64,000 bases of DNA from Acidobacteriota bacterium (GTDB lineage: Bacteria; Acidobacteriota; Vicinamibacteria; Vicinamibacterales; UBA2999). The stretch covers positions 30,361 to 94,360 of the forward strand of contig JADZCN010000114.1 of NCBI GenBank assembly GCA_020851565.1. The letters are read 5' to 3'. The notes under the pieces are model-generated. The model saw only the letters and a list, made by a program, of their open reading frames with translations, made no database searches and was not told where the DNA came from. This document shows positions 1 to 64,000 of this stretch, piece by piece (the stretch's first letter is position 1; each line of letters starts with the position of its first letter). The translations under genes were made by a program, and so were the position numbers.

Positions 1-44
1 TCGCCTCGCGTAGCGCCGGAGCGACACACAGGCGGGAGACCGAT

Positions 45-812
45 ATGCGCGTGGCCGCCCTCTACGACATCCACGGCAACCTCCCAGCACTGGAGGCAGT
101 GCTGGCCGAGGTGCGCGACGCCGGCGTGGACGAAGTGATCGTGGGCGGCGACGTGCTGCCGGGGCCGATGCCGGCGGAGACGCTGGACCTGCTGGGCTCC
201 CTCGATGTCCCCGCGCAGTACGTGCGCGGTAACGGGGACCGCGAGGTGCTGGCCGCGGTGGACGGGCACGCGCTCATCACCGTGCCCCCGGTGCACCAGC
301 CACCCATCCGGTGGTGCGCCGCAGCGCTTCGCCCGGAGCACGTCGCGTCGCTGCGGACATGGCGGGCGACGGTTCGTCTCCAGCTGCCCGGCATCGGCCC
401 GGTGCTTTTCTGCCACGCCACGCCCCGGAGCGACACGGAGATCTTCACGCGCGCGACGCCGGAGGGGCGCATTGCGATTGCGTTTGGCGAAACCCGGGCG
501 GCGATGGTCGTCTGCGGCCACACGCACATGCAGTTCGATCGGACGATTGCCGGCGTGCGCGTGGTGAACGCCGGCAGCGTGGGGATGCCGTTTGGCGAGC
601 CCGGCGCCTACTGGCTGCAGCTGGATGAGGGCGGCCCGCGCTTCCGGTGGACACCGTACGACCTGGAGGCTGCCGCTGCGCGCATCCGCGCCACGGCATA
701 TCCAGGTGCGGCGGAGTTCGCGGCCAGCCATGTGCTCGCGCCGCCGAGTGAGGAACAGATGATCGCGGCGTTCGGAGAAGGCGGCCCTTCGGGCCGTGGG
801 CGCGGAGCGTAG
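45..812 (+). CDS. Metallophosphoesterase (calcineurin-like phosphoesterase) family protein
   Basis: 255-aa ORF with DIHGN, GGD, GNGD and CGHTH motifs of the metallophosphatase fold. GGGAGA SD-like box lies 5 nt upstream of the ATG. Confidence 0.8.
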   Translation: MRVAALYDIHGNLPALEAVLAEVRDAGVDEVIVGGDVLPGPMPAETLDLLGSLDVPAQYVRGNGDREVLAAVDGHALITVPPVHQPPIRWCAAALRPEHVASLRTWRATVRLQLPGIGPVLFCHATPRSDTEIFTRATPEGRIAIAFGETRAAMVVCGHTHMQFDRTIAGVRVVNAGSVGMPFGEPGAYWLQLDEGGPRFRWTPYDLEAAAARIRATAYPGAAEFAASHVLAPPSEEQMIAAFGEGGPSGRGRGA

Positions 813-936
813 GCGGCGATTCGCGCCGTAGGCGGCCCTCCGGGCCGTGGGTGCAGGGCGTGGCGAAGGGCTTCGCCGCGTCAGCGGCCCGTGGGGCCGT
901 CCCACGCCGCCGAAGGCGGCGCCCACCGGCAAAGCC

Positions 937-1091
937 GGCCCACCGAGCGCGAGCGAGGCTTACCGGCGAAGCCGGCTCCTTCCGGCCCACCGAGCGCGAG
1001 CGAGGCCTACCGGCGAAGCCGGCCTCCTCGGGCCCACCGGCGCAGCCGGCCCACGGCGCGAAGCGCCGCCCACCGAGCGAAGCGAGGCCTA
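937..1091. repeat. ~47-bp GC-rich tandem repeat (2 good copies plus a degenerate third) between convergent genes
   Basis: GGCCCACCGAGCGCGAGCGAGGCYTACCGGCGAAGCCGGCYCCTYC occurs at 937-983 and 984-1030, with a degenerate copy to 1091. Each unit has a CCGGC-GAA-GCCGG mini-hairpin. The last unit contains the stop (CTA 1089-1091) of the minus-strand gene. Related GGCGGCCCTYCGGGCCGTGGG units lie at 781-803 and 829-851. Confidence 0.85.
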
Positions 1092-4000
1092 CTTGACCTT
1101 CGCGAACTCCGCCTGCAGCTTCGTCAGCTCCTTCTGCAGATCGCCGAAGCGGTCGTAGGCGTCCTTGCCGATCTTCTGGTCGGCCTGGGTCACCATCCGC
1201 TGGACGTTGTTCAGCTGCGTGGCGAGCATGCCCGGCACGTAGATGCCAGGGGTATCGGCCACCTGGCTCCACAACGCCTGCAGCGGGTGCTCGTAGGCGA
1301 TCTCGCCCGGCGACTTGCCCGGAGGCAGCGCCGCAACCGGCTTCACGCCCGCCTTCTTCATTGCCGCCTCGATGTCGGCCTGCAGCTTTCGCGCGTCGCT
1401 GATGGCGTCGCGCACCTGCAGCTGGAAGCGCACCTGCTCGGCGATGTCGCCGTCGGCCACGCCGTCGGCGGCCACGCGCGGGTCGGACTTCACCTCGAGC
1501 GTCCGCGTGGTGGTCTGCCCGCCCGACGTCAGCTTGATCGTGTACTTGCCTGGCGGCACCATCGGCCCGCCGGGCCCGCCCTCGGGCGCGTTGGGCGCCC
1601 AGGGACCGGGATAGCGCAGGTCCCACAGGATCCGCTGCATGCCGGCCTCGGGCCTGATGCCGGGGGAGCTCGAGGCCCCGCGGCGGAAGAAGCCGCGCAT
1701 CTCCTGCCCGCCGCCGGCCGCGTTGGCCGACAGCACCGTCCACGCCTTCAGCGCCTGGCCGCGGGCGTCGGTGATCTCGAGCTTCGTGTCGGCCGCGGGC
1801 GCGTTCTGGAAGTAGAGATCGATCTGCGCTGTCGCGCCGGGATATTCCGGCTCGTCTGGTGATGCGGGCGCCGAGCTGTTGCGCACGCGGATCGCCTCGC
1901 GCGGCGCGAAGACGATGGTGGCGGGCATGGACGTGGCGGCCTGTTCGACGGCGGAGGGGCCCGAGGACGCCGGGACTGAAGTCCCGGCACTCCAGTCGAT
2001 TCCCCACCCGTTCGAGGCGCGCGGCGAGCCGCCCTGCGCGATGGCAGCCAGCTGTTGCAGCGGCGTCACGTTGTCCATGATCCACGCCGACCGCCCCATG
2101 GTCGAGATGACCAGGTCGTTCCTGTGCACCCGCAGGTCGGTGACCGGCGTCACCGGCAGGTTCATCTGCAGCGCCTGCCAGTTCTTCCCCGCGTTGAACG
2201 AGACGAAGAAGCCGAACTCGGTGCCGGCGTAGAGCAGGCCGGGCTGCTTCGGGTCCTCGCGCACGACGCGCGTGGGGTAGTCGTCCGGAATGCCGTTCTT
2301 CCCGTCAGTGAGCAGCGTCCAGGTGGCGCCGTAGTCGTCCGTCCGGTAGATGTACGGCTTCAGGTCGTGCTCGCGCATGAAGCGGTAGGCGGCGATGTAG
2401 GCGCGGCCGCGCGCGTGCGGCGAGTCCTCGATGGTCTGGATGCGTGCGCCCACCAGGCCCTGGGGCGTCACGTTCTTCCACGTCTTGCCGTTGTCGCGCG
2501 ACACGTGCACGGGGCCGTCGTGGGCGCCCACCCAGATGACGCCGCGCTCGAGGCGCGCCTCGACCATCGAGTAGATGGTGGAGTACACCTCCTCGCCGGT
2601 CACGTCACGCGTGATCGGGTTGCCCGACGGGTACTGGTACTCGGCCTCGTGCGCGGTCAGGTCCGGGCTGATGATGTCCCACAGGATGCCCTCGTCCGTG
2701 GAGCGGTGCAGCACGTGCGAGGCCTGGTAGATGACGCGCGAGTCGTGCGGCGACACGTAGACGACGGTCTGGCGCGGGAAGCGGAACTTGATGTCGTCCG
2801 GGTCGTGCCCGTAGCGGTTCTGCGGGTACACCCAGTAGTGCTTCTCCTGCCCGGTGCGGACGTTGTAGCGGCCCACCTCGCCCTTGCACGCGCCCCACAC
2901 CACCTGGCCGTCCGGCTTCGGCCAGATCTGGCCCGTCTCGCAGCCCGACGCCTGCTGCCACGCCTGCGCGGGATGCTCGAAGCCCCATGACATCGGCGGC
3001 ACGCTCGGGATGATGATGGTGCTGTTGTCCTGCTGCGGCATGTAGAGGCGATAGGGCGTCTGCTCGTCCACCGACACCATGTAGTACTCGGCCGTCGGCT
3101 GGTTGAGGATGGACGACCAGCTCTTCCCGCCGTTCAGGCTGACGTTGGCGCCGCCGTCGTTCACCTGGAGGATGATGCCCGGGTTGTCCGGGTTGAACCA
3201 CATGCCGTGGTTGTCGCCGTGCGGCGTCGGGACGGTGGTGAAGGTCTTGCCGCCGTCCACGCTCTTGTGGAGGCCGAGCTCGTTCACCCACACCTCGTTC
3301 TCGTCCTTCGGGTTCACCGTGACGTAGTGGAAGTAGAAGGGCCGCGCCCGCAGGCGCTGGCTGTTGTTCACGAGCGTCCACGATTCGCCCGCGTCGTTCG
3401 AGCGGTAGAGCCCGCCCCTGGGCCCGAGCGCCTCCACCATCGCGTAGAGCACCTTCGGGTTGCTGCGCGAGATGTCGATGTCGATCTTTCCGATCAGGTC
3501 GTCCGGCAGGCCCGCCGTGATCTTCTTCCACGTCTCGCCGCCGTCGGTGGACTTGTAGATGCCGCCCTTGTCGGCCGGCCCTCCGCTGATGATGTCCCAG
3601 CCCTTGCGGAAGCCGCGGTACGTGGCCGCGTAGAGGATGTCGGGGTTCTCCCAGTCCACCTCGATGTCGCGCCCGCCGTGCTCGTTGTCCACGAAGAGCG
3701 TCTTCTTCCAGGTCTTCCCGCCATCGGTGGTCTTGAAGATGCCGCGCTCGTCGTTGGGCCCGAAGGGCGACCCGAGGGCCGCCAGCCACACCGTGTTGGT
3801 GTTGTAGGGGTGCACCTTGATGCCGCCGATTTGCCCGGAGTTCTCGAGGCCCATGAACTGCCAGGTCTTGCCCGCGTCCAGCGACTTGTAGACGCCCCGC
3901 CCGATGATGACGTTCGAGCGGATGGCCGCGCTGCCCGTGCCCACCCACACGTGGTTGGGGTTGGACGGTGCCACGTCGATGGAGCCGATGGAGCCGGTGC

Positions 4001-4313
4001 GGAGCGAGCTGCCGTCGGTCATCGGCGCCCACGTGATCCCGGCGTCCTCGCTCTTCCACACCCCGCCGCCGACACCGCCGAAGTAGAAGGTGTGCGGCTG
4101 CTGGCGCACGCCCGAATACGCGGTGACACGTCCGCCGCGCGTGGCGCCGACGAGGCGCCACTTCAGGTCGTCGAACGCCGCGGATGGGACGATGACGTTG
4201 GGATCGCCCTGCGCCGACACGGAGGGCACGCGATCGAGGCCACCGATGGCGGCAAACGCCGAGACAAGGACTGCCAGGGTGATGACACGGACCGCCAGGG
4301 AGCAGGAGCTCAT
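1089..4313 (-). CDS. Secreted BNR/Asp-box repeat protein (sortilin/VPS10-like, glycosyl-hydrolase-like beta-propellers)
   Basis: ORF 1089..4331 carries about ten Asp-boxes S/TxDxGxTW (SEDAGITW, SLDAGKTW, TTDGGKTW, STDGGETW, SNDAGESW, SVDGGKTF, SRDNGKTW, TDDYGATW and others). A hydrophobic signal peptide follows the ATG at 4313; GTG at 4331 is the alternative start. Confidence 0.85.
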   Translation of the reverse strand: MSSCSLAVRVITLAVLVSAFAAIGGLDRVPSVSAQGDPNVIVPSAAFDDLKWRLVGATRGGRVTAYSGVRQQPHTFYFGGVGGGVWKSEDAGITWAPMTDGSSLRTGSIGSIDVAPSNPNHVWVGTGSAAIRSNVIIGRGVYKSLDAGKTWQFMGLENSGQIGGIKVHPYNTNTVWLAALGSPFGPNDERGIFKTTDGGKTWKKTLFVDNEHGGRDIEVDWENPDILYAATYRGFRKGWDIISGGPADKGGIYKSTDGGETWKKITAGLPDDLIGKIDIDISRSNPKVLYAMVEALGPRGGLYRSNDAGESWTLVNNSQRLRARPFYFHYVTVNPKDENEVWVNELGLHKSVDGGKTFTTVPTPHGDNHGMWFNPDNPGIILQVNDGGANVSLNGGKSWSSILNQPTAEYYMVSVDEQTPYRLYMPQQDNSTIIIPSVPPMSWGFEHPAQAWQQASGCETGQIWPKPDGQVVWGACKGEVGRYNVRTGQEKHYWVYPQNRYGHDPDDIKFRFPRQTVVYVSPHDSRVIYQASHVLHRSTDEGILWDIISPDLTAHEAEYQYPSGNPITRDVTGEEVYSTIYSMVEARLERGVIWVGAHDGPVHVSRDNGKTWKNVTPQGLVGARIQTIEDSPHARGRAYIAAYRFMREHDLKPYIYRTDDYGATWTLLTDGKNGIPDDYPTRVVREDPKQPGLLYAGTEFGFFVSFNAGKNWQALQMNLPVTPVTDLRVHRNDLVISTMGRSAWIMDNVTPLQQLAAIAQGGSPRASNGWGIDWSAGTSVPASSGPSAVEQAATSMPATIVFAPREAIRVRNSSAPASPDEPEYPGATAQIDLYFQNAPAADTKLEITDARGQALKAWTVLSANAAGGGQEMRGFFRRGASSSPGIRPEAGMQRILWDLRYPGPWAPNAPEGGPGGPMVPPGKYTIKLTSGGQTTTRTLEVKSDPRVAADGVADGDIAEQVRFQLQVRDAISDARKLQADIEAAMKKAGVKPVAALPPGKSPGEIAYEHPLQALWSQVADTPGIYVPGMLATQLNNVQRMVTQADQKIGKDAYDRFGDLQKELTKLQAEFAKVK

Positions 4314-4377
4314 ACGATGGACCTCATACACGGATGGGACAAGTCCGCAAGGGGCGCGGAATCAACGGAAAAGTATA

Positions 4378-4450
4378 GACGCAGATGAGGGCAGCGCAGG
4401 GACGCAGATGGCGCAGGGCCGCAGATGGCGCAGATGTACGCAGATATCAA
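4378..4450. repeat. Array of GCAGATG-type 8-10-nt units
   Basis: GACGCAGATGAGG..GACGCAGATGGCGCAGGGCCGCAGATGGCGCAGATGTACGCAGATATC. The same unit family (or its reverse complement CATCTGCG) recurs at 5254-5303, 14950-14985, 47540-47572, 49810-49924 and 61921-62008. Confidence 0.9.
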
Positions 4451-4462
4451 GGAGTGGCTGGG

Positions 4463-5044
4463 CTAGGGATGAGCCGGGAGACTCGTTGCCAGCAACTTGA
4501 CCGAAGCACAGGCTCGGGCGGACGAGGAGACGCCCTTTGCGCAAAGGCCCTTTGCCTCGTCTTCGACCGACGAGGGATCCCGCAGCCGGGCGATGCCGAC
4601 CAGCGAGTACCAGGCCGCCTCGGCGGCCACCTCGGGCGGGGTGCCGTATTCGAGCGGGCGCAGGATCTCGAGGGCGTTCTGCGGCTCGTCCATGAACAGC
4701 CGGGAAATGCCGAGGTAGAGCGCCGCTGTCGGATCGTCCGGATAGTCCATGCGCACGCCGTCGAGCGCGGTGGCGGCGGCCACGTAATCGCCCTTTCGAT
4801 ACGGCTCGAGCGCTGTGTTCAACGCCCGCGCGGCGGGGGAGGTGCCGGCGATGAGTGGGGCCTCGAGGGATGTCAGGGGAAACGCGGCCAGATACGGCGC
4901 GGGATCGACCGGCGGCGGCTCGGGCGCGTTGACGGCTTCCGTTGCCGGCGCTCGCGGGGGACCGGGTGCCGCACCACGCGTCAAGTAGATCGCGCCGGCT
5001 ACAAGCGCGACCACGACAGCCAGCGCCACTCCGACCTTCTTCAT
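4463..5044 (-). CDS. Membrane-anchored hypothetical protein with TPR-like C-terminal region
   Basis: This is the in-frame part of ORF 4463..5302, starting at the ATG at 5044 (MKKVGVALAVVVALVAGAIYL transmembrane anchor). The upstream part of the ORF only translates the 15-mer tandem array. No specific family recognised. Confidence 0.55.
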   Translation of the reverse strand: MKKVGVALAVVVALVAGAIYLTRGAAPGPPRAPATEAVNAPEPPPVDPAPYLAAFPLTSLEAPLIAGTSPAARALNTALEPYRKGDYVAAATALDGVRMDYPDDPTAALYLGISRLFMDEPQNALEILRPLEYGTPPEVAAEAAWYSLVGIARLRDPSSVEDEAKGLCAKGVSSSARACASVKLLATSLPAHP

Positions 5045-5047
5045 CCC

Positions 5048-5183
5048 GCTCCGAACCTCCGCGCTTTGAACACCCGTGCTTTGAACACCCGTGCTTTGAA
5101 CACTCGTGCTTTGAACACTCGTGCTTTGAACACTCGTGCTTTGAACGCCAGTGCCTTGAACGTTCGTGCTTCGAACCTCCGTG
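5048..5183. repeat. 15-bp tandem array, about 8.5 copies (GTGCTTTGAACACYC)
   Basis: Read directly: GCGCTTTGAACACCC, GTGCTTTGAACACCC, GTGCTTTGAACACTC x3, GTGCTTTGAACGCCA, GTGCCTTGAACGTTC, GTGCTTCGAACCTCC. It lies in the divergent gap between starts 5044 (-) and 5215 (+). It is the reverse-complement family of the array at 53282-53412. Confidence 0.95.
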
Positions 5184-5214
5184 TGCCGGCGCCCCGGCAG
5201 TATACTTCGCGCCA

Positions 5215-6498
5215 ATGAAGCGACTCCTCCTGGCCCCTGCGTTGGCTCTGTCTGTATCTGCGTCCATCTGCGTCCCATCTGCGGCCCAGGTATCTGCGCC
5301 ATCCACGGTTCTCATCCCCGACTCGGTGTTCGATGGAGAGCGCCTCCAGAAGGGATGGGTGGTCGTCATCCGCGGCGAGCGCATCGTCGCGGCGGGCCCC
5401 TCGGCGTCGGTGCCCACACCTGCGGGCGCGCAGACGCGGCGACTGTCCGGGTTGACGTTGATGCCGGGCATGATCGAGGGGCACTCGCACCTGCTGCTGC
5501 ACCCCTACAACGAGACGACGTGGAACGACCAGGTGCTGAAGGAGTCGGTGGCCTACCGAGTGGCTCGGGCCGTGACGCACGCGGAGCGGACGCTGATGGC
5601 CGGGGTCACCACGGTGCGCGACCTGGGCAGCGAAGGCGCGGGGTACGCGGACGTGGGGTTGAAACGCGCCATCGATGATGGCGTCGTGCCGGGACCGCGC
5701 ATGCTCGTCGCGGGGCCAGCGATGGTGGCCACGGGCAGTTACGGGCCGAAGGGCTTCGCCTCCGAGTGGCGGGTGCCGCAGGGGGCGGAAGAAGCGGACG
5801 GCCTCGAAGGCGTCGCGCGGGTGGCGCGCGACCAGATTGGGCACGGCGTGGACTTCATCAAGATCTACGCGGACTATCGCTGGGGCCCGAACGGTGAATC
5901 GCGGCCCACCTTCACGCTCGACGAGATCACCCGCATCGTCGAGGTGGCCAGGAGCAGCGGCCGGCCGGTCGTTGCCCACGCGGGGACGGTCGAGGGGATG
6001 CGCCGTGCCATCCTCGGCGGCGTCGAGACCGTCGACCACGGCGACGAGGGCACGCCGGAGATCTGGAAGCTGATGGTCGAGAAGGGCGTGGCCTATTGCC
6101 CGACGCTGGCCGCGCCGGACGCGACGGCGCAGTACGCCGGCTGGAAGAAGGGCGTGGAGCCCGAGCCGGAGCGCATTGCGAAGAAGCGCGAGACGTTCAA
6201 GGCGGCCCTGGCCGCGGGCGTGAAGATGTGTTTCGGCGGGGACGTCGGGGTCTACCCGCACGGCGACAACGTGCGCGAGCTGGAGATGATGGTGCAATGG
6301 GGCATGACGCCGCTGGCGGCCACGGTCGCGGCGACGTCAGGGAATGCGGCGCACTTCCACCTCGAGAACCGCGTCGGCCGCGTGCGCGAGGGATTGCTGG
6401 CGGACCTCATCGCCGTAGAGGGGGATCCGACGGCCGACATCGCCGCGCTCCGCCGTGTGAAGTTCGTGATGAAGAACGGCCGCGTCTACAAGCAGTGA
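5215..6498 (+). CDS. Amidohydrolase family protein (metal-dependent hydrolase), secreted
   Basis: In-frame part of ORF 4942..6498 from the ATG at 5215, with signal peptide MKRLLLAPALALSVSASICVPSAAQ. HxH metal motif (EGHSHLLLH); overall similarity to the second amidohydrolase at 13711..14943. TATACT lies 8 nt upstream of the ATG. Confidence 0.8.
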   Translation: MKRLLLAPALALSVSASICVPSAAQVSAPSTVLIPDSVFDGERLQKGWVVVIRGERIVAAGPSASVPTPAGAQTRRLSGLTLMPGMIEGHSHLLLHPYNETTWNDQVLKESVAYRVARAVTHAERTLMAGVTTVRDLGSEGAGYADVGLKRAIDDGVVPGPRMLVAGPAMVATGSYGPKGFASEWRVPQGAEEADGLEGVARVARDQIGHGVDFIKIYADYRWGPNGESRPTFTLDEITRIVEVARSSGRPVVAHAGTVEGMRRAILGGVETVDHGDEGTPEIWKLMVEKGVAYCPTLAAPDATAQYAGWKKGVEPEPERIAKKRETFKAALAAGVKMCFGGDVGVYPHGDNVRELEMMVQWGMTPLAATVAATSGNAAHFHLENRVGRVREGLLADLIAVEGDPTADIAALRRVKFVMKNGRVYKQ

Positions 6499-6580
6499 CA
6501 AAGAAACCACGAAGGCACGAAGAGAATCACGAAGGGCACGAAGTCAAGACCTCAAGCCCCAAGCCCCAAGCCCCAAGACC
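6499..6580. repeat. Composite array: AAAGAAACCACGAAG / CACGAAG units followed by GACCTCAAG / CCCCAAG units
   Basis: ACAAAGAAACCACGAAGGCACGAAGAGAATCACGAAGGGCACGAAGTCAAGACCTCAAGCCCCAAGCCCCAAGCCCCAAGACC. It is collinear with the element at 52327-52443 and sits between convergent gene ends (6498 and 6593). Confidence 0.9.
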
Positions 6581-6592
6581 TCATGGCCCCCT

Positions 6593-7774
6593 CTACACCA
6601 CGTTCAGCTCACCGCTGCGTGCGGCGGCGGTGAAGCGGTCGTGCGCGAAGGGGGAGAGGTCGAATTTCGGATCGCGCCCCGTCATCACGTCCGCCAGGAT
6701 GCGCCCCGCCGCCGGCGCGTGCTGGAAGCCGTGCCCGCTGAATCCGGCAATCGTGTAGAAGCCCTGGACGTCGGATGACGGCCCGATGATGGGGTTGTGG
6801 TCCGGCGTCATTTCGTAGAGGCCGGCCCACGCGTGCGAGACCGCGGCCTCGGCCATGGCGGGCAGCCGTCGCACGGCCACCTCGGTCACCTTCGGCAGGA
6901 AATCCCAGCGCACGGTGATGTCGAAGCCCGGCGTCTCGTCCGGGTCGCCCATGCCGAAGAGCAGCCCCGGCCCCTCGCGGTGGAAGTAGAACGTGCTCTC
7001 GAAGTCGATGACGAGCACCTTGGAGCGGGGCATGCGGCCTTCCCACTCCGGCGCGTCCCACGATCCTCCGCGCTCGGGCGTGGCGATGAAGATGTGGCGG
7101 CGCTCGGGCTCCACGGGCACGTCGACGCCGCAGTAGCGGCCGATGGCCTTCGCCCACGGGCCGGCGGCGTTCACGACGACCGGCGTGCTGATGTTGCCGC
7201 GCGAGGTCTGCACCTCGGCGATGCGGTGGTGGTCGAGCCTGATGCCGGTCACCTCGGTCTCCCGGACGATCTCCACCCCGCGTGCCTGCGCGCCCTTCGC
7301 GAAGCCCATCGTCACGCCGTTCGGATCCGCCACGCCATCGGCGGCGCACCACGCGGCGCCGCGCACGCCTTCGAGGTCGATGCCCGGCGCGATGGCGGCC
7401 GCTTCCCTCGGCGAGAGCCACTGCACGCCGACGCCCATCTCCTGCTGCAGGGCGATGTTGCGGAGGAACGTGGCCACGTTCGCCGTCTTCGACACGAGGA
7501 ACAGGTAGCCGTCCCGGTGGAAGTCGATCGGCGTGCCGACGCGCGCCTCGAAGTCGGCCATCATCGCGATGGACTCGATCGACAGGCGGATGTTCGCCGG
7601 GTGGGAGAACTGGTGCCGCACGCCGCCGGCGTTCTTGCCGGTGGAGCCTGTCGCCAGCTGCGCCTCGCGCTCGACGAGGACGACGTTGGTGACGCCGCGC
7701 TGGGCCAGGTGCCAGGCGAGGCTGCATCCCATGCAGCCGCCGCCCACGATGACGATGTCCGCCGTGTGTCGCAT
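6593..7774 (-). CDS. FAD-dependent oxidoreductase (DAO family; sarcosine/glycine/D-amino-acid oxidase-like)
   Basis: In-frame part of ORF 6593..8137 from the ATG at 7774. N-terminal Rossmann motif DIVIVGGGCMGCSLAWHLAQRG. TACAAT lies 6 nt upstream of the ATG. Confidence 0.8.
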   Translation of the reverse strand: MRHTADIVIVGGGCMGCSLAWHLAQRGVTNVVLVEREAQLATGSTGKNAGGVRHQFSHPANIRLSIESIAMMADFEARVGTPIDFHRDGYLFLVSKTANVATFLRNIALQQEMGVGVQWLSPREAAAIAPGIDLEGVRGAAWCAADGVADPNGVTMGFAKGAQARGVEIVRETEVTGIRLDHHRIAEVQTSRGNISTPVVVNAAGPWAKAIGRYCGVDVPVEPERRHIFIATPERGGSWDAPEWEGRMPRSKVLVIDFESTFYFHREGPGLLFGMGDPDETPGFDITVRWDFLPKVTEVAVRRLPAMAEAAVSHAWAGLYEMTPDHNPIIGPSSDVQGFYTIAGFSGHGFQHAPAAGRILADVMTGRDPKFDLSPFAHDRFTAAARSGELNVV

Positions 7775-7949
7775 GGATGAATTGTAGCGGCCCGACGGCA
7801 GCCGCGGCGTGGGGGGCACCTGCCACCGACGGTTCCGGGCCGCTCCGTGGCGATCGACCTCCCACGCCTCGGAAGGACCACGTCTCGCCAGTCTCGAGAG
7901 CCTGAGCCGATCCCGGGCTCCCTTCGGCCTAGAGAGCCAGGAGGCACCC

Positions 7950-9362
7950 ATGACGGTTCGCACTTCGCTTCGTTTCGTGCTCCTGCTCGCGGGAGCGATC
8001 ACACTGGCAGGAAGCGCCTCGTCCCGTGCGCTCGGTACCGGGCAGGCCGCCGGCGGCCAACCCGGACGACACGCTGGACCTGGAAAGGCCGGGACCCCCG
8101 GCCGCTTCGAGGTCTGGCTGGCCGACCAGTCGGACACTCGACCCGGCTTCGGCGGCCAGCTGCTGATCTATCGGGGCGCCGATCTCATGGGAAAGACGGC
8201 CGGCCGGGCCGAGCCGATCGAGCGGATCGATCTCGGCGGCGCGACTGCTGACCTGTGCCGCGCGACCACGGGGCGGAACCCGGTCCGACCGCACATGATC
8301 CTGTTCAACGAGCAGCACACGCACGCCGTGCTGTCGTTCGTGGCGAGCGGGCACGTGGTCATCATGGACGCGGCGGCCCGCACGCCGCTGTCGTGCATCG
8401 AGACCACGATCGGCAGCACGGGCACGCGGCAGGCGCACGCCGCGTTTCCAGCCCCGGACGGCTCCTACATCCTCGTCGCCAACCAGAACGGGAAGCGCCT
8501 CGAGCGGATCGACGCCGACTTCGAGGCCAACCGCTTCTCGCACAACCCCGCGGCGACGCTCGATCTCAGCACGTGCACGACACCCAGCGGACAGCCCTGC
8601 GAGCACCCCGATCTCCGTCCAATCAACTGGCCCATCTGTCCCATCATCGACTCGTCGAGCCGCTACGGGTTCGTCACGCTCCGCGGCGGCGGGCTGTTCG
8701 TCGTCGACGCGAGGGCCACGCCCATGGCCATCGTCGCCGAGTACGACAAAGGGACGGTCCGCGGGAACGGGTGCGGCGGCATCGAGGCGGCCGGACACAT
8801 GTTCATCAACTCCGGCGGGAGCCCGGTCAACGTGTCGAGCGGCGATCCGCATCATCCCGACCTGTACGGATTCGACGTGTATCGCTTCCCCTTGTCGGGG
8901 TTCGAGCCGGGGAACCCACCCAACACGCCCGCACCACTGCTGCTCCTGACCAAGCCCGGCATGTCCGACTCGCACGGCGCGGCGCTGGCCTCGAACCAGC
9001 GCTACCTGTGGGTCATGGACCGCCACGCCAACGTGGCCGAGATCGTCCACGTGAAGACCGGCCGTTGGGTGAAGACGGTGGCGCTCAGCGGCCGGTTGAG
9101 CGAGGATCCGGCGCCGGATCTGGCAGACCGCGCGCCCGATGGCAGCCGCCTGTTCGTCGCGCTTCGCGGCTCGGTGCCCCTCAGCGGCGATCCCCACAAC
9201 GCGACGGGAACGACGCCGGGCCTCGGTATCATCCAGGTCACGGGCGGTGGACGGGACGGTCGTCTTGCCGCCGTGGTGCCGCTCACAAATCCGTGGCAGC
9301 AGCCCGGGCAGGCGCCGGATGCACACGGCCTGCGCGTGCGGCTGACACCCCCGGCTCGCTGA
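7950..9362 (+). CDS. Secreted hypothetical protein (possibly beta-propeller/YVTN-like)
   Basis: In-frame part of ORF 7809..9362 from the ATG at 7950, preceded by AGGAGG. Signal peptide MTVRTSLRFVLLLAGAITLAGSASS. No confident family assignment. Confidence 0.6.
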   Translation: MTVRTSLRFVLLLAGAITLAGSASSRALGTGQAAGGQPGRHAGPGKAGTPGRFEVWLADQSDTRPGFGGQLLIYRGADLMGKTAGRAEPIERIDLGGATADLCRATTGRNPVRPHMILFNEQHTHAVLSFVASGHVVIMDAAARTPLSCIETTIGSTGTRQAHAAFPAPDGSYILVANQNGKRLERIDADFEANRFSHNPAATLDLSTCTTPSGQPCEHPDLRPINWPICPIIDSSSRYGFVTLRGGGLFVVDARATPMAIVAEYDKGTVRGNGCGGIEAAGHMFINSGGSPVNVSSGDPHHPDLYGFDVYRFPLSGFEPGNPPNTPAPLLLLTKPGMSDSHGAALASNQRYLWVMDRHANVAEIVHVKTGRWVKTVALSGRLSEDPAPDLADRAPDGSRLFVALRGSVPLSGDPHNATGTTPGLGIIQVTGGGRDGRLAAVVPLTNPWQQPGQAPDAHGLRVRLTPPAR

Positions 9363-9644
9363 CGCGGTGGCGTTCGGCGGTGAGCGTGAAGCTCGCGACG
9401 GGTACCGATGCGACCTGCTGAGCCGATCGGGCGCGCGTTGCCGCCTATCCTGACGACTGCGGGCGTCTGGAGGCGGGCGACTTGCGCCGAATGTTCGCCT
9501 GGGACCGGCTTCTCAGGCCGGGCGTGGAAAAGATCGGATCGACGTGGCGGGATCGAGGGCGATCTGTCGTTCTCCACGGTGGATGCCGCTTTCGCCGCCA
9601 TGAGGTCGTCGCCTCGCTCGGCAGGGCTGACCGCAGGCCGTCCC

Positions 9645-10250
9645 ATGCTCAAGGTTCCCGATTCGGGCGTGTCGGACCAGACGGGCGACCCCGCCGTCAC
9701 GGCGCTCCTGCGCCTGGCGCAGACCGATCGGCGCCAGGCCCTGGATGCACTCGTGCCGCTGGTGTACGACACGCTCCGGAGGATCGCCCGTCAGCAACTG
9801 GCGCGCGAGCGCCCGGGGCACACGCTGAGCGCGACCGCCCTCGCGCACGAAGCCTATGCGAGGCTCATCGGCCTGACGCGGATCGAGTGGCGTGACCGCG
9901 CGCACTTCTTCGCCGCGGCCGCTGGCGCCATGCGCCGCGTGCTCATCGACTATGCCGTGGCACGGAAGGCCCGGAAGCGGGGGGGCGGTGCGGCGGTCGA
10001 GATGGACCTGGCGGGCCTGGTCACGGATGACCGGGTTGAAGACGTCCTGTCCGTTCACGAGGCGCTCGTCCGGCTGGAGCGCGTGCACCCGCGCGCGGCG
10101 CGCGTCGTCGAGTGCCGCATCTTCGCCGGGATGACGATTGACGAAACGGCCGCCGCGCTGGACCTGTCGCCGGCCACCGTCAAACGGTACTGGGAGTTCG
10201 CCCGCGCCACGTTGACCCGGGAGCTGATGCACGCATGCACGCCTCGATGA
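9645..10250 (+). CDS. ECF-type RNA polymerase sigma factor (kinase-associated type)
   Basis: C-terminal 201 aa of ORF 9408..10250. Region-2-like DALVPLVYDTLRRIARQQL..TLSATALAHEAYARL and region-4 HTH RAARVVECRIFAGMTIDETAAALDLSPATVKRYW. The start is uncertain (ATG 9645 chosen). The stop overlaps the kinase start (ATGA at 10247-10250). Confidence 0.75.
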   Translation: MLKVPDSGVSDQTGDPAVTALLRLAQTDRRQALDALVPLVYDTLRRIARQQLARERPGHTLSATALAHEAYARLIGLTRIEWRDRAHFFAAAAGAMRRVLIDYAVARKARKRGGGAAVEMDLAGLVTDDRVEDVLSVHEALVRLERVHPRAARVVECRIFAGMTIDETAAALDLSPATVKRYWEFARATLTRELMHACTPR

Positions 10251-12922
10251 CCTCCGCGCCGACCACCAGCCGGCTGGGCGACCGCTGGGAGCGGTTGGCC
10301 GCGCTCTTCGAAGGGGCCCGGGCCCATCCGGAACCCGAGCGGTCCGCCTATCTGCGGGACGCACGCGCGAGCCCGCAGGAAATTGACGAGCTGCAAGCCC
10401 TGTTCGCGCTCGATTCGCGTCGGGCGGGGCCGGTCGAGCGATTGATGGCGGCCATCGGCCCTGCGCCGCGGGTCTGGCATACCGACGCGGCACGGTCGCT
10501 CGTGGGCCCCTACGAGATCCTTCGCGAGATCGGGCGGGGCGGCATGGGCGTGGTCTACCTCGCGCGCCGGGCCGACGGCGTGTACCAGCGGCTGGTCGCA
10601 CTCAAGCTGGCGCGCACGCCGGTGGTGGAGGGGGACCTGCGCGCCCGCTTTCTGGCCGAGCGCGACATCCTCGCCGGCCTGGCGCACCCGCACATCGCGC
10701 CGCTCTACGACGGCGGCGTCACCGACGACGGCCTGCCGTACTTCACGATGGAGTACGTGGACGGCCGCGCGATCGACGCCCACTGCGACGCCGAGAGGCT
10801 CGACGTGCGCGCGCGGATTCGCCTCTTCCTCTCCATCTGCAGTGCCGTTGCGGCCGCCCACCGTGCGCTGGTCGTTCATCGCGACTTGAAGCCGACCAAC
10901 GTGCTCGTGACTGCCGACGGCTCGGTGAAGCTGCTGGACTTCGGCATCGCCAAGCTGCTGGCCCACCCGGCGGACCGCGGTGACACGATGACGGCGGGGC
11001 AGCCGATGACGCCTGCCTATGCGAGCCCCGAACAGGTGCTCGGCCGTCCGGTGTCCACGGCGACCGACGTGTACGCCCTGGGCCTGCTGCTGTACGAGCT
11101 GCTGTGCGGCCGCCGCGCGCATCGGTTCACGTCGCGCGGCGCGGCCCACCTGGAGCAGGTGATCGTGCATACCGACCCGCTGCCGATGGCCGAAGCCCTG
11201 CGGCACCCGGACGAGTGGACGGCGGGGACGGCGGAGGAGATCGCCGGGGCGCGGCAGACCACGCCGTCACGACTGGCGCGCCAGCTGCGGGGCGACCTGG
11301 CGCGCATCACCGCCATGGCGATGCGAAAGGACCCCAACCAGCGCTACGCGTCGGCCGCGCACCTGGCGGAGGATCTGGAGCGCTATCTGGACGGCCGTCC
11401 TGTCGTCGCCCGAACGCCCTCGGTCGTGTACCGGGTGGCGCGCTTCGTCAGGCGCCACCGTCTCGGCGTGGTGGCCACGAGCCTCGGCGTCGTCGCGCTC
11501 ACCGGGTACCTGGGCCTCGCCATCCAGCACGCGAGAAACCTCGAGCGCACGGCCGAGCGGGAGCGTCAGGAGGCGGCCCGGGCTCGCGAGGTGGCGGACT
11601 TCGTGGTCACGCTCTTCGATGCGGCGGACCCGGACGTGGTCCAGCGCCGCGATGCCCCGATCACGCAGATGCTGGAGCGCGGACTGCAGCGCGCCGACGC
11701 GCTCGGCCACCAGCCGCAACTGCAGGCGCGCCTCCTGAACGCCATCGGGCGGGCCTACTTCAACCTGGGCCGGTATGACGACGCCCAGGCGATTGCCAGG
11801 CGGGCGTTGGACATCAGCCGCGCCACGGTCGGCGACATCCATCCGGATGTCGCGCGGGATTACCGGTTGCTCGGTCTCGCGACCGGCCAGCTGGGGCGCC
11901 AGAAGGAGGCCGTCGAGATGTTCCGGACGGCCCTCGAGGTTCGGCGCAGTACCGAGGGTCTCACCGGTGTGGAAGCCGCAGCGGACCTGCACTATCTGGG
12001 TTACGCGCTTGCTCAGGTGGGCGAGCTGGAGGAAGCGGAGCGCCGGCTTACCGCCGCGCTGGAGATGCGGCGCGCGCTGTTGCCCGCCGGACACGAGGAG
12101 ATCGCCACGAGTCTGGCCGGAGTGGCGTTCCTGCGGGGCCGCCAGGGCCGGCCGCGCGACTCGGTGGACCTCTACCGGGAAGCGCTCGCCCTGCGGCTCG
12201 CCCGTCTGGGTGAACGGCATCCCGAAGTCGCCCGAGGGCGCCAGAACCTCGCCAACGCGCTCAGCACGGCCGGCCTTCACGACGAGGCCGCAGAGGAATT
12301 TGCACGCGCCCTCTCGGTGTACCGAGCCGTCTATGGCGAGAAGCACCCGAGCATCGCGACCACGCTCAACAACCTCGGCACGCTCGAAGGTCGGCGCCGA
12401 CGGGATGCCGATGCGATTCCCTATCTGAGGGCGGCTCTCGACATGCGGGCCGAGCTGCTCGGAGCGGACCATCCATCGACCCTCCTGTCGAAGGCCAACC
12501 TGGCCACGGTGCTGGGACGCGCCGGTCGGCCGGCGGAAGGAGAAGCGCTGCTGCGCGATGTGCTGGCCCGCGGGGAGGGGCGTCCCGACGTGGCCATGGG
12601 CGTCTCGCGGCCCGTGGCCCTGAGTAACCTCGCCCACCTGCTCTGGCTGCAGGGGAAGCTGGCGGCAGCAGAGGCTACGGCACGCGAGAGCCTGGCCCTC
12701 CTGCGAGGGCGCGAAGTCAATCCGCTGACCGAAGCCACGCTGCTGGCCACGCTGGGCCGGACCCTGACCTCGCGGGGGCAGTACGGAGAAGCCGAGGACG
12801 TTCTGCGGCGCGCGCTGGAGATCCGGCAGTCCCGTCTTGGGCCCGAACACGCCGGCACGGCTCATGTGCGCGACCTCCTGAAGGAGCTGCAGCGCCGCCG
12901 CCTCGCATCTGCCCGGCCCTGA
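10247..12922 (+). CDS. Serine/threonine protein kinase with transmembrane segment and C-terminal TPR repeats
   Basis: Hanks kinase motifs GRGGMGVVY, HRDLKPTNVLV, DFGIAKLL, YASPEQ. A hydrophobic segment follows (LGVVATSLGVVALTGYLGLAI), then about 10 TPR-like repeats. Alternative start is ATG 10235. Confidence 0.9.
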   Translation: MTSAPTTSRLGDRWERLAALFEGARAHPEPERSAYLRDARASPQEIDELQALFALDSRRAGPVERLMAAIGPAPRVWHTDAARSLVGPYEILREIGRGGMGVVYLARRADGVYQRLVALKLARTPVVEGDLRARFLAERDILAGLAHPHIAPLYDGGVTDDGLPYFTMEYVDGRAIDAHCDAERLDVRARIRLFLSICSAVAAAHRALVVHRDLKPTNVLVTADGSVKLLDFGIAKLLAHPADRGDTMTAGQPMTPAYASPEQVLGRPVSTATDVYALGLLLYELLCGRRAHRFTSRGAAHLEQVIVHTDPLPMAEALRHPDEWTAGTAEEIAGARQTTPSRLARQLRGDLARITAMAMRKDPNQRYASAAHLAEDLERYLDGRPVVARTPSVVYRVARFVRRHRLGVVATSLGVVALTGYLGLAIQHARNLERTAERERQEAARAREVADFVVTLFDAADPDVVQRRDAPITQMLERGLQRADALGHQPQLQARLLNAIGRAYFNLGRYDDAQAIARRALDISRATVGDIHPDVARDYRLLGLATGQLGRQKEAVEMFRTALEVRRSTEGLTGVEAAADLHYLGYALAQVGELEEAERRLTAALEMRRALLPAGHEEIATSLAGVAFLRGRQGRPRDSVDLYREALALRLARLGERHPEVARGRQNLANALSTAGLHDEAAEEFARALSVYRAVYGEKHPSIATTLNNLGTLEGRRRRDADAIPYLRAALDMRAELLGADHPSTLLSKANLATVLGRAGRPAEGEALLRDVLARGEGRPDVAMGVSRPVALSNLAHLLWLQGKLAAAEATARESLALLRGREVNPLTEATLLATLGRTLTSRGQYGEAEDVLRRALEIRQSRLGPEHAGTAHVRDLLKELQRRRLASARP

Positions 12923-13012
12923 GCCGGTTCGGGCACGACTTCGGCCTAACAAAGCAGGGGCGCATCCATCCGCGCTGGAGCGGATCGACAACGCGGCCCA
13001 GGCAGGTGTTCC

Positions 13013-13714
13013 ATGTCCTTGAAGATCGGAGACCTCGCGCCCGACTTCCGCGCCCAGACCACGGAGGGCGTCATCGACTTCCACGACTGGCTTGGCGACC
13101 GGTGGGGCGTGCTCTTCTCGCACCCGAAGGACTTCACCCCGGTGTGCACGACGGAGCTCGGTCTGCTGGCGACGCTCAGGCCCGAGTTCGACCGCCGCGG
13201 TGTGCGCGTGATCGGCCTGAGCGTGGACGACCTGGACGCGCATCGCGAGTGGTCGAAGGACATCCGTAGGGTGACGGGAGCGGCGCCGAACTTTCCCCTG
13301 ATCGCGGACCATGACCGGCGCGTGGCGTCGCTCTACGACATGCTGGATGCGCAGGCCGGCGACACGGCCACGGTTCGATCGGTCTTCGTGATCGGCCCGG
13401 ACAAGCGCATCAAGCTGACGTTGACCTATCCGGCCAGCACGGGCCGAAACTTCGCCGAGCTGCTGCGCGCAATCGATTCGCTGCAGTTGACCGCACGTTA
13501 CCAGGTGGCCACGCCCGTCAACTGGCAGCCGGGCGAGGACGTGATCATCGTGCCTGGCGTCTCGGACGCGGCCGCCCGCGAGCGCTACCCGCAGGGATGG
13601 CACGCGCCCGCTCCGTACCTGCGATACGTCCCGTCGCCCGTCCCCACGCGGCCGGCGTCGCACGCGGCCTCAGGGCCCGGGCCGGCCCTGGAATCCGGCC
13701 GGGCATCGAGTTAG
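13013..13714 (+). CDS. 1-Cys peroxiredoxin (Prx6-type)
   Basis: PKDFTPVCTTEL peroxidatic-Cys motif. The length and the NFPLIAD..VRSVFVIGPDKRIK pattern are typical. The 3' end overlaps the convergent gene by 4 nt. Confidence 0.9.
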   Translation: MSLKIGDLAPDFRAQTTEGVIDFHDWLGDRWGVLFSHPKDFTPVCTTELGLLATLRPEFDRRGVRVIGLSVDDLDAHREWSKDIRRVTGAAPNFPLIADHDRRVASLYDMLDAQAGDTATVRSVFVIGPDKRIKLTLTYPASTGRNFAELLRAIDSLQLTARYQVATPVNWQPGEDVIIVPGVSDAAARERYPQGWHAPAPYLRYVPSPVPTRPASHAASGPGPALESGRASS

Positions 13715-14943
13715 CGCTGCCCGCCCCGGAACACCGTGCCGCCCCTCATGACGAAGGCCACCCGGGCGAGGGCATCGATGTCGGTGAGGGGGTTCCCGTC
13801 CACGGCCACGAGATCGGCCGAGAAGCCCGGGGCGATCGTGCCAATCTCCCTGCCGAGGCCGAGGGAGTCGGCCGAGACGGACGTGAGCGAACGGATCGCC
13901 TCCGCGGGCGACTGGCCGGACTTCACGCGCTCGAAGAGCTCGCGCATGTTCTGCCCGTGCGCGCCGGCCACGGCATCGGTGCCCATCACGATCTTCAGTC
14001 CGTGCGTCTTCAGCGCGGCCGAGAACATCGCGTCCTTCATCCCGAGGGCCTTCTCCATCGCGGCGAAGCCCTCCTCCGTGTAGTTGCCCACGCCGAGGAA
14101 GCGCGCCTTGTTCTCCAGGTAGTTCTGCGTCACCAGGCCGATGTTCGGATCGAAGAACATGCCGCGGTCCGCCAGCAGCTTCAGTGCCTCCGGCGTGGCC
14201 AGTCCGCCGTGTTCGACTACCGTGCAGCCCGCGCGCGCGGCGCGCATCATCGACTCGGGGCTGTGCGCATGGACCATGGACCGGAGGCCCTGCGCGCGCG
14301 CCTCGGCACAGACGGCATCGAGCTGCTCCTGGCTCAGCGTTGGGGTGCCGCCGTCGCGGATGCTGGCCGACGCGAAGATCTTCACCAGGTCGGCGCGGTC
14401 CGCCTTGCGCTGCCGCACCTGGGCGCGCAGCTCGTCGGGCGTGAGCCTGGCGTTGCTGACCTGTCCGAGCGAGGTGAGAATGCGCGGCCCCGGGAGCACC
14501 CCTCGCGCGATGGCGTCGCGGAGCGGCTTGTCGCGAGGCGAGCCCACGCTCTGGACGGTGGTGAAGCCCGCCATCAGGGTGACGTAGGCGTTCTCGGCCG
14601 CGTAGAGCGCGTTCTGCTCCGGCGGCTCGGGTCCGGTGTGGTAGCGGCCCTCGGCGTTGAAGTGCCAGTCGATGTGGACGTGGGTGTCGATGAAGCCGGG
14701 GAGCAGGGTCGCCTTGCCGAGGTCAATCGTGACCGGCGCGTCCGGCCCGCCGACGCGGACGATGCGGCCGTCCCGAATCGCGACGGTGTTGCCGGGGAGG
14801 ATGCGCCCGTCGCCGTTGATGATGGTCCCGGCCCGCAGCGTGACTTCGGTGGCGGGCCTGCCGGACTGCGCCGATACGGAGGCGGCGCTCGCGAGGAGGA
14901 TGGCGCTGAGCCGCAGGAGGTGCGAAGGGATGACGCGGAGCAT
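13711..14943 (-). CDS. Amidohydrolase family protein, secreted
   Basis: Signal peptide (LLRLSAILLASAASVSAQ), FIDTHVHIDWH metal motif, and paralog-like similarity to 5215..6498. Confidence 0.85.
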   Translation of the reverse strand: MLRVIPSHLLRLSAILLASAASVSAQSGRPATEVTLRAGTIINGDGRILPGNTVAIRDGRIVRVGGPDAPVTIDLGKATLLPGFIDTHVHIDWHFNAEGRYHTGPEPPEQNALYAAENAYVTLMAGFTTVQSVGSPRDKPLRDAIARGVLPGPRILTSLGQVSNARLTPDELRAQVRQRKADRADLVKIFASASIRDGGTPTLSQEQLDAVCAEARAQGLRSMVHAHSPESMMRAARAGCTVVEHGGLATPEALKLLADRGMFFDPNIGLVTQNYLENKARFLGVGNYTEEGFAAMEKALGMKDAMFSAALKTHGLKIVMGTDAVAGAHGQNMRELFERVKSGQSPAEAIRSLTSVSADSLGLGREIGTIAPGFSADLVAVDGNPLTDIDALARVAFVMRGGTVFRGGQR

Positions 14944-15150
14944 GGGATCCGCAGATTACACGGATTAGGCAGATTGGCGCCTGGGGATGTTCCTTGAGGG
15001 GGGGCGTGCCGGCGACGTGTGGCGAGGGCGGCCGCGCTCACGGCCAGGCCGCTCCCATCTTCGACCGCGTAGGACCAGCCGGCCCGACATCCGTGCCATC
15101 GGCGCAATCAGCGGATGAACCCCTCCGCATCATCGCTGTCCCTTCCGCAG

Positions 15151-17766
15151 TCATCTCTTCCGCGTCATCTCGACACGGAACAGCTCGTCCGCCGACTGCA
15201 GCGTGATGTTCTTCAGCCGCTCCGGGTAGTTCGCGGGTAGCCCGGCGAGGAACGCGCGCACCATGTTCGCCACCTCGGGCGAGCTGTGGCCGCCGAGCGT
15301 GGCGTCCAGCCACCGCTTGGGGAAGAAGATGTCGCCCGTCTTCTGGATCTCCCACAGCATCTCGAGGCTCGGCGTGACGTAGCCAGCCGACGCCCGCGCG
15401 CGCAGGGGATGGTGCAGGTAGTCGAGCCCTTCGAGCACCCACGGCTCGCGCCGGCGGTTGTTCACGTCCGCCAGCGAGCGAAACCAGGCGTCGCGCTCCC
15501 TTGGATCCGCTGAGAGCGCAGGCATGACGAACTGGAAGCGTCCCTTGCGATCCGGGTTCTCGATGCGGGTGAGCTGCTCGGCCAGGATGTCGCGCCAGCC
15601 GTCCACCTCCCGCACGGCCAGCTCCAGCGCCAGCGTCGTGTAGTCCGCTTCCGCGAGGGGCAGCCCCTGGACGACGTCCTTCTTCGCCCACACGCGGCGC
15701 AGCCACTCCACGGTGGGGCCGGTGATGGCCACGTTCCGCACGGCGCCGAACCACGCCGCCTTCTGGCTGGCTGTCTTGGCCCGGTCCAGGCCGTCCACGA
15801 GCAGCTTCTCGAAAGCTGCGGCCCGCTCCGCCCGCGCCTCCGCCGGCAGGAAGCGCCACCAGGCACGGCCGGCGTAGCCGAGCACTCTCGCCGTCATCTG
15901 CTCGTCGGTTTCCACCGGCAGCGCCGCGTCGGCCAGGTCCATGAAGGCCGCGGGCGCCAAACGCCCGTCGAGCAGGGCATCCCACAGCGTGACCCACGCG
16001 CTGCCGCGCGTCAGTGGATCCCTGATGGTTGGGAGCGACCGGGACAGGTGGACCAGCGAGGCCTCGTCCAGCTCGAAGCCGCCGTACGCCCAGCCCTCGC
16101 CGTTCGGCAGGACGAAGGCCGGTGCCGGCAGCCCCACGGCTTCCTTCACTTCGACACTGGCGCCGTCGAGCGCCACGTTCAACGTCGTCGTGCTGCCGGC
16201 GGCGTCGCCGAGCGCCACGCGCAGCTGTTGCGGCCACGCGCGCCCGCGGTTCCACGTGTCCCGCTGGCGGAACGCCAGGCGCGTGATGTGCCCGTCGCTG
16301 ACCGACAGCTCCGTCGTGACCGTGGGACGGCCGGGCTGCTCCACCCACACCTTGCTCCATGCCTGCAGGTCCACGGGCGTGCGCCGGTCGAGCACGTCGA
16401 TGAGATCGGTCCACGTGGCGTTGCCGAACTTGTGTGCGGCGAGGTACTCGCGCAGGCCGTCCCTGAACGACTCCTCGCCGAGCAGCGCCTCGAGGTGCCG
16501 CATCATCACGGGCGCCTTCTGGTAGATGATCGCGCCGTACATCTGGCCCGCCTCGTTCAGGTTCTCGAGGACCTGGCGGATGGGGTTCGCGCCCGGCGTG
16601 CGGTCCACCTCGTACGCCGCCGGGTAGTGCGCCAGCAGGAACCGCAGGTCGTGGTTCACCTCCGGGAACGAGGGGTTCACGATCTTGGCCGCCATGAAGT
16701 TGGCGAAGACCTCCTTCATCCACACGTCGTTGAACCAGCGCATGGTCACGAGGTCCCCGAACCACATGTGCGCCGTCTCGTGCGAGATGACCGACGCGCG
16801 CCCGAGCAGCTGGTTCTGCGTGGCCGACTCGTCCAGCATCAACCCCGAGGCGTTGTAGAGGATCTTGCCGGCGTGCTCCATCCCGCCGAACTGGAAGGCG
16901 GGAACGAGCACGAAGTCGAACTTGCCAAACGCGTAGGGGATGCCGGTGTAGCGCTCCATGTACTCGATGGCGGCCGCGTGCAGATCGAAGATGGCATCCC
17001 GGTTCCGCGCGACCTTGGCGGCATCGGTCTCGCGATGGAACATGCGGAAGGTGCGCCCGTTGCGCACCGCCGTCTCCACCTTGAAGTCGCCGACGACGAA
17101 GGAGAAGAGGTAGGTGGAGAGGGGTTCGGTCTCGCGGAACGCGATGCTGGCCACCTCGGCGTCCTGCGCGCGCTGGACCCGTGGCGCCGGGGAGCTGTCC
17201 GGCAAGGCGCCGCCGCCGGTCACCTCGGCGCCGTTGCTCACGGCCTTCCAGGCGCGCGGGTAGGTGAGGGTCAGCGTCCACCGCGCCTTCAGATCCGGCT
17301 GATCGAACACCGGAATCGCCTGCCGCGCCCGCGCCGGCACGAACAGCGCGTAGAGGAAATCCGCGCTCCGGTTCAGCGGGTCGTTGCCGGCGGTGAAGCC
17401 GATCCGAACCGCGTTCCGCCCGACCTTCAGGGCCGTCGTCGGAATGACGATGTGGCCGTTGGTGTAGTCGAAATGCGTGGCGGCACCGTTGGCGGTCACC
17501 GACTTCACGTGATCGCGGCTCGTCTCGAAGTCGATGACCAGCGGCTCGGTGTTGTCCTTCAACTCGAACGAGATGGTCGTGGTGCCGGTGATGGGATCGG
17601 CCAGCGCCTTCGGCACGGCGAGCGAGAGGTGGTATCGCAGATCCGCGATGACCGCCGCGCGTCGCGTCGCGACGTCCAGTGGCACGCCGGCCGCGGGTGT
17701 GGCGGTCTGCGCTGCCGCGGGGAGGGCCCATGCGCCCAGAGCTGCCAACAGGACTGCCATGCGCAT
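15151..17766 (-). CDS. M1 family aminopeptidase (aminopeptidase N-like zinc metallopeptidase)
   Basis: HETAHMWFGDLVTMRWFNDVWMKE matches HExxH-18-E. A GAMEN-like GGMEH lies upstream. Signal peptide MRMAVLLAALGAWALPAAAQ. ORF 15151..17781 is trimmed to the ATG at 17766 because the 17781 ATG lies in the CCATTG terminus of the repeat element. Confidence 0.85.
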   Translation of the reverse strand: MRMAVLLAALGAWALPAAAQTATPAAGVPLDVATRRAAVIADLRYHLSLAVPKALADPITGTTTISFELKDNTEPLVIDFETSRDHVKSVTANGAATHFDYTNGHIVIPTTALKVGRNAVRIGFTAGNDPLNRSADFLYALFVPARARQAIPVFDQPDLKARWTLTLTYPRAWKAVSNGAEVTGGGALPDSSPAPRVQRAQDAEVASIAFRETEPLSTYLFSFVVGDFKVETAVRNGRTFRMFHRETDAAKVARNRDAIFDLHAAAIEYMERYTGIPYAFGKFDFVLVPAFQFGGMEHAGKILYNASGLMLDESATQNQLLGRASVISHETAHMWFGDLVTMRWFNDVWMKEVFANFMAAKIVNPSFPEVNHDLRFLLAHYPAAYEVDRTPGANPIRQVLENLNEAGQMYGAIIYQKAPVMMRHLEALLGEESFRDGLREYLAAHKFGNATWTDLIDVLDRRTPVDLQAWSKVWVEQPGRPTVTTELSVSDGHITRLAFRQRDTWNRGRAWPQQLRVALGDAAGSTTTLNVALDGASVEVKEAVGLPAPAFVLPNGEGWAYGGFELDEASLVHLSRSLPTIRDPLTRGSAWVTLWDALLDGRLAPAAFMDLADAALPVETDEQMTARVLGYAGRAWWRFLPAEARAERAAAFEKLLVDGLDRAKTASQKAAWFGAVRNVAITGPTVEWLRRVWAKKDVVQGLPLAEADYTTLALELAVREVDGWRDILAEQLTRIENPDRKGRFQFVMPALSADPRERDAWFRSLADVNNRRREPWVLEGLDYLHHPLRARASAGYVTPSLEMLWEIQKTGDIFFPKRWLDATLGGHSSPEVANMVRAFLAGLPANYPERLKNITLQSADELFRVEMTRKR

Positions 17767-17778
17767 GGGCAAGACTAC

Positions 17779-17915
17779 CATTGAGCGATTGCTGATTGGC
17801 GATTGGGCGATTCACTGAAGATCGAGCGATTGGGGCATTGGGCATTGAATCGGGCGATTGGGTGATTGCGGCATCGGGCGATTCGTTGCTGGCAGACGTC
17901 GGCCCGTCGTCGCCC
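17779..17915. repeat. GATTG/CAATC palindromic-element family, half copy (E1)
   Basis: CCATTGAGCGATTGCTGATTGGCGATTGGGCGATTC...GGGCATTGGGCATTGAATCGGGCGATTGGGTGATTGCGGCATCGGGCGATTCGTTGCTGGCAG. It is homologous to one arm plus the centre of the elements at 27847 and 31022. Confidence 0.85.
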
Positions 17916-20900
17916 ACCGGGCGACCGCATAGGGGAACGTGTTGATCCAGACGGTGGGCGGCAGGTCGTCGAAGGTGTAGCTCTCGTTGAGCGTCGCGCT
18001 CGCCGTCCAGTCGGCCTGGAACGCCTTGGCTTTCAGCGTCACGGTCCCGGCCGCAAACGTGAGCGGCGACACGTACTCGCTCGAGGCCGCGGTCGGCTCG
18101 CTGCCGTCGGTGGTGTAGCGAATCGTCGCCCCAGCCGGGCCGCTGAGCACAATGGCCTCCGTGGGCTGATAGATCCCGGCGGGCGGCGTGGCTGTGGGCG
18201 TCGCCAGCGTGCCCTGGGTGATCGTGATCGCGGAGGTCGTCACCGCGCTCGGCGTCCAGCCCGTCCGGAACGCGCGCGCCTGCACGGTCGTCGTAGTGGT
18301 GACGGCAATGGCGCCCGTGTAAAGCGGGGAACCCTCGTCCGGCGTGCTGCCGTCCACGGTGTAGCGCAGCACCGCCTGCGGGTCCGCCGCGCTCAGCGTC
18401 ACCGTCTGCGGGCCGACGTATGTGCCCGTCCCCGGCGCCACCACAGGCGCCGCCGGCTGCAGCATGTACGTGGCAGACGCTACCACGCTCGGCGCCCGAT
18501 CCGGCACCCACGCCCGCGCCTTCAGCGTCGTCGTGCCCGTGATCAGCACGTCGCCGGTCGCCGGCACCTCGGGATCGCTCGCCGTCGGGTCCACGCCGGT
18601 TGTCGTGTAGCGCAGCGTCGCGCCCGGCACGGCGCTCGTGATGAGCACGATCTGCTCAGTGGCGTACGTGCCGGACGCGAGGCTCAGCGTGGGCGGCGGC
18701 GGGCTCCAGCGCCCCGGCGCCGTCCACGCCAGCGCCGGCGCCAGTCGGTTCGAGGTCGTGCCATCGCCCAGTTGCGAATAGTAGGCCTCGCCCCACGGTG
18801 TAGCGCAGCACGGCCTGCGGGTCCGCCGCGCTCAGCGTCACCGTCTGCGGACCCACATACGTCCCCGTCCCCGGCGCCACCGTCGGCGCCGCGGGCTGCA
18901 GCATGTAGGTGGCCGACGCCACCACGCTGGGCGCCCGATCCGGCACCCACGCCCGCGCCTTCAGCGTCGTCGTGCCCGTGATCAGCACGTCGCCGGTCGC
19001 CGGCACCTCGGGATCGCTCGCCGTCGGGTCCACGCCGGTCGTCGTGTAGCGCAGTGTCGCCCCCGGCACGGCGCTCGTGATGAGCACGATCTGCTCAGTG
19101 GCGTACGTGCCGGCCGCCAGGCTCAGCGTGGGCGGTGGCGGGCTCCACCGCCCCGGGGCCGTCCACGCCAGCGCCGGCGCCAGCCGGTCCGCCGTGGTGC
19201 CATCGCCCAGTTGCGAGTAGTAGCCGTCGCCCCAGGTCCACACGCCGCCGTCCATCGCCACCGCCACGCTGTGCGCGCTGCCCTGCGCCAGCAGCGTCAC
19301 GCCGGTGGGCCCGCTCAACTCGGTCGGGGTCAGCACGCTCGACGTCGTGCCGTTCCCCACTTGTCCCGACGTGTTCGTACCCCAGCCGAGCAACACCCCA
19401 GTGGGGCTGAGCGCGCCGCTGTGGTTGGTGCCGGCCGCCAGCACCGCCGCACTGGTCCCGGGCACCATGACGGGGACCGGATGGTCCGTCTGGCTGCCCA
19501 GTCCCAGCTTCCCACCCCCGCCATCCCCCCACGCCCACAGCGCGCCGCTGCGCGTCCGCGCCAGGCTGTGGAACGCGCCGGCCGCCACGTGGACCACGTC
19601 CGACAAACCGCCGATCGCCACGGGCGTCAGCCGGCTGGTGGTCGTCCCATCACCTAATTGGGAGGAAGTGTTGGCGCCCCAGGCCCACACCTGGCCCTCC
19701 GCCGTCACGGCCAGGTTGTGATTCGCCCCCGCCGCGATGGCAACGACGTTCGCGAGCCCATTCACCAGCAGCGGCACGGACGACGAGCCCGTCGTGCCCT
19801 GGCCGAGCTGACCGCTCGCGCCGTAGCCGAAGGCGTACACCTGGCCGGTACTCGCGAGCACGAGGCTGTGCGAGGCGCCCGCGGCCACCGCGACGATGGG
19901 CGGGAGCCCTCCGATGGGCACCGGCCGGCTGCGGTTCGACGAGGTCCCATCCCCCAGGCGCCCGTACGCGTTGTAGCCCCACGCCCAGAGCTGGCCGTCG
20001 GCGGTGGCCGCCAGGCTGTGCAGCCCGCCCGCCGCCACCGCCACGACGCCGGTGAGCGTCGGCACCAGCACCGGCGTCGGGCGCGTGGTGCTGGTGCCGT
20101 CGCCCAACTGCACATTGGTGTTGAACCCCCACGCGTACACCATGCCCTCGGGCGTGGCCAGCAGCGTGTGGCGATCCCCGGCCGACCCCGCACCGCCACT
20201 GAGGGGCGCTGTCAGGCTGTACGTGCCCGTCGCCACCGCGCTATCGCCGGCGCCGGTGCGGAACGCGCGCACCTTGATGGTGTACTCGCCGATCAGGATT
20301 GGCGTCGCCGGGATGGCGGGGCTGCTCGCCGTGGGGTCCGTACCATCGAGCGTCCAGCGCAGCGTCGCGCCGGGGTCCGGGCTCGTCACCGTCAGCGCGG
20401 TGCCCGGGGCGTAGCTCCCGGAGGGCAGACTCAGCACCGGCGTGCTCGCGACCACGCTGTAGGCCTGGGTGCTCACGGCGCTGGCCGTGTAATCGGGATG
20501 GAAGGCCTTGGCGCGCACGGTCGCGCTGACGTCCACGGGGAAGGGGCCCCCATAGAGCGGCGAGCCGGTGGTCGGCGTGCCGCCATTCACCGTGTAGTGG
20601 ATGGCCGCGAAGGGCTGCGCCTCCAGCGTCACCATCACCTGTCCCGTGAACGTGCCGGCCCCCGGCGTGATGGTCGGCGCCGTCAGCGTGCCGAAGTTCA
20701 TCGTGTACGTCGCCGTCCGCACGACCGAGTCGGACCAGTTCGCCTTGAACCCGACCGCCTTCAGCGTGGTCGTCGTCGCGATAGTGAGCGCGGACGCGTA
20801 GGCCGGAGACGCGGGCGTCGGGTCCGTGCCATCCACCGTGTAGCGGATCGTCGCGCCCGCCCTGCTGGTGGCAAGCGTCACCGTGCGCGCGCTCGTGTAC

Positions 20901-22197
20901 GTCCCCGCCGAGGGCGATACCGACGGCGTCGCCACCTGCATCGTGTAGGTGGCGCTGGCGGTGTTGCCGGGTGGCATGCCGGACTTCCACGCCCGGGCCT
21001 TCAGCGTCTGCGTCTGGGTCACTCCACGCTGCCGCCGGAGGCCACCACGGGATCCGATTCCGTCGGCTCCGCCCCGTTCTGCGTGTAGTGGATGGTCGCG
21101 CCCGTGGTGACGACCGACACCGTGACGGTCCGCTCGGTGGTGTAGGTGCCGGAGGCCACGCTGAAGGTGGGCGTGGCCACGCGCCAGGCAAAGTCGGCGC
21201 CACTGATCGACACGGGCGCCGACACATTGGTCGTCGCGCCGTCGCCCAGCTGGCTGGAGTTGTTCCGGCCCGCCACCCACACGTAGCCAAGCGGGGTGAT
21301 AGCCAGACTGAAGCCGTGTCCCGCCGAGAAGGCCGCCACCTCGCCCACGTTGGCCACCGTCACGGGGGTCGTCCGGTCGGTCGTCGTCGCGTCCCCGAGG
21401 CCACCGTAAGTGTTGTCGCCCCAGGCCCAGAGCGTGCCGTCCGCCCCAGCGGCGAGTGTGTGGTCCGAGCCCGCGTCGAGGGCGGCGAGGCCCGAGAGCC
21501 CGGTGACGGACACGGCCGTCGTGCGCTGATACGCCGTGGTGCCATCGCCCCACTGTCCCGACGCGTTGCGTCCCACGCCCATGGCGGTACCGTCGGCGAG
21601 CAGGAACATCGAGTGTCCCGAGCCGCCCGATGCGGCCACGACGGTGGTCAGACCGATCGCCTGCGCGAGCGTCGTGCGCGGTGTGGTCGTGCCATCGCCC
21701 AATTGCCCGTTGGTATTGGCGCCAGTCCCCCACACCGACCCGTCCGCCTTCACCACCAGCGTGTGCTCCCCTCCCGCGGCGATGGCCTGCGCTCCCGTGC
21801 TGAGCAACCACGGCGCGGTGACATTCGTGGTCGTCCCATTACCGATTTGGCCCACGCTGTTCGCGCCCCAGACATAGACATCGCCCGCGCTCGTCAGCGC
21901 CATGGAGTGCGTGTGTCCCGCGGCAATCGCCACGACCGAGGTCAAGGCCAGCGCCACGGGCGTCCTCCGGTTCGTGGTGGCCCCATCGCCCAGCTGACCA
22001 GAGGAATTGTTCCCGAATGCATACACCGTGCCCGCACTGCTCAAGGCCAGCGAGTGCGCGGTGCCGGCGGCGACGGCGACGATGTCCGCGAGCCCGGCGA
22101 CCTGCTGCGGCACGCGGCGGGTCGTGAGGGTGTTGTCGCCAAGCTGGCCACTGCTGTTGCTGCCAAAGGCCCAGACCGTGCTGTCGGATTTCACCAC
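17812..22197 (-). pseudogene. Disrupted giant RCC1-repeat / chitobiase-C-like (Ig-like) repeat protein, three reading-frame fragments
   Basis: Fragment 22197->21019 has RCC1 blades with GxNxxGQLGDG motifs, then an ATIHYTQNG..P Ig-like domain. Fragment ~21027->18656 is the in-frame part of ORF 18656..21811: about 6 ATxRYTxDGxxP domains, a second RCC1 propeller, and more Ig-like domains. Fragment ~18790->17812 completes it. The frames change at ~21020 (1-nt deletion) and at the 439-bp duplication junction at ~18790. No start codon or signal peptide precedes 22197 in frame. Confidence 0.75.
18352..19229. repeat. Direct tandem duplication, 2 x 439 bp, inside the RCC1 gene
   Basis: 18352-18790 aligns with 18791-19229 at a constant 439-nt offset. 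Examples: TAGCGCAGCA at 18362 and 18801; GATCAGCACG at 18541 and 18980; GGCGTACGTG at 18661 and 19100. About 8% of positions mismatch by eye, but a central ~190-bp stretch is near-identical. 439 is not a multiple of 3. Confidence 0.9.
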
Positions 22198-22482
22198 CAG
22201 CGTGTGCTGGTAGCCGGCCGCGATGCGGCGCGCGGCAGGCGCGGGAGGCTGGGCGGAGACGAGGTGCGGAAGCGTGAAGAAGGAAGGGGGTGACCCGGTG
22301 TCACACCAAGGCAGACGGACGCAGGATCGTGAATTCCGCGGACGTGGCCCAAGGACCTGCCGAACTCCTGCCGCCGGCAGGCCGTCAGCGTCTCGGAAGT
22401 GCGGTCTTGTCGTCCAGGATGGTCAACAACCAGCCCGATCGACCACGCAGTGGAAGGAAACCGAATGCCCAATCACGACCGC

Positions 22483-24999
22483 TCACTCGTAGCGCAGCGC
22501 GCGTACAGGTTCCACCGCGGCAGCCCTTCGCGCGGGCAGATAGCCCGCGAGCGCGCCCACCAGGGCGAGCGCGGCGGCGGCCGCCAGCAGCGTGAGCGGG
22601 TCCGTGGGCGACAAGCCGAAGAGCTGCGAGGACACGACGCGGCTCAGGGCCAGCGCCGCGGGGATGCCGATCAGCACGCCGACGCCGGTGAGCACGGCCA
22701 CTTCCCGCAGCACCAGCCACACGACGCTGCCGCGCTCCGCCCCGAGCGCGATGCGGATGCCAATCTCCCGCGTGCGGCGCGCGACTGTGTAGGACATCAG
22801 GCCGTAGAGGCCGACCGCCGCCAGCAGCGTGGCCAGCAGGCCGAACGCCGCCGAGAGCACCGCCAGCATGCGCTCGGTGAACACGGCCTCGTCAATCGTC
22901 TGCTCCATCGTCGTGACGTTGTAGAGCGGCAGGCTGGCGTCGCGGCGGCCAACGGCGTCCCGGATTCGCTCGACGAGGCCGGCACGGCCCTCCGGCGTGG
23001 AGCGCACGTAGACCGTCATCCCCGTCAGCTCCGTGCTCTGCTGCAGCGGCGTGTAAGCGAACCGCCGGACCTGGTTGTCCTCCGTCGTCCCCTCGCGCAT
23101 GGTGCCGTGCAGCGAGTCCTTCACCACGCCCACGATCTCGATGGCGCCGGGGTCGTTCAGCACGCGCCAGCCGAAGCGGCGCCCGATGGGGTTCTCCGAC
23201 CCGAAGTAGTACCGCGCGAAGGTCTCGTTGACGACGGCGACGAGCGGCGCGCCCTCGACGTCCCTCGGCGTGAACTCGCGCCCCAGCAGCAGCGGCTGCC
23301 CCATGGTACGGAAGTAGTCCGGTCCCACCTCGTTGGTCCACGGGTTCATGTTCTCGTCGGGCTTCGTCTCGTACCCCTGCACCTGGATGGTGCGGCTGGA
23401 GATGCTGTCGGTGAGCACAGGCTCGGCTGCCATGGAGACACCGGCGACGCCGGTGACGGCCTGCAGATCCTGCTGCAAGGCCGCATAGAACTGCTTGATG
23501 CGCGCTTGCGAGTAGCCTGCCAGCTCGGGGCTGATGGCGAACGACACGAGGGAGGTGGCGTCGAAGCCCGGGTTCAGGTGCTTCAGGTTGTACAGGCTGC
23601 GCGCGAAGAGCCCCGCGCCCGCCACCAGCAGCATGGAGAGCGCCACCTGGGCCACCACCAGTCCCTTGCGCAGCCGTGCGTGCGCGCGTCCGCCACTGAG
23701 CGCCCCGGCCTCTTCACGGAGTGTGCGGTTCATGTCGGGCCTGGACGCCTGGAGTGCCGGAGCGAGCCCGAAGACCACCGCGGTGACGAGCGACACGGCC
23801 AGGGCGAAGAGGCCCACGCGGAGGTCCGGCGTGGTGGAGAGCATCCGCGTGGTCGAACCGGTCGACGGCAGCAGCCCCACCAGCAGCTCGCCCACCCAGA
23901 CCGACAGCACCAGCCCCACGGCGCCTCCGGCGAGCGACAGCAGCAGGCTCTCCAACAGCGCCTGGCGGACGATGCGGCCGCGGCTGGCGCCGAGCGCCAG
24001 GCGCACGCCGATCTCCTTCTGCCGGGCGGCGGCCCGCGCCACCAGCAGGCTCGCGACGTTTGCGCAGGCGATGAGCAGCACCATTCCCACCATGCCCATC
24101 AGCACGACCACCGGCGCGCTGAAGCCCTGCCGCAGTCCGGACAGGCCGCGCCCCGCCGGCTCCATCTCGATGCTCTTCGCGAGGAACCGCTCCTTGAAGA
24201 GCGCGCTGCCCCTGGCAAACCCAGGCACGGCCTCGAGGTCGTGCGCGTTGATCTGCTTGTAGAGCACGTCGAGCCGCGCGCGCGCCGCCTCGAGCTCGAG
24301 CCCGGGCTTCAGCCGCCCCACGATGTTCACGAACCGCGTCTGACGGTCGTCGAGGCCGTCCCAGGTGGGCGTGATCTGCGCCTTCATCGTCAGCGGCACG
24401 AACACATCCGGGCTGCTGAGCGCGACCACACCTGCAAAGCCCGCGGGCGCCACGCCAATCACGGTCATCGGCGTGGTGTTGATCGTCAGTGCCTGGCCGA
24501 GCACCTGGGGACTGCCCGCGAAGCGGCGCATCCAGTACGCGTGGCTCAGCATCATCACGGGGTGTCCCGCTCTCACGCGATCGTCGTCCGGCGACAAGGC
24601 GCGGCCGAGGGCAGGGCGGGCCCGCAGGACCTCGAAGGTGTTGCCGGAGACCATCTCTACGCTGACGCGCTCGGCCTGGCCGTTCTGCACCAGCGTGGCT
24701 GATGCGGGCGCTCGGGCCACGAGGCCGGAAAACACGTCGCTGCGGTCCCGCAGGTCCTGGTACATCGGGTACGAGAACGTCCGATCGTTCATCGTCCGCC
24801 CGCTGAAGGGCCCCGGGCCATCCAGCTGGACGAGCTCATCCGGCCGATCCACGGGCAGCATCCGGAGCATGAGCTGGTCCATCAACGAGAAGATGGCCGT
24901 GTTGGCGCCGATGCCGAGTCCCAGGGTGAGCACGACCACCAGCGTGAAGGCCGGGGCGTGGAAGAGAGTGCGCAGCGCGTATCGAAGATCGGTGAGCAT
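22483..24999 (-). CDS. MacB/FtsX-type duplicated orphan permease (ADOP-like ABC permease)
   Basis: 838 aa. N-terminus MLTDLRYALRTLFHAPAFTLVVVLTLGLGIGANTAIFS, two FtsX-like 4-TM modules each followed by a large periplasmic domain, and C-terminus PVRALRYE. No adjacent ATPase. Confidence 0.9.
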   Translation of the reverse strand: MLTDLRYALRTLFHAPAFTLVVVLTLGLGIGANTAIFSLMDQLMLRMLPVDRPDELVQLDGPGPFSGRTMNDRTFSYPMYQDLRDRSDVFSGLVARAPASATLVQNGQAERVSVEMVSGNTFEVLRARPALGRALSPDDDRVRAGHPVMMLSHAYWMRRFAGSPQVLGQALTINTTPMTVIGVAPAGFAGVVALSSPDVFVPLTMKAQITPTWDGLDDRQTRFVNIVGRLKPGLELEAARARLDVLYKQINAHDLEAVPGFARGSALFKERFLAKSIEMEPAGRGLSGLRQGFSAPVVVLMGMVGMVLLIACANVASLLVARAAARQKEIGVRLALGASRGRIVRQALLESLLLSLAGGAVGLVLSVWVGELLVGLLPSTGSTTRMLSTTPDLRVGLFALAVSLVTAVVFGLAPALQASRPDMNRTLREEAGALSGGRAHARLRKGLVVAQVALSMLLVAGAGLFARSLYNLKHLNPGFDATSLVSFAISPELAGYSQARIKQFYAALQQDLQAVTGVAGVSMAAEPVLTDSISSRTIQVQGYETKPDENMNPWTNEVGPDYFRTMGQPLLLGREFTPRDVEGAPLVAVVNETFARYYFGSENPIGRRFGWRVLNDPGAIEIVGVVKDSLHGTMREGTTEDNQVRRFAYTPLQQSTELTGMTVYVRSTPEGRAGLVERIRDAVGRRDASLPLYNVTTMEQTIDEAVFTERMLAVLSAAFGLLATLLAAVGLYGLMSYTVARRTREIGIRIALGAERGSVVWLVLREVAVLTGVGVLIGIPAALALSRVVSSQLFGLSPTDPLTLLAAAAALALVGALAGYLPARRAAAVEPVRALRYE

Positions 25000-25051
25000 G
25001 GGGCGGCCTCAACGGGTATCAGACGAAGAGGACGCCGTGGTGGTTGGGGAG

Positions 25052-25120
25052 GGTGAGACGTGAGAAGTGAGGCTATCCCTCCGTTCGTCCCTTGTCCCTG
25101 CCTTCGCTTCTCACCTCACC
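25052..25120. other. Interrupted stem-loop (GGTGAG..TGAGAAG / CTTCTCA.CTCACC) between the USP stop and the permease start
   Basis: GGTGAG (25052-57) pairs with CTCACC (25115-20), and TGAGAAG (25061-67) pairs with CTTCTCA (25107-13). The loop is ~39 nt and C/T-rich. A TGAGAAG-type stem also occurs at 32564-32595. Confidence 0.5.
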
Positions 25121-25134
25121 GATCCGCGCCCCAT

Positions 25135-25953
25135 CTAAGTTCTCGACGGCACCGCCAGGACAATGGCGTCCTTCGTCTTGAGCACCGCCGAGGCGATCTC
25201 GCCCGGAACGCCGTGGCCAGGCTCGCGCAGGCCCATCACGACCAGCCCGGCCTGCTCGGCCACTGCCGCCTGGTCGATTTCCTCGGCGACGGAGGCGCCA
25301 CGCCTGACCAGCACGCGGTCTGCCGGCGACGGGCCGAGGCCGGCCGTCCGCTCCTGGAGCGCCTTCTCCGCGTCGGCGTCGCTGGCTCCGCCGCCGGTCA
25401 CCGTCATGACGACCAGCGGCTGGCGTGCCAGGGCGGCCATCTGGCTGCCCAGGTCGAGCTGGGCCTGGTTGTGCTCGGTGAGGTCCACGGGGACGAGCAC
25501 GGTGCCGGGGTGCAGCTTCACCTCGCTCGCCGTCAGCGTGACGATGTCGCCGTGGCCGGGAGGCACGAGGAGCGTCGGCGTCTTCGTCAGCTCGAGGACC
25601 ATGGCGCTGGTGGAGCCGAGCAGCCAGCGCGACACGCCGGACTTGCCGTGCGTGCCGGTCACGATCAGGTCCGTGTCCTCGCGCGCCATCTCGAGGATGG
25701 CGTCCGCGGGCTGTCCCTGCGTGATACGCACGACGCGGATGCGGGGCTCGCCGAGATAGGCGGCGCCTGCAGGCAACGTGTCGCCGAGCAGGCCCTTGAT
25801 CGTGGCCTCCGCGGCGTGCGTGTCACCGCCGACGGCGGCGAGCACCGTGAGGCGGGCGCCGCAGGCGCCGGCCATGCCGGCGGCATGCTTCAGGACGCGC
25901 GGAGCGAGATCGGAGAAGTCCAGTGCGCAAAGAACCGAAGTGAACGGAGGCAT
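25135..25953 (-). CDS. Universal stress protein, tandem USP domains
   Basis: 272 aa with two USP-like halves: VLCALDFSDLAPRVLKHA...DLIVTGTHGKSGVSRWLLGSTS, and a second half ending VMGLREPGHGVPGEIASAVL. TAGAAT lies 6 nt upstream of the ATG. Confidence 0.8.
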   Translation of the reverse strand: MPPFTSVLCALDFSDLAPRVLKHAAGMAGACGARLTVLAAVGGDTHAAEATIKGLLGDTLPAGAAYLGEPRIRVVRITQGQPADAILEMAREDTDLIVTGTHGKSGVSRWLLGSTSAMVLELTKTPTLLVPPGHGDIVTLTASEVKLHPGTVLVPVDLTEHNQAQLDLGSQMAALARQPLVVMTVTGGGASDADAEKALQERTAGLGPSPADRVLVRRGASVAEEIDQAAVAEQAGLVVMGLREPGHGVPGEIASAVLKTKDAIVLAVPSRT

Positions 25954-25991
25954 GGCGACATTCTATCGATGGAGACGTGCCGGCACGCCGC

Positions 25992-26546
25992 TTATTCTCG
26001 CCCGGCCTCGATGAGCATGGGCTGGCCCAGCGCTTGTTCGATGGCACTGATGAGTTGGGCATCGTCCGCAGACACGAGACTCCCGAAGAACGCGCGCACG
26101 CGCCCATCGCGGCCGACGAGGTATTTCGCGAAGTTCCATGCCGGCGCTTCGCCGGTGGAGGTGAGGAAGTCGTAGACGGCGGACCGGCCCTCCCCACGCA
26201 CGTGCCCCTTCCCGAACACGGGGAATGTCACGCCGCGCGCATCACACACCTGCTGGATCCCCGCATCGTCGTTCGGCTCCTGCCAGAAGTCGTCGCTGGG
26301 GAAGGCGAGGATGACCAGACCGCATTCGCTGGCCACGTTCACGACCAGTGCCACGTGGCCGCTGTAGGCGGAGAGGGCCATGTTGTGGCCCTGGCCGTCG
26401 CGGGCCGTGAGATCGTAGAACGACGCAGCCGCGGGTGTCGAAACAGGCCTCACGATGGACAGCCGCCAGGCGATGGCGCCAGCGACGGCGATAGCGGCCG
26501 CCACGAGCGCCAGGGACGTCTGAAGGAAAGGCCGTCTGGACACCAT
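25992..26546 (-). CDS. Glutathione peroxidase-like protein (degenerate; internal deletion)
   Basis: C-terminal 184 aa of ORF 25992..27002, from the ATG at 26546, with a TM/signal segment. GPx motifs are VNVASECG (Cys codon TGC), LAFPSDDF and WNFAKYLVGRDG. About 19 residues normally found between CG and the LxFP strand are absent. Confidence 0.7.
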   Translation of the reverse strand: MVSRRPFLQTSLALVAAAIAVAGAIAWRLSIVRPVSTPAAASFYDLTARDGQGHNMALSAYSGHVALVVNVASECGLVILAFPSDDFWQEPNDDAGIQQVCDARGVTFPVFGKGHVRGEGRSAVYDFLTSTGEAPAWNFAKYLVGRDGRVRAFFGSLVSADDAQLISAIEQALGQPMLIEAGRE

Positions 26547-26588
26547 GGACCCGCTGGTTGGACGCAGGGCCGACAGGCGTGGATCCGG

Positions 26589-26708
26589 GTGCGGGCGGGT
26601 GCGAACAGGTGCGAACAGGTGCGGGCGGGTGCGGGCGGGTGCGGGCGGGTGCGGGCGGGTGCGAACGGGTGCGGGCGGGTGCGAACAGGTGCGGGCGGGT
26701 GCGAACAG
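26589..26708. repeat. 12 x 10-bp tandem array with two unit states (GTGCGGGCGG / GTGCGAACAG)
   Basis: Read directly. Unit order is G A A G G G G A' G A G A. It lies in the divergent gap between starts 26546 (-) and 26728 (+). The same family occurs at 54643-54807 and, reverse-complemented, at 40505-40560. Confidence 0.95.
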
Positions 26709-26727
26709 GTGACGTGAGGGGAGGCAG

Positions 26728-27195
26728 GTGATGGTCACGCGACGAGAGGTGGTGACGGCGGGCGTGATGGGGGTGCTGTCCACGTCGGCTGCGGCGGAAG
26801 CGGCGGGCGGAGGGGGTGGCGGCGTGGCGGCCGCCTCGGCGCAGTCGGCAGAGGCGATCAGCGCCGAAGCCCTCCGGGGCATCCTGCGCGAGCTGCAGGA
26901 GGTGCGCGAGGCGCTCGACCTCACGCTCCGGCAGAACTCGCTGGCCATCGGCGCCATTGCTCCCATCCGCCGGGCGTTCGAGTTGTTCCTGCGCTCGAAC
27001 ATGAAGTACCCCGACTATTGCGAGATCGGCCACGGCGTCTTCACCGAGCTCTACGACTGGCACGTGAAGCACCGGCAGCCCATCGAGGTGCAGCGCGTGG
27101 AGGGCCGCATGGCCATCCGCTTCATGTTCACGTGGATGCTGCTCAGGCCGGAGCAGGATCCGAACTTCGTCGGGATTGCCTACGATCGGGGATGA
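26728..27195 (+). CDS. Hypothetical protein with possible twin-arginine signal
   Basis: 155-aa ORF (GTG 26728 or ATG 26731) preceded by GGGGAGG. N-terminus VTRREVVTAGVMGVLSTSAAAEAA. No family recognised. Confidence 0.55.
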   Translation: MMVTRREVVTAGVMGVLSTSAAAEAAGGGGGGVAAASAQSAEAISAEALRGILRELQEVREALDLTLRQNSLAIGAIAPIRRAFELFLRSNMKYPDYCEIGHGVFTELYDWHVKHRQPIEVQRVEGRMAIRFMFTWMLLRPEQDPNFVGIAYDRG

Positions 27196-27200
27196 GCGGG

Positions 27201-27243
27201 CGCAGGGTGCAAGGGTGCAAGGGTGCAGGGGTGCAAGGGTGCC
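27201..27243. repeat. About 5 x 8-bp array GGGTGCAA/GGGTGCAG
   Basis: CAGGGTGCAAGGGTGCAAGGGTGCAGGGGTGCAAGGGTGCC. Same unit family as 56576-56642. Confidence 0.9.
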
Positions 27244-27274
27244 TGGATCCCGGGTCCCAAAGTAAGCTGTCCCG

Positions 27275-27853
27275 ATGCTTCCCGCTGAACTGCAGGACTT
27301 GATCGACCAGGTCGACGCCGCCGAGGCCGACGCGCGGACGTTGGTCCGCGGGCTCGACGACCGCCAGGCGAACTGGCAGCCGGATGGTGGTCAAGCGTGG
27401 AGCATCGCGCAGTGCCTGGACCACCTCGCGCGCATGAACAGCTTCTACGTCGAGGCCGTCCTGCCGCGCGTGCGGCGGGCGGCCGAGGGCTCGGTGGCGC
27501 CCTTCGAGTCGCTGGCGCCGACGTGGCTCGGGCGCAAGTTCGTCGAGTCGATGGAGCCGCCCGTGACGCGCCGCTTCAAGGTCCCTGCCGCGCGCGTGGC
27601 GCCTGCCTCCGACATGCCGGTCGCCGACGCCCTGGCCGCCTTCGGCAACAGCCACACCCGCTACCGCGAGCTGGTGCGGCTGTGCGCGGGCCTCGATCCG
27701 AACCGCGTCCGCGTGCCCAACCCGTTCTTCAAATGGGTGTGGATGAGGGCCTCCACGGTGCTCCTCGTCATTCCCGCGCACGACCGTCGCCACCTCTGGC
27801 AGGCTCGCCGGGTTCTCGCGCGGCCCGACTTCCCGAGCACCGCTGTCCATTGA
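27275..27853 (+). CDS. DinB family protein
   Basis: 192 aa. WSIAQCLDHLARMNSFY and IPAHDRRHLWQARRVL His-containing helices are typical of the DinB/DinB_2 four-helix bundle. The stop TGA (27851-53) lies inside the CCATTGAGCG terminus of the repeat element. Confidence 0.75.
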   Translation: MLPAELQDLIDQVDAAEADARTLVRGLDDRQANWQPDGGQAWSIAQCLDHLARMNSFYVEAVLPRVRRAAEGSVAPFESLAPTWLGRKFVESMEPPVTRRFKVPAARVAPASDMPVADALAAFGNSHTRYRELVRLCAGLDPNRVRVPNPFFKWVWMRASTVLLVIPAHDRRHLWQARRVLARPDFPSTAVH

Positions 27854-28129
27854 GCGATTGCAGATTGGTGATTGAGTGATTCATTGGGTGATTGGCGATT
27901 GACGCATCGGGCATTCGGATTGAGTGATTCAGGGATTGAGCGATTGCCTCATTGGGGGCTGAGAGCCGACGGCCAGTGACAGCGTGGTCGCCGGGCGGCG
28001 ACGAATCGCCGGATGCCCCAATCACCCAGTCGCCCAATCCAATGCCCAATGCCCAATCGTCAATCACCCAAGGAATCGCTCAATCAGCAATCGGCAATCG
28101 CCAATGGACGCGCGACGGCTCACAGCACC
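27847..28129. repeat. GATTG/CAATC palindromic element, full copy (E2)
   Basis: Left arm CCATTGAGCGATTGCAGATTGGTGATTGAGTGATTCATTGGGTGATTGGCGATTG. Right arm CAATCGTCAATCACCCAAGGAATCGCTCAATCAGCAATCGGCAATCGCCAATGG (ends 28107). A conserved flank ACGCGCGACGGCTCACAGCACC follows. Confidence 0.9.
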
Positions 28130-28337
28130 GTCGATGTCCCAGCCCTCGCGCAGCCTCCTGCGCCCGATATTCGGCGGTCCCGGCCCGGCGCGGCCCCGAA
28201 GTGCCGAACCTCCGGCGGCCAGGCGGCGCGCCCCCCTGGGACATGCGCCAGCGAGCATGACCGCCGTGGCACGATCATTGATTTGACGACGGCGGAGCCG
28301 CGCGCTCGGTCCCTGGTGCTCGACCAGGAGGAATGTC

Positions 28338-31028
28338 ATGCGCGCCCCCTCGTTGTCATTCGTTCGTGCCGTCGTGGCTGTGTCTATCGCCGCGTTTGGA
28401 ATCGCCACGCCTGCACATGGCCAGCAGGGGTGGTCGAGCAGCGTGGTGACGCTGTCGGTGCCGCAGGTGGACCACGACGGGTTGCAGGTCTGGCTTCGAA
28501 AGCGGCCGGCGCTGGCGGCCGATCCGGCCGGCAATGTCGTCGCCGTCTGGGTCCAGCCGGTCTCCGCGTTCGCCGCCGTCGTCCAGGCCGCGCGGTATTC
28601 GGCGGCAGCCCGCGCATGGGGAGCGCCGGTCACGCTTTCGGGGGCAGGTATCCCCACCGAACCGCGGGTCGTGGTCGACAGCGGAGGAAACGCGCTCGCC
28701 GTGTGGGGGAGGTTCAATGGTCCGGTGCAGTCCGCGCGCTACCTGCGGGACTCCAATGCATGGACCGGCCCGATCGAGGTCGATTCAGGCATCTTGTTTG
28801 CGGACGAGCTGGATCTGGTCGCCGACGCCGCGGGCAATGCGTTCGCCGTCTGGGTGCAAAGAAACGCGTCGGCAGACGTCGTCCCAGGGGTCTATGCGGC
28901 ACGTTTCAGCGCCGGCAGCAACGCGTGGGCGACTGTCGTCCCGATGTCGGCCACGGACGCGTGGCAGCCACGGATTGCCGTGGATGCCTCCGGCAATGCC
29001 ACAGTGCTCTGGGTTGCCCGGGTGGGCACCAGCCTGGACTGGGTGGTTCACGCGCGCCGCTATGTGGCCGGCGCCGGAGCCTGGACCGAGGCGGTCGAGC
29101 TCTCGTCCGGTGGCAGCGCCGCGCCGTTTGGTATCAACCTTCGCATCGTCTCCGATGCGACGGGGCAGATGACCGCAGCGTGGTCGCTGTCTCAGTTCGA
29201 TGAAATGGAGGACGTGACCTACACGACGGTTCAGGCGCGTCGCTACACTCCGGCGACTGGGTCGTGGGGGCCGGTGGTCGACCTGTCGGCTGCCGGGGGA
29301 GATGCGCGCTGGCCGACGCTGGCGGCCGACGGGACTGGCGGTGCCTTTGCCGCCTGGCTCCAGTACTCACCGGACGGCGACGTCGCGCGGGTCCAGGCGA
29401 CTCGCTTCTCGGCTGATGCCGGAGGCTGGAGCGCACCGGTCGATCTCGGTCCGCCTTGTACGTGGGGACGACCCGGTACTTTCCCCGAAGTCGTCGCCGA
29501 CCACGAGGGCAATGCGTTTGTGATCTGGGTCCAGACCTTCGAGGAGCCGGTGCCCGGCAGCGCGCTCCAGGCGGCCCGATACGTGGCAGCTACTGCATCC
29601 TGGGGCGCCGCCGTCATCCTCGAGGTGGGCGCCCCCGAGCATCAGACCGCGGTCGATTCGTTGGGCAACGTCGTCGTCGTCTGGTCCTACGGTGCGCGTG
29701 CGGCCAGGTTCGTGGTGACGGCGGGCGCGTGGACGCCATCCGTCACCGTCGGGCCGGGACCGTCGGTGTTGGCCATTGCCCCGGGGATGGCCGTCGATCC
29801 GCTGGGCAACGTGACGCTGGCCTGGAACCGGTTCGACAGGTTCACCGAGGTATCGGACATCGCGAGCAACCGTTGGGTGGCCGCGCCATTGGCCCCCACC
29901 ATCGGCGTCGTCAGCCCGGGGGCCGGCTCGCTGAGCGTGGCGTTCTCGCCGCCGCCCACTTCGGAACCGTTGTTCGCTCCGACCAACTACGCGTACTCGG
30001 TCGATGACGGCGCGACGTGGCACCTGCGAGATCCGGCGTCCGCGGCGTCGCCGGTGTTGATCGCCGGGCTCACGGACTTCGTTCCCTGCAGGGTGCGGCT
30101 GGTCGCGATCAATCGCGCCGGCCCTGGACTGGCATCTTCGTCCGTTCTGGCGGTGCCACATCCGGTTCCGTTGGCGCCACGAGAGCTGACGGCCACATCG
30201 ATTGTCGGCAACACCGTCACGTTGTCATGGATCGCTCCGCAAGGCGGCATCCCGCCGACGGGGTACGTCCTCGAAGGCGGCGTTCACCCCGGCGAGGTCC
30301 TGGCCAGCATTCCCACGGGGAGCATCGCACCGCAATTCACGTTCGAGGCGCCGGCAGGCGCGTTCTACGTACGCGTCCATGCGGTTGCCGGCACGCTGCG
30401 CAGCGCACCCTCCAACGAGATTCAAATCGTCGTCCGCGTAGCAGCGCCACCATCGGCGCCGGTCAACCTCCGCGGCCTCGTCAACGGCTCCGACGTCGCG
30501 CTGTCGTGGACGAACACGTTCGACGGCGGTGCGCCCACGAGCCTGTGGCTGAGCGTCACTGGCGCGATCGAGACGGCGTTGCCGCTACCGATGGCAGAGA
30601 CCTTCACGTACGCGAACGTGCCGCCGGGCACTTACACCCTCCGCGTCGTCGCGGCAAATGCGGTGGGGACCAGCCCGTTCTCGAACGCGGTGACATTGAC
30701 TTTCCCTGGACCGTGTACGGGCGTGCCGGGCGTGCCGGTCAATCTCCAGACGTGGAAGGTCGGCAGCACGATCTTCGCGAGCTGGGACGCCCCGGTGAGT
30801 GGGCCGGCGGCGACGGGGTACGGCGTGTTCGTCTCCGGCGCGTATGTCGGTGGCTTCACGACGACCGCGCGCACGCTCTCGGGTGTGGCGGGGCCCGGTG
30901 AGTACGTCATCAGCGTGGCCGCGACCAACGCGTGCGGGACGGGGCCGGCGACGGCGTCGCAAACGGTTGTCCTTCCGTGGCTCGCGCCGTCACGAACAGG
31001 CGTCATGCGCGCTCGCGGCGTCCATTGA
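28338..31028 (+). CDS. Secreted protein: nine ~45-aa repeats (probable beta-propeller) followed by 3-4 fibronectin type III-like domains
   Basis: 896 aa; AGGAGGA SD; signal peptide ending ATPAHGQQ. Repeats have the form D..GN(A/V)xxVW..(15-25 aa)..ARY/ARF....AW..PV.L, nine times. The C-terminal half has FN3-like modules (LSVAFSPP.., VTLSWIAP.., VALSWTNT.., IFASWDAP..). Confidence 0.75.
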   Translation: MRAPSLSFVRAVVAVSIAAFGIATPAHGQQGWSSSVVTLSVPQVDHDGLQVWLRKRPALAADPAGNVVAVWVQPVSAFAAVVQAARYSAAARAWGAPVTLSGAGIPTEPRVVVDSGGNALAVWGRFNGPVQSARYLRDSNAWTGPIEVDSGILFADELDLVADAAGNAFAVWVQRNASADVVPGVYAARFSAGSNAWATVVPMSATDAWQPRIAVDASGNATVLWVARVGTSLDWVVHARRYVAGAGAWTEAVELSSGGSAAPFGINLRIVSDATGQMTAAWSLSQFDEMEDVTYTTVQARRYTPATGSWGPVVDLSAAGGDARWPTLAADGTGGAFAAWLQYSPDGDVARVQATRFSADAGGWSAPVDLGPPCTWGRPGTFPEVVADHEGNAFVIWVQTFEEPVPGSALQAARYVAATASWGAAVILEVGAPEHQTAVDSLGNVVVVWSYGARAARFVVTAGAWTPSVTVGPGPSVLAIAPGMAVDPLGNVTLAWNRFDRFTEVSDIASNRWVAAPLAPTIGVVSPGAGSLSVAFSPPPTSEPLFAPTNYAYSVDDGATWHLRDPASAASPVLIAGLTDFVPCRVRLVAINRAGPGLASSSVLAVPHPVPLAPRELTATSIVGNTVTLSWIAPQGGIPPTGYVLEGGVHPGEVLASIPTGSIAPQFTFEAPAGAFYVRVHAVAGTLRSAPSNEIQIVVRVAAPPSAPVNLRGLVNGSDVALSWTNTFDGGAPTSLWLSVTGAIETALPLPMAETFTYANVPPGTYTLRVVAANAVGTSPFSNAVTLTFPGPCTGVPGVPVNLQTWKVGSTIFASWDAPVSGPAATGYGVFVSGAYVGGFTTTARTLSGVAGPGEYVISVAATNACGTGPATASQTVVLPWLAPSRTGVMRARGVH

Positions 31029-31297
31029 GCGATTGCCGATTGGTGATTGAGCGATTCATTGGGTGAGTGGTGATTGAAGCATCGACGCATTCGGATTGAA
31101 GATTGACCGATTCCGCGATTGCGGCATTCGCGGCCGGCGGCCACGGACAGCGCGGTCGCCTGGCAGCGACGAATCGCCCGATGCCCCAATCACCCGATCG
31201 CTCAATCCAATGCCCAATGCCCAATCGCCAATCACCCAATGAATCGCTCAATCCGCAATCGGCAATCGCCAATGGACGCGCGAGGGCTCACAGCACC
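31022..31297. repeat. GATTG/CAATC palindromic element, full copy (E3)
   Basis: Collinear with E2 over its whole length at roughly 85% identity by eye, including the centre ..GACAGCGCGGTCGCCTGGCAGCGACGAATCGCCCGATGCCCCAATCACCC and the flank ACGCGCGAGGGCTCACAGCACC. It contains the stop of 28338..31028 (TGA 31026-28) and the stop of 31288..32550 (TCA 31288-90). Confidence 0.9.
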
Positions 31298-32550
31298 CGC
31301 CCGAGCCTCTCCAACCCTTCTTCGATTCTGGCGAGGTCGTGCACCAACGGCCCGAAGGAGATACGCACGCCGTTGGTGAGTGACGGCCCGAAGCCGCGGC
31401 CCGGGACCACCAGGACACCCGTTGCCTTCAGCGCCTCGGGCACGAAAGCCTCGGCGTCGCGGCCGACGTCCACCACGGTGTAGAGGCCGCCGGCCGGCAC
31501 CAGGCGCGGGCGCCGCAGGTGCCGGTCCACCGCGTCGATGGTCACCTGCGCGGCCTTCTTGTAGAGGGCATTGGCGTGGTCCACGTAGCGCTGCAGCGAG
31601 CCGCTCGGGATGGCACGCTTCAGGTACCGCGCCATCGTCATCTGCTCCAGCGTGTCCGGGCAGAGGATGCTGCACTGCTGCACGCGCTCGATGGCGTCGA
31701 TCACGCCCGGCGCGGCTTCAATCCAGCCAAGCCGCCGGCCCAGCCCGCGCGCCCACTTCGAGTTGGAGTGGATGCCGATGAGGTTCGGGTGGTCCGCCGG
31801 CGACCACGCGTAGTACGAGGGATACGGCGCGAAGTACTGGCACTTGTAGGCGAAGTCGATGGCCAGCCACGCGCCCGCGTCGCGCGTCTGCTCGAGCATG
31901 GCTTCGGCCAGCGCCTGCGGGACGATCTGGCTCGTGGGGTTGTCGGGCGCGCCGAAGAGCACGAGCTTCGGCTTGTGCTGGTCGAAGAGGCGGCGGAACT
32001 CGCGCGCCGTTCCCTCGGCATCCGCCTCGGGCAGGTACGTCCACGTCGCCGGATCGACGACGCGCAGCCGGACGATATTCGCGCCGGGCGTGGCGAAGGC
32101 GAGCTGGCCTTCGTAGTTGGCGTAGGTCGGGTCCAGCAGCATCACCGTGTCGCCGGGATCCACGAGCGTCCGGAACAGGTCGTGCGTCAGCTGCGTGCTG
32201 CCGATGCCGAGGGCGACGTGCTCCGCGCCCAGGCGCGGGACCCCGAAGAGCGCCGCCTCGAACTGCGCGATCTGCTCGCGGCATTCCATGTCGCCGAGCG
32301 TGGCGGTGTAGCCGCCGCTCTTGTGGAAGAGCGCCGGGTCGCTGGCCACTTCGACATAGGCCTGACGGAACTCCTCCGGCGCCTCGTGGTTCACCCAGCC
32401 GCCGCCGAACGAAATCACGTCGTCCGGGTTCAGGCCCATCGCGACGATGTTCTGGCGCTCCGCCATCTTCATGATCTGGCGGATGGGCGAGGGCGAGGAC
32501 ATCTGGGCGCGGACGAGTGACGAGAGTGCGGGCGCGGTGACCGATGGCAT
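31288..32550 (-). CDS. Class I/II pyridoxal-phosphate-dependent aminotransferase
   Basis: ORF 31288..32601. PLP-lysine context HSNSKWARGLGRRLGW. The start is set to the ATG at 32550 because TATGAT lies 7 nt upstream and a 9-bp hairpin occupies 32564-32595. ATG 32562 and 32601 are alternatives. Confidence 0.8.
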   Translation of the reverse strand: MPSVTAPALSSLVRAQMSSPSPIRQIMKMAERQNIVAMGLNPDDVISFGGGWVNHEAPEEFRQAYVEVASDPALFHKSGGYTATLGDMECREQIAQFEAALFGVPRLGAEHVALGIGSTQLTHDLFRTLVDPGDTVMLLDPTYANYEGQLAFATPGANIVRLRVVDPATWTYLPEADAEGTAREFRRLFDQHKPKLVLFGAPDNPTSQIVPQALAEAMLEQTRDAGAWLAIDFAYKCQYFAPYPSYYAWSPADHPNLIGIHSNSKWARGLGRRLGWIEAAPGVIDAIERVQQCSILCPDTLEQMTMARYLKRAIPSGSLQRYVDHANALYKKAAQVTIDAVDRHLRRPRLVPAGGLYTVVDVGRDAEAFVPEALKATGVLVVPGRGFGPSLTNGVRISFGPLVHDLARIEEGLERLGRVL

Positions 32551-32563
32551 GCCCGTGATCATA

Positions 32564-32595
32564 AGTGAGAAGAGCCGGAGGCGGCCCTTCTCACT
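32564..32595. other. Perfect 9-bp stem-loop AGTGAGAAG-N14-CTTCTCACT
   Basis: Read directly. It lies just upstream (minus-strand sense) of the aminotransferase start. The motif is related to the 25052-25120 stem. Confidence 0.6.
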
Positions 32596-32610
32596 TCTCA
32601 CCGTACACGT

Positions 32611-32701
32611 CTGCCTCCTGCTCCCTGACCCCTGCTCCCTGCTCCCTGCTCCCTGATCCCTGCTCCCTTATGGCTGATCCCTGATCCCTGATCCCTGATC
32701 C
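32611..32701. repeat. 8-bp unit array CTGCTCCC / CTGATCCC (about 10 units)
   Basis: CTGCCTCCTGCTCCCTGACCCCTGCTCCCTGCTCCCTGCTCCCTGATCCCTGCTCCC..GATCCCTGATCCCTGATCCCTGATCC. It is the reverse complement of the GGGATCAG array at 62385-62420. Confidence 0.95.
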
Positions 32702-32702
32702 G

Positions 32703-33737
32703 CTACGGCACGATGGTCCAGCGCGTGGAGTTCCGGCGCCTGGTCTGGTCGCTGAGGTCAATCTCCACCTGCAGCGTGTGGTCGCCCGCAGCCAGCGCGC
32801 CGGCGGGCACCGGGCAGCTGAAGGTCTGGCCTTCGCTGCTCGATCCGCCCTGGAAGCACGCGAGCAGGAACGCGCTCACGTCGGCGCCGTCCAGCCACAC
32901 CCGCCCACCGGTGAGGTAGGTGCCGGCCGGCGGCTGGATGGCGAGGACCAGCTCGAAATCGGCACTGCGGAAGATGCGCCCCGATTCGGGCGTGATGGCC
33001 AGCCCCTCGGTCGCGACGGGCTCGCCGTAGATGAAGTCGTCCATCACGACGAGGTCCAGGCTGCCGGCTTCATCCGGGCCCGGGGCCGCGTTGCCGCTGA
33101 CGATGCGGACCTTCGCGACGAGCTCGCCCGCGTCGAACGACACGCCCAGGAACGAGAGGGTGTCGTCGCCGGCGACCCAGGGCACGAACTGCTCGTACAG
33201 CAGGGTGCCGTCAGGCGCGTAGAACTCCATCTTCGTGCTGAACTCCCCGTCGACGTCGGTGAACACGGCGCCGAAGCCGGTGACGGCCCCCGCGACGGCC
33301 GGATTGCCGGGCACGTGGAAGACGGTCTCCGACACGTTGCTGTTGAGCGCCGTGAAGATACGCGGGCTGCTGAAGGACGCAAACAGGTTCGGGTAGGTTG
33401 CGTTCAGCTCGGCGAACTCGGGCGTCGGCTGCCCGCTGATCGAGAAGCCGCTGCCGGGGGTGACGAACGTGGCGCCGCGGTTCTGGAAGGTCGTCATCGG
33501 CGTGGGGAAGAGGCCCACCGGCGCCGTCGCGCCTCCGCCGTCCCAGTTGATCTCCCGGCGCCCGCCGGGCTGCGATCCGGCGGTGTTGCCGTTGTTCGGG
33601 TTGCCGAGGTCCGCCCGGAACTGATCCACGGCCGCCTGGATGGCCGCGGCATTGGCACCTGCCGCCTCCCGCACCACCGGGCCCGCCAGGGCCGGGCTGG
33701 CACACAACAGTCCTGCAACGATCACGAAAGCCTTCAT
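32703..33737 (-). CDS. Secreted hypothetical protein
   Basis: In-frame part of ORF 32703..33812 from the ATG at 33737, with AAGGAGA SD. Signal peptide MKAFVIVAGLLCASPALAG. No family recognised. Confidence 0.6.
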   Translation of the reverse strand: MKAFVIVAGLLCASPALAGPVVREAAGANAAAIQAAVDQFRADLGNPNNGNTAGSQPGGRREINWDGGGATAPVGLFPTPMTTFQNRGATFVTPGSGFSISGQPTPEFAELNATYPNLFASFSSPRIFTALNSNVSETVFHVPGNPAVAGAVTGFGAVFTDVDGEFSTKMEFYAPDGTLLYEQFVPWVAGDDTLSFLGVSFDAGELVAKVRIVSGNAAPGPDEAGSLDLVVMDDFIYGEPVATEGLAITPESGRIFRSADFELVLAIQPPAGTYLTGGRVWLDGADVSAFLLACFQGGSSSEGQTFSCPVPAGALAAGDHTLQVEIDLSDQTRRRNSTRWTIVP

Positions 33738-33925
33738 CGAGTCTCCTTTGCCGGGAATCCGACGGACCTGCCCACAGCCTCGAGTGGCTGGTCCCGCAGT
33801 CGCTTCCCGCAACCCGTCGATACGGAGGCGGGCGGGCGCGAGTCGTCAGCAAGGCGTAAGTGATCCGTGAAGATTCGGTGAGAGGCGCGACAACATTCCG
33901 CCACGGGCACCCGTCTAAGCCGCGT

Positions 33926-36373
33926 ATGGACACCCTCCTGCAGGACCTCCGGACCGGGCTTCGAGGCCTGCGCCGCAGCCCGGGCTTTGCCGCCGCCGCG
34001 CTCGTCACGCTGGCCCTCGGCATCGGGGCCACCTCGGCCATCTTCAGCGTCGTGCGCGCCGTGCTGCTGGCGCCGCTCCCGTACGCGGAGCCCGATCGCC
34101 GCGTGCTCATCTGGAGCCGCTGGGTGGGTTTCGAGAAGACGTGGCTGTCGAACCAGGAGGCCATGGACTACCGCGCCCAGGCGCGGACGCTTGCGGCGGT
34201 TGCCGTCTGGGACACCGGCCAGGAGAACCTCACGGGAGACGGCGACCCCATCCGCGTCGGCATCGGCGAGATCACCGCGAACACGTTCGACGTCCTGGGC
34301 GCCAGGCCATTCCTCGGCCGGACGATTCGCCCCGAGGAGGACGTGCCCGGCGGGCCGCCGGTCGCCGTACTGGGCTACCGGCTCTGGCAGTCGCGCTACG
34401 GCGGTGATGCGGGCATCATCGGCCGCAAGGTGCTGCTGAACGACGTGCCGCACGAAGTGGTGGGCGTGATGCCGGAGGGTTTCCGGCTGCCGACCGACTT
34501 CACGGAGCACGCGGCCGAGCCGACGGAGCTGTGGAGGGCCATCCAGTTCGACATGGCGGATCTCGAGCGAGGCAGCCACGGCTACTACGGCGCCGCCGTG
34601 TTGGCCCATGGTCAATCGGCGGCGACGGCGACGGAGGAATTACGCGCGCTCACCCGCCGCTGGACCGAAGAGGGTCTCTATCCCGAGGCGATGGGCTTCA
34701 CCGCGTTCGCGGTGCCGCTGGACGAGGAGATCCGGGGAGGGGTGCGGCCGGCGTTGTGGATCCTGGTCGGCGCAGTGACCTTCCTGCTGCTCATCGCCTG
34801 CTCGAACGTCGCAAACCTGCTGCTGGTGCGCGGCGATGCGCGCGTGCGGGAACTGGCACTCCGTACGGCCGTTGGCGCAGCGCCGTCGCGCCTGGTCCGG
34901 CAGATGATCACCGAGAGCCTGCTCCTGGCCGTGTGCGGCGCGGTGCTCGGCGTGGCGGTGGCCGCCGCGGGGCTGCGGACGCTGATTGCGCTGGACCCCA
35001 CCAGCCTGCCTCCACTGGCGCCGGTCACCATCGACGCTGCGGTGATGGCCTTCACGCTGACCGTGGGGGTGCTCACGACGCTGGTGTTCGGGCTGCTGCC
35101 GGCGCTGAGGGCGCTTGGCATCAACCTCGTCGATGCCCTGCGCGAAGGCAGCCAGCAGGCGACGGTGGGCGGCGCACGCCAGCGGCTGCGCGGTGCGCTC
35201 GTCGTCGCCGAAGTCGCCCTGGCCGTGGTCCTCGTCGTCGGGGCGGGCCTGATGGTGCGCAGCCTCTCCGCGCTCGGACGCATCGATCTGGGGTTCAATC
35301 CGGACCAGGTTCTGACCATGCGCCTCTCCGTGCCGGCGGCGCGCTACGACACGCCGGAACGCGTGGTCGGGTTCTATCGCGATCTGATGGCGCGCGTGCG
35401 CGCACTCCCAGGCGTGGAGGCGGCCGGCGTGGTGCGCGTGCTGCCGCTGGCGACGACCATCGGCGATTACGGGCTGGACGTCGAAGGCTATGAAGAGCGC
35501 CCTGGCGCGAACGCCAAAGGCGACTGGCAGATCGTCTCCGACGGTGCGTTCGAGGCCATGGGCACGCGCCTGGTGCGCGGCCGGTGGTTTTCGCCCATCG
35601 ACACCAGCGAGTCGCAGCTGGTAGCGGTGGTCAACGAGACACTGGCGCGGCAGTACTTTCGCGACGGGAACGCCGTGGGCGGACGCATCCGCCTGGGCAG
35701 CATGCGCAACCCCTGGGTCGTCGTCGTCGGCGTCGTGGCCGACGAGCGGCACAACGGCGTCACGGGCCTGGTGAAGGAGAAGTTCTACATCCCGCACAGC
35801 CAGTGGCACCTCGTCACCGGCGGCAACCTCATTCGCAATGCGTTCGTGGTGATGCGCACCACGGCGGATCCCATGGCGCTGGCCGGCCCCGTGCGTGCCG
35901 AGGTGCGCGCGCTCGATCCCACGGTGCCCGTGGCGAACGTGAGGCCGATGCAGGAGGTGGTGGCGGCCGCGCTGGCCACGCCGCGGCTGACCGGCTTCCT
36001 GCTGGGGGCCTTTGCCTCGATCGCCCTGGTGCTGGCGGCGGTGGGCATCTACGGCGTGCTGGCGTATCTCGTCTCCCGGCGGACGCACGAGATCGGCATC
36101 CGTCTGGCGATCGGCGCCGACCGATCAGAGGTCGTCCGGATGGTGCTCGTGCAGGGCCTCACGCTCACGGCGCTGGGCCTGGCGGCGGGTCTGGCCGGTG
36201 CCGTGGCGCTGACGCGGCTGATGGCGTCGGTGCTGTACGAGGTCACGCCCACCGATCCATGGACCTATACTGCGGTGGTCGTCGGACTGATGGGGGTGGC
36301 CGCCGCTGCCAGTCTACTGCCCGCCCTGCGCGCGGCCCGCGTGAACCCACTCGTGGCGCTCCGATCGGAGTGA
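33926..36373 (+). CDS. MacB/FtsX-type duplicated orphan permease (ADOP-like)
   Basis: In-frame part of ORF 33860..36373 from the ATG at 33926. N-terminus [41 protein letters not shown]; C-terminus NPLVALRSE; two FtsX modules. Confidence 0.9.
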
Positions 36374-36402
36374 CGGGCGGGATTGGGGCATTGGTCATTC
36401 AG

Positions 36403-38844
36403 ATGAACGACATTCGCCTCGCAGTACGGCTCCTCGGAAAGAACCCCGGGTTTGCTCTCACGGCCGTCGTGACGCTGGCGCTGGCCATCGGCGCCAACAC
36501 CGCGGCGTTCTCGCTCGTGGATGCGGTGTTGCTGAAGCCGCTGCCGTATCCGCAGCCGGAACGGCTGGCCGTGGTGTCCCGCGAGGTATTTCGCGGGGGT
36601 GCGATGGTCGGGCAGGACGTCAGCCATACCGGCGCCGTGTGGGAGGCCGTGCGCGACCAGGTGCCGTCGGTCGACGCCGCCGTGCAGTTCGGCCTGTCCG
36701 CGCAGGTCAGCCTGGTGACAGGTGATCGCGCCGTGGCGGTCCGGCCGGAACGCGTAGGCGCCGGGTTCTTCCGCGTCCTGGGCGTGGGTCCCGCCCTCGG
36801 GCGCGAGTTCACGGCCGACGAGGACCGGCCCGGCGGACCGGCCGCGGTCATCCTGGGCGATCGGCTCTGGCGCTCGGCGCTCGGAGGCGACCCGGCCGCC
36901 GTCGGGCGGACGATCCTCCTGAAGGGTGAGCCGCACACGGTGGTGGGCATCATGCCGTCGTCGTTCCGCACGGCGGCCGAGGCGGATCTCTGGACGCCCG
37001 TCCGGGCCACGCGGACCGGGGAGGGAGAAGGCGAGAACTTCGCCATCGTCCTGCGGTTGCGCGAGGGTGCCACGTGGGCCCAGGCGACGGCCGAGATCGC
37101 GGCGGCGGCGGCCGCGGCCGTAAGATTGCCACCAGCATCGAGCGGGATCACGTTCCGTCACGGCGTGCAGCCGCTGCAGGATGCGATGGCGAGCGACGTG
37201 CGGCGGCCGCTGCTGCTTCTCTGGAGCGCCGTCGGGCTGGTGCTGCTCGTGGCGTGCGTCAACCTCGCGGGGCTGATGCTGGCGCGGGCCGGCTCGCGCG
37301 CGCGAGAGATCGCCACGCGGCTGGCCATTGGCGGCAGTCGGCACGCCATCGTGCGGCAGCTCATGATCGAGAGCCTGGCGATTGCCGCGATCGGAGGGCT
37401 GGCCGGGGTGGTCGCTGCGGCCCTGGCGCTGGGCGGATTGAAGGCGATGGCCGACGGCCTGGTCCTCACGCCGTGGGGCGCGGTCGGCCTCGACGGACGC
37501 ACGCTGCTGGTGACGATGGGGATCTCGGTGCTGACGTCGCTGCTGTTCGGGCTGGCTCCTGCATGGCAGGCGACACGCGTGGACGTCCGGGGGGCGCTCT
37601 CCGCGTCGGGCACGCGTGCGGTGGCCGGCGGCGCCGGCGGCTGGCCGCGGCGGCTGCTGGTGGTGGGCGAGGTGGCGCTCGGCGTCGTGCTGCTCGTGGG
37701 CGCCGGCCTGCTGATCCGCACCTTCATGCACCTGCAGTCGCGGCCGACCGGCTTCGATCCGCGCGGCCTCGTCGCCGCGACCGCTTCTCTCGAGGATGCG
37801 CGCTACAGCGACCACGCGAGCGTCGCGAGGCTGTTCGAGACGAGCCTGTCGCGGATGCAGGAGATTGCCGGGGTGGAATCGGCGGCGGTCTCGCTGGGCC
37901 TCCCCTACGAGCGCATCCTGAACATGGGGGCCGAGCGCGTGGGCGCGGAGGGACAGCCCGAGGGCGGGTTCCTGTTCTCCACGGCGACCTACGTCACGCC
38001 GGGCTACTTCGAGACGCTTCGCCTGCCCGTGCGGCGCGGGCGTGGCTTCGACCGGTTCGACGGATCGGACGCGGCGCCGGTCGTGGTGATCAACGAGGCC
38101 TTCGCGCGGCGGTATTTCCAGGGCCAGGATCCCGTCGGCCAGCCGGTAAGGATGGCCGGGCGCGTCCGCCAGGTCGTCGGCGTGGTGGCCGACGTGCCCC
38201 AGCAGGGCGGCTTCGCCGGCTACGGTCCCATCGACGCGCTGCCCGGCATCTACGTGCCCTTCGCGCAGTTTCCGCCGAACGGCCTGCGCGTGTATCACGG
38301 CTGGTTCTCGCCGGCGTGGATCGTGCGCGAGGCCGTGCCCGGCGCGGTGAGCGAGCGCGCGCTCCGCGCGGCGATGGCGGATGTCGATGCCGGGTTACCG
38401 CTGGCATCGGTCCGGGCGGTGGACGAGCTGCGCGCCGCGGCGCTTGGACGCCAGCGGCTCCTGATGACGCTCGTCGGCCTGCTCGGCGCGGCCGCGCTGC
38501 TGCTCTCGGCCCTGGGCATTCACGGGCTGATTGCCGGCGCCGTTGCCGAGCGGACGCGCGAGATGGGCATCCGCCTCGCGTTGGGGTCATCGACCGGGCA
38601 GGCGGTGCGCAGCGTGTCGATGCCAGGCATCTACCTCGCCCTGGCGGGCCTTGCCATCGGCGTCGTCGCGGCGTGGGGCGCCTCGGGCCTGGTCCGCGGC
38701 CTCATCTGGGGCGTGACAGGGGACGATCCCCTCACCTATGCCGCGGTGGCCGGCACCCTGCTCGCCGTCGCCGTGGTGGCGTCGGTGCTGCCCGCCCGCC
38801 GGGTGCGACGGCTCGACCCGGCCAGGCTGCTGCGGCAGGAGTGA
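36403..38844 (+). CDS. MacB/FtsX-type duplicated orphan permease (ADOP-like)
   Basis: In-frame C-terminal part of ORF 35584..38844 from the ATG at 36403. N-terminus [37 protein letters not shown]; C-terminus DPARLLRQE. It starts 29 nt after the preceding paralog. Confidence 0.9.
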
Positions 38845-38872
38845 GGGCGGGGGCGGCCGGGGGGGGCGGCGC

Positions 38873-38967
38873 TCATTGATGATTGGTGATTGGGGGATTG
38901 AGCGATTCGGCTGTCGCGCCGAGGAATCGTCCGATGCGGCAATCACCAATCTACAATCGCTCAATGG
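38873..38967. repeat. GATTG/CAATC palindromic element, short copy (E4)
   Basis: TCATTGATGATTGGTGATTGGGGGATTGAGCGATTCGG..CCGATGCGGCAATCACCAATCTACAATCGCTCAATGG. The right arm contains TACAAT (38952-57) and the ATG (38964) of the next gene. Confidence 0.85.
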
Positions 38968-39476
38968 GTACGGCGCCGGCCACCACAGCCATCCGCCAGT
39001 TGCGCGAGCACGGCATTCCCTTCAGCGAGCACCCCTATCGGTATGAAGAGCGGGGGGGCACCCGTGTGTCTTCCCGCGAGCTGGGGGTGGACGAGCACGC
39101 GGTCATCAAGACGCTCGTGATGCAGGACGAGCGCCGGCAGCCGCTCATCGTCCTCATGCACGGCGACCGCGAGGTCTCCACGAAGAACCTCGCCCGCCAG
39201 ATCGGCGCGAAGGCGGTGGAGCCGTGCGACCCCGCCGTGGCGGAGCGGCACACCGGCTACCAGGTGGGCGGCACCTCGCCGTTCGGCACGCGGAAGGCGC
39301 TGCCAGTGTTCGTGGAGCGCAGCATCCTGGACCTGCCGCGGATCTACATCAACGGCGGCCGGCGCGGGTTCCTCGTCGCGCTCGCGCCCGGGGATCTGGC
39401 GCGCGTGCTGTCGCCCACGGCGGTGGACGTCGCGCTGGAGCACCGGGCGGGGGAGCCGGGAGGCCGCCGGAGCTGA
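38964..39476 (+). CDS. ybaK: YbaK/EbsC-family Cys-tRNA(Pro)/aminoacyl-tRNA deacylase
   Basis: In-frame part of ORF 38883..39476 from the ATG at 38964. Motifs HAVIKTLVM, HGDREVSTKNLARQIG and TGYQVGGTSPFG are typical of YbaK trans-editing domains. Confidence 0.8.
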   Translation: MGTAPATTAIRQLREHGIPFSEHPYRYEERGGTRVSSRELGVDEHAVIKTLVMQDERRQPLIVLMHGDREVSTKNLARQIGAKAVEPCDPAVAERHTGYQVGGTSPFGTRKALPVFVERSILDLPRIYINGGRRGFLVALAPGDLARVLSPTAVDVALEHRAGEPGGRRS

Positions 39477-39513
39477 CAGCGCACTGCCAGGCGTGCGCCG
39501 GGCGTCCGATGTA

Positions 39514-39553
39514 GTTGACACAGGTCAACCAGTTAGTGGACCATCGTCCACTA
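39514..39553. promoter_or_regulatory. Two adjacent perfect palindromes upstream of the MarR-GNAT gene (putative operators; TTGACA -35-like box)
   Basis: GTTGAC-ACAG-GTCAAC at 39514-39529 (includes TTGACA) and TAGTGGAC-CATC-GTCCACTA at 39534-39553. They lie 15 nt upstream of the AGGAGG/ATG of 39568. Confidence 0.55.
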
Positions 39554-39567
39554 CAGGAGGCCAGCCC

Positions 39568-40503
39568 ATGTCGACGCCCAGCCGGCCCGATCCCCGCCTC
39601 GACGCCGTCCGGCGGTTCAACCGCCTCTACACCCAGCGCATCGGCGTGCTGCAGGACGACTACCTCCACAGCCCGCTCAACCTCTCGCAGGTGCGCGTGC
39701 TCTACGAGGCCCATCGCGATCCGCCGCCCGCGGCCGCGGAGCTGGCGCGCGAGCTCGGCCTCGACCCCGCGTATCTCAGCCGGCTGCTCAAGGGCCTCGC
39801 GCGCGCCGGCCTGGTGCGGCGGACGGCTGCTGCCGGCGATGGCCGCAAGAGCCTCGTGTCGCTCACCGCCCGGGGCCGCCGCCTCCTCGACACCCTCCAG
39901 GAGCGGTCCCGCGCCGAAGTGGCGGCGCTGCTCGCGCCGCTCTCCCGCGAGGCGCAGGACGAGCTGCTGGCGGCGATGGGGACCATCGAGCGCGTGCTCG
40001 CGGGCCGGGCGGGCGCCGCTGCGCCCTACCTGCTGCGCCCCCACCAGCCGGGCGACATGGGCTGGGTCGTCGCCCAGCACGGACTCGTCTACGCCAACGA
40101 GTACGGCTGGGACATGACGTTCGAGGCGCACGTGGCCGGCATCGTGCAGCACTTCATCGAGCACTTCGATCCGGCGCGCGAGCGGTGCTGGATCGCGGAG
40201 CGCGACGGCAGGCCGGTGGGTTCGGTCTTCCTGGTGAAGAAATCGGGCACGGTGGCCAAGCTGCGGATGCTCATCGTCGAGCCGTCGGCGCGCGGCCTGG
40301 GCATCGGCGCGCGGCTCGTGGACGAGTGCTCGCGGTTCGCGCGGCAGGCCGGATACCGCAAGATCACGCTCTGGACGAACAGCATCCTAGACGCCGCCCG
40401 CCACACCTACGAGCGGGCCGGCTACCGGATGGTCGCGCGCGGCGACCCCGAGCATCGCTTCGGCAAGGATCTCGTCTTCGAGACGTGGGAGCTCGCGCTG
40501 TGA
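39568..40503 (+). CDS. Fusion protein: MarR-family HTH regulator + GNAT N-acetyltransferase
   Basis: In-frame part of ORF 39493..40503 from the ATG at 39568. Winged-helix segment ELARELGLDPAYLSRLLKGLARAGLVRR..GDGRKSLVSLTARG. GNAT motif A is VEPSARGLGIGARLVDECSRFARQAGYRKITLWT. Confidence 0.8.
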   Translation: MSTPSRPDPRLDAVRRFNRLYTQRIGVLQDDYLHSPLNLSQVRVLYEAHRDPPPAAAELARELGLDPAYLSRLLKGLARAGLVRRTAAAGDGRKSLVSLTARGRRLLDTLQERSRAEVAALLAPLSREAQDELLAAMGTIERVLAGRAGAAAPYLLRPHQPGDMGWVVAQHGLVYANEYGWDMTFEAHVAGIVQHFIEHFDPARERCWIAERDGRPVGSVFLVKKSGTVAKLRMLIVEPSARGLGIGARLVDECSRFARQAGYRKITLWTNSILDAARHTYERAGYRMVARGDPEHRFGKDLVFETWELAL

Positions 40504-41381
40504 GCGACGATCCGCGCCCGCCCGCACCTGACGGCACCCGCCCGCACCCGCCCGCACCTGTCCGATACGTCTGCGGCCATGGGCCGCGGGAGATCGAGCG
40601 GCTCGCCCTGCAGGCCCGCATCTACGAGGCGGTGACCAGGCGCCTTCTCTCACGTGCCGGCATCGGCGCCGGGTTCCACGTCGTGGACCTGGGATGCGGC
40701 GGCGGCGACGTGAGCCTGCTCGCCGCCGAAGCCGTGGGTCCGACAGGCTCGGTGCTGGGCGTGGATCGCTCGGCAGACGCCGTCGCGGCGGCCACGGCCC
40801 GCGCCCGCGAGGCCGGGCACGCCCACGCCCGCTTCATCGTCGCCGAGCTCGACGCCTGGGCCCCGGCCACGCCCGTGGACGCCGTCGTCGGCCGGTTCGT
40901 CCTGATGCACCAGCGCGATCCGGTGGCGCTCGTGGCGCGCGCACGCCGCTGGGTCCGGCCCGGCGGCGTCGTCGCCTTCGTCGAGTCCGACAACGCCTGG
41001 TGCCAGCCCGGCCGACACTCGCGCCCGCATTCGCCCACCTATCACCGCATCGTCCGGTCGTGGCAGGGCATCCTCGGCGCGGCGGGAGCGCATCTCGATA
41101 TGGGCTCCCGCCTCGGAGAGGGCTTCGTTGCCGCGGGACTGCCGGACCCGTCCGAGGAGGTGGACGTGCCCACGACGGGCGATCCGGCGTCACCCATCTT
41201 CCGGTTCGCGGTGGAGAGCCTGCGCAGCATGCTGCCGCTGGCGGCCGCCTCCGGCGTGCCCGTGCCGGCGGCGGCCGAGGCCGACAGCCTCGAAGCCGCA
41301 CTTCGGGCCGAGGTGGCCGCGCTCGACGGCACCCTGAGCGCGCCACCCGCCCATGCGGTGTGGGCCCGCGTGCGCGGCTAG
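40500..41381 (+). CDS. Class I SAM-dependent methyltransferase
   Basis: In-frame part of ORF 40185..41381. Motif I is VVDLGCGGGDVS. The start is proposed at GTG 40500, overlapping the upstream stop (GTGA). The first ~20 codons are encoded by GCACCCGCCCGCAC repeat units, so the start is uncertain. Confidence 0.7.
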   Translation: MSDDPRPPAPDGTRPHPPAPVRYVCGHGPREIERLALQARIYEAVTRRLLSRAGIGAGFHVVDLGCGGGDVSLLAAEAVGPTGSVLGVDRSADAVAAATARAREAGHAHARFIVAELDAWAPATPVDAVVGRFVLMHQRDPVALVARARRWVRPGGVVAFVESDNAWCQPGRHSRPHSPTYHRIVRSWQGILGAAGAHLDMGSRLGEGFVAAGLPDPSEEVDVPTTGDPASPIFRFAVESLRSMLPLAAASGVPVPAAAEADSLEAALRAEVAALDGTLSAPPAHAVWARVRG

Positions 41382-41387
41382 TCCTGG

Positions 41388-42953
41388 TTACCGCCGCGCG
41401 CGGAGTTCCTCGAGCAGCGTGCGCAGCTCGGCGATCGCCGTTGCCTGGTCGGCCAGCTGGCCCTGCAGGCGTTGGATTTCTGCAACCAGCAGCGTGGGCA
41501 GGATGTCCTGGCGGACCGACTGGGCCTCGCCGGCGGCGTCCCGCACCACCAGCCCGGGCATCAGCGCCGCCGCGTCCTCCCCGATCAATCCGTACTGCCG
41601 TGCGCCGGATCCGTCGTCGAACTCTGGCTTGTAGTGGAACGACACGGGCCGCAGCGACCGGATGACGTCGCTCACGTCTCCGAGGGGCGCGACGTACTCG
41701 GTGACGCGCGCGGATGTGGTGATGTTGAAGGTTCCCAGCTTGCCGTTGGCGTTGACGTACACCGGCTGTCCACCCTGCGAGAGGGCGTCGTGGATGTTCC
41801 CGATGTAGGTGGCGTTGCTCTCGGTCGCCAGGCCGTCTGCCCCGATGTAGATGTTGTTGTTCCCGTCGACCAGGGTATCGCCCGCATATCGCCCAATGGC
41901 GACGTTGTTGCTGCCCAGGCTGTAGAAGAGGGCGTTCTGGCCAACCGCAGTATTGAAGCTGCCGGCAACGTTGCTGGTCAGCGCGCCGGAGCCGACCGCA
42001 GTATTCGTCGCGCCAGACACGTTGCTATATAGTGCCCACCTGCCGACCGCAGTGTTCTCGTTGGCCGTGTTGGCATTGAGAGCGAGGGCACCGAGGGCGA
42101 CGTTAGAGGCCCCCGTGACGTTGGCATAGAGGGCCCCAGCGCCCACAGCGGTGTTGCTACCGCCAGTCGTCGTCTGCTCCAGCGCCCCTGAGCCGATCGC
42201 CGTGTTGTGTGTCCCCGTGGTAACCCCAGAGAGCGCAAGCGCGCCGATTCTCGTCGAGTTCGTCTCGGGCCCCGCGTGGGTGTGGTCGCTGCGCGCCGCC
42301 GACAGCGCCGCCCCAGTGCCCGCGAAGTTCACGGCCAGGGCGACGTCCCCCGCCGTCCCTCCACCGAGCAGTCCGACGCCTGCAGCCACACCCGTGATGT
42401 CGCCACCCCCGCCGGTCGCGACCGCCTCGCAGGTGACGGTGCCGTCCTGGTTCACACCAGTCATGAGCTCCCCGGCCGGGCACACGCCGGTCACGCGCGA
42501 CTGGATCTGTGTTGGGTCGATGGCCGACAGCCCGATGCCCCCGGGTGGACGCGGGCTGCCGCCGCTGCTGGTGCCCGGGGTGAAGACGAAGCTGCCCGTC
42601 GCCCCCGCGCTGTCGCGCCACGTGCCGCCGAGGGTGGCGAGCGCGATGGTGGCATCGACGTGCACCGGCATCCCGCCCGGCGCGGTGACGATGTTCAGGC
42701 CGAAGCCGATGGAGCCGTCCGGATTGAGGAAGGCGAGGCCCGTGACGCCGGCCTGCTGGCCCGCGCCGCACTGGTCGTCGGTGCCGTCGATCTGGTACTG
42801 CGCGCCCTGTTGCACGACCGACACCGTGACGACGTTGCAGTAGGGCTGCAGCTGCCAGCGGAAAGTACCGAGCGGCTGAGCCGACGAGGTGTCGGAACAG
42901 AGTCCGGCGACGACAACCACCGTAACCAGCGTGACGAGCCTGCGCATCGACAT
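41388..42953 (-). CDS. Secreted protein with YadA-head-like repeats and C-terminal S74-type intramolecular chaperone (tail-fiber-like) domain
   Basis: 521 aa; GGGAGGG SD; signal peptide. About 8 repeats of NTAIGSGAL/NTAVGAGAL/NVALGALAL/NNVAIGRYAG type. The C-terminus ..RSLRPVSFHYKPEFDDGSGARQYGLIGEDAAALMPGLV..SVRQDILPTLLVAEIQRLQ plus a coiled-coil tail resembles the endosialidase chaperone domain. Confidence 0.75.
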   Translation of the reverse strand: MSMRRLVTLVTVVVVAGLCSDTSSAQPLGTFRWQLQPYCNVVTVSVVQQGAQYQIDGTDDQCGAGQQAGVTGLAFLNPDGSIGFGLNIVTAPGGMPVHVDATIALATLGGTWRDSAGATGSFVFTPGTSSGGSPRPPGGIGLSAIDPTQIQSRVTGVCPAGELMTGVNQDGTVTCEAVATGGGGDITGVAAGVGLLGGGTAGDVALAVNFAGTGAALSAARSDHTHAGPETNSTRIGALALSGVTTGTHNTAIGSGALEQTTTGGSNTAVGAGALYANVTGASNVALGALALNANTANENTAVGRWALYSNVSGATNTAVGSGALTSNVAGSFNTAVGQNALFYSLGSNNVAIGRYAGDTLVDGNNNIYIGADGLATESNATYIGNIHDALSQGGQPVYVNANGKLGTFNITTSARVTEYVAPLGDVSDVIRSLRPVSFHYKPEFDDGSGARQYGLIGEDAAALMPGLVVRDAAGEAQSVRQDILPTLLVAEIQRLQGQLADQATAIAELRTLLEELRARR

Positions 42954-43106
42954 TACCAGCCCTCCCTTCGCGACCGGGGAATCTGCGGCCGCGCGGCGCC
43001 AGTGTCGGGGAGCCCGCCCGTCTCACGCCAGTGGAACGTCGATGGAATGCAGGTGGCAGCGCAAGACGCTGAGCGGCAAAGATTTATCGGCTCAGATGCC
43101 CTCAGG

Positions 43107-43172
43107 CCCCTCGGCGCCCCACGCCCCACGACTCAAGCCCCAGGGCCCAAGACCCAGGGCCCAAGACCCTAA
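43107..43172. repeat. C-rich degenerate array (CCCCACG / CCCAAGACC / CCCAGGG units)
   Basis: CCCCTCGGCGCCCCACGCCCCACGACTCAAGCCCCAGGGCCCAAGACCCAGGGCCCAAGACCC. It lies in the divergent gap between starts 42953 (-) and 43288 (+). Confidence 0.8.
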
Positions 43173-43287
43173 AACGTCGCCGTCGGATTCCTGCCAGGCT
43201 GGTCATTGTCGATGGCCGAGCTCTTCGCGGAACGGTGACGGTCCGGGGATGCTGCCCGGCGCGCAGCTGCGGTAGACTCGCCGCACC

Positions 43288-44484
43288 ATGCTGCCGCGCA
43301 TCCCTCGCCTTGCCGCCATCATCGCCGCCACCATTGCGGTAGCGCTGACCCTGTCGTCCACGGCTTTCACCCAGCGCGCACCCCGCGCGCGGGATCTGGG
43401 GGTCCCCTTCGACGGCACGCCCGGCGCCCTCAACGCCATCACCGACGTCGCAGGTGTGACCGTGGGCCACTCGACGATTATCTCTGGCGAAGGCGCGCTG
43501 CGGGTGGGGCAGGGGCCCGTGCGCACCGGCGTCACCGCCATCCTCCCACGCGGGCGCGACTCGATGGCCCGTCCCTCGTTCGCCGGCTGGTTCTCGCAGA
43601 ACGGGAACGGAGAGATGACGGGTACCACCTGGATCGAGGAGTCCGGTTTCCTCGAAGGCCCGGTCATGATCACCAACACGCACAGCGTGGGCGTGGTGCG
43701 GGACGCCGTCATCCAGTGGCGCATCAAGAGCGGGCCGCCTGATGCGTCAGGCTACTGGTGGTCGCTCCCGGTCGTCGCCGAGACGTACGACGGCGGGCTG
43801 AACGACATCAATGGCTTCCACGTGAAGGAGCGGCACGCGTTCGAGGCGCTGGACGGCGCGCGGGGCGGCGCCGTGCCCGAGGGGAACGTCGGGGGCGGGA
43901 CGGGGATGGTGTGCTACGGCTTCAAGGGCGGCATCGGCACCTCGTCGCGAGTCGTGAAGGGCGGCGACACGTCCTACACCATCGGCGTGCTGGTGCAGTC
44001 GAACTTCGGCCGGCGGTCGCAGTTGATGGTTGCAGGCGTTCCGGTGGGCCGCGAGATTCCTCAGCCGGCCCAGGCCGCCGTCCTCGACGATCCCGTGCGC
44101 GGCGATCTCGGCTCCATCATCATCGTCGTCGCCACCGACGCGCCACTGCTGCCGCACCAGCTGAAGCGCCTCGCTCGCCGTGCGACCATCGGCATGGGGC
44201 GGACAGGCGGCACATCGGGGAACGGGTCGGGCGACATCTTCATCGCGTTCTCGACGGCCAACGCCGACGCGTTCACGGGCTCGGGCCTCGCCACCGTGCA
44301 GATGGTCTCGAACGAGGAGATCAGCCCCATCTTCGACGCCACGGTCCAGGCCACCGAGGAAGCCATCATCAACGCGCTCGTCGCGGCCGAGACGATGACC
44401 GGTGCGGACAACCGCCGCGTGGAGCGCCTGCCGCACGATCGCCTGCGGGAGGCGCTGCGGAAGTACAACCGGCTGGCGCAGTAG
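43288..44484 (+). CDS. P1/S58 family peptidase (DmpA-type L-aminopeptidase/Ntn-hydrolase)
   Basis: 398 aa with signal peptide. NAITDVAGVTVGHST, RTGVTAILP, GNGEMTG and ITNTHSVG resemble DmpA/BapA family proteins. TAGACT lies 9 nt upstream of the ATG. Confidence 0.75.
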   Translation: MLPRIPRLAAIIAATIAVALTLSSTAFTQRAPRARDLGVPFDGTPGALNAITDVAGVTVGHSTIISGEGALRVGQGPVRTGVTAILPRGRDSMARPSFAGWFSQNGNGEMTGTTWIEESGFLEGPVMITNTHSVGVVRDAVIQWRIKSGPPDASGYWWSLPVVAETYDGGLNDINGFHVKERHAFEALDGARGGAVPEGNVGGGTGMVCYGFKGGIGTSSRVVKGGDTSYTIGVLVQSNFGRRSQLMVAGVPVGREIPQPAQAAVLDDPVRGDLGSIIIVVATDAPLLPHQLKRLARRATIGMGRTGGTSGNGSGDIFIAFSTANADAFTGSGLATVQMVSNEEISPIFDATVQATEEAIINALVAAETMTGADNRRVERLPHDRLREALRKYNRLAQ

Positions 44485-44488
44485 CTCG

Positions 44489-47155
44489 CTACTCGGCCCG
44501 GAGTCCGTCGGCAGGGTTGATCCGTGCCGCGCGCCAGGCGGGCATGGCGGACGCGGCCAGGGCGACAGCCGCCAGCACCGGCATGGCGACGATGTAGCTG
44601 ATCGGATCCCGTGGCGTGACGCCGTATAGCTGGCTGCCCATCGCCGGGACTGCCACCAGCGCGGCCGCAAGACCGAGGGCGAGACCCGCAAGGGCGAGGC
44701 GGAGGCCTTCGCCGACCACCAGTCGCACGACGGAGCCGCGACCCGCGCCGAGGGCCACGCGGAGCGCCAACTCCGGCTGACGGCGTGTCACACCGTACTG
44801 GATGACCCCGTAGACGCCGACCGAGGCCAGCAGCAGCGCCAGGCCCGCGAACACGGCGGCCAGGAGCATCGTGAACCGCTGTATCGCGCGCGCGCCCACC
44901 ACGTAATCCGACAGGGGGCGCACGTCGAAGACCGGCAACTGCGGGTCCAGCGCCGCCACGGCCGTGCGAATCGGCCCGCTCAGCGACGCGGGATCCCCGG
45001 TCGCGCGCACCATCCACGCCATCGGATTCCGATGCGCCTGCCGCACCGGGAAGTACACCTGCTCGCGCACGTCTTCGAGGAGGGTCAGGTGACGCAGGTG
45101 CCGGACTACGCCGACGACCTTTACCCAGACGGTGGGGCGGCCCGTGACACGCGGGTCGGTGGCGAGGCGCTGCCCGATGGCGCTCGCACCCGGCCACGCG
45201 AGCCGCGCGAGCCGTTCGTCCACGATGGCGACGAGCTCGCCGTCCTTGTCATCGTCCTCGGTGAAGTCGCGCCCTTCGACGATGCGCGCGCCGATGGCCT
45301 GGAAGGCGCCGGGGGACACGGCGCGGCTGTCCGCGCGCCTGGCGCGCGACTCGTCACCACCGGCCTCGGTGAGGTACGTCGTGCTCCAGTTGGGGATGTT
45401 GTCGAAGGGCAGGTGGCTGATGGCGCCGGCGTGGGCCACCCCCGGCAGCGACGCCAGCCGTCTCTCCAGCTCGCGCGCGAAGGCGTCCAGCGACTCCTGC
45501 GTGCGGTAGCGGTTGCCCGGCAGCCCGAGACGGAAGGTGAGCACGCCGCCGGGCTCGAAGCCGGGCTGCACGGTCGTCAGGTTCGCGAACGTCCGGACGA
45601 GCAGTCCGGCGCCGACGAGCAGGACGACACCCATGGCGACCTGCAGGACGACGAGCGCCCTGCGGACGCGGTGATGGAAGGCGCTGCCGAGGCTGCGGCC
45701 GCCCTGGTGAAGCAGGCCCAGCAGGTTCGTGCGGACCATCTCGGCGAGCGGCGCGAACGAGAAGGCGAGGGCCACGGCCAGCGCCGTCGCGGCCGTGAAC
45801 GCCAGCACGGTCGGGTCCAGCCCGACATCGGCGATGCGATCCAGGCTCGCAGGCCGCGCGGCCGCCAGCAGCCTGAGCAGAATCCCGCCCGTCGTCAGCC
45901 CCGCAGCCGCGCCGAGACCCGCCAGCACCAGGCCTTCGGCCAGGCATTGCGAGATCAGCCGGTGGCGGCCCGCGCCGAGGGCCAGGCGCAACGCCGTCTC
46001 GCGTGAGCGCCCTGCCGCGCGTGCGACCAGCAGGCCCGCGACGTTGACGCACGCGATGAGCAGCAGCACCGCCACGCCGCCCTGGAGGACGAACAGCGCA
46101 GGCCGCAGATCCCGAACGCCATCGTCGTGCAGGCCCACGGTGCTGAACCTGCGCCCGGCACTGCCGTACTCGGCGTACCGTGCGCCGATGTCCGCCGCCA
46201 CGGTCGCGACATCACGTGCGGCCTCGTCCACCGTCACGCCGTCGCGCATGCGTCCGACCACGCGAAGGAACATCTGCCCGCGCGGGCCGCGCGTCATGTT
46301 GCGGTTGAAGGGTTGCCACGCCTCGAGCTGTTCCGGGACGTTCGAGTCGGGCGGCATCAGCAGGCGGAAGCCCGGCGGCATGACGCCGATGACCGTGGTG
46401 GGCTGGTCGTTCACCAGGACCCGCCGCCCGATGATGGCAGGATCCGCGCCGTAGCGCGTGCGCCACAGCCCGTCGCTCAGGAGGATGGTGGTGGGGCCCG
46501 CCGTGGGCTCGTCCTCGTCCACGAAGGTGCGCCCGAGCGCGGCGCCGGCGCCCAGCAGCGAGAAGAAGTTCGCGGTGACCAGGCCGATGCGGAGCTGCTG
46601 CGGATCGTTGTCCCCGGTGAGCGCGGTGGTCGTCGCCCAGATGGCGCCGAAGCCCTCGAAGCGCGTGGCCTGCCCGCGAAGGTCCGCGAGCTCCGGACCG
46701 GAGAGCGGCCCGCGCGGGTAGCCGGCGGCGGTCATGTCTGACCACACGAACACGAGCCGGTCGCCCGCGTGGTAGGGGAGCGGCTGCAGCAGGACGGCGT
46801 TGACGAGGCTGAAGGTGGCGGTATTGGCACCGACGCCGATGGCGAGGGTGACGACGGCGGCGAAGGTGAAGGCGGGGGCCTTGCGGAGCCCACGCCAGGC
46901 CAGCGCGATGTCACGGAGCAGCGTCAGCGCGGGCGCGCCGACACGTGCATCGCGGACCTGCTCTTTGACCTGCTCCGTGCCACCCAGGTCGAGCAGGGCG
47001 CGGCGCCTGGCCTCGGCCGGCCGGAGGCCCGCGGCGCGATGAGCGGCGGCGAGCTCGTCCACGGCGGCGCGCAGCTCGGCGTCGAGATCGGCGTCGAGTG
47101 CCCGCTGCCGGGTGATGGTCCGCCACGCGCTCCGCATCCGGGCCCCGAGCGGCAT
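44489..47155 (-). CDS. MacB/FtsX-type duplicated orphan permease (ADOP-like) with N-terminal prefix helix domain
   Basis: 888 aa; AGGAGG SD overlaps the PadR stop. N-terminal ~80-aa extension (RQRALDADLDAELRAAVDEL..RRRALLDLGGTEQVKE), then the canonical LRKAPAFTFAAVVTLAIGVGANTATFS. C-terminus NPADGLRAE. Confidence 0.9.
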   Translation of the reverse strand: MPLGARMRSAWRTITRQRALDADLDAELRAAVDELAAAHRAAGLRPAEARRRALLDLGGTEQVKEQVRDARVGAPALTLLRDIALAWRGLRKAPAFTFAAVVTLAIGVGANTATFSLVNAVLLQPLPYHAGDRLVFVWSDMTAAGYPRGPLSGPELADLRGQATRFEGFGAIWATTTALTGDNDPQQLRIGLVTANFFSLLGAGAALGRTFVDEDEPTAGPTTILLSDGLWRTRYGADPAIIGRRVLVNDQPTTVIGVMPPGFRLLMPPDSNVPEQLEAWQPFNRNMTRGPRGQMFLRVVGRMRDGVTVDEAARDVATVAADIGARYAEYGSAGRRFSTVGLHDDGVRDLRPALFVLQGGVAVLLLIACVNVAGLLVARAAGRSRETALRLALGAGRHRLISQCLAEGLVLAGLGAAAGLTTGGILLRLLAAARPASLDRIADVGLDPTVLAFTAATALAVALAFSFAPLAEMVRTNLLGLLHQGGRSLGSAFHHRVRRALVVLQVAMGVVLLVGAGLLVRTFANLTTVQPGFEPGGVLTFRLGLPGNRYRTQESLDAFARELERRLASLPGVAHAGAISHLPFDNIPNWSTTYLTEAGGDESRARRADSRAVSPGAFQAIGARIVEGRDFTEDDDKDGELVAIVDERLARLAWPGASAIGQRLATDPRVTGRPTVWVKVVGVVRHLRHLTLLEDVREQVYFPVRQAHRNPMAWMVRATGDPASLSGPIRTAVAALDPQLPVFDVRPLSDYVVGARAIQRFTMLLAAVFAGLALLLASVGVYGVIQYGVTRRQPELALRVALGAGRGSVVRLVVGEGLRLALAGLALGLAAALVAVPAMGSQLYGVTPRDPISYIVAMPVLAAVALAASAMPAWRAARINPADGLRAE

Positions 47156-47164
47156 GTGCGCCTC

Positions 47165-47500
47165 CTATGTGGGGTCGAGCACCTGTCCGACCGCCGTCAC
47201 GATGCGGTCCCACGACTTGCGCTCGGCGGCCAGCCGTTTCCGTCCCGCAGGCGTGATGTCGTACACCTTGGCGCGGCGGCCCTGCGCGGACTCGCCCCAC
47301 GCGCCGGCGATATAGCCCTCCTGCTCGAGGCGATGGAGCGCGGGGAAGAGCGACCCCGGCTTCACCACGAAGGTGCCGCGCGTGATCTGGGCGATGCGCT
47401 CCGAGACGGCGAGCCCGTGGCGCGGCTGGAGCTCGATGGTGCGGAGGATGAGGAGATCCAGCGTGCCCTTGAGCATGGCCGCGGGACGTTCCGGTGGCAT
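47165..47500 (-). CDS. PadR family transcriptional regulator
   Basis: In-frame part of ORF 47165..47698 from the ATG at 47500. LKGTLDLLILRTIELQPRHGLAVSERIAQITRGTFVVKPGSLFPALHRLEQEGYI is a canonical PadR winged helix. The gene ends 9 nt before the permease start. Confidence 0.9.
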   Translation of the reverse strand: MPPERPAAMLKGTLDLLILRTIELQPRHGLAVSERIAQITRGTFVVKPGSLFPALHRLEQEGYIAGAWGESAQGRRAKVYDITPAGRKRLAAERKSWDRIVTAVGQVLDPT

Positions 47501-47508
47501 AGGGCATC

Positions 47509-47538
47509 TATATAGAACATCTATACAAAAGTCGTCAA
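47509..47538 (-). promoter_or_regulatory. Putative sigma-70-type promoter of the PadR-permease operon (leaderless)
   Basis: Minus-strand reading is TTGACG (47538-47533), 18-nt spacer, TATATA (47514-47509), 8 nt, then ATG 47500. This is the only AT-rich patch locally. It contains the CTATATAG palindrome and a CATCTATA direct repeat. Confidence 0.45.
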
Positions 47539-47539
47539 G

Positions 47540-47662
47540 GACGCAGATGACGCAGATAGCGCAGATAACGCAGAACCCAGAACCCCAGAACCCCAGAACC
47601 CCAGAACCCCAGAACCCCAGAACCCCAGAACCCCAAACCCCAAGCCCCAAGACCTCAAGACC
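47540..47662. repeat. Composite array: CGCAGAT units, then 7 x CCCCAGAA, then CCCCAAG / GACCTCAAGACC
   Basis: GACGCAGATGACGCAGATAGCGCAGATAACGCAGAACCCAGAACCCCAGAACCCCAGAA...CCCCAAACCCCAAGCCCCAAGACCTCAAGACC. The stop of the APC permease (TCA 47655-57) lies in the last unit. Confidence 0.95.
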
Positions 47663-48971
47663 GTCCCCGCTGTACCCCGAAGACGACCAGCCCGGCAAGC
47701 GCCCACGTCGTGCCGACCGCCTGGGCCAGCGTGCTGGCCTCGGCGATCACCCACAGTGTCACGAGGGCGCCAAGGACCGGCACCAGGTAGTGCAGCGACC
47801 GTGCCGTGCCCTTCTTCCGGACGACGAAGTACCCCACCACGGACGCGTGGAGCAGGGTGAAGGCCGCGAGCGCGCCGACGTCCACGATGGAGACCAGGAG
47901 ATCCAGCCCGTCCGCGCGGCGGGCGGCCCAGACTGACACGAACAGGGTCAGCGTGGCGGCGGTGACGAGCGCGGCGCGCGGCACGCCGTGGCGCTCGTCC
48001 ACACGCGCGAGCGCGCGCGGGAGCCGGCCATCGCGGGCCATGCCGAAGAGCAGTCGCGCCGCGGCCGCCTGCGCGGTCATGGCCGAGAAGGCAGGACCCA
48101 CGGCCTTGGTGATCGACATCACGGTGGCCAGCCACGGCGCGAGCGCCGCACGCGTGACATCGTAGAACACGGTGCCCTGCCGCTCGGGGTGCGCCGCCAG
48201 GTCGGCCGGGTCCATCGGGCTCAGCAGGCTGGCGAGCCAGGTCTGGAGGACGAAGAGCGTGCCAGCCACGGCGAGGCAGAACAGGATGGCGCGGCCCACC
48301 TGGCGGGAGCTGCCGGTGCTCTCTTCGGCGAAGCTGGCGATGGCGTCGAAGCCCAGGTACGACATCACCGCCACCGAGATGGCGCCGATGACGATCGAGA
48401 GGTTGAAGGCGCCCAGGCCCGTGAGCGGTGATGTCCACGGGCGCGCGGGCCCGTCTGCGGAGAGGACGAAGAGGGCCATCGCGACGAACAGGGCGAGCAC
48501 TGCGATCTCGGCGACGAGCACGACCAGGCCGACGCGCGCGGCCACCCCGACACCCGCCAGGTTCAACGTCGTGGTCACGACGAAGGCGGCGAGTGTGAAT
48601 ACCCAGGCGGGCACGGCAGGGACGAGGGCGTGGAGCGCGATGCCCGAGAAGAGGTAGGCGACAGACGGGATCAGCAGGTAGTCGAGCATCGCCAGCCAGC
48701 CCGCCAGGAACCCGGCCGGCCGGCCCATCCCCTCCGAGGCGTAGGCGAACACCGAGCCCGCGTGCGGGACGACGCCCGACATCTCGGCGTACGACCACGC
48801 CGTGAACGCCATCGCCAGCGTCGCCAGCAGGTACACGAGCGCCACGGCGCCGCCCGTGCGCGCGTCGAGCACGCCGAAGACACCGACGGGCGCGAGCGGG
48901 CCGATGAAGAGCAGCCCGTAGACGATGAGGTCTCGAAGGGTGAGGGTGCGCCGGAGCGCGGGCGTGGCCAA
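47655..48971 (-). CDS. APC superfamily amino acid/polyamine permease
   Basis: 438 aa with about 12 predicted TM segments. N-terminus LTLRDLIVYGLLFIGPLAPVGVFG is typical of APC transporters. The start codon appears to be TTG (48971), so the start is uncertain. Confidence 0.75.
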   Translation of the reverse strand: MATPALRRTLTLRDLIVYGLLFIGPLAPVGVFGVLDARTGGAVALVYLLATLAMAFTAWSYAEMSGVVPHAGSVFAYASEGMGRPAGFLAGWLAMLDYLLIPSVAYLFSGIALHALVPAVPAWVFTLAAFVVTTTLNLAGVGVAARVGLVVLVAEIAVLALFVAMALFVLSADGPARPWTSPLTGLGAFNLSIVIGAISVAVMSYLGFDAIASFAEESTGSSRQVGRAILFCLAVAGTLFVLQTWLASLLSPMDPADLAAHPERQGTVFYDVTRAALAPWLATVMSITKAVGPAFSAMTAQAAAARLLFGMARDGRLPRALARVDERHGVPRAALVTAATLTLFVSVWAARRADGLDLLVSIVDVGALAAFTLLHASVVGYFVVRKKGTARSLHYLVPVLGALVTLWVIAEASTLAQAVGTTWALAGLVVFGVQRGRS

Positions 48972-49005
48972 GTCGGCGCATTATATCGGCGTGGAGGCAG
49001 GCGCG

Positions 49006-49794
49006 ATGATGCTGAGAGTCCGATCCCCTTGGGCACTGGTCGGGGCTGCGCTACTGACGTGCCTCGCCGCTGCGTGCCAGCCTGGGGGGAATTTCGTCTA
49101 CGACCCGCCCCCGCCACCCCCGAGCCAGAGGATCCCCACCGTGCGCCCCGGCGTGCTGACCGTGGCCGTCACGACCAATGCACCCGCCGGCCCGTTCGAC
49201 TCGCAGCTCTGGATCCGCCGCTACGTCGAACGCTTCGCGACCTGGGGTGGGTTCACCATCGACTGGGTGGTCGTGCCCTTCAACGACTCGTGGAAGCGCG
49301 CAGGCCGGGGCGAAGTGGACCTCGTGGCGACCAACGTCGCCAGCTTCCCGGATCGCGTGAGCGAAGGGGGCACGTTCTCGTCCCCGTTCCTCTACGAGCG
49401 CCGCGCCCTCCGGATTCACCCGAAGGGCGGGGGACGCTACACGACCATCGCCGACTTCGTCGGCAGGCGCGTCGGGGTCGTGAAGGGGATGGCCGCGGAG
49501 CGGGACGTCCGCCGCCGCGCCCCTGAGGGCGTGGTCATCGTCACCACCGACTCCTTTGCTGAGCTGTACGCGCAGTTCGACGCGGGGCACCTCGACGCCA
49601 TCGCGGAGGCCGAGTACTACGCGCTCGATGGAACGGTGATCCCCTCACACGGCCCCGAGGTCGTCCTGATCGACCTGCACGACCTGACCCCGGGCCAACG
49701 CGAGGAGTCGGTGTTCGTGGTGCGCGACGCGAGCACGGGCCTGCTCGATGTCGTGAACGCGTTCATCGCGATGACGCCGTTTCCCTCGAGGTGA
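49006..49794 (+). CDS. Lipoprotein, family-3 solute-binding-protein-like (transporter substrate-binding domain)
   Basis: In-frame part of ORF 48925..49794 from the ATG at 49006, with GGAGG upstream. Lipobox LAAAC. GVLTVAVTTNAPAGPFD..GEVDLVATNV..RRVGVVKG is reminiscent of PBP type 2 / SBP_bac_3. Confidence 0.6.
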   Translation: MMLRVRSPWALVGAALLTCLAAACQPGGNFVYDPPPPPPSQRIPTVRPGVLTVAVTTNAPAGPFDSQLWIRRYVERFATWGGFTIDWVVVPFNDSWKRAGRGEVDLVATNVASFPDRVSEGGTFSSPFLYERRALRIHPKGGGRYTTIADFVGRRVGVVKGMAAERDVRRRAPEGVVIVTTDSFAELYAQFDAGHLDAIAEAEYYALDGTVIPSHGPEVVLIDLHDLTPGQREESVFVVRDASTGLLDVVNAFIAMTPFPSR

Positions 49795-49809
49795 CGGACG
49801 CGGAGGGGC

Positions 49810-49924
49810 CACAGATGGCGCAGATGCGCGGATGCCAGGATTCCGCCACCCCACTGGTCCGGCCGCTCCGCGGCCGACCGCCGGGCCTGCGTCGGCGCAA
49901 CCTGAGTAATCTGCGCCATCTGTG
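49810..49924. terminator. 16-bp perfect inverted repeat with 83-nt spacer between convergent genes (putative bidirectional terminator/hairpin)
   Basis: CACAGATGGCGCAGAT (49810-25) and ATCTGCGCCATCTGTG (49909-24). The spacer contains the GC-rich sub-hairpin CGGCCG-CTCCG-CGGCCG. The arms belong to the GCAGATG unit family. Confidence 0.5.
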
Positions 49925-49927
49925 TTC

Positions 49928-50536
49928 TCAGGCCCGTCGATACGGAATCTCCGTGAACATCGGCAGGCGCGCGAGCTGGATGATGTCCAGGAGGTCCCGG
50001 CGTTCGTGGAACTCCCGTCCGTCGCGATCGATGACGACGGCGTTCGGGTCCAGGGCCGCGAGCCGCCGGAACTCGCCGTCGATGAGCTGGAAGCGCCGGA
50101 CCATCTCCTCCACGTCCTCGTGCGACCGGTTGCGCAGCCGGATGTGCCGCTCGATGGTGGCGCTGCTCGATGTGAGGACGATGACGCGATCGGGCCGCCA
50201 GGCGTCGCCCACGGCGGCCACGCGCCGGAGCGCCTCGTGGTGTTCGGGTGCGTACTCGGCGATGTGCGCCTCGAGCGTGATACGCGCACCCTCGAAGAAG
50301 ATCACGCGGCCAGGCCCGTCGTGGCCCGCGGCGTCCCGGTAGTTGGCGTCGTAGAGCCGTGCGAAGTACTCGGTGACGCCCACGGCATTGCGGCCCGCGG
50401 CAATGTCCTCCAGGACCTCGACCGGCCACACGCCCTTCTCGCCCTCGCCGTAGGCCCCGTTGTGATAGAGGTCCGCGAGCTGCCGCACCAGCGTGCTCTT
50501 GCCCACACCGGGCCCGCCGACGATGGCGACGCGCAT
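49928..50536 (-). CDS. P-loop NTPase (AAA/kinase-like ATP-binding protein)
   Basis: C-terminal 202 aa of ORF 49928..51655, from the ATG at 50536. Walker A is MRVAIVGGPGVGKST. It lies 38 nt downstream of glnS on the same strand. No finer family assignment. Confidence 0.65.
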   Translation of the reverse strand: MRVAIVGGPGVGKSTLVRQLADLYHNGAYGEGEKGVWPVEVLEDIAAGRNAVGVTEYFARLYDANYRDAAGHDGPGRVIFFEGARITLEAHIAEYAPEHHEALRRVAAVGDAWRPDRVIVLTSSSATIERHIRLRNRSHEDVEEMVRRFQLIDGEFRRLAALDPNAVVIDRDGREFHERRDLLDIIQLARLPMFTEIPYRRA

Positions 50537-50574
50537 CGGCCGTTCGTGTGACGCGGTGCGGATCGGACCGGGGC

Positions 50575-52311
50575 CTAGGCGCCCTCGCGCGCCGCCACCT
50601 TCGCCCACGTGTCCTTGAGCGAGACGGTCCGGTTGAAGACGGGCGCACCCGGGCTGGAATCCGGGTCCACGCAGAAGTAGCCGAGACGCTCGAACTGGAA
50701 CCGCGTGCCCGGCCGTGCCTCGGCCAGCATCGGTTCGAGCTTGCAGCCTTCCAGCACCTCCAGCGACGCAGGGTTGATGAGCGTCGTGAAGTCCACGCCC
50801 CTCTTCGTCGCGGTGCCGTCCGGGTCCTCGACGGTGAAGAGCCGGTCGTACAGCCGCACGGCACCGGTGGCCGCGTGGGCCGCCGACACCCAGTGCAGCG
50901 TCGCCTTCACCTTGCGGCCGTCCGGCGCGTCGCCGCCGCGCGTGGCGGGGTCGTAGGTGCCGCGGAGCTCGACGATGGCGCCAGACGCATCCTTCACGAC
51001 CTCGGTGCAGGTGACGAGATAGGCGTTCCTGAGCCGCACTTCGCGGCCCGGCGCCAGCCGGAAGAACTTCTTCGGCGGGTCCTCCATGAAGTCGTCGCGC
51101 TCGATCCAGATCTCGCGTGAGAACTCCACCTTCCGCGTGCCGGCGGCCGGGTCCTCCGGGTTGTTGACCACGTCCATGTGCTCGACCTGCCCCTCGGGGT
51201 AGTTCGTGAGCACGAGCTTCAAGGGGCGCAGCACGGCCATGGCGCGCGGCGCGCGGCGGTTGAGGTCCTCGCGCACGCAGTGCTCGAGCAGCCCCATGTC
51301 GATCACGTTCTCCTTCTTCGCCACGCCCACGCGCGTGCAGAAGTCGCGGATCGACTCCGGCGTGAAGCCGCGCCGGCGCAGGCCCGAGATGGTGGGCATC
51401 CGCGGATCGTCCCAGCCGTCCACGTGCTCCTGCGCCACGAGCTGCAGGAGCTTGCGCTTGCTCATCACCGTGTAGTTCAGGTTCAGCCGCGCGAACTCGT
51501 ACTGCTTCGGCTGGTGCTCGGTCTCCGCCTGCTCGATGCACCAGTCGTAGAGCGGGCGGTGGTCCACGTACTCCAGCGTGCAGAGCGAATGCGTCACGCC
51601 CTCGATGGCATCCGACAGCGGATGCGCGTAGTCGTACATCGGGTAGATGCACCACTCGTCGCCGGTCCGATGGTGATGCGCGTGGCGGATGCGGTAGAGC
51701 ACCGGGTCGCGCATGTTGATGTTGGGCGACGCCATGTCGATCTTCGCGCGGAGCACGTGCGTGCCATCGGCGAACTCGCCCGCGCGCATCCGGCGGAAGA
51801 GATCCAGGTTCTCCTCGACACCGCGCGATCTGAACGGCGAGTCCTGGCCGGGCTCGGTCAGCGTGCCCCGGTGCTCCCGGATCTCATCTGCCGACAACGA
51901 GTCCACGTAGGCGACGCCCTTCTCGATGAGATGCTCGGCGTACCGATAGAGCTGCTCGTAGTAGTCGGAGGCGTAGAACTCGCGGTCGCCCCAGTCGAAG
52001 CCCAGCCAGCGCACGTCCTCCTTGATGGAGTCGACGTACTCCACGTCCTCCTTCACCGGGTTCGTGTCGTCGAACCGGAGGTTGCAGGTGCCGCCGAAGT
52101 CGTCGGCGACGCCGAAGTCCACGCAGACGGCCTTGGCATGGCCGATGTGGAGGTACCCGTTCGGCTCGGGCGGAAAGCGCGTCACCACGCGGCCGCCGTG
52201 CCGGCCCGCGGCGACGTCCGCGCGGACGATCTCCCGGATGAAATCCTGAGGCGGCGCTTCCGCCTTCACATTCGCGTCTGGCATAGGTTGGAGCGTTTCA
52301 GCGTATCCCAA
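50575..52311 (-). CDS. glnS: Glutamine--tRNA ligase
   Basis: 578 aa. HIGH motif is [14 protein letters not shown] and KMSKS variant is [14 protein letters not shown], and FERLGYF near the C-terminus, are typical of GlnRS. Confidence 0.92.
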
Positions 52312-52326
52312 AGGCGTGGGAGGAGA

Positions 52327-52443
52327 AAAGAAACCACGAAGACACGAAGGACCATGAGGCCTCGAGGTCAGGAAGACCTCAAGACCTCAAGACCTCAAGC
52401 CTCAAGCCCCAAGCCCCAAGCCCCAAGCCCCAAGCCCCAAGAC
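52327..52443. repeat. Composite array collinear with 6499-6580 (AAAGAAACCACGAAG..CACGAAG.. then GACCTCAAG x3, then CCCCAAG x5)
   Basis: AAAGAAACCACGAAGACACGAAGGACC...GACCTCAAGACCTCAAGACCTCAAGCCTCAAGCCCCAAGCCCCAAGCCCCAAGCCCCAAGCCCCAAGACC. It lies between the glnS start (52311) and the upstream gene end (52466). Confidence 0.95.
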
Positions 52444-52465
52444 CCCGGTGCCTCGCTTCCTCCCC

Positions 52466-53266
52466 TCAATCCACGGCGCAGGGGGCGCCGGCGAGGAACG
52501 CCAGGACGATGAGCGGGTTGCGGCCGCGGCGGGTGAAGCCGTAGCTCGTCCCGCGCGGGACGACGGCGAAGCTGCCGGCCCCGAGGCTCACGTCGCGCCC
52601 GTCCAGGCGGAGTGTGCCGTCCCCGCCGATCACGTACAGCATGGCGTCGGCCGATTCGTGCTGGCGATCGGCCCAGGCCTCGCGCACCTGCCAGACGATG
52701 GCCTGGCCCACACCGCTGCACCCGACAATGTCCTCCTTGTGGGCTTCGCGGTTCGAGATGAAGTTCCGCTCGATGTAGTCGGGCAGCGCCATGGTCTTCG
52801 GCGCCGAGGGCGGAGGCAACGTGAACTCCGACTTCGCCGGCTCGGGCGCCGGCGGCGGCGGGGGCGGGGGCGGCGCGGGCGCGGCGTTGAGCGTCACCGT
52901 CATGGTGGGCGCCGGCTGCCCGGCACGCCAGACCAGTTCCTTCTCGAAGGTGTGGTACCCCTCACGCTCGAAACGGATGCGATGCGTGCCGGCCGGGACG
53001 TTCAGCAGGCGCAGTCGTCCCTCGTTCGTGGTGGTGCCGCTCCGATCCGTCGTTCCAATGAGCGAGACGTTGACGCCTTCGAGGACGGCGCCGACGCTGT
53101 CGGTTACTGTCACCGACAGGGTGGTCCCCGCGGGCGCCGGCGCCTTCCGGGCAGGCCGGGCCTGCGTGGTCGGCTTGGCGGTTGCGGGCGCCTGCGCGAA
53201 CGCAGGGAGATGGGCAGGCTGGGCGGGGGCCGCCTGCAGCCACGTCAGCAGGAGCAGAGTGACCAT
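52466..53266 (-). CDS. Secreted carboxypeptidase-regulatory-like domain + cupin domain protein
   Basis: 266 aa. The CarboxypepD_reg-like beta-sandwich is LSVTVTDSVGAVLEGVNVSLIG..GRLRLLNVPAGTHRIRFEREGY. A Pro-rich linker follows. The C-terminal cupin is ADAMLYVIGGDGTLRLDGRDVSLGAGSFAVVPRGTSY. Confidence 0.7.
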   Translation of the reverse strand: MVTLLLLTWLQAAPAQPAHLPAFAQAPATAKPTTQARPARKAPAPAGTTLSVTVTDSVGAVLEGVNVSLIGTTDRSGTTTNEGRLRLLNVPAGTHRIRFEREGYHTFEKELVWRAGQPAPTMTVTLNAAPAPPPPPPPPAPEPAKSEFTLPPPSAPKTMALPDYIERNFISNREAHKEDIVGCSGVGQAIVWQVREAWADRQHESADAMLYVIGGDGTLRLDGRDVSLGAGSFAVVPRGTSYGFTRRGRNPLIVLAFLAGAPCAVD

Positions 53267-53281
53267 GGGGGATGGTACTAC

Positions 53282-53412
53282 GGAGGTTCACAGCACGGGA
53301 GGTTCAAAGCACGGGAGGTTCAAAGCACGGAGGTTCGAAGCACGGAGGTTCGAAGCACGGAGGTTCGAAGCACGGAGGTTCGAAGCACGGGGGTTCGAAG
53401 CACGGGGGTTCA
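53282..53412. repeat. 15/16-bp tandem array, about 8.7 copies (GGAGGTTCGAAGCAC / GGGAGGTTCAAAGCAC)
   Basis: Read directly. It is the reverse-complement family of 5048-5183. The last unit (GGGGGTTCAGGGCG) contains the stop TCA 53410-12 of the downstream permease gene. Confidence 0.95.
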
Positions 53413-54624
53413 GGGCGTGACGAGCCAGAGCCAGGCGGCCGCCAGCGCGAGGGTGGCGAGCGTAACCGGGATGCCGATGCGGGCGTGGGTGCGCCAGTCG
53501 ATCTCCACTCCGAGCCGGCGCGCCTGGTCCACCACGATGATGTTGGCGATGCTGCCGACGATGAGCAGGTTGCCGGCAAGGGTGGAGGCCAGCGCCAGCA
53601 CCGGGCCCGCCAGCTCGTGTGAGGCCACCGGGAGGAGCAGCATGACGGCCGGGACGTTCGACACCAGGTTGGACAGCACCGCGGTGACGCCGAAGAGCAC
53701 TCCGGGGTGCGCAAGGTCGAGGTTGGCCATCCGGAATCCCATGAGCACGCCGCCCAGCGCGCCCGATTGGGCGAACGCCGCGTTCACGATGAAGAGCCCG
53801 GCGAAGAGCACCAGCAGGTGCCAGTCCACCAGCCCCAGCATCTCGCGCGAGGCCATCTGCCCGGACACCAGCAGCACGCCCCCGGCCGCCAGCGCCACCT
53901 CTTCGCGCGGCCAGCCCGTGAACAGGAATGCGGCCATGACGAGCAGAACGACGACGAGTCCCTTGAGTGTCTGCCAGCGGTCATAGGGTGGCGCCGACAC
54001 CACCGGGACCGGCATCGCCCTGAGCCAGCGTCCGCGCCAGGCCAGCTCGATGGCCGCCCACACCACGACGAGCCCGACCAGCGCGGGGACGCCGCCGTCC
54101 CAGAGGTAGCGGGAGAACGAGAGGTCGAGCACCTCGCCGATCAGCATGTTCTGCGGGTTGCCGATGAGCGTGGCGGCCGAGCCCACGTTCGATGCGCACG
54201 CGAGGCCGATGAGGAACGGCACGGGGTTCAGGCCGCGGCGCGCGGCGATCTCGACCAGCACCGGCGCCATCGCGAGGCAGACGATGTCGTTGGCGAGCAC
54301 CGCAGAGAGCACGCCGGCCGTGCCGATGACCAGGGCGAGCAGGGCGCGCGGCGTGTGGTCGGAGGCGCCGAGCCCCCGGGTGACCGCTGTGTAGAACCCC
54401 CCGAGCCGGAACTGAGCTGACACCACCATGAGCCCCAGCAGCAGCGCCATCGTCGGCACGTCGATGGCGGCCCAGGCGTCGTCGAGCGTGATGCGCTCGG
54501 TGGAGATGAGCGCGATCGCGCCAAGAAGCGCGATGCCCGTCCGATCCAGCTTCAGCCCGGGGAACTCCCCGAGCATCATGCCCAGGTAGACGAGCGCGAA
54601 GACTCCTACAACGACGTAGTCCAT
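53410..54624 (-). CDS. ArsB/NhaD-superfamily (citrate/anion transporter-like) permease
   Basis: 404 aa, highly hydrophobic with about 10-12 TM segments. The N-terminus MDYVVVGVFALVYLGMMLGEFPGLKLDRTGIALLGA is typical of CitMHS/ArsB-like anion permeases. Confidence 0.7.
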   Translation of the reverse strand: MDYVVVGVFALVYLGMMLGEFPGLKLDRTGIALLGAIALISTERITLDDAWAAIDVPTMALLLGLMVVSAQFRLGGFYTAVTRGLGASDHTPRALLALVIGTAGVLSAVLANDIVCLAMAPVLVEIAARRGLNPVPFLIGLACASNVGSAATLIGNPQNMLIGEVLDLSFSRYLWDGGVPALVGLVVVWAAIELAWRGRWLRAMPVPVVSAPPYDRWQTLKGLVVVLLVMAAFLFTGWPREEVALAAGGVLLVSGQMASREMLGLVDWHLLVLFAGLFIVNAAFAQSGALGGVLMGFRMANLDLAHPGVLFGVTAVLSNLVSNVPAVMLLLPVASHELAGPVLALASTLAGNLLIVGSIANIIVVDQARRLGVEIDWRTHARIGIPVTLATLALAAAWLWLVTP

Positions 54625-54642
54625 TCAGGCGGAACTCTTCTC

Positions 54643-54807
54643 GTGCGGGCAGGTGCGAACAGGTGCGGGCAGGTGCGGCAGGTGCGGGCAGGTTCGGACG
54701 GGCGCCGGCAACTGCGGGCCGTGGAGTCCTGCCTGTTCGCACCTGCCGGCACCCGCCCGCACCCGATCGCACCCGTCAGCACCCGTTCGCACCCGCTCGC
54801 ACCCGTC
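54643..54807. repeat. Inverted arrays of the GTGCGGGCRG 10-mer family (long imperfect hairpin)
   Basis: Left arm GTGCGGGCAGGTGCGAACAGGTGCGGGCAGGTGCGGCAGGTGCGGGCAGG (54643-54700). Right arm CCTGCCTGTTCGCACCTGCCGGCACCCGCCCGCACCCGATCGCACCCGTCAGCACCCGTTCGCACCCGCTCGCACCCGTC (54728-54807). It sits between a gene end (54806) and the next gene start (54624) on the minus strand. Confidence 0.85.
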
Positions 54808-56545
54808 AATACTTCCAGCTCTTCAAATCCGCCCCAGGCGGTGCGGTCTTCTCCATCCGCTCCACCGCCTTGGGGATGAACATCTGGTGATAGCGGAGGC
54901 GCGAGAGGGCATTGGGCCGCGTCGGATCGCCATTCCAGCAGTGCTCCGCGCGATCGCCGTAGGCCACTTCGCCGTTGTAGTAAGGCTTCGTCGTGGACTC
55001 GAGGAACTGCTCGGCGAGGTAGACCGCGTTGTTCAGGTAGTAGTTGTCCATGTCGCCGACATAGAGGTGGAGCTTGCCTTCGAGCTTTGCGCCGAGCCCC
55101 TTCTCCCAGTCACGCTGAAGGATGTGCACGAGATCGAAGTTCTCGCGCCAGTACTCGGCGACCTTCTTGTCGATCACGCCGGTGCGCTTGTCCCAGATGC
55201 GTGCGGGGTAGCCGTCTGGACCGACGGGTGAATACGTGGCCTCCCACACGTCCCACTGCTGGCCCGAGCGCGTCCTCGTGCCCAGCACCAGCTCCAGCCG
55301 GTTCATCTCCTCGAGCGTGGCGTCCACGTGCCCGAGGTAGTTGCGATGTCCGGGTCGGGCCGTCTTCTTCCAGTCCCCCTCGACGAAGTACGCATTGCGG
55401 TCCTCGTAGAGGTTCACGACGGTGTAGGCGCGGAAGTCGATGGGATCCGGGCAGGCGATGTAGGCGCCGTTGAAGTCGTCGGGGTAGAAGACCTGGGCCG
55501 CCATGGCCTCCCACCCGCCGGTGGATCCGCCGTACATGAAGCGCGCCCAGCCCTGCCCGATGCCGCGGTACTTCTTCTCGATGTAGGGCAGCAGTTCCTT
55601 GACGATGGCGTCGCCCCACGGGCCGGCGTTGGCGGAGTTCACGGCGTAGCTGTCGTCGTAGAAGGGCGTCGGGTGCTGGATCTCGATGACGATGGCGCGC
55701 GGGAAGCCCGGGCCGGTCCACTCCTTGTAGAACTGGTGCGCGTACTGCTGCTGGATGCGGTTGTAGCCCGCGAGGTTGAAGCGCGCGGCGAAGTCCGGTT
55801 TCAAGTTGGGGTCCGGCGGCTCCGGGCGGAAGCCGGTGAAGGTGTACGGGAAGTGCCCGTGGTCGATGAAGAGCGGGTAGCGCGCGTCCGGATGCGTGTC
55901 CCACCCCTCGGGCAGCAGGACGTTGGCGCCAAGGTGCATGGGACGGCCCCAGAACTTCGTCAGCAGCGCGCTCTGGATGCGCTCGTGGCGGATGTACTTC
56001 GTGTCGGTTGGCGGCGGAATGGGTGGAATCACCTTGTCCAGCGTGATCTCCACGGCCTCGCCGTTCGGGTCCACCCGGACTTCGACCGGCGTGCTGTACA
56101 GATTGCCGGGCGCCTGGTTCCACTGCTGGCCCTCGCCGCGATCCATCGGCAGCTTCACCGTGAAGCCGTCGGCCCGCTTGAAGGTCTCGTACTTGTGCAG
56201 GAGCGCCTGCACCGTGTAGGTGCCCGCCGGGATCTGCGAGATGCTGGCAAGGGGAAAGCCTGGCACCGCGGGATCGATCACGACCGACGTCGTGCCCTTC
56301 CACCCCTCCACGTCCACGCCGAAGATCTGCTGCGCGTTGGCGCCAGTGCCGATCTGGAAGCGAGGCTCGCCGCGCCGGCCATCCTTTGCCAGCATCAGGA
56401 GCAGGCGCCCGTCCTCGACACCCGGGTGTCCCGGAGGAAGGTTCACGAAGAAGAGGAGCGAACCGGGCTGTGCGGCGCGCGTGTCCATCCACGCAACCGT
56501 GCAGGCCAGTGCCAGGGCGAGCACAAACATTCGAGCGCGTTGCAT
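54806..56545 (-). CDS. Secreted alpha/beta-hydrolase-like putative esterase
   Basis: In-frame part of ORF 54806..56629 from the ATG at 56545, with signal peptide MQRARMFVLALALACTVAWMDTRAAQ. GxSxG-like nucleophile elbow in FMYGGSTGGWEAM. TACACT lies 7 nt upstream of the ATG. The family assignment is tentative. Confidence 0.6.
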   Translation of the reverse strand: MQRARMFVLALALACTVAWMDTRAAQPGSLLFFVNLPPGHPGVEDGRLLLMLAKDGRRGEPRFQIGTGANAQQIFGVDVEGWKGTTSVVIDPAVPGFPLASISQIPAGTYTVQALLHKYETFKRADGFTVKLPMDRGEGQQWNQAPGNLYSTPVEVRVDPNGEAVEITLDKVIPPIPPPTDTKYIRHERIQSALLTKFWGRPMHLGANVLLPEGWDTHPDARYPLFIDHGHFPYTFTGFRPEPPDPNLKPDFAARFNLAGYNRIQQQYAHQFYKEWTGPGFPRAIVIEIQHPTPFYDDSYAVNSANAGPWGDAIVKELLPYIEKKYRGIGQGWARFMYGGSTGGWEAMAAQVFYPDDFNGAYIACPDPIDFRAYTVVNLYEDRNAYFVEGDWKKTARPGHRNYLGHVDATLEEMNRLELVLGTRTRSGQQWDVWEATYSPVGPDGYPARIWDKRTGVIDKKVAEYWRENFDLVHILQRDWEKGLGAKLEGKLHLYVGDMDNYYLNNAVYLAEQFLESTTKPYYNGEVAYGDRAEHCWNGDPTRPNALSRLRYHQMFIPKAVERMEKTAPPGADLKSWKY

Positions 56546-56575
56546 GCGGCGGAGTGTAGCATTCAGTGGCGAACA

Positions 56576-56642
56576 GGGGTGCAGGGTGCAGGGGTGCAGG
56601 TGCAGGGGGCAAGGGTGCGGAGGGTGCAAGGGTGCGGAGGGA
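56576..56642. repeat. 8-bp unit array GGGTGCAG/GGGTGCAA/GGGTGCGGA
   Basis: GGGGTGCAGGGTGCAGGGGTGCAGGTGCAGGGGGCAAGGGTGCGGAGGGTGCAAGGGTGCGGAGGG. It lies in the divergent gap between 56545 (-) and 56655 (+). Confidence 0.9.
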
Positions 56643-56654
56643 AGCGCGGGTTGT

Positions 56655-57593
56655 ATGACGAGTGAGGCTGGGCGTCATCGTGTGGCCGGCATCGCGGTGT
56701 GTGTCGCGCTGCTCGTGGCAGGCCTCGCAGGACAGGAGCTGCCTCGGCCCCTCGGCCGGGTCAACGACTTCGCGGCGCTGCTGAAGGCCGATCAGCAGCA
56801 GGCGCTCGAGACGCTCCTCGAGGGCCTCGAGCGCGACACGACGGCGGAGGTGGCCCTGGTCACCGTGCGCGAGCTCGGTGGCGTGTCCGTCGAAGAGTAC
56901 GCGAATCGGCTGTTCAACGAGTGGGGCATCGGTCAGAAGGGCAAGGACAACGGCGTGCTCATCCTCGTGGCGCTGAGGGACCGCGAGATGCGCATCGAGG
57001 TGGGGTACGGCCTCGAGGGCGTCCTGCCCGACGGGCTCGCCGGCGAGATCATCCGCGAGAACTTCACGCCGCACTTCCGGGAGAATCGATACGCGGAGGG
57101 GATCGCCGAGGGCACAGCGCGCGTGGTCGACATCGTGCGGCGCAACGAGACGCTCACCGCCGAGCAGCTGGCCGCCATCGATGCCGCGGCGCACGAGGCC
57201 ACCACGTCGTGGGGCGTGGCCGCGATGCTGAGCCTGTTCGTCGGCATCGGCGCGTTCACCTCCGGCACCGCCGCCGGCGCCAAGGCCATCTCGCAACTGC
57301 TCTTCGGGCTGGTCTTCACCGGTATCGCCCTGTTCATGGGAATGATGGGCGCCCCGCGGCTCGCGGTGGTGCTGCTGTTCCTCTTCGCGGCGGGTGTCGC
57401 CGTGCTGGGATTCGTCCTCGGGCGACGGCCGTCGTGGCGCAGGAGCATCCGAGGGACGGGCAAAGGGGCCGGCGGATCGGGCTGGGTCGTTGGCGGAGGC
57501 GGCGGGTCGGGCTCGTCGGGAAGCAGCGGGGGCGGATCGAGCAGCTTCGGCGGCGGACGTTCAGGCGGCGGGGGCGCGAGCGGGCGGTGGTGA
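56655..57593 (+). CDS. TPM domain-containing protein (YgcG/TLP18.3-like), paralog 1
   Basis: In-frame part of ORF 56220..57593 from the ATG at 56655. Signal/TM segment, then the TPM core RVNDFAALL..TTAEVALVTV..SVEEYANRLFNEWGIGQKGKDNGVLILVALRDREMRIEVGYGLEGVLPDG. Three or four TM helices and a Gly/Ser-rich tail ending GGGASGRW. Confidence 0.85.
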   Translation: MTSEAGRHRVAGIAVCVALLVAGLAGQELPRPLGRVNDFAALLKADQQQALETLLEGLERDTTAEVALVTVRELGGVSVEEYANRLFNEWGIGQKGKDNGVLILVALRDREMRIEVGYGLEGVLPDGLAGEIIRENFTPHFRENRYAEGIAEGTARVVDIVRRNETLTAEQLAAIDAAAHEATTSWGVAAMLSLFVGIGAFTSGTAAGAKAISQLLFGLVFTGIALFMGMMGAPRLAVVLLFLFAAGVAVLGFVLGRRPSWRRSIRGTGKGAGGSGWVVGGGGGSGSSGSSGGGSSSFGGGRSGGGGASGRW

Positions 57594-57625
57594 CCGCGTC
57601 GGGAGTCGGGCGTCGAGCCTCCGGG

Positions 57626-58591
57626 GTGAACCATGAAGGGCGTGGCCGATTGACGAGAGGTGCCTTGCTGCTCGCTGCAGGCGTGCTGCTGGCCGTGGGC
57701 ACGCTTCACGGACAGTTCCCAGAGCCTCGCGGTGCGATCAATGACTTCGCCGACCTCCTCACCGACGCCGAGGAGCGCACGCTGTCCGACCTCGCAGAGG
57801 CGGTCGAGGGCGAGACCACGGCCGAGATTGCCGTCGCCACCGTCACCTCGCTCGACGGCATGTCGGTCGAGGAGTATGCCAACCGGCTGTTCGCGCAGTG
57901 GGGGATCGGCCAGGCCGACAAGGACAACGGCGTCCTCATCCTCGTGGCACCGAACGAGCGGGAGATGCGCATCGAGGTCGGCTATGGCCTCGAAGAGGTC
58001 CTGCCGGACGGCCTGGCGGGACAGATCATCCGCGAGTCGTTCACGCCCGCCTTCCGCGACGGCGAGTACGCCCGTGGCATCCTCGACGGCACCTCGCGCG
58101 TCGCCGCCATCGTCAGGCGCAACCAGCCGCTGACCGCCGATCAGATCGCCGCGCTGGACCGCGCCGCAACGACTGAGTCCGACGTGCCCATCGAATGGCT
58201 GCTCGTACCGTTCTTCGGGCTCTTCGTGGCGATTGGCGGCGGGTTCGGTGGCGCCGGCATCGGGTCGCGCACGCTGGGCCTCGTCTTCTTCGCACTGGTA
58301 TTCGCCGGCATCCCGATGGCGATGGCCCTCCTCATCGTCTCGCGCACGGGGGTGTGGATCCTGGTGGCCCTCGGCGTCGTGGCCTTCATCGTGGGAGTGC
58401 TCATCGGCCGGAACCCGAAATATCGGGCCGAACTGCGCGGTTCGCGGGGGACCTCGAAACGGGGCTGGGTCTGGGGACAGGGAGGAAGCGGCGGGAGTGG
58501 ACGCGGGTCGTCCGGCTGGTCGGGCGGAGGCTCGTCGGGCGGCTTCAGCGGCGGCAGCTCCGGCGGCGGCGGCGCCAGCGGGCGGTGGTAG
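57626..58591 (+). CDS. TPM domain-containing protein (YgcG/TLP18.3-like), paralog 2
   Basis: In-frame C-terminal part of ORF 56699..58591. The start is GTG 57626 or TTG 57650. Same architecture as paralog 1 (AINDFADLL..TTAEIAVATV..SVEEYANRLFAQWGIGQADKDNGVLILVAPNEREMRIEVGYGLEEVLPDG; tail GGGASGRW). Confidence 0.8.
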   Translation: MNHEGRGRLTRGALLLAAGVLLAVGTLHGQFPEPRGAINDFADLLTDAEERTLSDLAEAVEGETTAEIAVATVTSLDGMSVEEYANRLFAQWGIGQADKDNGVLILVAPNEREMRIEVGYGLEEVLPDGLAGQIIRESFTPAFRDGEYARGILDGTSRVAAIVRRNQPLTADQIAALDRAATTESDVPIEWLLVPFFGLFVAIGGGFGGAGIGSRTLGLVFFALVFAGIPMAMALLIVSRTGVWILVALGVVAFIVGVLIGRNPKYRAELRGSRGTSKRGWVWGQGGSGGSGRGSSGWSGGGSSGGFSGGSSGGGGASGRW

Positions 58592-58625
58592 GTCGACGTG
58601 GGCCGGAGGTCGGGAGTCGGGACGC

Positions 58626-58688
58626 GGAACCCCAGAACCCCAGAACCCCAGAACCCGAGAACCCGAGAACCCCAGAACCCGAGAACCT
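58626..58688. repeat. 8-bp unit array CCCCAGAA / CCCGAGAA
   Basis: GGAACCCCAGAACCCCAGAACCCCAGAACCCGAGAACCCGAGAACCCCAGAACCCGAGAACC. It lies between convergent ends. The stop (CTA 58687-89) of the minus-strand gene abuts the last unit. Same unit as 47573-47640. Confidence 0.95.
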
Positions 58689-59202
58689 ACTTCTTCCTGA
58701 CCACCCGATACACACCCTCATGGTTCGGCTTGCCCTTCTCCCAGTTGCCCCACGTCGCGCGGATCTCGTCCGGCCCCAGGAACTCGAACTTCACTGAGTG
58801 CATGTGCGAGGTGACGGCCGGATCGATGTTCGTGCCGCCGTCGAAATCGAAGGCAAGGGTGTTGCCGCTTACGGTCTTCGCCCGCATCCGCGGCTGGTTG
58901 CCGGCGGAACAGTAGTGCGTGAGGACGAGGTCGTCGCCGTCCTTGTGATACACCGTCACCATCTCGGCAGGAGTACCGACGGGGAAGGTCTCGACGACGG
59001 TCGTGCCGCCCCCGGTGATGCGGTAGGTCACGGCGACGGCGCCCTTCTCGCCGAAGATCCCGTCCGGGTCAATCCACTCGCCCTCGAGCGCCTTCAGGCG
59101 TTCGAACGCCGTGGCCGCCGGCGCCTCCTGCGCGTAGGCCCGGTCAACCAGGGGGAGAGCGGGCAACGCCATCGCTGTCGCCAATACGAGCACTCGAATC
59201 AT
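58687..59202 (-). CDS. Secreted hypothetical protein (possibly DUF1579-like beta-barrel)
   Basis: In-frame part of ORF 58687..59244 from the ATG at 59202, with AGGAGA SD. Signal peptide MIRVLVLATAMALPALPLVDRAYAQ. The motif LTHYCSAGNQPRM recalls DUF1579-type proteins; this is from memory and low certainty. Confidence 0.55.
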   Translation of the reverse strand: MIRVLVLATAMALPALPLVDRAYAQEAPAATAFERLKALEGEWIDPDGIFGEKGAVAVTYRITGGGTTVVETFPVGTPAEMVTVYHKDGDDLVLTHYCSAGNQPRMRAKTVSGNTLAFDFDGGTNIDPAVTSHMHSVKFEFLGPDEIRATWGNWEKGKPNHEGVYRVVRKK

Positions 59203-59285
59203 GGCTTGAATCTCCTGCCTGTCCTGTTCAACGACGACGGGCATGACGTGTACCGACTCCCGACGGCGATCCCCTCCCGGCCGCG

Positions 59286-60908
59286 TCAGGCCCTGATCCT
59301 GAAATTCCTCATCATCCCCATGTCCTCGTGCTCGAGGATGTGGCAGTGATAGAGGTACAGCCCCGGGTGCGTCGAGAAGGTCACCTGCACACGGACGGTC
59401 TCGCCGGGCAGGACCAGCACCGTGTCGGTGGCCGACGAGTCAGAGATGCCGTCGCGGAGGGCGTTGGCGTCGGCGCCGGTCCGTGACAGGACGCGGAACT
59501 GCGGCCCGTGCAGGTGGAGGGGATGCGCCATGGCCATCCCCATCGGGTTCGGCTCGTTGCGGAACTCCCAGACGTGCGTGGACCCGGGCGCGACCGTCTC
59601 CTCCGGCGCGACGCCCTCCATCTCGAACGTACGGCCGCCCAGCAGCCAGTTCATCTGCATGAAGGTGAGCGACACGCGGCGCACCGGCGCCTCCGGCTGG
59701 ACACGCCATTCCGCCGGGGGCGTGGCGAGCCGCTCGGGCAGGCGCACGCGCGGGCCCGAGGTGTTCGACACCTTCAATGTCATCAGCGTGAGCGGTGCCC
59801 CCTGCGGGAGCGGCCCGGTTTCGCCCATCATCCCCACGTGTCCGACCGCGGCCTCGGGGTACGCGACGCTCCGCAGCTGCAGCTCCGATCCGGCCGCGCG
59901 TTCCGAGAGATCCAGCACGACGTCCGCCCGCTGCCCGGGCGCCAGCGTGAGCGCCTTCATCTCGCGGGCGCGCTCGAGCAGGCCCCCGTCGCTGCCGATG
60001 ACGGTGACGGGCGTGTCGTCGCTCCACGCCAGCTTGTAGATGCGCGCGTTGGATCCGTTCAGCAGCCGCACCCGGTAGGTGCGGCGATCCACGTTGACGG
60101 TGGGCTGCGGCTGGCCGTTCACGAGCACGCGATCCCCGAGCCAGCCGTTCATGGTCTGCATCATCTCGGCCATGCCGCCGCCCATCCCCATGCCCATGCC
60201 GCGGCCGCCCTGGCCCCGGCCCATGCCGCCGCCCATCCCGCGCCCGCGGCCGCCGCCCATACCCATGCCGCCGCCGACGCTGCTCGCGTATACCAGCTGA
60301 TTGTTCGCATCGAAGCGCCGGTCCTGGAGCACGCACACCAGCTCGCCCGGGCCGGAGGGGAGGCCGAGTGCCTTCTCCTCGGGGTCGGAGACGATCAACA
60401 TGCCCGCGAGGCCCTGGTACACCTGCGCGCCGGTGCGCTGGTGAGGGTGCGGGTGATACCAGTAAGTGCCGGCGCGGTTGGTCACCTCGAAGTCGTAGAC
60501 GTACTCGCGCCCGCCGTTCACGGCGAGGCGCGGGTGCCCGTCGGCAAGCTCGGGCACATCCAGGCCGTGCCAGTGGACGATGGAAGGCTCGTCCAGCTGG
60601 TTGCGGAAGCGAATGCGCACGCGCTGGCCGCGCTCGAGCCGGATGATCGGGCCCAGCCACGACTCCGGAATGGCCTGCAGTGTCTCGGGCGCTCCCTTGA
60701 TCACGCGGCCCGTGAAGCGCCAGACCCGCGTGGGCGCGCCCTTCAGCACGCTCAGCTCGGCTGGTGAGGCGGTGAGCGCCAGCTCCACGTCCGGCGCGGG
60801 GCGAGCCTGGGCGGCGTCCAGGAGCGGCCGCGCATCCAGGCCGAGCGCCCCGAACGCGGACGCGAGTGGCGAAAGTCCCAGCAGCTTCAGTGCATCTCGG
60901 CGGTCCAT
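59286..60908 (-). CDS. Multicopper oxidase with Tat signal and Met/Gly-rich insert (CopA/CueO-like)
   Basis: 540 aa. Tat-like MDRRDALKLLGLSPLASAFG. Copper-ligand motifs are HWHGL, WYHPHPH, HPLHLHG and HCHILEHEDMGMM. The insert is GGGMGMGGGRGRGMGGGMGRGQGGRGMGMGMGGGMAEMM. Confidence 0.9.
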   Translation of the reverse strand: MDRRDALKLLGLSPLASAFGALGLDARPLLDAAQARPAPDVELALTASPAELSVLKGAPTRVWRFTGRVIKGAPETLQAIPESWLGPIIRLERGQRVRIRFRNQLDEPSIVHWHGLDVPELADGHPRLAVNGGREYVYDFEVTNRAGTYWYHPHPHQRTGAQVYQGLAGMLIVSDPEEKALGLPSGPGELVCVLQDRRFDANNQLVYASSVGGGMGMGGGRGRGMGGGMGRGQGGRGMGMGMGGGMAEMMQTMNGWLGDRVLVNGQPQPTVNVDRRTYRVRLLNGSNARIYKLAWSDDTPVTVIGSDGGLLERAREMKALTLAPGQRADVVLDLSERAAGSELQLRSVAYPEAAVGHVGMMGETGPLPQGAPLTLMTLKVSNTSGPRVRLPERLATPPAEWRVQPEAPVRRVSLTFMQMNWLLGGRTFEMEGVAPEETVAPGSTHVWEFRNEPNPMGMAMAHPLHLHGPQFRVLSRTGADANALRDGISDSSATDTVLVLPGETVRVQVTFSTHPGLYLYHCHILEHEDMGMMRNFRIRA

Positions 60909-61886
60909 CTACTTCGAGCCTCCCAGCAAAGCCATCAGCGCCCACGCGGTCGTGGACAACCGCTGTGTCGCGCTCTCCGCGGCGCCCCCACGCATGGTCG
61001 CGGGCCAGCTGCCATCGGCGCGCTGCTGCGCCGCCAGATACGCGCGCCCCTTCGCGATGGCGTCGCGGAGCTCCTCGGCGCGGTACGTGGAGCGGGCCAG
61101 CCGTGGATCGGTCTCCAGTTCCTGCAGCGCGATGAGCACGAGCGCGGTGTCGAAGACCGTGGCTGACTCCGCGCCAGGTTCGGCGCCCCATCCGCCGCTC
61201 TCGCGCTGCGCGAAGCGCAGCATGTTCAGCAGCTTCGCCCGCTGCTTGTCGGCCATCACGTCCGACGTGACGCCGAGGCCGAGGACGATGCCGGCGGCGT
61301 CGGAGACGGTGGAGGCCTCTGCCGTGCGAGTCCAGCGGTCCGTCTGTGCCACGGCGAAGTCGTCGGGCTCGCGCCCGGACGCGATGAGCGCCGTGCGGGC
61401 CATCCAGGTGGCGACGGCCGTGCCCCAGGTGAGTGGCGTGTGCGGCGGGTCGGACGCGTCGGGTACCCAGGACCCGTCCGGCATCTGGTCGGCCAGGATG
61501 ATCTTCGCCGCCTCGACGAGCGCCGGCGACGGGTTCAGGTCCTTTTCCGCGGCCGCGGCCAGCGCCGACACGAACTGCAGCCGCATCAGCACCTCATCGT
61601 CGCCGTGCCCCTTGTTGGTGTTCCAATCTGCCGGGGCCTCGAGGAAGGCGCGTGCGTCCTTCAGCGCGTCGCCGACGTCGTGGCCGCGATGTGCGGCCAT
61701 GAACAGCGCCCGTGTGGCGTCGCCGGTGTGGTGGCAGGAGGCGCAGCCGTTCCCGGCGCGCCACGCCGGGACCTGCTTCAGGAGGTACGCGACGGCTTTC
61801 GCCTCGGGTGTCGCGGGTGCCTGGGCCTGGGGGAGGGCCAGAGCCGCCACCCAGAGCGCGGCGGCGGCGGCGAAGAAGGACCTCAT
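60909..61886 (-). CDS. Secreted prenyltransferase/squalene-cyclase-repeat-like protein with a CxxCH haem-c-type motif
   Basis: 325 aa with signal peptide MRSFFAAAAALWVAALALPQAQA. NGCASCHH (CxxCH) lies near the N-terminus. Repeated DGSW/GGWG elements (QMPDGSWVPD, RESGGWGAEPG, QRADGSWPAT) are typical of alpha/alpha-toroid terpenoid-cyclase-like repeats. The stop TAG abuts the MCO ATG with 0-nt spacing. Confidence 0.65.
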   Translation of the reverse strand: MRSFFAAAAALWVAALALPQAQAPATPEAKAVAYLLKQVPAWRAGNGCASCHHTGDATRALFMAAHRGHDVGDALKDARAFLEAPADWNTNKGHGDDEVLMRLQFVSALAAAAEKDLNPSPALVEAAKIILADQMPDGSWVPDASDPPHTPLTWGTAVATWMARTALIASGREPDDFAVAQTDRWTRTAEASTVSDAAGIVLGLGVTSDVMADKQRAKLLNMLRFAQRESGGWGAEPGAESATVFDTALVLIALQELETDPRLARSTYRAEELRDAIAKGRAYLAAQQRADGSWPATMRGGAAESATQRLSTTAWALMALLGGSK

Positions 61887-61920
61887 GGAGAGATGGTACG
61901 CGAATCCGATGCCCTGTGAT

Positions 61921-62008
61921 TATCTGCGTCCATCTGCGTCCATCTGCGGCTTCTGCGTCGATCTGCGGCCATCTGCGTCCCTCTGCGGCTTCCGCGTCCC
62001 TCTGCGGC
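61921..62008. repeat. About 9 x 9/10-bp array CATCTGCGTC / CATCTGCGGC / CCTCTGCGGC
   Basis: TATCTGCGTCCATCTGCGTCCATCTGCGGCTTCTGCGTCGATCTGCGGCCATCTGCGTCCCTCTGCGGCTTCCGCGTCCCTCTGCGGCCC. It lies in the divergent gap between 61886 (-) and 62032 (+). Confidence 0.95.
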
Positions 62009-62031
62009 CCCGGCGTTACAATCAGCGTCGC

Positions 62032-62784
62032 ATGTCCCGCCCCTTTCGCGCCGGCCAGTCCGTTGAAGATCACTGCCGGCAGTGCCACGAAGACCGCATG
62101 CACACCGTCATCGTCGTGGACGCTGCATCGCAACCTCTGCGTGTGCGATGCGACTACTGCGGGAGCGAGCACAACTATCGTGGAGGGCCGAGGACGGCGA
62201 TTCCGGGTCGGGAGTCGGGAGTCGGCAGTCGGGAGTCGGGTGGTGGGAGTAGTCGGGAGTCGGACGTCGGGGGGCGGGAGTCTGGCAGTTGGCTCTCACC
62301 CACGGCGACCGGGGCGACGGCAGGGTACTCGCGGCCGGCGCCACTCGAGCCCCTCGTCAGCGAGCGTGAGCGGTATTACCAGGAACCAGGGATCAGGGAT
62401 CAGGGATCAGGGGGCGGGGATCAGGAGGCAGGTGCAGACATGTCAGCCGTTGATTTCGAGACCCTGCTGCGCCGGGTGATCCGGGAGGAGACCGGGCTCA
62501 CGCCGGTGGCGCCCGCCGAGAAGTGGCGTGGCGGCGACCTCGTTCTTCGTCCGGGCAAGCCCGGCGTGCAGGAGAAGAGCTGGCCCATCGAGACGTTCTT
62601 CCACAAGGTCGTCATGCTGCGGAACCGGCTGCGCACGCTGGAGCAGCAGGTGAACGCGTCGGATCTGCCGGACGACCAGAAGGTGAAGATCCAGAGCTAC
62701 ATCACGGGGTGTTATGGGTCGCTGACCAGCTTCAACGTGCTGTTCGCGGACGAGGAGGACAAGTTCGTGGGCTCCGGGGAATAG
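62032..62784 (+). CDS. Hypothetical protein: N-terminal CxxC..CxxC zinc-ribbon, repeat-encoded low-complexity linker, conserved-looking C-terminal domain
   Basis: In-frame C-terminal part of ORF 60580..62784 from the ATG at 62032; TACAAT lies 9 nt upstream. CRQCHEDRMHTVIVV..VRCDYCGSEH forms the zinc ribbon. The linker (GRESGVGSRESGGGSSRESDVGGRESGS..PGIRDQGSGGGDQE) is encoded by the arrays. An alternative independent start is ATG 62440 (AGGAGG 11 nt upstream) for the C-terminal 114 aa. Confidence 0.55.
   Translation: MSRPFRAGQSVEDHCRQCHEDRMHTVIVVDAASQPLRVRCDYCGSEHNYRGGPRTAIPGRESGVGSRESGGGSSRESDVGGRESGSWLSPTATGATAGYSRPAPLEPLVSERERYYQEPGIRDQGSGGGDQEAGADMSAVDFETLLRRVIREETGLTPVAPAEKWRGGDLVLRPGKPGVQEKSWPIETFFHKVVMLRNRLRTLEQQVNASDLPDDQKVKIQSYITGCYGSLTSFNVLFADEEDKFVGSGE
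62205..62420. repeat. GGGAGTCG 8-mer array (62205-62292) and GGGATCAG 8-mer array (62385-62420) inside an ORF
   Basis: CGGGTCGGGAGTCGGGAGTCGGCAGTCGGGAGTCGGGTGGTGGGAGTAGTCGGGAGTCGGACGTCGG..GGGAGTC, and CAGGGATCAGGGATCAGGGATCAGGGGGCGGGGATCAGG. GTCGGGAGTCGGG also follows both TPM gene stops (57596-57610 and 58608-58621). Confidence 0.9.
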
Positions 62785-62800
62785 GCACGGAGCCCGGCGT

Positions 62801-62980
62801 CCATTGACGATTGCCAATTGACGATTGGGTGATTCATTGGGCGATCGGGCGATTGAGCCAAGGCGGCATTTGGATTGGTTCAATGCGTCAATGGCCCATT
62901 GCGCCAATCCGAATGCCCCAATGCCCAATCGCTCAATCACCCAATGAATCGCTCAATCACCAATTGGCAATCATCAATGG
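62801..62980. repeat. GATTG/CAATC palindromic element, full copy (E5)
   Basis: Left arm CCATTGACGATTGCCAATTGACGATTGGGTGATTCATTGGGCGATCGGGCGATTG. Right arm CAATCGCTCAATCACCCAATGAATCGCTCAATCACCAATTGGCAATCATCAATGG. It starts 17 nt after the stop of 62032..62784. Confidence 0.9.
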
Positions 62981-63015
62981 ACACCTCCTCCGGCAACCTG
63001 TCGCCGCGTGCCGCT

Positions 63016-64000
63016 TCACTCTGAAGCGCCCTCGGTCGGCACCCACACCTCCCGCCATCCGGTTCCCGTCCAGATGCGCGCGGACATGCCCTTGCGCTCC
63101 GGACACTCCGTCACCGGGTGGTCCACGTTGCCGCGCGCTTCCAGTTGCCGGTGCGCCTGCCAGTAGCCGTCCGACATCCACCGCGCGACGGGTTCCAGCT
63201 GCGGCGACAAACGATAGTGGCTGAAGATCTCGCCTCTTCCATCCAATTGCGGCATTTCACGGACCCCGAGCTCGACGCCCTGGGTGGACACGCCGAGCCG
63301 GTGCCCGCGGTTGTACGGGTGACCCAGCCGCTGGCTTGCCTCGGTCTGTGGGAACAGCACATAGGCCGCCGGTGGGCTGGCGAGCCACTCCGGCGCGCAG
63401 TTGGCACAGGAGAAGGTCGGATCCGCCTGGGGAGATACCGCCGGCGCCTCGCGGAGGTCGACGGCGGCGAGCATGGCGCACTTGTACTCGTTGTTGATGC
63501 CTGCCGCGAGGACCAGGTTGCCGGCGGGGGTGGGCGCCAGCTGCAGCGCGTACAGGTGCCCGGAGTGCACGAAGTGCAGGAGCTCGTGGCCCTCCGCGTC
63601 GAGCGAGACGAGGAAGGACGGCCACCAGATGTCGTGGTACACCGCCAGCACGACGCGCGAGCGCCCGCCCTCGTCTGGGACGACGAGCTGGCTGGTCACC
63701 GCCCACGGCCCGTCGAACGTGCGGTCCCCGAAGCGGAGCGCGCGGTGGGGCTGGTACTGCCACCGCAGCGTGCCATCCGCAGCATAGGCCCGTACCTCGT
63801 CGCTCAGGACGCGGCGCCCCGCGGCATAGGAGAGCGTGACCATCACCTCGTCCAGACCATCGCCGTCAAGGTCCGCGATGGTGGTGACGCCGTGGACGAC
63901 CACGCCCGGTGGCATCGCGTCCTCGCCCACCGGCATCAGATCGTTGAGCGGGACGGCAAAGGCCACGCGGCCGTCGAGGGTCCATGCGAGCAGCCCGTGC
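63016..64000 (-). CDS. Hypothetical protein, 5'-truncated by the window edge (FG-GAP/VCBS-like DxDGDG motif)
   Basis: ORF 63016..63966 stays open in frame to position 64000 (..HGLLAWTLDGRVAFAVPLNDL..). It contains IADLDGDGLDEVMV. No finer assignment. Confidence 0.6.
   Translation of the reverse strand, partial: HGLLAWTLDGRVAFAVPLNDLMPVGEDAMPPGVVVHGVTTIADLDGDGLDEVMVTLSYAAGRRVLSDEVRAYAADGTLRWQYQPHRALRFGDRTFDGPWAVTSQLVVPDEGGRSRVVLAVYHDIWWPSFLVSLDAEGHELLHFVHSGHLYALQLAPTPAGNLVLAAGINNEYKCAMLAAVDLREAPAVSPQADPTFSCANCAPEWLASPPAAYVLFPQTEASQRLGHPYNRGHRLGVSTQGVELGVREMPQLDGRGEIFSHYRLSPQLEPVARWMSDGYWQAHRQLEARGNVDHPVTECPERKGMSARIWTGTGWREVWVPTEGASE

Follow-up and report, generated by a model that had tools for sequence, protein, structure and literature searches.

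Short tandem-repeat arrays from recurring unit families at gene boundaries in a Vicinamibacterales (Acidobacteriota) genome

Introduction

Why would the gaps between ordinary genes of a soil acidobacterium carry, one after another, tandem arrays of 7-15-nt units drawn from a small common set? The question is raised by a 64-kb stretch of DNA (the window), part of a 132-kb contig of a short-read Acidobacteriota MAG, a source in which exact copy number may be misreported. According to the original prediction, most intergenic gaps in the window are filled with such arrays, this is unusual for a bacterial chromosome, and its author knew of no described mechanism or function for it. The present analysis covers the window and about 100 kb of related contigs.

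Abundance and authenticity of the arrays

Search of the window with TRF (score of at least 50, period 5-50, at least 3 copies) revealed 20 arrays, 1,522 nt in total, and every array that had been listed beforehand was present. Shuffling the window 100 times with dinucleotides preserved gave a mean of 0.04 arrays (maximum 1), and 200 shuffles of the pooled intergenic DNA gave none; the number observed is far above chance. The density of 3.1 arrays per 10 kb compares with a median of 0 at 80 GlnRS loci of diverse bacteria. The arrays are not confined to the window either: related contigs (L084-L094, 79-100% GlnRS identity) hold 2.3-8.4 arrays per 10 kb, two short loci excepted, and the remaining metagenome loci (L095-L171) have a mean of 0.45. 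The arrays are a trait of a whole clade within Vicinamibacterales.

It could be argued that they are an artefact of assembly, repeats being the site of assembler errors and the source being a short-read MAG, or else a chance outcome of the 70% GC composition. We give this next to no credence, and as to the presence of the arrays it is refuted, not only by the shuffles but also by seven independent short-read assemblies from different samples, which reproduce three arrays base for base, and by orthologous arrays in four other MAGs or metagenomes. Three of the seven (L081-L083) reproduce positions 53363-53411 and 54625-54828 and the other four (L172-L175) the sequence on either side of the cupin gene; the array at 53280..53411 is confirmed by all seven. 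The ends of all seven contigs lie inside arrays, as would be expected if identical k-mers recur genome-wide.

Expressed per Mb, the window holds about 300 arrays, against medians of 0-3 satellites in prokaryotic groups (Subirana & Messeguer 2019, PMC6749651), an order-of-magnitude contrast only, because the detection criteria differ. That such density, structured by families and placed at gene boundaries, is unusual for a bacterial chromosome is upheld. The kind of repeat itself, however, has been described, even if it is true that no function is established in the systems cited. The GGGAATC repeats of Xanthomonas and the GGGGA(C/T)T repeats of Nostoc are intergenic, overlap stop codons, come as direct arrays as well as inverted pairs, and differ in length from one relative to another (Rehm 2015, PMC4692102); the same paper cites three tandem heptanucleotides for Calothrix. 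TAACTGA repeats are known from Beggiatoaceae, cyanobacteria and Bacteroidetes (MacGregor 2015, PMC4679880). Burkholderia mallei and B. pseudomallei have several GC-rich 6-8-nt microsatellite families, and Chloroflexus has (GATAGRA)n (PMC6749651). Our literature search found no report of such arrays for Acidobacteria. The window is a very dense, multi-family case of a repeat type known from Xanthomonas, cyanobacteria and Burkholderia.

Position of the arrays relative to genes

Genes were called with a codon-usage model, and the six calls checked were all identical to NCBI proteins of the source MAG. At a stricter TRF setting, 18 of the 34 gaps of at least 40 bp contain an array, and about 23 do so once weak or inverted arrays seen by eye (14944, 17767, 38845, 49795, 57594) are added. 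To call the gaps 'filled' was an overstatement, since ∼43% of the non-coding bases (2,508 of 5,793) belong to arrays or array-built palindromes. After two start-codon corrections, 14 of the 20 arrays fall in non-coding DNA, which makes up 9.1% of the window (binomial P = 6e-11), and the density of unit cores there exceeds that in coding DNA 2.4- to ∼300-fold. The flanking genes are ordinary metabolic and housekeeping ones (GlnRS, transporters, peptidases, oxidoreductases) with no common functional theme.

The majority of arrays sit downstream of stop codons and begin 0-20 nt past them. On the plus strand, GGGTGCAR ×5 (27198..27242; TRF) begins 2 nt past a stop, with the G-rich strand as sense strand, and two GGGAGTC-type units, read in the sequence, follow another (57596..57615). 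On the minus strand, GGGAKCAG (period 7) ×12 (32617..32701; TRF), again G-rich on the sense strand, runs from 1 nt past a stop to the next gene's RBS, and GGGAGTC ×2 followed by TTCTSGGG ×7.6 (58608..58687; TRF) adjoins and includes the stop at 58687. Three composites lie on the same strand: past the stop at 6593, CTTGGGG ×3, CTTGAGGT, CTTCGTG ×4 and GTTTCTTT (6508..6585); past the cupin stop and ahead of the GlnRS promoter region, in the same unit order, CTTGGGG ×5, CTTGAGGT ×3, CTTCGTG ×2 and GTTTCTTT (52327..52445; TRF); and past the stop at 47655, CTTGGGG ×3, TTCTGGGG ×8 and CATCTGCG ×3 (47541..47657). A 15-mer array ×8.7 (GTGCTTCGAACCTCC on the minus strand; 53280..53411; TRF) spans from the CitMHS stop to GTAGTACC, ahead of the cupin ATG. 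As had been noticed, the stop codons at 47655, 53410, 58687 and 1089 lie inside a terminal degenerate unit, the last of these in a degenerate copy of the 47/51-nt unit that makes up, in a convergent gap, a cluster of short GC-rich stem-loops (781..1043; TRF 47-mer ×2.3, 92% matches; fold z -2.3 and -3.5).

Other arrays are located upstream of genes. A CATCTGCG-family array of period 8-9 (4378..4445, minus strand; TRF) is followed on that strand by TATACT and, after ∼65 nt, by the ATG of gene 1089-4313; GTGCTTTGAACACYC ×8.7, a 15-mer array (5053..5183; TRF), precedes TATACT and the ATG at 5215; CATCTGCGKC ×8.7 (61922..62009, plus strand; TRF) in turn precedes TACAAT and the ATG at 62032. Divergent gaps contain a 10-mer array, GGTGCG-R-R-C-R ×12 (26586..26711, plus strand; TRF), with a plus-strand G-quadruplex motif, a CCCMRRG-type array (43115..43169; TRF) and GGGTGCR ×8 (56574..56641, plus strand; TRF).

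Four arrays that had been listed as intergenic are in fact coding, and they stay in frame. GGGAGTC ×10 (62207..62282) and GGGATCAG ×5.6 (62387..62425), both on the plus strand, encode the linker of one 250-aa protein (62032-62784). The CATCTGCG units at 5256..5300 (plus strand; ORF translation MKRLLLAPALALSVSASICVPSAAQVSAPS) belong to the signal-peptide region of an amidohydrolase (5215-6498; Pfam match, orthologues of 427 aa), the true start of which is at 5215. Finally, CCGCACCCGC ×4.7, of the 10-mer family (40512..40558; TRF), lies within the only in-frame N-terminal extension of a methyltransferase (40500-41381).

Unit families and the GATTG palindromic element

Each of the unit families proposed initially was confirmed, and all-against-all BLAST of the gaps recovered every family pairing that had been named: 5053 with 53280, 26636 with 54732, 47576 with 58631, 32645 with 62380, 4398 with 61932, 27212 with 56604, and 6544 with both 52379 and 47630. 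The arrays at 5053..5183 and 53280-53411 match in inverted orientation, with 79% identity over 132 nt. About eight main families cover 72 arrays in ∼160 kb of clade sequence. Units consist of invariant cores with 2-4 variable positions, for example GGTGCG-RRCR or GATTG-NN; in the 10-mer family, all of 61 units have C at position 9, and a purine occupies positions 7, 8 and 10 in 181 of 183 cases. Some variants are specific to a genome and present there at two non-orthologous loci: TTCTGGGG in the window only, TTCTCAGG in L084 and L085 only.

One family has to be reclassified. Its GATTGNN units do form palindromic elements, as stated before, but these are not simple arrays; they constitute a dispersed palindromic repeat of ∼190-300 bp, of which the window has three full copies and L086 and L090 have further ones, and alignment of six copies revealed conserved termini (GTCCATTG...CAATGGAC). 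The first GATTGNN/NNCAATC element (27845..28115; fold -164 kcal/mol, z -12.2) is 86% identical to 31020-31297, and its terminus contains the stop of gene 27275-27853 (GTCCATTGA). The second (31020..31285; alignment and BLAST), in a convergent gap, again provides a GTCCATTGA stop, so that two genes take their stop codons from these elements. The third (62795..62995; alignment; fold z -18 and -16) also occupies a convergent gap. A short palindrome lies past a stop codon (38875..38965; fold z -3.0 and -3.6), and a remnant arm at 17767..17811 corresponds to an element that is intact in L086 (9693-10000).

Variation between strains and relatives

Arrays are carried by relatives at 99%, 90% and 80% identity. 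Copy number proved polymorphic: of the ten indels between 99%-identical strains, nine are located in arrays, and those of large size correspond to whole units (7, 10, 20 or 40 nt). L086 and L091 (99.1% identical over 16.6 kb) differ by seven indels, six of them in arrays, the large ones being of 40, 10 and 7 nt; L084 and L085 (99.2% identical) differ by three, of 20 nt and 1+9 nt, which all lie in a single 10-mer array. In the strain comparison the non-coding substitution rate is 4-fold above the coding one; of 26 non-coding mismatches, 16 are in three arrays and 10 form one contiguous 10-nt block (8174-8183). Both arrays flanking the cupin gene differ among strains in which the cupin protein is 100% identical.

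At 90% identity the arrays occupy the same gaps with other copy numbers. The array at 4378..4445 has ∼6 units and its orthologue (L086 17049-17150) ∼11; the one at 26586..26711 has 12 in L086 and 7 in L091; the CTTGGGG units of 6508..6585 number 3 in L086 and 2 in L091, and those of 52327..52445 are missing in L085. The amidohydrolase promoter gap has 8.7 units in the window versus 1 in L086, its orthologues in L086 and L091 containing one GAACCTCCGTGC copy. The L084 orthologue of 47541..47657 keeps the order with TTCTCGGG/TTCTCAGG as units, and the CitMHS-cupin gap has changed family altogether, the 15-mer of the window being replaced by the 10-mer family in L084 and L085. Orthologues were also found for the 781..1043 cluster (end of L091) and for the inverted array at 54643..54805 (L085 2963-3112). 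At 80% identity the gaps differ and three families are retained: CTTGGGG, CATCTGCG and GATTG are common to the window and to L087 and L090. In 80%-identity relatives the same gaps have no arrays and are 33-45 nt long. Some eight families recur at many loci and persist to ∼80%-identity relatives, while the loci that carry them change.

Structural potential

Non-coding DNA contains 13 G-quadruplex motifs in 6.3 kb, all derived from arrays, versus 8 in 57.7 kb of coding DNA, i.e. a ∼15-fold enrichment. Of nine G-run arrays beside stop codons, eight have the G-rich strand as sense strand (P = 0.02); exceptions to this bias are 53280 and 40512 in the window and, among relatives, L090 16962. Inverted arrays, found in convergent gaps or past stops, fold with z scores of -3 to -18. 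They include a GCAGATG-unit pair making a hairpin in a convergent gap (49806..49925; z -3.5 and -2.8) and a 10-mer pair making a long one (54643..54805; -125.6 kcal/mol, z -8.5). Direct arrays fold no better than shuffles. Neither G-tracts nor Watson-Crick structure is present in about half of the families (CATCTGCG, CACGAAG, the 15-mer, GATTG direct runs). Many arrays could, by these predictions, form sense-strand G-quadruplexes or long hairpins.

Origin and possible role of the arrays

We consider it probable that these are minisatellite-type VNTR arrays, generated by unit slippage and inter-array copying and tolerated in the space that separates a stop codon from the next promoter. Whole units are gained and lost very fast, which fits slipped-strand mispairing or unequal exchange, and with unit turnover outpacing point mutation an array becomes a mosaic of a few founder unit types, for example GGTGCG followed by GGCG or AACA, together with recombinants. 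Arrays survive only where extra DNA is tolerated, from a stop to the next promoter-proximal sequence or in in-frame disordered segments. Slippage alone fails to account for recurrence at unrelated loci and for persistence across genera amid locus turnover; families would spread by array-to-array copying (ectopic conversion or template switching) instead of arising de novo each time. We infer such copying from two cases, the TTCT-family variants and the 15-mer arrays, which occupy two window loci and neither orthologous locus in 90%-identity relatives. Any effect of the arrays would, on this reading, be structural and generic, not sequence-specific. The G-tract families could give quadruplexes or R-loops with the G-rich strand as sense strand, and long hairpins at gene ends would arise from the inverted arrays and the GATTG palindromes; the region (44-64 kb) shows neither canonical hairpin-plus-U terminators nor sigma-70 promoters.

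Such structures might, on the other hand, be what is selected: in a genome of 70% GC, sense-strand G-quadruplexes or R-loops and long hairpins would halt transcription or make transcripts more stable, making the arrays cis-elements for transcript 3' ends or insulation. The start of arrays 0-20 nt past stops, the sense-strand bias, the quadruplex enrichment, the strongly folding inverted arrays at gene ends, the lack of canonical terminators over 20 kb and the conservation of array positions at 90% identity are all consistent with this, as is the identical stop-proximal, sense-strand placement in Xanthomonas (Rehm 2015, PMC4692102). We nevertheless regard it as rather unlikely, given that about half of the families lack both G-tracts and Watson-Crick structure, that 80%-identity relatives do without arrays in the same gaps, that a family was swapped in one gap with no visible consequence, that arrays also lie upstream of genes and within coding linkers, and that 16 of the 34 gaps have none. 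Strict conservation of unit cores could also mean selection on the sequence itself, with each family serving as a multivalent binding site for its own DNA- or RNA-binding protein, a role proposed likewise for the Beggiatoaceae TAACTGA repeats. Families are kept over ∼20% divergence as loci turn over, the 10-nt period of two of them would align cores on one helix face, and CATCTGCG arrays lie just upstream of -10-like boxes (4378, 61922) or upstream of a promoter region (47541). Yet the neighbouring genes share no theme, copy number and even family vary freely at the same gene between strains or species, about eight factors would be needed, of which no candidate was identified, and the pattern of core plus variable positions equally fits a few founder units shuffled by recombination; we hold this reading to be improbable.

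Phase variation, in which contingency loci switch expression of neighbouring genes, appears very improbable. Strains do differ by whole units, and some arrays occupy 5' coding regions or separate a -10-like box from upstream DNA. The neighbours, however, are genes for housekeeping or metabolism rather than for virulence or the cell surface, a stop codon precedes most arrays, and with roughly half of the gaps affected there are far too many for contingency loci. That all arrays are parts of transposing non-autonomous elements (MITE- or REP-like) with internal tandem structure we judge about as improbable as dedicated binding sites. The GATTG palindromes are a genuine dispersed family with conserved termini, and the stop codons they supply and the CTTGGGG-CTTGAGGT-CTTCGTG-GTTTCTTT module, whose two copies in the window agree in unit order and in where they end, point the same way. 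For the other families, however, BLAST similarity between loci ends at the array edge and flanks are not shared, no terminal inverted repeats or target-site duplications were seen for direct arrays, and the window has no transposase, reverse transcriptase or RAYT-type gene. Moreover, the 15-mer array at 5053 looks like in-situ amplification, lone copies of its own unit sequence being present on either side.

Array census and gene boundaries

Genes were called by codon usage, with a model that was trained on the window itself, and the six calls that were checked are all exact NCBI proteins of the source genome. The window proteins run from MCC7180293 to MCC7180333 (locus tags IT177_), with Vicinamibacterales as the nearest named relatives. 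In this DNA of 70% GC content, Tandem Repeats Finder (TRF; score of at least 50, period of 5-50 nt, at least three copies) revealed 20 arrays of head-to-tail units, 1,522 nt in total, with periods of 7-10 nt and also of 15 nt. By comparison, 100 dinucleotide-preserving shuffles of the window gave 0.04 arrays on average and one at most, and 200 shuffles of the pooled intergenic DNA gave none. The original prediction held that most intergenic gaps are filled with tandem units from a small set of families. TRF detects an array at every coordinate that it listed, and an all-against-all BLAST of the gaps recovered each of its family pairings. By TRF, 18 of the 34 gaps of at least 40 bp contain an array, a number that rises to about 23 if weaker or inverted arrays seen by eye are added.

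The bias towards intergenic over coding DNA, which was to be checked, is strong: non-coding DNA makes up 9.1% of the window but, after two start-codon corrections, contains 14 of the 20 arrays (P = 6×10−11). Arrays and array-built palindromes account for 2,508 of the 5,793 non-coding bases (about 43%), and the unit cores are 2.4- to ∼300-fold denser in non-coding than in coding DNA of the window. The stop codons at 47655, 53410, 58687 and 1089 do lie inside the last unit of an array, as had been noticed, and this terminal unit is degenerate. The pattern had been called unusual for a bacterial chromosome, and as to density this is borne out: the window has 3.1 arrays per 10 kb, against a median of zero in 80 GlnRS loci from diverse bacteria.

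Reality of the arrays and change between relatives

The arrays are real, since those adjoining the CitMHS and cupin genes are reproduced by seven independent assemblies. These short-read contigs (one NCBI metagenome contig and six Logan assemblies), from different samples, encode an identical CitMHS or cupin protein and reproduce the arrays at 52377, 53280 and 54643/54738. All are 0.9-1.5 kb long and each terminates within an array, which argues that the k-mers of the arrays recur elsewhere in the genome and that the assembly graphs branch there; the unit sequences are found at many loci within the 64 kb and across related contigs. Short-read assemblies are broken in this way at nearly every gene boundary. 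Because contigs with such genes are fragmented to 0.9-1.5 kb, the recovery of MAGs from this group is biased.

Close relatives (L084-L094, with 79-100% GlnRS identity) were those among the GlnRS matches listed. They offer three levels of divergence: 99% identity for L086 against L091 and for L084 against L085, about 90% for L084-L086 against the window, and about 80% for L087 and L090. Over 16.6 kb, L086 and L091 differ by seven indels, six of which are within arrays, and the large ones (40, 10 and 7 nt) are whole multiples of 10-nt and 7-nt units. L084 and L085 differ by three indels, every one in a single 10-mer array (20 nt, and 1+9 nt). Copy number between strains and MAGs, a comparison proposed at the outset, thus changes by whole units even in 99%-identical contigs, as is typical of VNTRs or minisatellites. 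At this level the density of substitutions is 4 times higher in non-coding DNA, where 16 of the 26 mismatches fall within three arrays and the other 10 in one contiguous block at 8174-8183. Even where strains share a 100% identical cupin protein, both arrays that flank its gene differ in unit composition.

In the relatives at about 90%, arrays occupy the same gaps as in the window but their content is altered. The CATCTGCG array that precedes the BNR-repeat gene numbers about 6 units in the window but about 11 in L086, and the 15-mer array before the amidohydrolase gene has 8.7 units in the window versus a single copy in L086. In the gap between CitMHS and cupin, a whole family is exchanged: the window has the 15-mer family and L084 and L085 have the 10-mer family, both arrays joining the conserved CCGTAGTACCATC ahead of the cupin ATG. 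In the relatives at about 80%, the corresponding gaps are short (33-98 nt) and without arrays; other gaps hold arrays, partly of the CTTGGGG, CATCTGCG and GATTG families.

Confinement of the arrays to the window, which would have spoken against the original prediction, can be discarded, since the density is 2.3-8.4 arrays per 10 kb in all but two of the close relatives among the matches listed. For the other metagenome loci (L095-L171), several of which have their own sets of units, the mean is 0.45 per 10 kb. A set of 72 arrays from the clade clusters into about eight main families. The arrays are therefore real and clade-wide, they gain and lose whole units, and their loci turn over while the families persist. 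The metagenome relatives at 99%, 90% and 80% form a natural time series in which repeats can be followed from birth and expansion to the replacement of one family by another and to loss, and the arrays are ready markers for strain typing. Long heptamer arrays of their own are also seen in three relatives at 70-74% GlnRS identity: L112 (JACXTT010003161.1, 2955-5970), L106 (at 2784) and L100 (8791-10120), with units such as AGCAGGC (12 copies), TCTGCTG (10), TAGGACA (16) and TTGGTCG (5).

Unit families and proposed copying between loci

For the 10-mer family, 61 units were compared, taken from the window and from four related contigs. All 61 have C at position 9; at positions 7, 8 and 10 a purine (A or G) stands in 181 of 183 cases, and the unit tails read GGCG, AACA or a mixture of the two. 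We infer that frequent unequal exchange has reshuffled two founder units, with a turnover far faster than point mutation. Comparison by eye gave no convincing case for a simple insertion that would have turned the 10-mer unit into the 15-mer unit.

Several arrays are composite. On the sense strand past the stop codon at 47655, three CTTGGGG units are followed by eight of TTCTGGGG and then by three of CATCTGCG, and the L084 orthologue keeps this family order unchanged. A module made of CTTGGGG, CTTGAGGT, CTTCGTG and GTTTCTTT is present twice in the window, at 6508-6585 and 52327-52445. At two non-orthologous loci, the TTCT family has variants specific to a genome: TTCTGGGG occurs only in the window, and TTCTCAGG only in L084 and L085. 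The 15-mer family is found at two loci of the window and is absent from both orthologous loci in the 90% relatives. These two cases suggest copying between arrays, in which units of one array would be transferred to another at a different locus.

A more far-reaching reading goes beyond slippage: the unit families would form lineages that some sequence-specific process actively spreads from locus to locus, or else would serve conserved host factors as arrays of binding sites. Such a process might be the templated copying or the homing of units from one array to another, or it might rely on a trans-acting enzyme that adds or homogenises repeats. If true, this would explain why, across about 20% divergence, families last longer than the loci at which they are found, why unit variants are genome-specific at non-orthologous loci, and how one family could be cleanly swapped for another in one gap at a shared CCGT junction. 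We nevertheless regard it as improbable. No transposase, reverse transcriptase or RAYT-type gene lies within the window, so there is no local candidate for an array-making enzyme.

Arrays within coding sequences

Three sets of arrays taken for gene-boundary arrays in the original prediction (62207/62387, 5256 and 40512) turned out, from ORF translation and orthologues, to be coding. The frame opened by the ATG at 62032 traverses the GGGAGTC and GGGATCAG arrays and continues into the gene first called at 62440, so that 62032-62784 is one ORF of 250 amino acids that the gene caller had split. The protein has a CxxC...CxxC N-terminus (a zinc-ribbon-like motif) and, at its C-terminal end, a highly conserved domain that matches no Pfam entry, and it aligns end to end with a 233-amino-acid orthologue in L087 (E = 2×10−117). 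The linker of that orthologue is a completely different segment, likewise repeat-encoded and of low complexity. The CATCTGCG units at 5256 lie within the signal-peptide region of the amidohydrolase, whose start is placed at 5215 because its orthologues are 427 amino acids long. The 40512 array lies within the only in-frame N-terminal extension of a methyltransferase. Since some arrays are coding, the process that makes them also acts outside intergenic DNA: arrays remain in any place that tolerates extra sequence, in spacers and in protein linkers, and in the latter they generate in-frame disordered segments. The multicopper oxidase gene at 59286-60908 contains another coding repeat, unrelated to the intergenic families: a 24-nt unit present in about four copies at 60170-60280, which may encode a Met/His/Gly-rich insert.

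Structure, orientation and possible roles

G-quadruplex motifs (at least four runs of at least three G; motif matches only) number 13 in 6.3 kb of non-coding DNA, all within arrays, whereas 57.7 kb of coding DNA has 8. Such a motif is present in about half of the arrays, and repeats of GGGGTTCT, CTTGGGG, GGGTGCAA and GGTGCGGGCG are candidate quadruplex formers. The CATCTGCG, CACGAAG, 15-mer and GATTG families are without such a motif, and G-tracts are missing altogether from about half of the families. In 8 of the 9 G-run arrays that abut stop codons, the G-rich strand is the sense strand (P = 0.02, on a small sample); relatives lean towards the same orientation, with exceptions. Watson-Crick structure of the direct arrays does not exceed that of shuffles and is in some cases below it. 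Strong structure is found in the inverted arrays at 49806-49925 and 54643-54805 and in the palindromes.

Several known roles were considered. The arrays might be phase-variable contingency loci, in which repeats within the promoter or 5′ coding part of surface, virulence or restriction genes switch expression, but we reject this on account of the ordinary nature of the flanking genes, which encode GlnRS, transporters, peptidases, oxidoreductases, MacB-type permeases, TPM-domain proteins and an ECF sigma factor with a kinase; the neighbours are housekeeping or metabolic, and most arrays follow stop codons. CRISPR arrays have repeats of 24-48 nt alternating with unique spacers of comparable length, whereas the units here are contiguous, spacer-free and of 7-15 nt period. 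The position of many arrays after genes could point to transcription termination. For intrinsic terminators (a GC-rich hairpin with a U-tract), however, there were 3 weak matches in the 20 kb from 44 to 64 kb versus 5.3 expected, and none is at an array; neither these nor canonical sigma-70 promoters rise above the shuffle level there. Rho-utilisation (rut) sites acting on the upstream gene would agree with the unstructured arrays, but the sense strand is G-rich rather than C-rich in 8 of 9, and we reject this reading because the C-rich strand would occur only in antisense or convergent read-through RNA. We propose a generic structural effect at transcript ends. The window has no match to Rfam 15 at the gathering threshold and no tRNA or tmRNA gene in a scan, and an exact-match look-up found no record of the protein encoded at 26728-27195.

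Two minor observations concern signals next to the arrays. In three genes, -10-like hexamers (TATACT, TAGTAC and TACAAT, within 5193-5217, 53267-53285 and 62012-62034) end 8-9 nt upstream of the ATG with no Shine-Dalgarno sequence between. The GTAGTACCATC before the cupin gene is conserved in L084, L085, L087 and L090. This arrangement suggests leaderless mRNAs. Just upstream of the PadR-family regulator gene at 47165-47476 is an AT-rich near-palindrome, TCTATATAGAACATCTATAC (47495-47535), conserved as TTTATATAGATGTTCTATATAGA in L084, which is probably the operator of this regulator.

The GATTG palindromic elements

The GATTG palindromes are copies of one dispersed element, about 190-300 bp long, whose termini are conserved (GTCCATTG...CAATGGAC). 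The window has three full copies (27845, 31020 and 62795) and two remnants, and more are found in the relatives L086 and L090; in an alignment of six copies the ends are conserved. The elements are very stable hairpins (fold z of -12 to -18), and two genes take their last codons and stop (GTCCATTGA) from one. No target-site duplication was identified and no clean empty site was found. They resemble REP/BIME and MITE elements in being dispersed, with conserved ends, extragenic at the 3′ ends of genes, strongly but imperfectly palindromic and overlapping stop codons. They differ in that their arms are built of 7-8-nt GATTGNN units and in that neither a RAYT or transposase gene (in the window) nor an Rfam match was seen. 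A core shared across phyla (GATTG or GCTTG) was also considered: GATTG occurs in 4 of about 28 array-bearing lineages, which is not significant, since it falls within the chance maximum over 512 possible 5-mers.

One of these elements, intact in L086 (9693-10000), is interrupted in the window by a 4.6-kb segment with three CHB_HEX_C_1/Fn3_assoc/RCC1-repeat protein genes (17767-22482), flanked by remnants of its arms at 17767-17900 and ∼22450-22482. The palindrome may be an insertion hotspot. The segment contains a 439-nt tandem duplication (18354-19234; 2.0 copies, 93% matches), which spans the boundary of the genes at 17812-18648 and 18656-21022 and doubles the CHB_HEX_C_1/Fn3_assoc domains.

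Comparison with known repeats

Dense intergenic short-unit repeats are, to our knowledge, described from only a few bacterial lineages and have lacked an explanation of their origin and function for some 35 years. The original prediction knew of no described mechanism or function for such arrays; the class itself has in fact been described, in Xanthomonas and Nostoc, but none of its members has an established function. The window repeats are an extreme multi-family case of this class from a clade of abundant, uncultured soil Acidobacteria: repeats build up about 43% of the non-coding bases and belong to at least eight families. Our literature search found no report of such repeats for Acidobacteria or Vicinamibacterales.

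The heptamers GGGAATC of Xanthomonas and GGGGA(C/T)T of Nostoc are over-represented in non-coding DNA, where they lie at most 50 bp from stop codons or overlap them, on the coding strand, as direct arrays plus 70-75 convergent inverted pairs per genome (Rehm et al. 2015, PMC4692102). They flank genes of every functional class, have no known function and form quadruplexes in vitro; between two Xanthomonas species their positions are mostly conserved and their length is variable (PMC4692102). The arrays described here share the units of about 7 nt, the non-coding bias, the ordinary neighbours of every functional class, the placement at stop codons with a G-rich coding strand, the direct arrays and inverted pairs, the conserved position with variable length and, by motif in about half of the arrays, a potential for G-quadruplexes. 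The (GATTGGG)n runs of L086 are a rotation of the Nostoc GGGGATT. However, the units do not match GGGNATC, the nearest being GGGATCAG and GATTGGG, and thus the resemblance is one of kind, not of sequence family. The density is about 8 times that of Xanthomonas (3 per 10 kb versus ∼186 repeats in a 5-Mb genome). Instead of one dominant heptamer there are eight or more families, with units of 7, 8, 9-10 and 15 nt, and about half of these lack G-tracts. Other differences are the composite arrays in fixed family order, the replacement of one family by another at an orthologous gap, the in-frame coding arrays, the divergent gaps, which are not depleted here (5 of 8 have arrays), and the arrays upstream of genes, whose G-rich strand is the coding rather than the non-coding one.

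Other systems share fewer traits. The short tandemly repeated repetitive (STRR) heptanucleotides of Calothrix PCC 7601 are known tandem heptamers, as cited in PMC4692102. Cyanobacterial STRR, which are hypervariable enough for strain fingerprinting (PMC5088731), resemble the present arrays in having several tandem heptamer families per genome dispersed in intergenic DNA, but belong to another phylum with another GC content, and our units also reach 8-15 nt. In Burkholderia mallei/pseudomallei, several families of GC-rich 6-8-nt microsatellites are dispersed round the chromosome (Subirana & Messeguer 2019, PMC6749651). The high GC and the many short-unit arrays in several families recall the window, in a comparison by description only; these arrays are treated there mainly as drivers of rearrangement and coding variation, and the paper describes no preference for positions at stop codons (PMC6749651). 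The same study reports 22 arrays from a single heptamer, (GATAGRA)n, in Chloroflexus. The TAACTGA direct repeats of Beggiatoaceae, cyanobacteria and Bacteroidetes (MacGregor 2015, PMC4679880) are likewise abundant intergenic heptamers, with neighbours lacking a functional theme and relatives' contigs ending inside repeats, but they come in sets of 2-6 copies, placed a few nt ahead of start codons; the arrays here are longer, of many families and mostly after stops. According to PMC9879509, the tandem repeats of Borgs, which are archaeal extrachromosomal elements, are pervasive and fast-evolving, both intergenic and in frame as disordered segments (compare the 62032-62784 linker); as described there they arise independently at each site, whereas the present arrays draw on shared families.

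Five predicted viral IMG/VR contigs (L176-L180; 38-53% GC) have CTTGGGG arrays of 4-14 units, along with the sister heptamers GCTTGAA, CGCTTGG and CAAGCCA; CTTGGGG is therefore neither clade-specific nor limited to high-GC Acidobacteria. The 10-mer pattern had no match in viral contigs. A locus of the Bacteroidota at 48% GC, L075 (Mangrovibacterium marinum DSM 28823, NZ_QAAD01000019.1), is denser than the window, with 24 heptamer arrays in 21.6 kb. Its families include ACTCACG/ACTCAAG, TTTGGAA, AACCAGT, GTTGCTG, GTTACTG and TTCAATCC, among others, and its heptamers also make up higher-order repeats of 191 and 292 nt.

Follow-up and report, generated by a model that had tools for sequence, protein, structure and literature searches.

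In the 64-kb stretch of DNA analyzed here (the window), which belongs to a Vicinamibacterales (Acidobacteriota) metagenome-assembled genome from an uncultured soil acidobacterium and has a GC content of 70%, TANNNT hexamers stand a few nucleotides upstream of the start codons of about a third of the genes (13 to 14 of ∼42, or ∼31%, a small-sample estimate). We consider it highly probable that these hexamers are −10 boxes of housekeeping promoters that abut the start codons of transcript-leading genes and give rise to leaderless mRNAs. Among the genes able to head a transcript, the share is roughly 40%.

From the motif with its position, statistics, and conservation, and from the correctness of the start codons, we infer where transcription would begin and how the mRNAs would be translated. 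The putative −10 elements (consensus TAnAAT, minimal form TANNNT) would be recognized by a housekeeping sigma-70-family factor and would lie 5 to 9 nt 5′ of the start codon in genes that open a transcription unit, in promoters without a recognizable −35 or extended −10 element. RNA polymerase would initiate on the A of the ATG at gaps of 6 to 7 nt (the gap being the nucleotides between hexamer end and start codon) and 1 to 3 nt earlier at gaps of 8 to 9 nt; with a 6-nt gap, +1 would therefore be the A of the ATG itself. The resulting mRNAs would carry neither a usable 5′ untranslated region (UTR) nor a Shine-Dalgarno (SD) box and would enter leaderless translation, with ribosomes that carry initiator tRNA recognizing an AUG at the 5′ end. 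Gaps of 8 to 10 nt may produce leaders of 1 to 4 nt instead of strictly leaderless mRNAs. The remaining genes have GGAGG-type SD boxes or lie inside operons.

The original prediction had listed 11 hexamer-ATG pairs as signs of transcription starting at or just before the ATG. A direct reading of the window found all 11 coordinates and strands to be exact, with gaps of 6 to 9 nt throughout. Ten of the 11 hexamers have the claimed TA-start/T-end form; the box at 47514-47509 is not one of these, because TATATA ends in A, and this PadR gene is thus a weak case among the examples. A check of the whole window added four further cases, with starts at 14943, 17766, 48971, and 53266, and the gaps of the TANNNT boxes in the window range from 5 to 9 nt with a mode of 6 (Table 1).

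Table 1. Hexamers and associated start codons in the window
Hexamer	Position	Gap (nt)	Start codon	Span	Strand	Gene product and remarks
TATACT	5201-5206	8	ATG 5215	5201..5217	+	Amidohydrolase, N-terminal signal peptide; exact PGAP protein MCC7180295.1
TACAAT	7786-7781	6	ATG 7774	7772..7786	-	FAD-dependent oxidoreductase, DAO domain from residue 6; exact 393-aa product on 9 Logan contigs
TAATCT	14958-14953	9	ATG 14943	14941..14958	-	Amidohydrolase; sole start candidate of the ORF; added here
TAGTCT	17777-17772	5	ATG 17766	17764..17777	-	M1 aminopeptidase, signal peptide; PGAP MCC7180302.1 is the 871-aa product; added here
TAGAAT	25965-25960	6	ATG 25953	25951..25965	-	Tandem universal stress protein, Usp domain from residue 4
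TAAGCT	27263-27268	6	ATG 27275	27263..27277	+	DinB-family protein
TATGAT	32563-32558	7	ATG 32550	32548..32563	-	PLP-dependent aminotransferase
TACAAT	38952-38957	6	ATG 38964	38952..38966	+	Cys-tRNA(Pro) deacylase (YbaK family); alternative ATG 38934 with GAGGA
TAGACT	43273-43278	9	ATG 43288	43273..43290	+	S58/P1 peptidase, signal peptide; sole start candidate
TATATA	47514-47509	8	ATG 47500	47498..47514	-	PadR regulator; weak: final A, alternative start 47476 (103-aa product)
TATAAT	48985-48980	8	TTG 48971	48969..48985	-	APC-family permease; added here
TACCAT	53277-53272	5	ATG 53266	53264..53277	-	CarboxypepD_reg and cupin protein; sole start candidate; added here
TACACT	56558-56553	7	ATG 56545	56543..56558	-	Secreted esterase-like protein, signal peptide
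TACCAT	61898-61893	6	ATG 61886	61884..61898	-	Terpene cyclase/mutase-like protein, signal peptide; divergent partner of 62032
TACAAT	62017-62022	9	ATG 62032	62017..62034	+	Conserved zinc-ribbon protein, function unknown; homologue N termini align ≤3 residues from ATG

TANNNT occurs 88 times on both strands of the window (128,000 strand positions), and 14 of these occurrences lie 5 to 9 nt before one of the 41 curated starts that served as the gene set for statistics, compared with 0.39 expected from the remaining upstream positions (Poisson P, ∼1e−17). A count that is independent of the choice of starts gave the same picture: TANNNT followed after 5 to 9 nt by ATG is found 15 times in the whole window, 13 times at a gene start, and the control patterns of equal composition ANNNTA, ATNNNT, TTNNNA, TNNNTA, TANNNA, and AANNNT give 1 to 3 occurrences each in the same count. 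The motif is strand specific, and the boxed genes start with ATG in 13 of 14 cases and with TTG in 1. For an approximation of a genome-wide test, the window was taken together with ∼0.5 Mb of related genomes, and the enrichment upstream of start codons that the original prediction had anticipated was found there as well: 251 other genes of relatives carry the motif 47 times versus ∼6 expected, with the peak at a gap of 6 nt. This enrichment is specific to ATG (47 ATG candidate starts versus 5 GTG and 2 TTG), and the boxed genes of related loci have 129 ATG, 12 GTG, and 1 TTG start codons. That the ATGs had merely been picked for a preceding TA...T hexamer was a fair concern, with examples chosen by eye and one of them departing from the motif, but 13 of the 15 occurrences fall at gene starts, and this count, the Poisson probability, the flat controls, and the replication in 61 orthologous loci and in the 251 independent genes of relatives make chance or selection bias a negligible prospect; we rejected it on the exhaustive window count and the relatives.

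The starts themselves appear to be right. For 10 of the 11 originally listed ATGs, NCBI (PGAP) records and/or Logan gene calls include the exact protein, and for the eleventh, 62032, aligned homologues support the start, so that the ATGs are not an artifact of choice. At boxed genes, a signal peptide or Pfam domain sets in no more than a few residues after the ATG; together with the identical public gene calls and the homologue alignments, these features suggest that the protein N terminus coincides with the promoter-proximal AUG. The agreement with PGAP is partly circular because its gene finder models the same motif; the Logan and JGI calls, the homology evidence, and the start-independent motif count lessen this concern. 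The coding-potential maximum was discarded as an unbiased start caller: it overshoots N termini with signal peptides or low complexity and missed 5215 and 62032, and therefore candidate-start sets and the start-independent motif count were used.

The boxes could still be genuine promoters while the annotated ATGs are not the true starts, or while the main promoter lies further upstream, so that the mRNAs would be leadered and translated from a downstream start or by a non-SD mechanism and the ATG-proximal box would be of secondary or incidental importance. Several observations lean this way. In the PadR gene, another ATG follows 8 codons after the first, and JGI and Logan call the PadR product from 47476, not 47500; in the deacylase gene, an ATG in the same frame ten codons earlier is preceded by a GAGGA box and preferred by some pipelines; PGAP starts the permease 15 codons downstream of 48971; and for several ATGs the coding-potential maximum falls slightly downstream. 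Against this, the claimed ATGs coincide with the beginnings of signal peptides, Pfam domains, and the Rossmann GxGxxG motif, homologue N termini align to the ATG, the ATG is the sole candidate in the ORFs of 14943, 43288, and 53266, and nothing would then explain why the motif peaks at a constant 6 nt from the ATG; we therefore regard this explanation as quite unlikely. The permease N terminus at 48971 is conserved in one relative, and its TTG, an unusual start for leaderless translation, counts against the leaderless reading of that gene. The alternative ATG of the M1 aminopeptidase gene at 17781 is chosen by no pipeline.

SD boxes are distributed as a leaderless architecture would predict. 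With GGAG, GAGG, or AGGA at 4 to 12 nt upstream of the start as the criterion, no SD box is found at the 11 starts for which its absence had been claimed or at any of the 14 boxed starts, and SD boxes are present at 15 other genes of the window. The genes cited earlier for their clear SD boxes (7950, 28338, 33737, 39568, 42953, 47155, and 59202) all seven have GGAGG or AGGAG 5 to 10 nt upstream. None of the 9 window genes with a codirectional gap of <40 nt, and hence classed as operon internal, is boxed, compared with 14 of 32 potential first genes. In related loci the two classes do not separate cleanly, the corresponding numbers being 7 of 40 and 115 of 373 (Fisher P = 0.10), with crude gene calls and classification and two orthologue families dominating the set. 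An Rfam scan of the window revealed no riboswitch or leader RNA.

Positions 4 and 5 of the hexamer, which the motif leaves free, carry A in 62% and 70% of 61 promoters, compared with a background of 16%, a strong bias that resembles TATAAT and gives the consensus TAnAAT; in the related-loci set, position 5 is A in 79%. Upstream of the hexamer, the 61 promoters have no information content and no −35 or extended −10 consensus, with TTG at the proper −35 spacing in 6 and TGn in 5 of them. Conservation of the −35 element is poor in actinobacterial promoters, too.

These features also bear on a reading in which the hexamer acts on RNA, as a non-SD translation signal in a longer 5′ UTR (an A/U-rich ribosome or S1 site), comparable to the non-SD ribosome-binding sites in genomes of GeneMarkS-2 group B. 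The very GC-rich leaders contain no A/T-rich patch other than the motif, which occupies the SD position, and the 7 boxed genes among the 40 that are apparently operon internal in related loci would fit such a signal. However, the fixed T1, A2, and T6 with A-favoring positions 4 and 5 form a DNA-level sigma-70 −10 pattern, TTNNNA, ATNNNT, and ANNNTA of matched composition are not enriched, the box is missing from all 9 operon-internal window genes, canonical GGAGG is used elsewhere in these genomes, and the enrichment is limited to ATG, all of which makes an RNA-level signal very unlikely. Taking the hexamers as −10 boxes of leaderless transcripts, the predictions of transcription from or just before the ATG that were tested on the sequence came out as expected, less cleanly so for the operon-internal genes of related loci.

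A bolder version, which we think improbable, would be a minimal Vicinamibacterales architecture in which a bare TAnAAT fused to the ATG suffices without a −35 element, the box stands directly against the fast-evolving short-period tandem-repeat arrays or terminator hairpins that fill the intergenic spacers, and the spacer arrays (or their binding proteins) supply or tune upstream promoter function. If so, changes in repeat copy number would cause rapid heritable shifts in the expression of leaderless genes.

The window pattern, as far as its sequence goes, is the known leaderless architecture with the published TANNNT signature and is real but ordinary (PMC3160421, PMC6028130). In GeneMarkS-2 group C genomes, TANNNT lies ∼6 to 8 nt from starts (PMC6028130; bioRxiv 10.1101/2022.07.25.500264). 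Like the window, this group (Actinobacteria such as Mycobacterium tuberculosis and Streptomyces, and Deinococcus-Thermus) combines boxes 6 to 8 nt from first-gene starts, no SD box, and mostly AUG with SD-led genes in the same genome and a weak or absent −35 element, and ∼25 to 50% of transcription units are affected; it differs in phylum, and the gap range here reaches 9 to 10 nt. Deinococcus deserti likewise has a −10 box immediately 5′ of the ATG and a large share of leaderless mRNAs, which account for 167 of the 262 genes whose transcription start sites were mapped (de Groot et al. 2014, as cited in PMC6028130); there the architecture was demonstrated by dRNA-seq and proteogenomics, whereas in the window it is predicted from sequence.

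The leaderless interpretation is not new for the phylum, having been predicted in 2011 for three of three Acidobacteria genomes with a TA-like signal and the TANNNT consensus (Zheng et al. 2011, BMC Genomics 12:361; PMC3160421), with 9.7 to 19.4% of genes affected versus the ∼31% estimated from the small sample of the window. A paper on transcription start site mapping in Acidobacteria, including Vicinamibacterales, was not found in the literature searched. The three genomes of the 2011 prediction are reportedly those of Acidobacterium, Koribacter, and Solibacter and not of Vicinamibacteria.

Our sequence and comparative data thus support the view that a dominant, essentially uncultured soil lineage, the Vicinamibacterales, probably uses leaderless expression for a large share of its transcription units, which adds a data point on the phylum distribution of leaderless initiation and leaves the current mechanistic understanding unchanged. 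Gene starts in Vicinamibacterales metagenome-assembled genomes need correct calling, and SD-biased gene finders would mis-start these genes; promoters of this lineage would be predictable from a single hexamer, and expression constructs could be designed to match.

Conservation of individual boxes was followed in two gene families. In orthologues of the aminotransferase gene (32550), 54 of 61 loci keep TANNNT 5 to 12 nt before the same ATG within unrelated, unalignable flanks, and this retention indicates that the box is under purifying selection. The sequence of one locus (L001) becomes homologous to the window, at 92% nucleotide identity, exactly 1 nt before the ATG, and the box is still there as TATCAT with a gap of 7 nt. 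Orthologues of 62032 from metagenomes carry an exact TANNNT at 5 to 12 nt in 30 of 78 loci, with approximate start assignment, and many other loci of this family have boxes with one mismatch, such as CACAAT and GATCAT; the family appears to give weaker support than that of the aminotransferase. In the window, the terminator-like hairpin of the gene upstream of the aminotransferase ends 2 nt from the TATGAT box.

All 11 pairs of a TANNNT hexamer and a downstream ATG in the original prediction (ATGs at 5215, 7774, 25953, 27275, 32550, 38964, 43288, 47500, 56545, 61886, and 62032) were exact in coordinates and strand, with gaps of 6 to 9 nt between the end of the hexamer and the start codon. Ten of the hexamers fit the motif; the one at 47514-47509, upstream of the PadR regulator gene, reads TATATA, with A in place of the final T. 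The reported lack of a Shine-Dalgarno (SD) sequence held for every one of these starts (no GGAG, GAGG, or AGGA 4 to 12 nt upstream), whereas the seven genes cited for contrast (7950, 28338, 39568, 42953, 47155, 59202, and 33737) all carry GGAGG or AGGAG 5 to 10 nt upstream. The GC content is 68 to 73% throughout the window. The observation is confirmed, and the list of cases has grown from 11 to 14 or 15, one of them weak. The permease N-terminus translated from the TTG at 48971, MATPALRRTLTLRDL, is conserved in the relative P0174, and PGAP places the start on an ATC that lies 15 codons downstream; the TTG may serve as a leaderless UUG start, or the annotation may be wrong.

Additional starts with a -10-like hexamer and intergenic tandem arrays in the window (further arrays are present)
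Feature	Position	Strand	Hexamer or repeat unit	Remark
Start	14943		TAATCT	Exact product on record in Logan or PGAP
Start	17766		TAGTCT	Exact product on record in Logan or PGAP
Start	53266		TACCAT	Exact product on record in Logan or PGAP
Start (TTG)	48971	-	TATAAT (perfect), 48985-48980	Gap 8 nt; APC-family permease
Array	5053-5183	+	GAACCTCCGTGCTTT (15 nt)	8.7 copies
Array	26586-26711
Array	27204-27242
Array	32617-32701
Array	47571-47662
Array	52396-52445
Array	53280-53411	reverse complement	GAACCTCCGTGCTTT (15 nt)	8.7 copies
Array	54643-54808
Array	56574-56641
Array	58627-58687
Array	61922-62009
Array	62881-62945

TANNNT is scarce in the window as a whole, with 88 instances on both strands; the frequencies of the TA dinucleotide and of T would predict 191, and base composition 435. 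Its density is 0.25% of intergenic versus 0.05% of genic strand positions. Such scarcity is consistent with spurious promoters being selected against, and a hexamer that does occur is therefore highly informative. Fourteen of the 88 lie 5 to 9 nt before one of 41 curated starts, versus 0.39 expected from the rate over all other upstream positions (Poisson p ~1e-17). When counted free of annotation, TANNNT-N5-9-ATG occurs 15 times in the window, 13 times at a gene start; for six controls of matched composition, the count was 1 to 3 each. The claim that the arrangement is not accidental is borne out by these counts, and chance is excluded as an explanation.

The starts themselves might have been mis-assigned, or dominant promoters might lie farther upstream, a possibility that we consider quite unlikely. 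Genes were called by log-likelihood of codon usage, with high-GC3 ORFs as the training set, and the checks of their starts were chosen to be independent of the hexamer. Signal peptides open the proteins translated from 5215, 43288, 56545, and 61886; the FAD Rossmann motif of the 7774 protein stands at its very N-terminus, and the first residue of the Usp, DAO, and DinB domains lies between 4 and 12. Exact-sequence look-ups matched 10 of the 11 ATGs to public gene calls (NCBI PGAP and/or Logan and JGI). The PGAP proteins, numbered MCC7180293 to MCC7180334 on their 132-kb contig, belong to a metagenome-assembled "Acidobacteria bacterium" genome. For the protein from 62032, the same look-up returned no record; it has ∼8,000 homologues at 98 to 100% coverage, and the 14 that were aligned have N-termini no more than 3 residues from the ATG. 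Two starts are ambiguous: the PadR protein has 111 amino acids from 47500 in PGAP and 103 from 47476 in JGI and Logan, and for 38964 some pipelines favor ATG 38934, which is in frame and has a GAGGA box. Leaderless-type starts are already called by PGAP, whose gene finder is GeneMarkS-2.

The arrangement is conserved in relatives. Orthologues of the aminotransferase gene (31288-32550) were found in 80 species-level genomes, almost all of them metagenome-assembled and from Vicinamibacterales or Acidobacteriota (top match, 97% protein identity), and 54 of the 61 bacterial loci in which the orthologous ATG could be placed carry TANNNT (TATCAT, TATGAT, TACAAT, or TAGAAT) 5 to 12 nt before it, mainly at gaps of 6 to 10 nt. 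The sequence flanking these 54 boxes cannot be aligned, and the control patterns stay flat. In the closest relative (locus L001), 92% nucleotide identity with the window starts exactly 1 nt before the ATG (32550; L001 position 3000); the upstream DNA is unrelated and the neighborhood rearranged, yet TATCAT stands at a 7-nt gap. Locus L065 appears to hold a leadered version of the gene that would be leaderless in its relatives, with the box (TTACAAT) ∼23 nt before the ATG and an AGGAGA SD box in between (∼2700-2745). Among 251 other genes on the related loci, TANNNT has a sharp maximum at a gap of 6 nt, with 47 instances versus ∼6 expected at gaps of 5 to 10 nt; the enrichment is restricted to ATG candidates (GTG candidates, 5 instances; TTG candidates, 2). 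Across 61 non-redundant promoters, A fills the free positions 4 and 5 of the hexamer in 62% and 70% of cases (background, 16%), which gives the consensus TAnAAT of a sigma-70 -10 box; neither a -35 nor a TGn signal can be seen in this set. Support is weaker in the metagenome loci of the 62032 orthologue family, where 30 of 78 have an exact TANNNT and many others have boxes with one mismatch, e.g., CACAAT or GATCAT.

A separate motif, TTGGACGG-N12-17-AGGGTTG, was seen at locus positions ∼2950 to 2990 in aminotransferase loci L005, L006, L007, L020, L026, L028, L039, L043, L051, L053, L069, and others, at a variable distance of ∼10 to 45 nt upstream of the -10 box; the window's own copy is without it. 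Its spacing resembles that of ECF-sigma-type promoters or of a regulator site.

The hexamer might also be a non-SD signal acting at the RNA level, which we regard as very improbable. In the curated table of 42 genes, 13 have a -10 box (14 if the PGAP start 17766 is taken for the M1 aminopeptidase), 15 an SD box, and 14 neither. Each box-bearing gene of the window is preceded by a divergent gene or by 34 nt or more of intergenic sequence, and none of the nine genes with a co-directional gap below 40 nt has a box; promoters should be distributed in this way, ribosome-binding signals should not. ATG is the start codon of 13 of the 14 box genes. With crude gene calls on the related loci, the two classes did not separate cleanly, boxes preceding 7 of 40 apparently operon-internal versus 115 of 373 first genes (Fisher p = 0.10). 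Upstream of the PadR gene (47505-47530, minus strand), the TATATA lies inside a direct repeat, TATAGATG-ttcta-TATAGATG, which may be an autoregulatory operator overlapping PadR's own promoter.

A -10 hexamer spans positions -12 to -7, so that a 6-nt gap places +1 on the A of the ATG; with gaps of 7 to 9 nt, transcription would start on this A or 1 to 3 nt upstream. Very probably, housekeeping-sigma promoters are fused to the start codons, giving leaderless or near-leaderless mRNAs whose 5'-terminal AUG would be translated without an SD sequence. The original reading, widespread leaderless transcription, is supported by the motif and its position, the statistics, conservation, SD absence, and the validity of the starts, all of which are shown; where transcription starts and how the mRNAs are translated is inferred. 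At the sequence level, the pattern matches the signature already published for leaderless genes in bacteria. TA-like signals of consensus TANNNT ∼12 nt before starts, counting from the first T, were described by Zheng et al. 2011 (PMC3160421), who predicted leaderless genes in three of three Acidobacteria genomes (9.7 to 19.4% of genes). In "group C" of GeneMarkS-2 (PMC6028130), a Pribnow box lies 6 to 8 nt from the starts of operon first genes and 25 to 50% of transcripts are leaderless; the typical group C promoter consensus is TANNNT (MetaGeneMark-2, bioRxiv 10.1101/2022.07.25.500264). Our literature search found no paper on experimental transcription start site mapping in Acidobacteria or Vicinamibacterales. 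Vicinamibacterales would be a newly added lineage with an already known architecture.

Outside the main finding, the most unusual sight in the window is its short-period (7 to 15 nt) tandem arrays, which occupy 25% of intergenic versus 1.4% of genic bases. They occur both in promoter-containing and in convergent 3'-3' spacers and frequently abut putative leaderless -10 boxes, ending less than 20 nt away. The array unit varies among close relatives (GGGATCA/GGGAGCA in the window versus GTGAGAA in locus L002), indicating fast turnover; a literature search for Vicinamibacter and tandem repeats gave no match. The two GAACCTCCGTGCTTT arrays lie directly upstream of unlinked candidate leaderless promoters, those of 5215 (amidohydrolase) and 53266 (CarboxypepD_reg/cupin protein); they could bind a common regulator or belong to a family of mobile repeats. 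At 18354-19234, a 439-bp unit is present in two tandem copies of 93% identity, coding on the minus strand (genes 17812-18648 and 18656-21022). Either the protein has repeated domains or an internal duplication took place recently. The conserved protein encoded at 62032-62784 (plus strand) has no Pfam match; a zinc ribbon (CxxC...CxxC) at the N-terminus is followed by a low-complexity linker that varies and by a C-terminal domain of ∼110 amino acids that is almost invariant, and the homologues of this protein come mainly from soil metagenomes and Acidobacteriota.

Follow-up and report, generated by a model that had tools for sequence, protein, structure and literature searches.

The window analysed here is a 64-kb stretch (64,000 nt) of a 132-kb contig from a metagenome-assembled genome (MAG), deposited at NCBI as "Acidobacteria bacterium" with locus-tag prefix IT177 (proteins MCC7180292-334). 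Its minus strand carries a gene fragment built of RCC1 repeats and Ig-like CHB_HEX_C_1 domains, which is bounded and interrupted by the following features:

17812-22197, minus strand: RCC1-repeat and CHB_HEX_C_1 (Ig-like) gene fragment, lying in three successive frames (22197-21019, 21022-18656 and 18648-17812)
21019-21024 (about 21020), minus strand: a second lesion, seen in the ORF frames as a 1-nt frameshift (GTGGAG/TGACC) inside a CHB_HEX_C_1 domain
22198-22482, minus strand: upstream end, 285 nt, of the 4.6-kb insertion; homology to the sister species stops at about 22480-22485, just past the stop codon of the permease gene
17782-17925, minus strand: downstream end of the insertion; RCC1 homology ceases at ...AVARW (about 17914), and the sister-species alignment resumes at about 17900

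With one base added at 21021 and one copy of the 439-bp repeat described below removed, the fragment becomes a single open frame of 1,391 codons, and the sequence repaired in this way comprises 12 RCC1 repeats arranged in two propellers together with seven CHB_HEX_C_1/Fn3_assoc Ig-like stretches (Pfam E-values of 1e-133 for RCC1 and 3e-102 for CHB_HEX_C_1). The pieces flanking the repeat junction are annotated at NCBI as separate proteins, MCC7180304 (P0001) and MCC7180303 (P0121). An earlier note on this DNA had described a giant RCC1/Ig-like gene split by a tandem duplication; its domains and its split open reading frame are borne out, but the gene proves to be a 4.6-kb inserted fragment that is broken at other places as well. 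The 1-nt frame break near 21020 and the missing start codon and signal peptide had been overlooked.

The inserted character of the fragment emerges from comparison with three sister-species contigs (L031, L033 and L035; 88-93% nucleotide identity), from which the RCC1 gene is missing and in which the M1 peptidase gene comes immediately after the ABC-transporter permease gene, at a distance of about 300 nt. Similarity to the best homologue of the fragment (P0002) ends at ...AVARW/ATTGRR..., exactly where sister-species homology resumes at about 17900, and past ...AVARW the open reading frame enters an intergenic palindromic element by its right arm. As sister-species homology breaks at about 22480 and resumes at about 17900, matching the end of the similarity to P0002, the "giant gene" is evidently a 4.6-kb inserted fragment with neither a native start nor a native C-terminus. 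Neither a start codon in the gene's frame nor a signal peptide was found upstream of the first blade, in 22198-22482. Decay is seen in several lineages: the window carries the frameshift near 21020, an independent haplotype introduced below (haplotype A) carries a 1-nt deletion at 18139, and a sister MAG carries a 3-kb internal deletion and keeps only a remnant of about 400 nt (P0244, on contig L003) at another locus, in which the 5' end of the fragment is fused to the core of the repeat unit. The host gene is dead, a horizontally inserted fragment that was broken already. Poor sequence quality was rejected as an explanation of the frame breaks: the other genes are long and intact, eight of ten tested proteins were matched exactly, and at the DNA level identity to independent contigs is 100%. 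Rfam returned no match anywhere in the 64-kb window, and in scans for close relatives the nearest one reached 54% among species-representative genomes, which do not include the source MAG, and 38% among JGI metagenome contigs.

Within this fragment, Tandem Repeats Finder reports a single array at 18354-19234 (period 439, 2.0 copies, 93% matches, 0% indels, score 1552) and no other long-period repeat in the 64-kb window. The array is 881 nt long, that is, 2 x 439 + 3 nt, and the join between the copies therefore carries a 3-nt ambiguity, CCA. The elements of the array are as follows:

18793-19231, minus strand: upstream copy (U) of the 439-nt unit, an A-type allele
18354-18792, minus strand: downstream copy (D) of the 439-nt unit, a B-type allele
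18793-18795, no strand assigned: junction, where the B-type unit end (plus strand ...GGCCTCGCC) is followed by the A-type unit start (CGGTGTAGCG...), shifted out of register by 439 nt, with the three nucleotides CCA as overlap
18656-18658, minus strand: premature stop, at which the upstream frame (...AVLRYTV/GRGLLFATG...) ends 45 codons past the junction
18491-18600 in D, equal to 18930-19039 in U, minus strand: 110-nt core that is free of differences in the U/D alignment

The gene runs on the minus strand, so that U is translated before D. A junction-diagnostic 45-mer (18771-18815), GTTGCGAATAGTAGGCCTCGCCCCACGGTGTAGCGCAGCACGGCC, occurs once in the 64-kb window, and the position of the junction does not coincide with a variant boundary. 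In the phase chosen by Tandem Repeats Finder the two copies differ by 30 mismatches over 439 nt, and in the phase chosen in the earlier note by 32. Several descriptive claims of that note held up under computed alignment: the constant 439-nt offset is reproduced without a single indel; the join is indeed out of frame, such that the open reading frame is split and the remainder beyond the stop, to 17812, is open in another frame only; and the centre is nearly identical, with three U/D differences in all across 18491-18674. Deleting one copy also restores a continuous frame as had been claimed, and the restored reading, ...AVLRYTVDGSTPDEGSPLY..., occurs uninterrupted both in an independent single-copy contig (L027) and in P0002, a homologue of 64% identity. 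The exact blocks common to the two copies measure 38, 52 and 110 nt, lengths that would break contigs assembled at k=31. A paralogue elsewhere in the window was ruled out as the source of D, there being no third copy within 64 kb.

Independent sequence at this locus was reached through P0122, a cluster mate of the downstream protein fragment, and consists of four Logan contigs (L027-L030) from four other sequencing runs. These contigs, referred to here as haplotype A, are 100% identical among themselves and contain a single copy of the unit; agreement across four runs makes a misassembly of them unlikely. The representative L027 matches the window at 233 of 233 nt in the upstream flank and differs from it at only two positions over the flank plus U (19462-18793). 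Its identity is about 99.5% to U and only 93% to D, which is the same figure that separates D from U. At the informative U/D sites, L027 agrees with U at 29 of 30 (p = 6e-8), so that U and D are not each other's closest relatives. The divergence from haplotype A, moreover, does not stop where the repeat stops: a site-by-site table gave 43 more substitutions and two indels downstream of D, from 18346 to 17981, with the substitutions distributed 26/10/7 over codon positions 3/2/1. Identity to haplotype A returns at 17980 and is maintained at 805 of 806 positions down to 17175. Because divergence from A continues past D and identity then returns, D and the adjoining 370 nt form one foreign tract:

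17981-18792, minus strand: the whole diverged B-type tract, 812 nt (copy D plus 370 nt downstream), with about 73 substitutions and two indel differences from haplotype A

Across this tract about 9% of sites differ from haplotype A, as against 0.2% in the flanks; the background around the tract is 99.8% A-like, and B itself is, by this comparison, evidently a foreign allele tract. A protein search with the B-type fragment turned up the sister-species remnant P0244, but no independent B allele and no junction-dependent open reading frame.

The pattern of substitutions indicates when the two copies diverged. When each copy is read in its own frame, 24 of the 30 U/D differences fall at third codon positions and there are no indels; this bias is significant against an even spread (p = 2e-7) and against a model with one neutral copy (p = 7e-4), and Nei-Gojobori estimates give a dN/dS of 0.11 at a dS of 0.21. 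The third-position bias, the low dN/dS and the absence of indels together imply that each copy was under translation during its divergence, as an out-of-frame copy could not have been, and that the joining came later. Outgroups split the U/D differences evenly between the two copies (12 versus 9 with L003, 12 versus 12 with L001), consistent with two symmetric lineages and not with one decaying copy. The 110-nt core is identical in haplotype A as well and differs by 1 nt in the sister-species remnant L003. The near-identical centre is thus a stretch conserved across lineages. It requires no gene conversion between the two copies, and such conversion was rejected for this reason.

The two copies are therefore allelic, and the 439-bp repeat can be read with some firmness as the alleles of one segment from two lineages, joined out of register, and not as an evolving duplication. 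It would be a recombination scar, or else an assembly scar, in a dead gene fragment. We favour a real scar of illegitimate recombination over an assembly artefact and hold it at about even probability, whether it arose in one step, in a manner resembling homology-facilitated illegitimate recombination (HFIR), or by a duplication followed by homologous import. In the one-step version, an 812-nt tract of allele B, diverged by about 7-13%, would have entered a resident A-type copy of the dead RCC1/Ig-like fragment. Its downstream end would have been resolved by an ordinary homologous crossover near 17981, and its upstream end by an illegitimate join at the 3-nt CCA, 439 nt out of register, such that the resident 439 nt stayed alongside the incoming version of the same segment and the reading frame was disrupted. 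Such a process would be like HFIR, which depends on RecA and on DNA uptake and combines one homologous anchor with one microhomology end. In the two-step version, a slippage duplication would have come first; a single-copy B allele would then have been imported by homologous recombination, its pairing forced to end at the junction. Under either version the lesion would be neutral, since the fragment is inserted, lacks a native start and C-terminus, is otherwise frameshifted and is decaying in several lineages.

Whether the junction exists in the organism or arose in the computer is the question on which the choice between recombination and artefact turns. Under the account of a false heterotype duplication, the true genome would be single-copy: the sample or a co-assembly would have contained two strains differing in this variable gene, and their versions of the 439-nt segment, too different to be merged, would have been set in succession during scaffolding, gap closing, merging or curation. 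We regard this account as the less probable of the two, though a serious one. The sequence comes from a MAG, U and D correspond exactly to two haplotypes at one locus, the out-of-frame join has a trivial overlap of 3 nt, and in exact-protein look-ups the junction-dependent open reading frames P0001 and P0121 had no dataset record apart from the MAG. False tandem duplications derived from haplotypes are, furthermore, well documented in assemblies (PMC9516828). The earlier note had taken the divergence of the copies to exclude an assembly artefact, an argument that fails, as adjacent copies with allelic divergence are precisely the signature of two haplotypes falsely duplicated (PMC9516828). False duplications are, however, usually separated by gaps (PMC9516828), and there is no N between the copies or elsewhere in the window. 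The sequence of the MAG is otherwise accurate: at two loci flanking the fragment, stretches of 1.1-2.2 kb show 100% identity to contigs of at least 11 further, independent runs, and this base-perfect agreement of the 132-kb contig argues for a largely clonal population. Runs with this strain at 100% identity are SRR25528450-SRR25528471, SRR29092744, SRR29564171, SRR23814898 and SRR23814900. The runs with window-type sequence at these flanking loci and the runs with the A-type open reading frame P0122 do not overlap, which counts against an artefact and suggests that the B tract belongs to the window strain, a recurrent clone in which the 3' end of the RCC1 gene is genuinely not A-type. An assembly path that switches between strains would yield a single-copy mosaic and not two copies, which also counts against an artefact. 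To our knowledge, de Bruijn assemblers, the usual tools for MAGs, cannot make a join with a 3-nt overlap in unbranched sequence without spanning reads, a further point on the same side. A real scar is for its part weakened by the homology of the donor on both sides, because such DNA normally recombines in register, for example within the 110-nt core. On balance the junction is most likely present in real DNA, and recombination is most likely the mechanism behind it. That it is a natural HFIR footprint between two diverged alleles, left in an uncultivated clone of the Vicinamibacterales that is recurrent across many public metagenomes, is a possibility that we rate somewhat below even. Scar or artefact, the event is of a known kind and lies in a dead gene fragment.

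The two remaining accounts fare far worse against the same data. The earlier note had proposed an older duplication of 439 bp in place, followed by divergence and then by gene conversion of the central ~190 bp, a history with which the adjacency of the copies, the 3-nt overlap at their join (as expected from replication slippage) and the patchy distribution of identity would agree. Its recommended comparison with single-copy relatives nevertheless went against it, in that the four single-copy contigs match U and are not equidistant from the two copies. The agreement of haplotype A with U at all but one of the informative sites, the extension of divergence 370 nt past the repeat, the purifying pattern retained in an out-of-frame copy that has no indels, and a core common to haplotype A and the sister-species remnant, which makes the proposed conversion unnecessary, leave both the duplication in place and the later conversion very improbable. 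A functional arrangement, in which programmed frameshifting or phase-variable switching would bridge the frames and the repeat would add a domain to a working surface protein, is more improbable still and can be given hardly any weight. Proteins with RCC1 and CHB_HEX_C_1 domains do form a large secreted or surface family; against this stand the absence of a start codon and signal peptide, a C-terminus cut at the insertion boundary, the independent frameshifting of the window and haplotype A at different sites, the absence of the gene from the sister species, and the lack of slippery or homopolymeric sequence at either frame break.

The main value of the locus is methodological, with the addition of a possible natural HFIR footprint should the junction be real; the organism is not expected to be affected in any function. 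In a MAG, a tandem repeat that is diverged and out of frame can mimic an ageing duplication with gene conversion, where here two lineages' alleles are concerned, and codon-position statistics, the extent of the diverged tract and a single-copy relative separate "duplicated here" from "joined here" in a way that could be made routine. If the favoured reading is true, the window would hold one of few natural products of one-sided illegitimate recombination in an uncultivated soil or water bacterium, dead gene fragments would be places where such events are recorded, and the locus would provide in-situ evidence that HFIR, as defined in the laboratory, operates in environmental Acidobacteriota and is able to create out-of-register "allelic duplications".

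The scar favoured here is closest to HFIR, which is described from Acinetobacter baylyi, Streptococcus pneumoniae and Pseudomonas stutzeri (de Vries & Wackernagel 2002; Prudhomme 2002; Meier & Wackernagel 2003; all summarised in PMC6382021). As in HFIR, the window tract is contiguous and non-resident (812 nt, below 1 kb) and has one end in a homologous anchor, while the opposite end is joined at a site lacking homology through a GC-rich overlap of 3 nt, within the 3-10 bp of microhomology given for illegitimate joins in PMC6382021, which cites de Vries & Wackernagel 2002. The same source places HFIR at 1e-2 to 1e-3 of homologous transformation, so that it is rare even in the laboratory, and this counts against the scar reading. 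The DNA in classical HFIR has no homologue in the recipient, whereas the incoming part in the window is a 7-13% diverged allele that could pair in register; because it is a diverged allele of the resident segment, the product would duplicate segments homologous to each other. Laboratory transformation is also the setting of the classical cases, and the window is a candidate natural footprint in an uncultivated lineage of the Vicinamibacterales. With incoming DNA that is a homologous diverged allele and a join deduced from an assembly, the window junction would not be filed as a proven member of the HFIR class.

False heterotype duplications in genome assemblies were reportedly described by Kelley and Salzberg in 2010. 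Those characterized in diploid eukaryote assemblies usually flank an assembly gap and show half the read depth (Ko et al. 2022, PMC9516828). The window resembles them in that two diverged haplotypes of one locus adjoin and a spurious gene structure is created, and differs from them in having no gap and in that bacterial strains within a metagenome would play the part of the "haplotypes". With microhomology-mediated tandem duplications produced by replication slippage or template switching, the array shares its head-to-tail arrangement, the few nucleotides of overlap where the copies meet and a length indivisible by 3; the copies in such duplications, however, start out identical and as closest relatives, whereas copy D came from another lineage together with a 370-nt flank. 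Finally, a bounded tract of about 10% divergence in a 99.8% identical background is typical of the imports that make up mosaic alleles in variable surface-protein genes. At neither end do ordinary imports of that kind lose register, and they preserve the frame, in contrast to the window tract, one end of which is out of register.

The RCC1/Ig-like gene is an inserted fragment: comparison with three sister-species contigs defines a 4.6-kb insertion (17900-22480) that spans the whole gene, which is without a native start, signal peptide or C-terminus and whose ORF terminates within a palindromic element. In addition to the out-of-frame join of its 439-nt tandem repeat, the gene harbors a second frame break, a 1-nt deletion between GTGGAG and TGACC (21019-21024) that sits in a CHB_HEX_C_1 domain at a site that is not a homopolymer.

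The palindromic element is an intergenic sequence of approximately 270 nt with no match in Rfam. It folds into a long, near-perfect hairpin (-97 kcal/mol as DNA, z = -11) whose arms consist of short GATTG / CAATC repeats. Its copies are as follows.

27840-28115 (window): hairpin element copy
31006-31278 (window): hairpin element copy
17782-17900 (window): third copy, left arm gone
6430-6740 (L033, a sister-species contig): hairpin element copy

Two copies flank a window-specific 2.9-kb segment (28130-31015) with an ORF encoding fn3 and Y_Y_Y domains. The third copy is full-length in the sister species, where it has the permease gene on one side and the M1 peptidase gene on the other, and the left arm of the window's version was lost to the RCC1 insertion. 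The element may be a hot spot for insertions.

Also missing from the sister species is a 5.9-kb segment (7791-13722) that includes the two genes listed here. Short-period (7-39 nt) tandem repeats are numerous in the intergenic sequence of the window.

10235-12922: Ser/Thr kinase-TPR protein, in the 5.9-kb segment
13013-13714: peroxiredoxin, in the 5.9-kb segment
5053-5183, 26586-26711, 32617-32701, 47571-47642, 52377-52445, 53280-53411, 54643-54808, 58627-58687, 61922-62009: short-period intergenic tandem repeats

Within this list, 5053-5183 and 53280-53411 are 15-nt arrays related to each other as reverse complements (GAACCTCCGT / ACGGAGGTTC). Contigs from ten different runs (L038-L047) carrying the universal stress protein gene all stop at one base, 24889, located 111 nt inside the permease gene, a shared end that is probably a graph break arising from paralogous permease genes of that family.

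Haplotype A, the single-copy version on four contigs from other runs (L027-L030), has its own 1-nt deletion (window-equivalent 18139), which shifts the frame within the last Ig-like domain and yields the 92-aa ORF P0122, as well as a 3-nt insertion (window-equivalent 18036), indicating that the fragment is decaying independently in another population. A remnant of approximately 400 nt, P0244, is found in a sister MAG (GCA_050249615.1, contig JBFWQE010000044.1, here L003, 2276-2854), where the RCC1 5' end (83% to window 22255-22089) runs straight into the core of the 439-nt unit (91% to the upstream copy, U, and 89% to the downstream copy, D). This remnant is the same RCC1 gene with a 3-kb internal deletion, at a different locus.

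Private to U is a synonymous change at 18812, 20 nt away from the junction, with C there versus G in D, haplotype A, L003 and the outgroup contig L001; it could have arisen by chance, through mutation associated with the junction, or as an error at a contig end. U, D and haplotype A have the 110-nt unit core (18491-18600, equivalent to 18930-19039) without a single difference, and the sister-species remnant departs from it at 1 nt, whereas the flanks of the core are 7-12% different, mainly at synonymous sites. Such cross-lineage conservation of synonymous sites in the core could stem from recent exchange between lineages or, alternatively, could reflect constraint at the nucleotide level.
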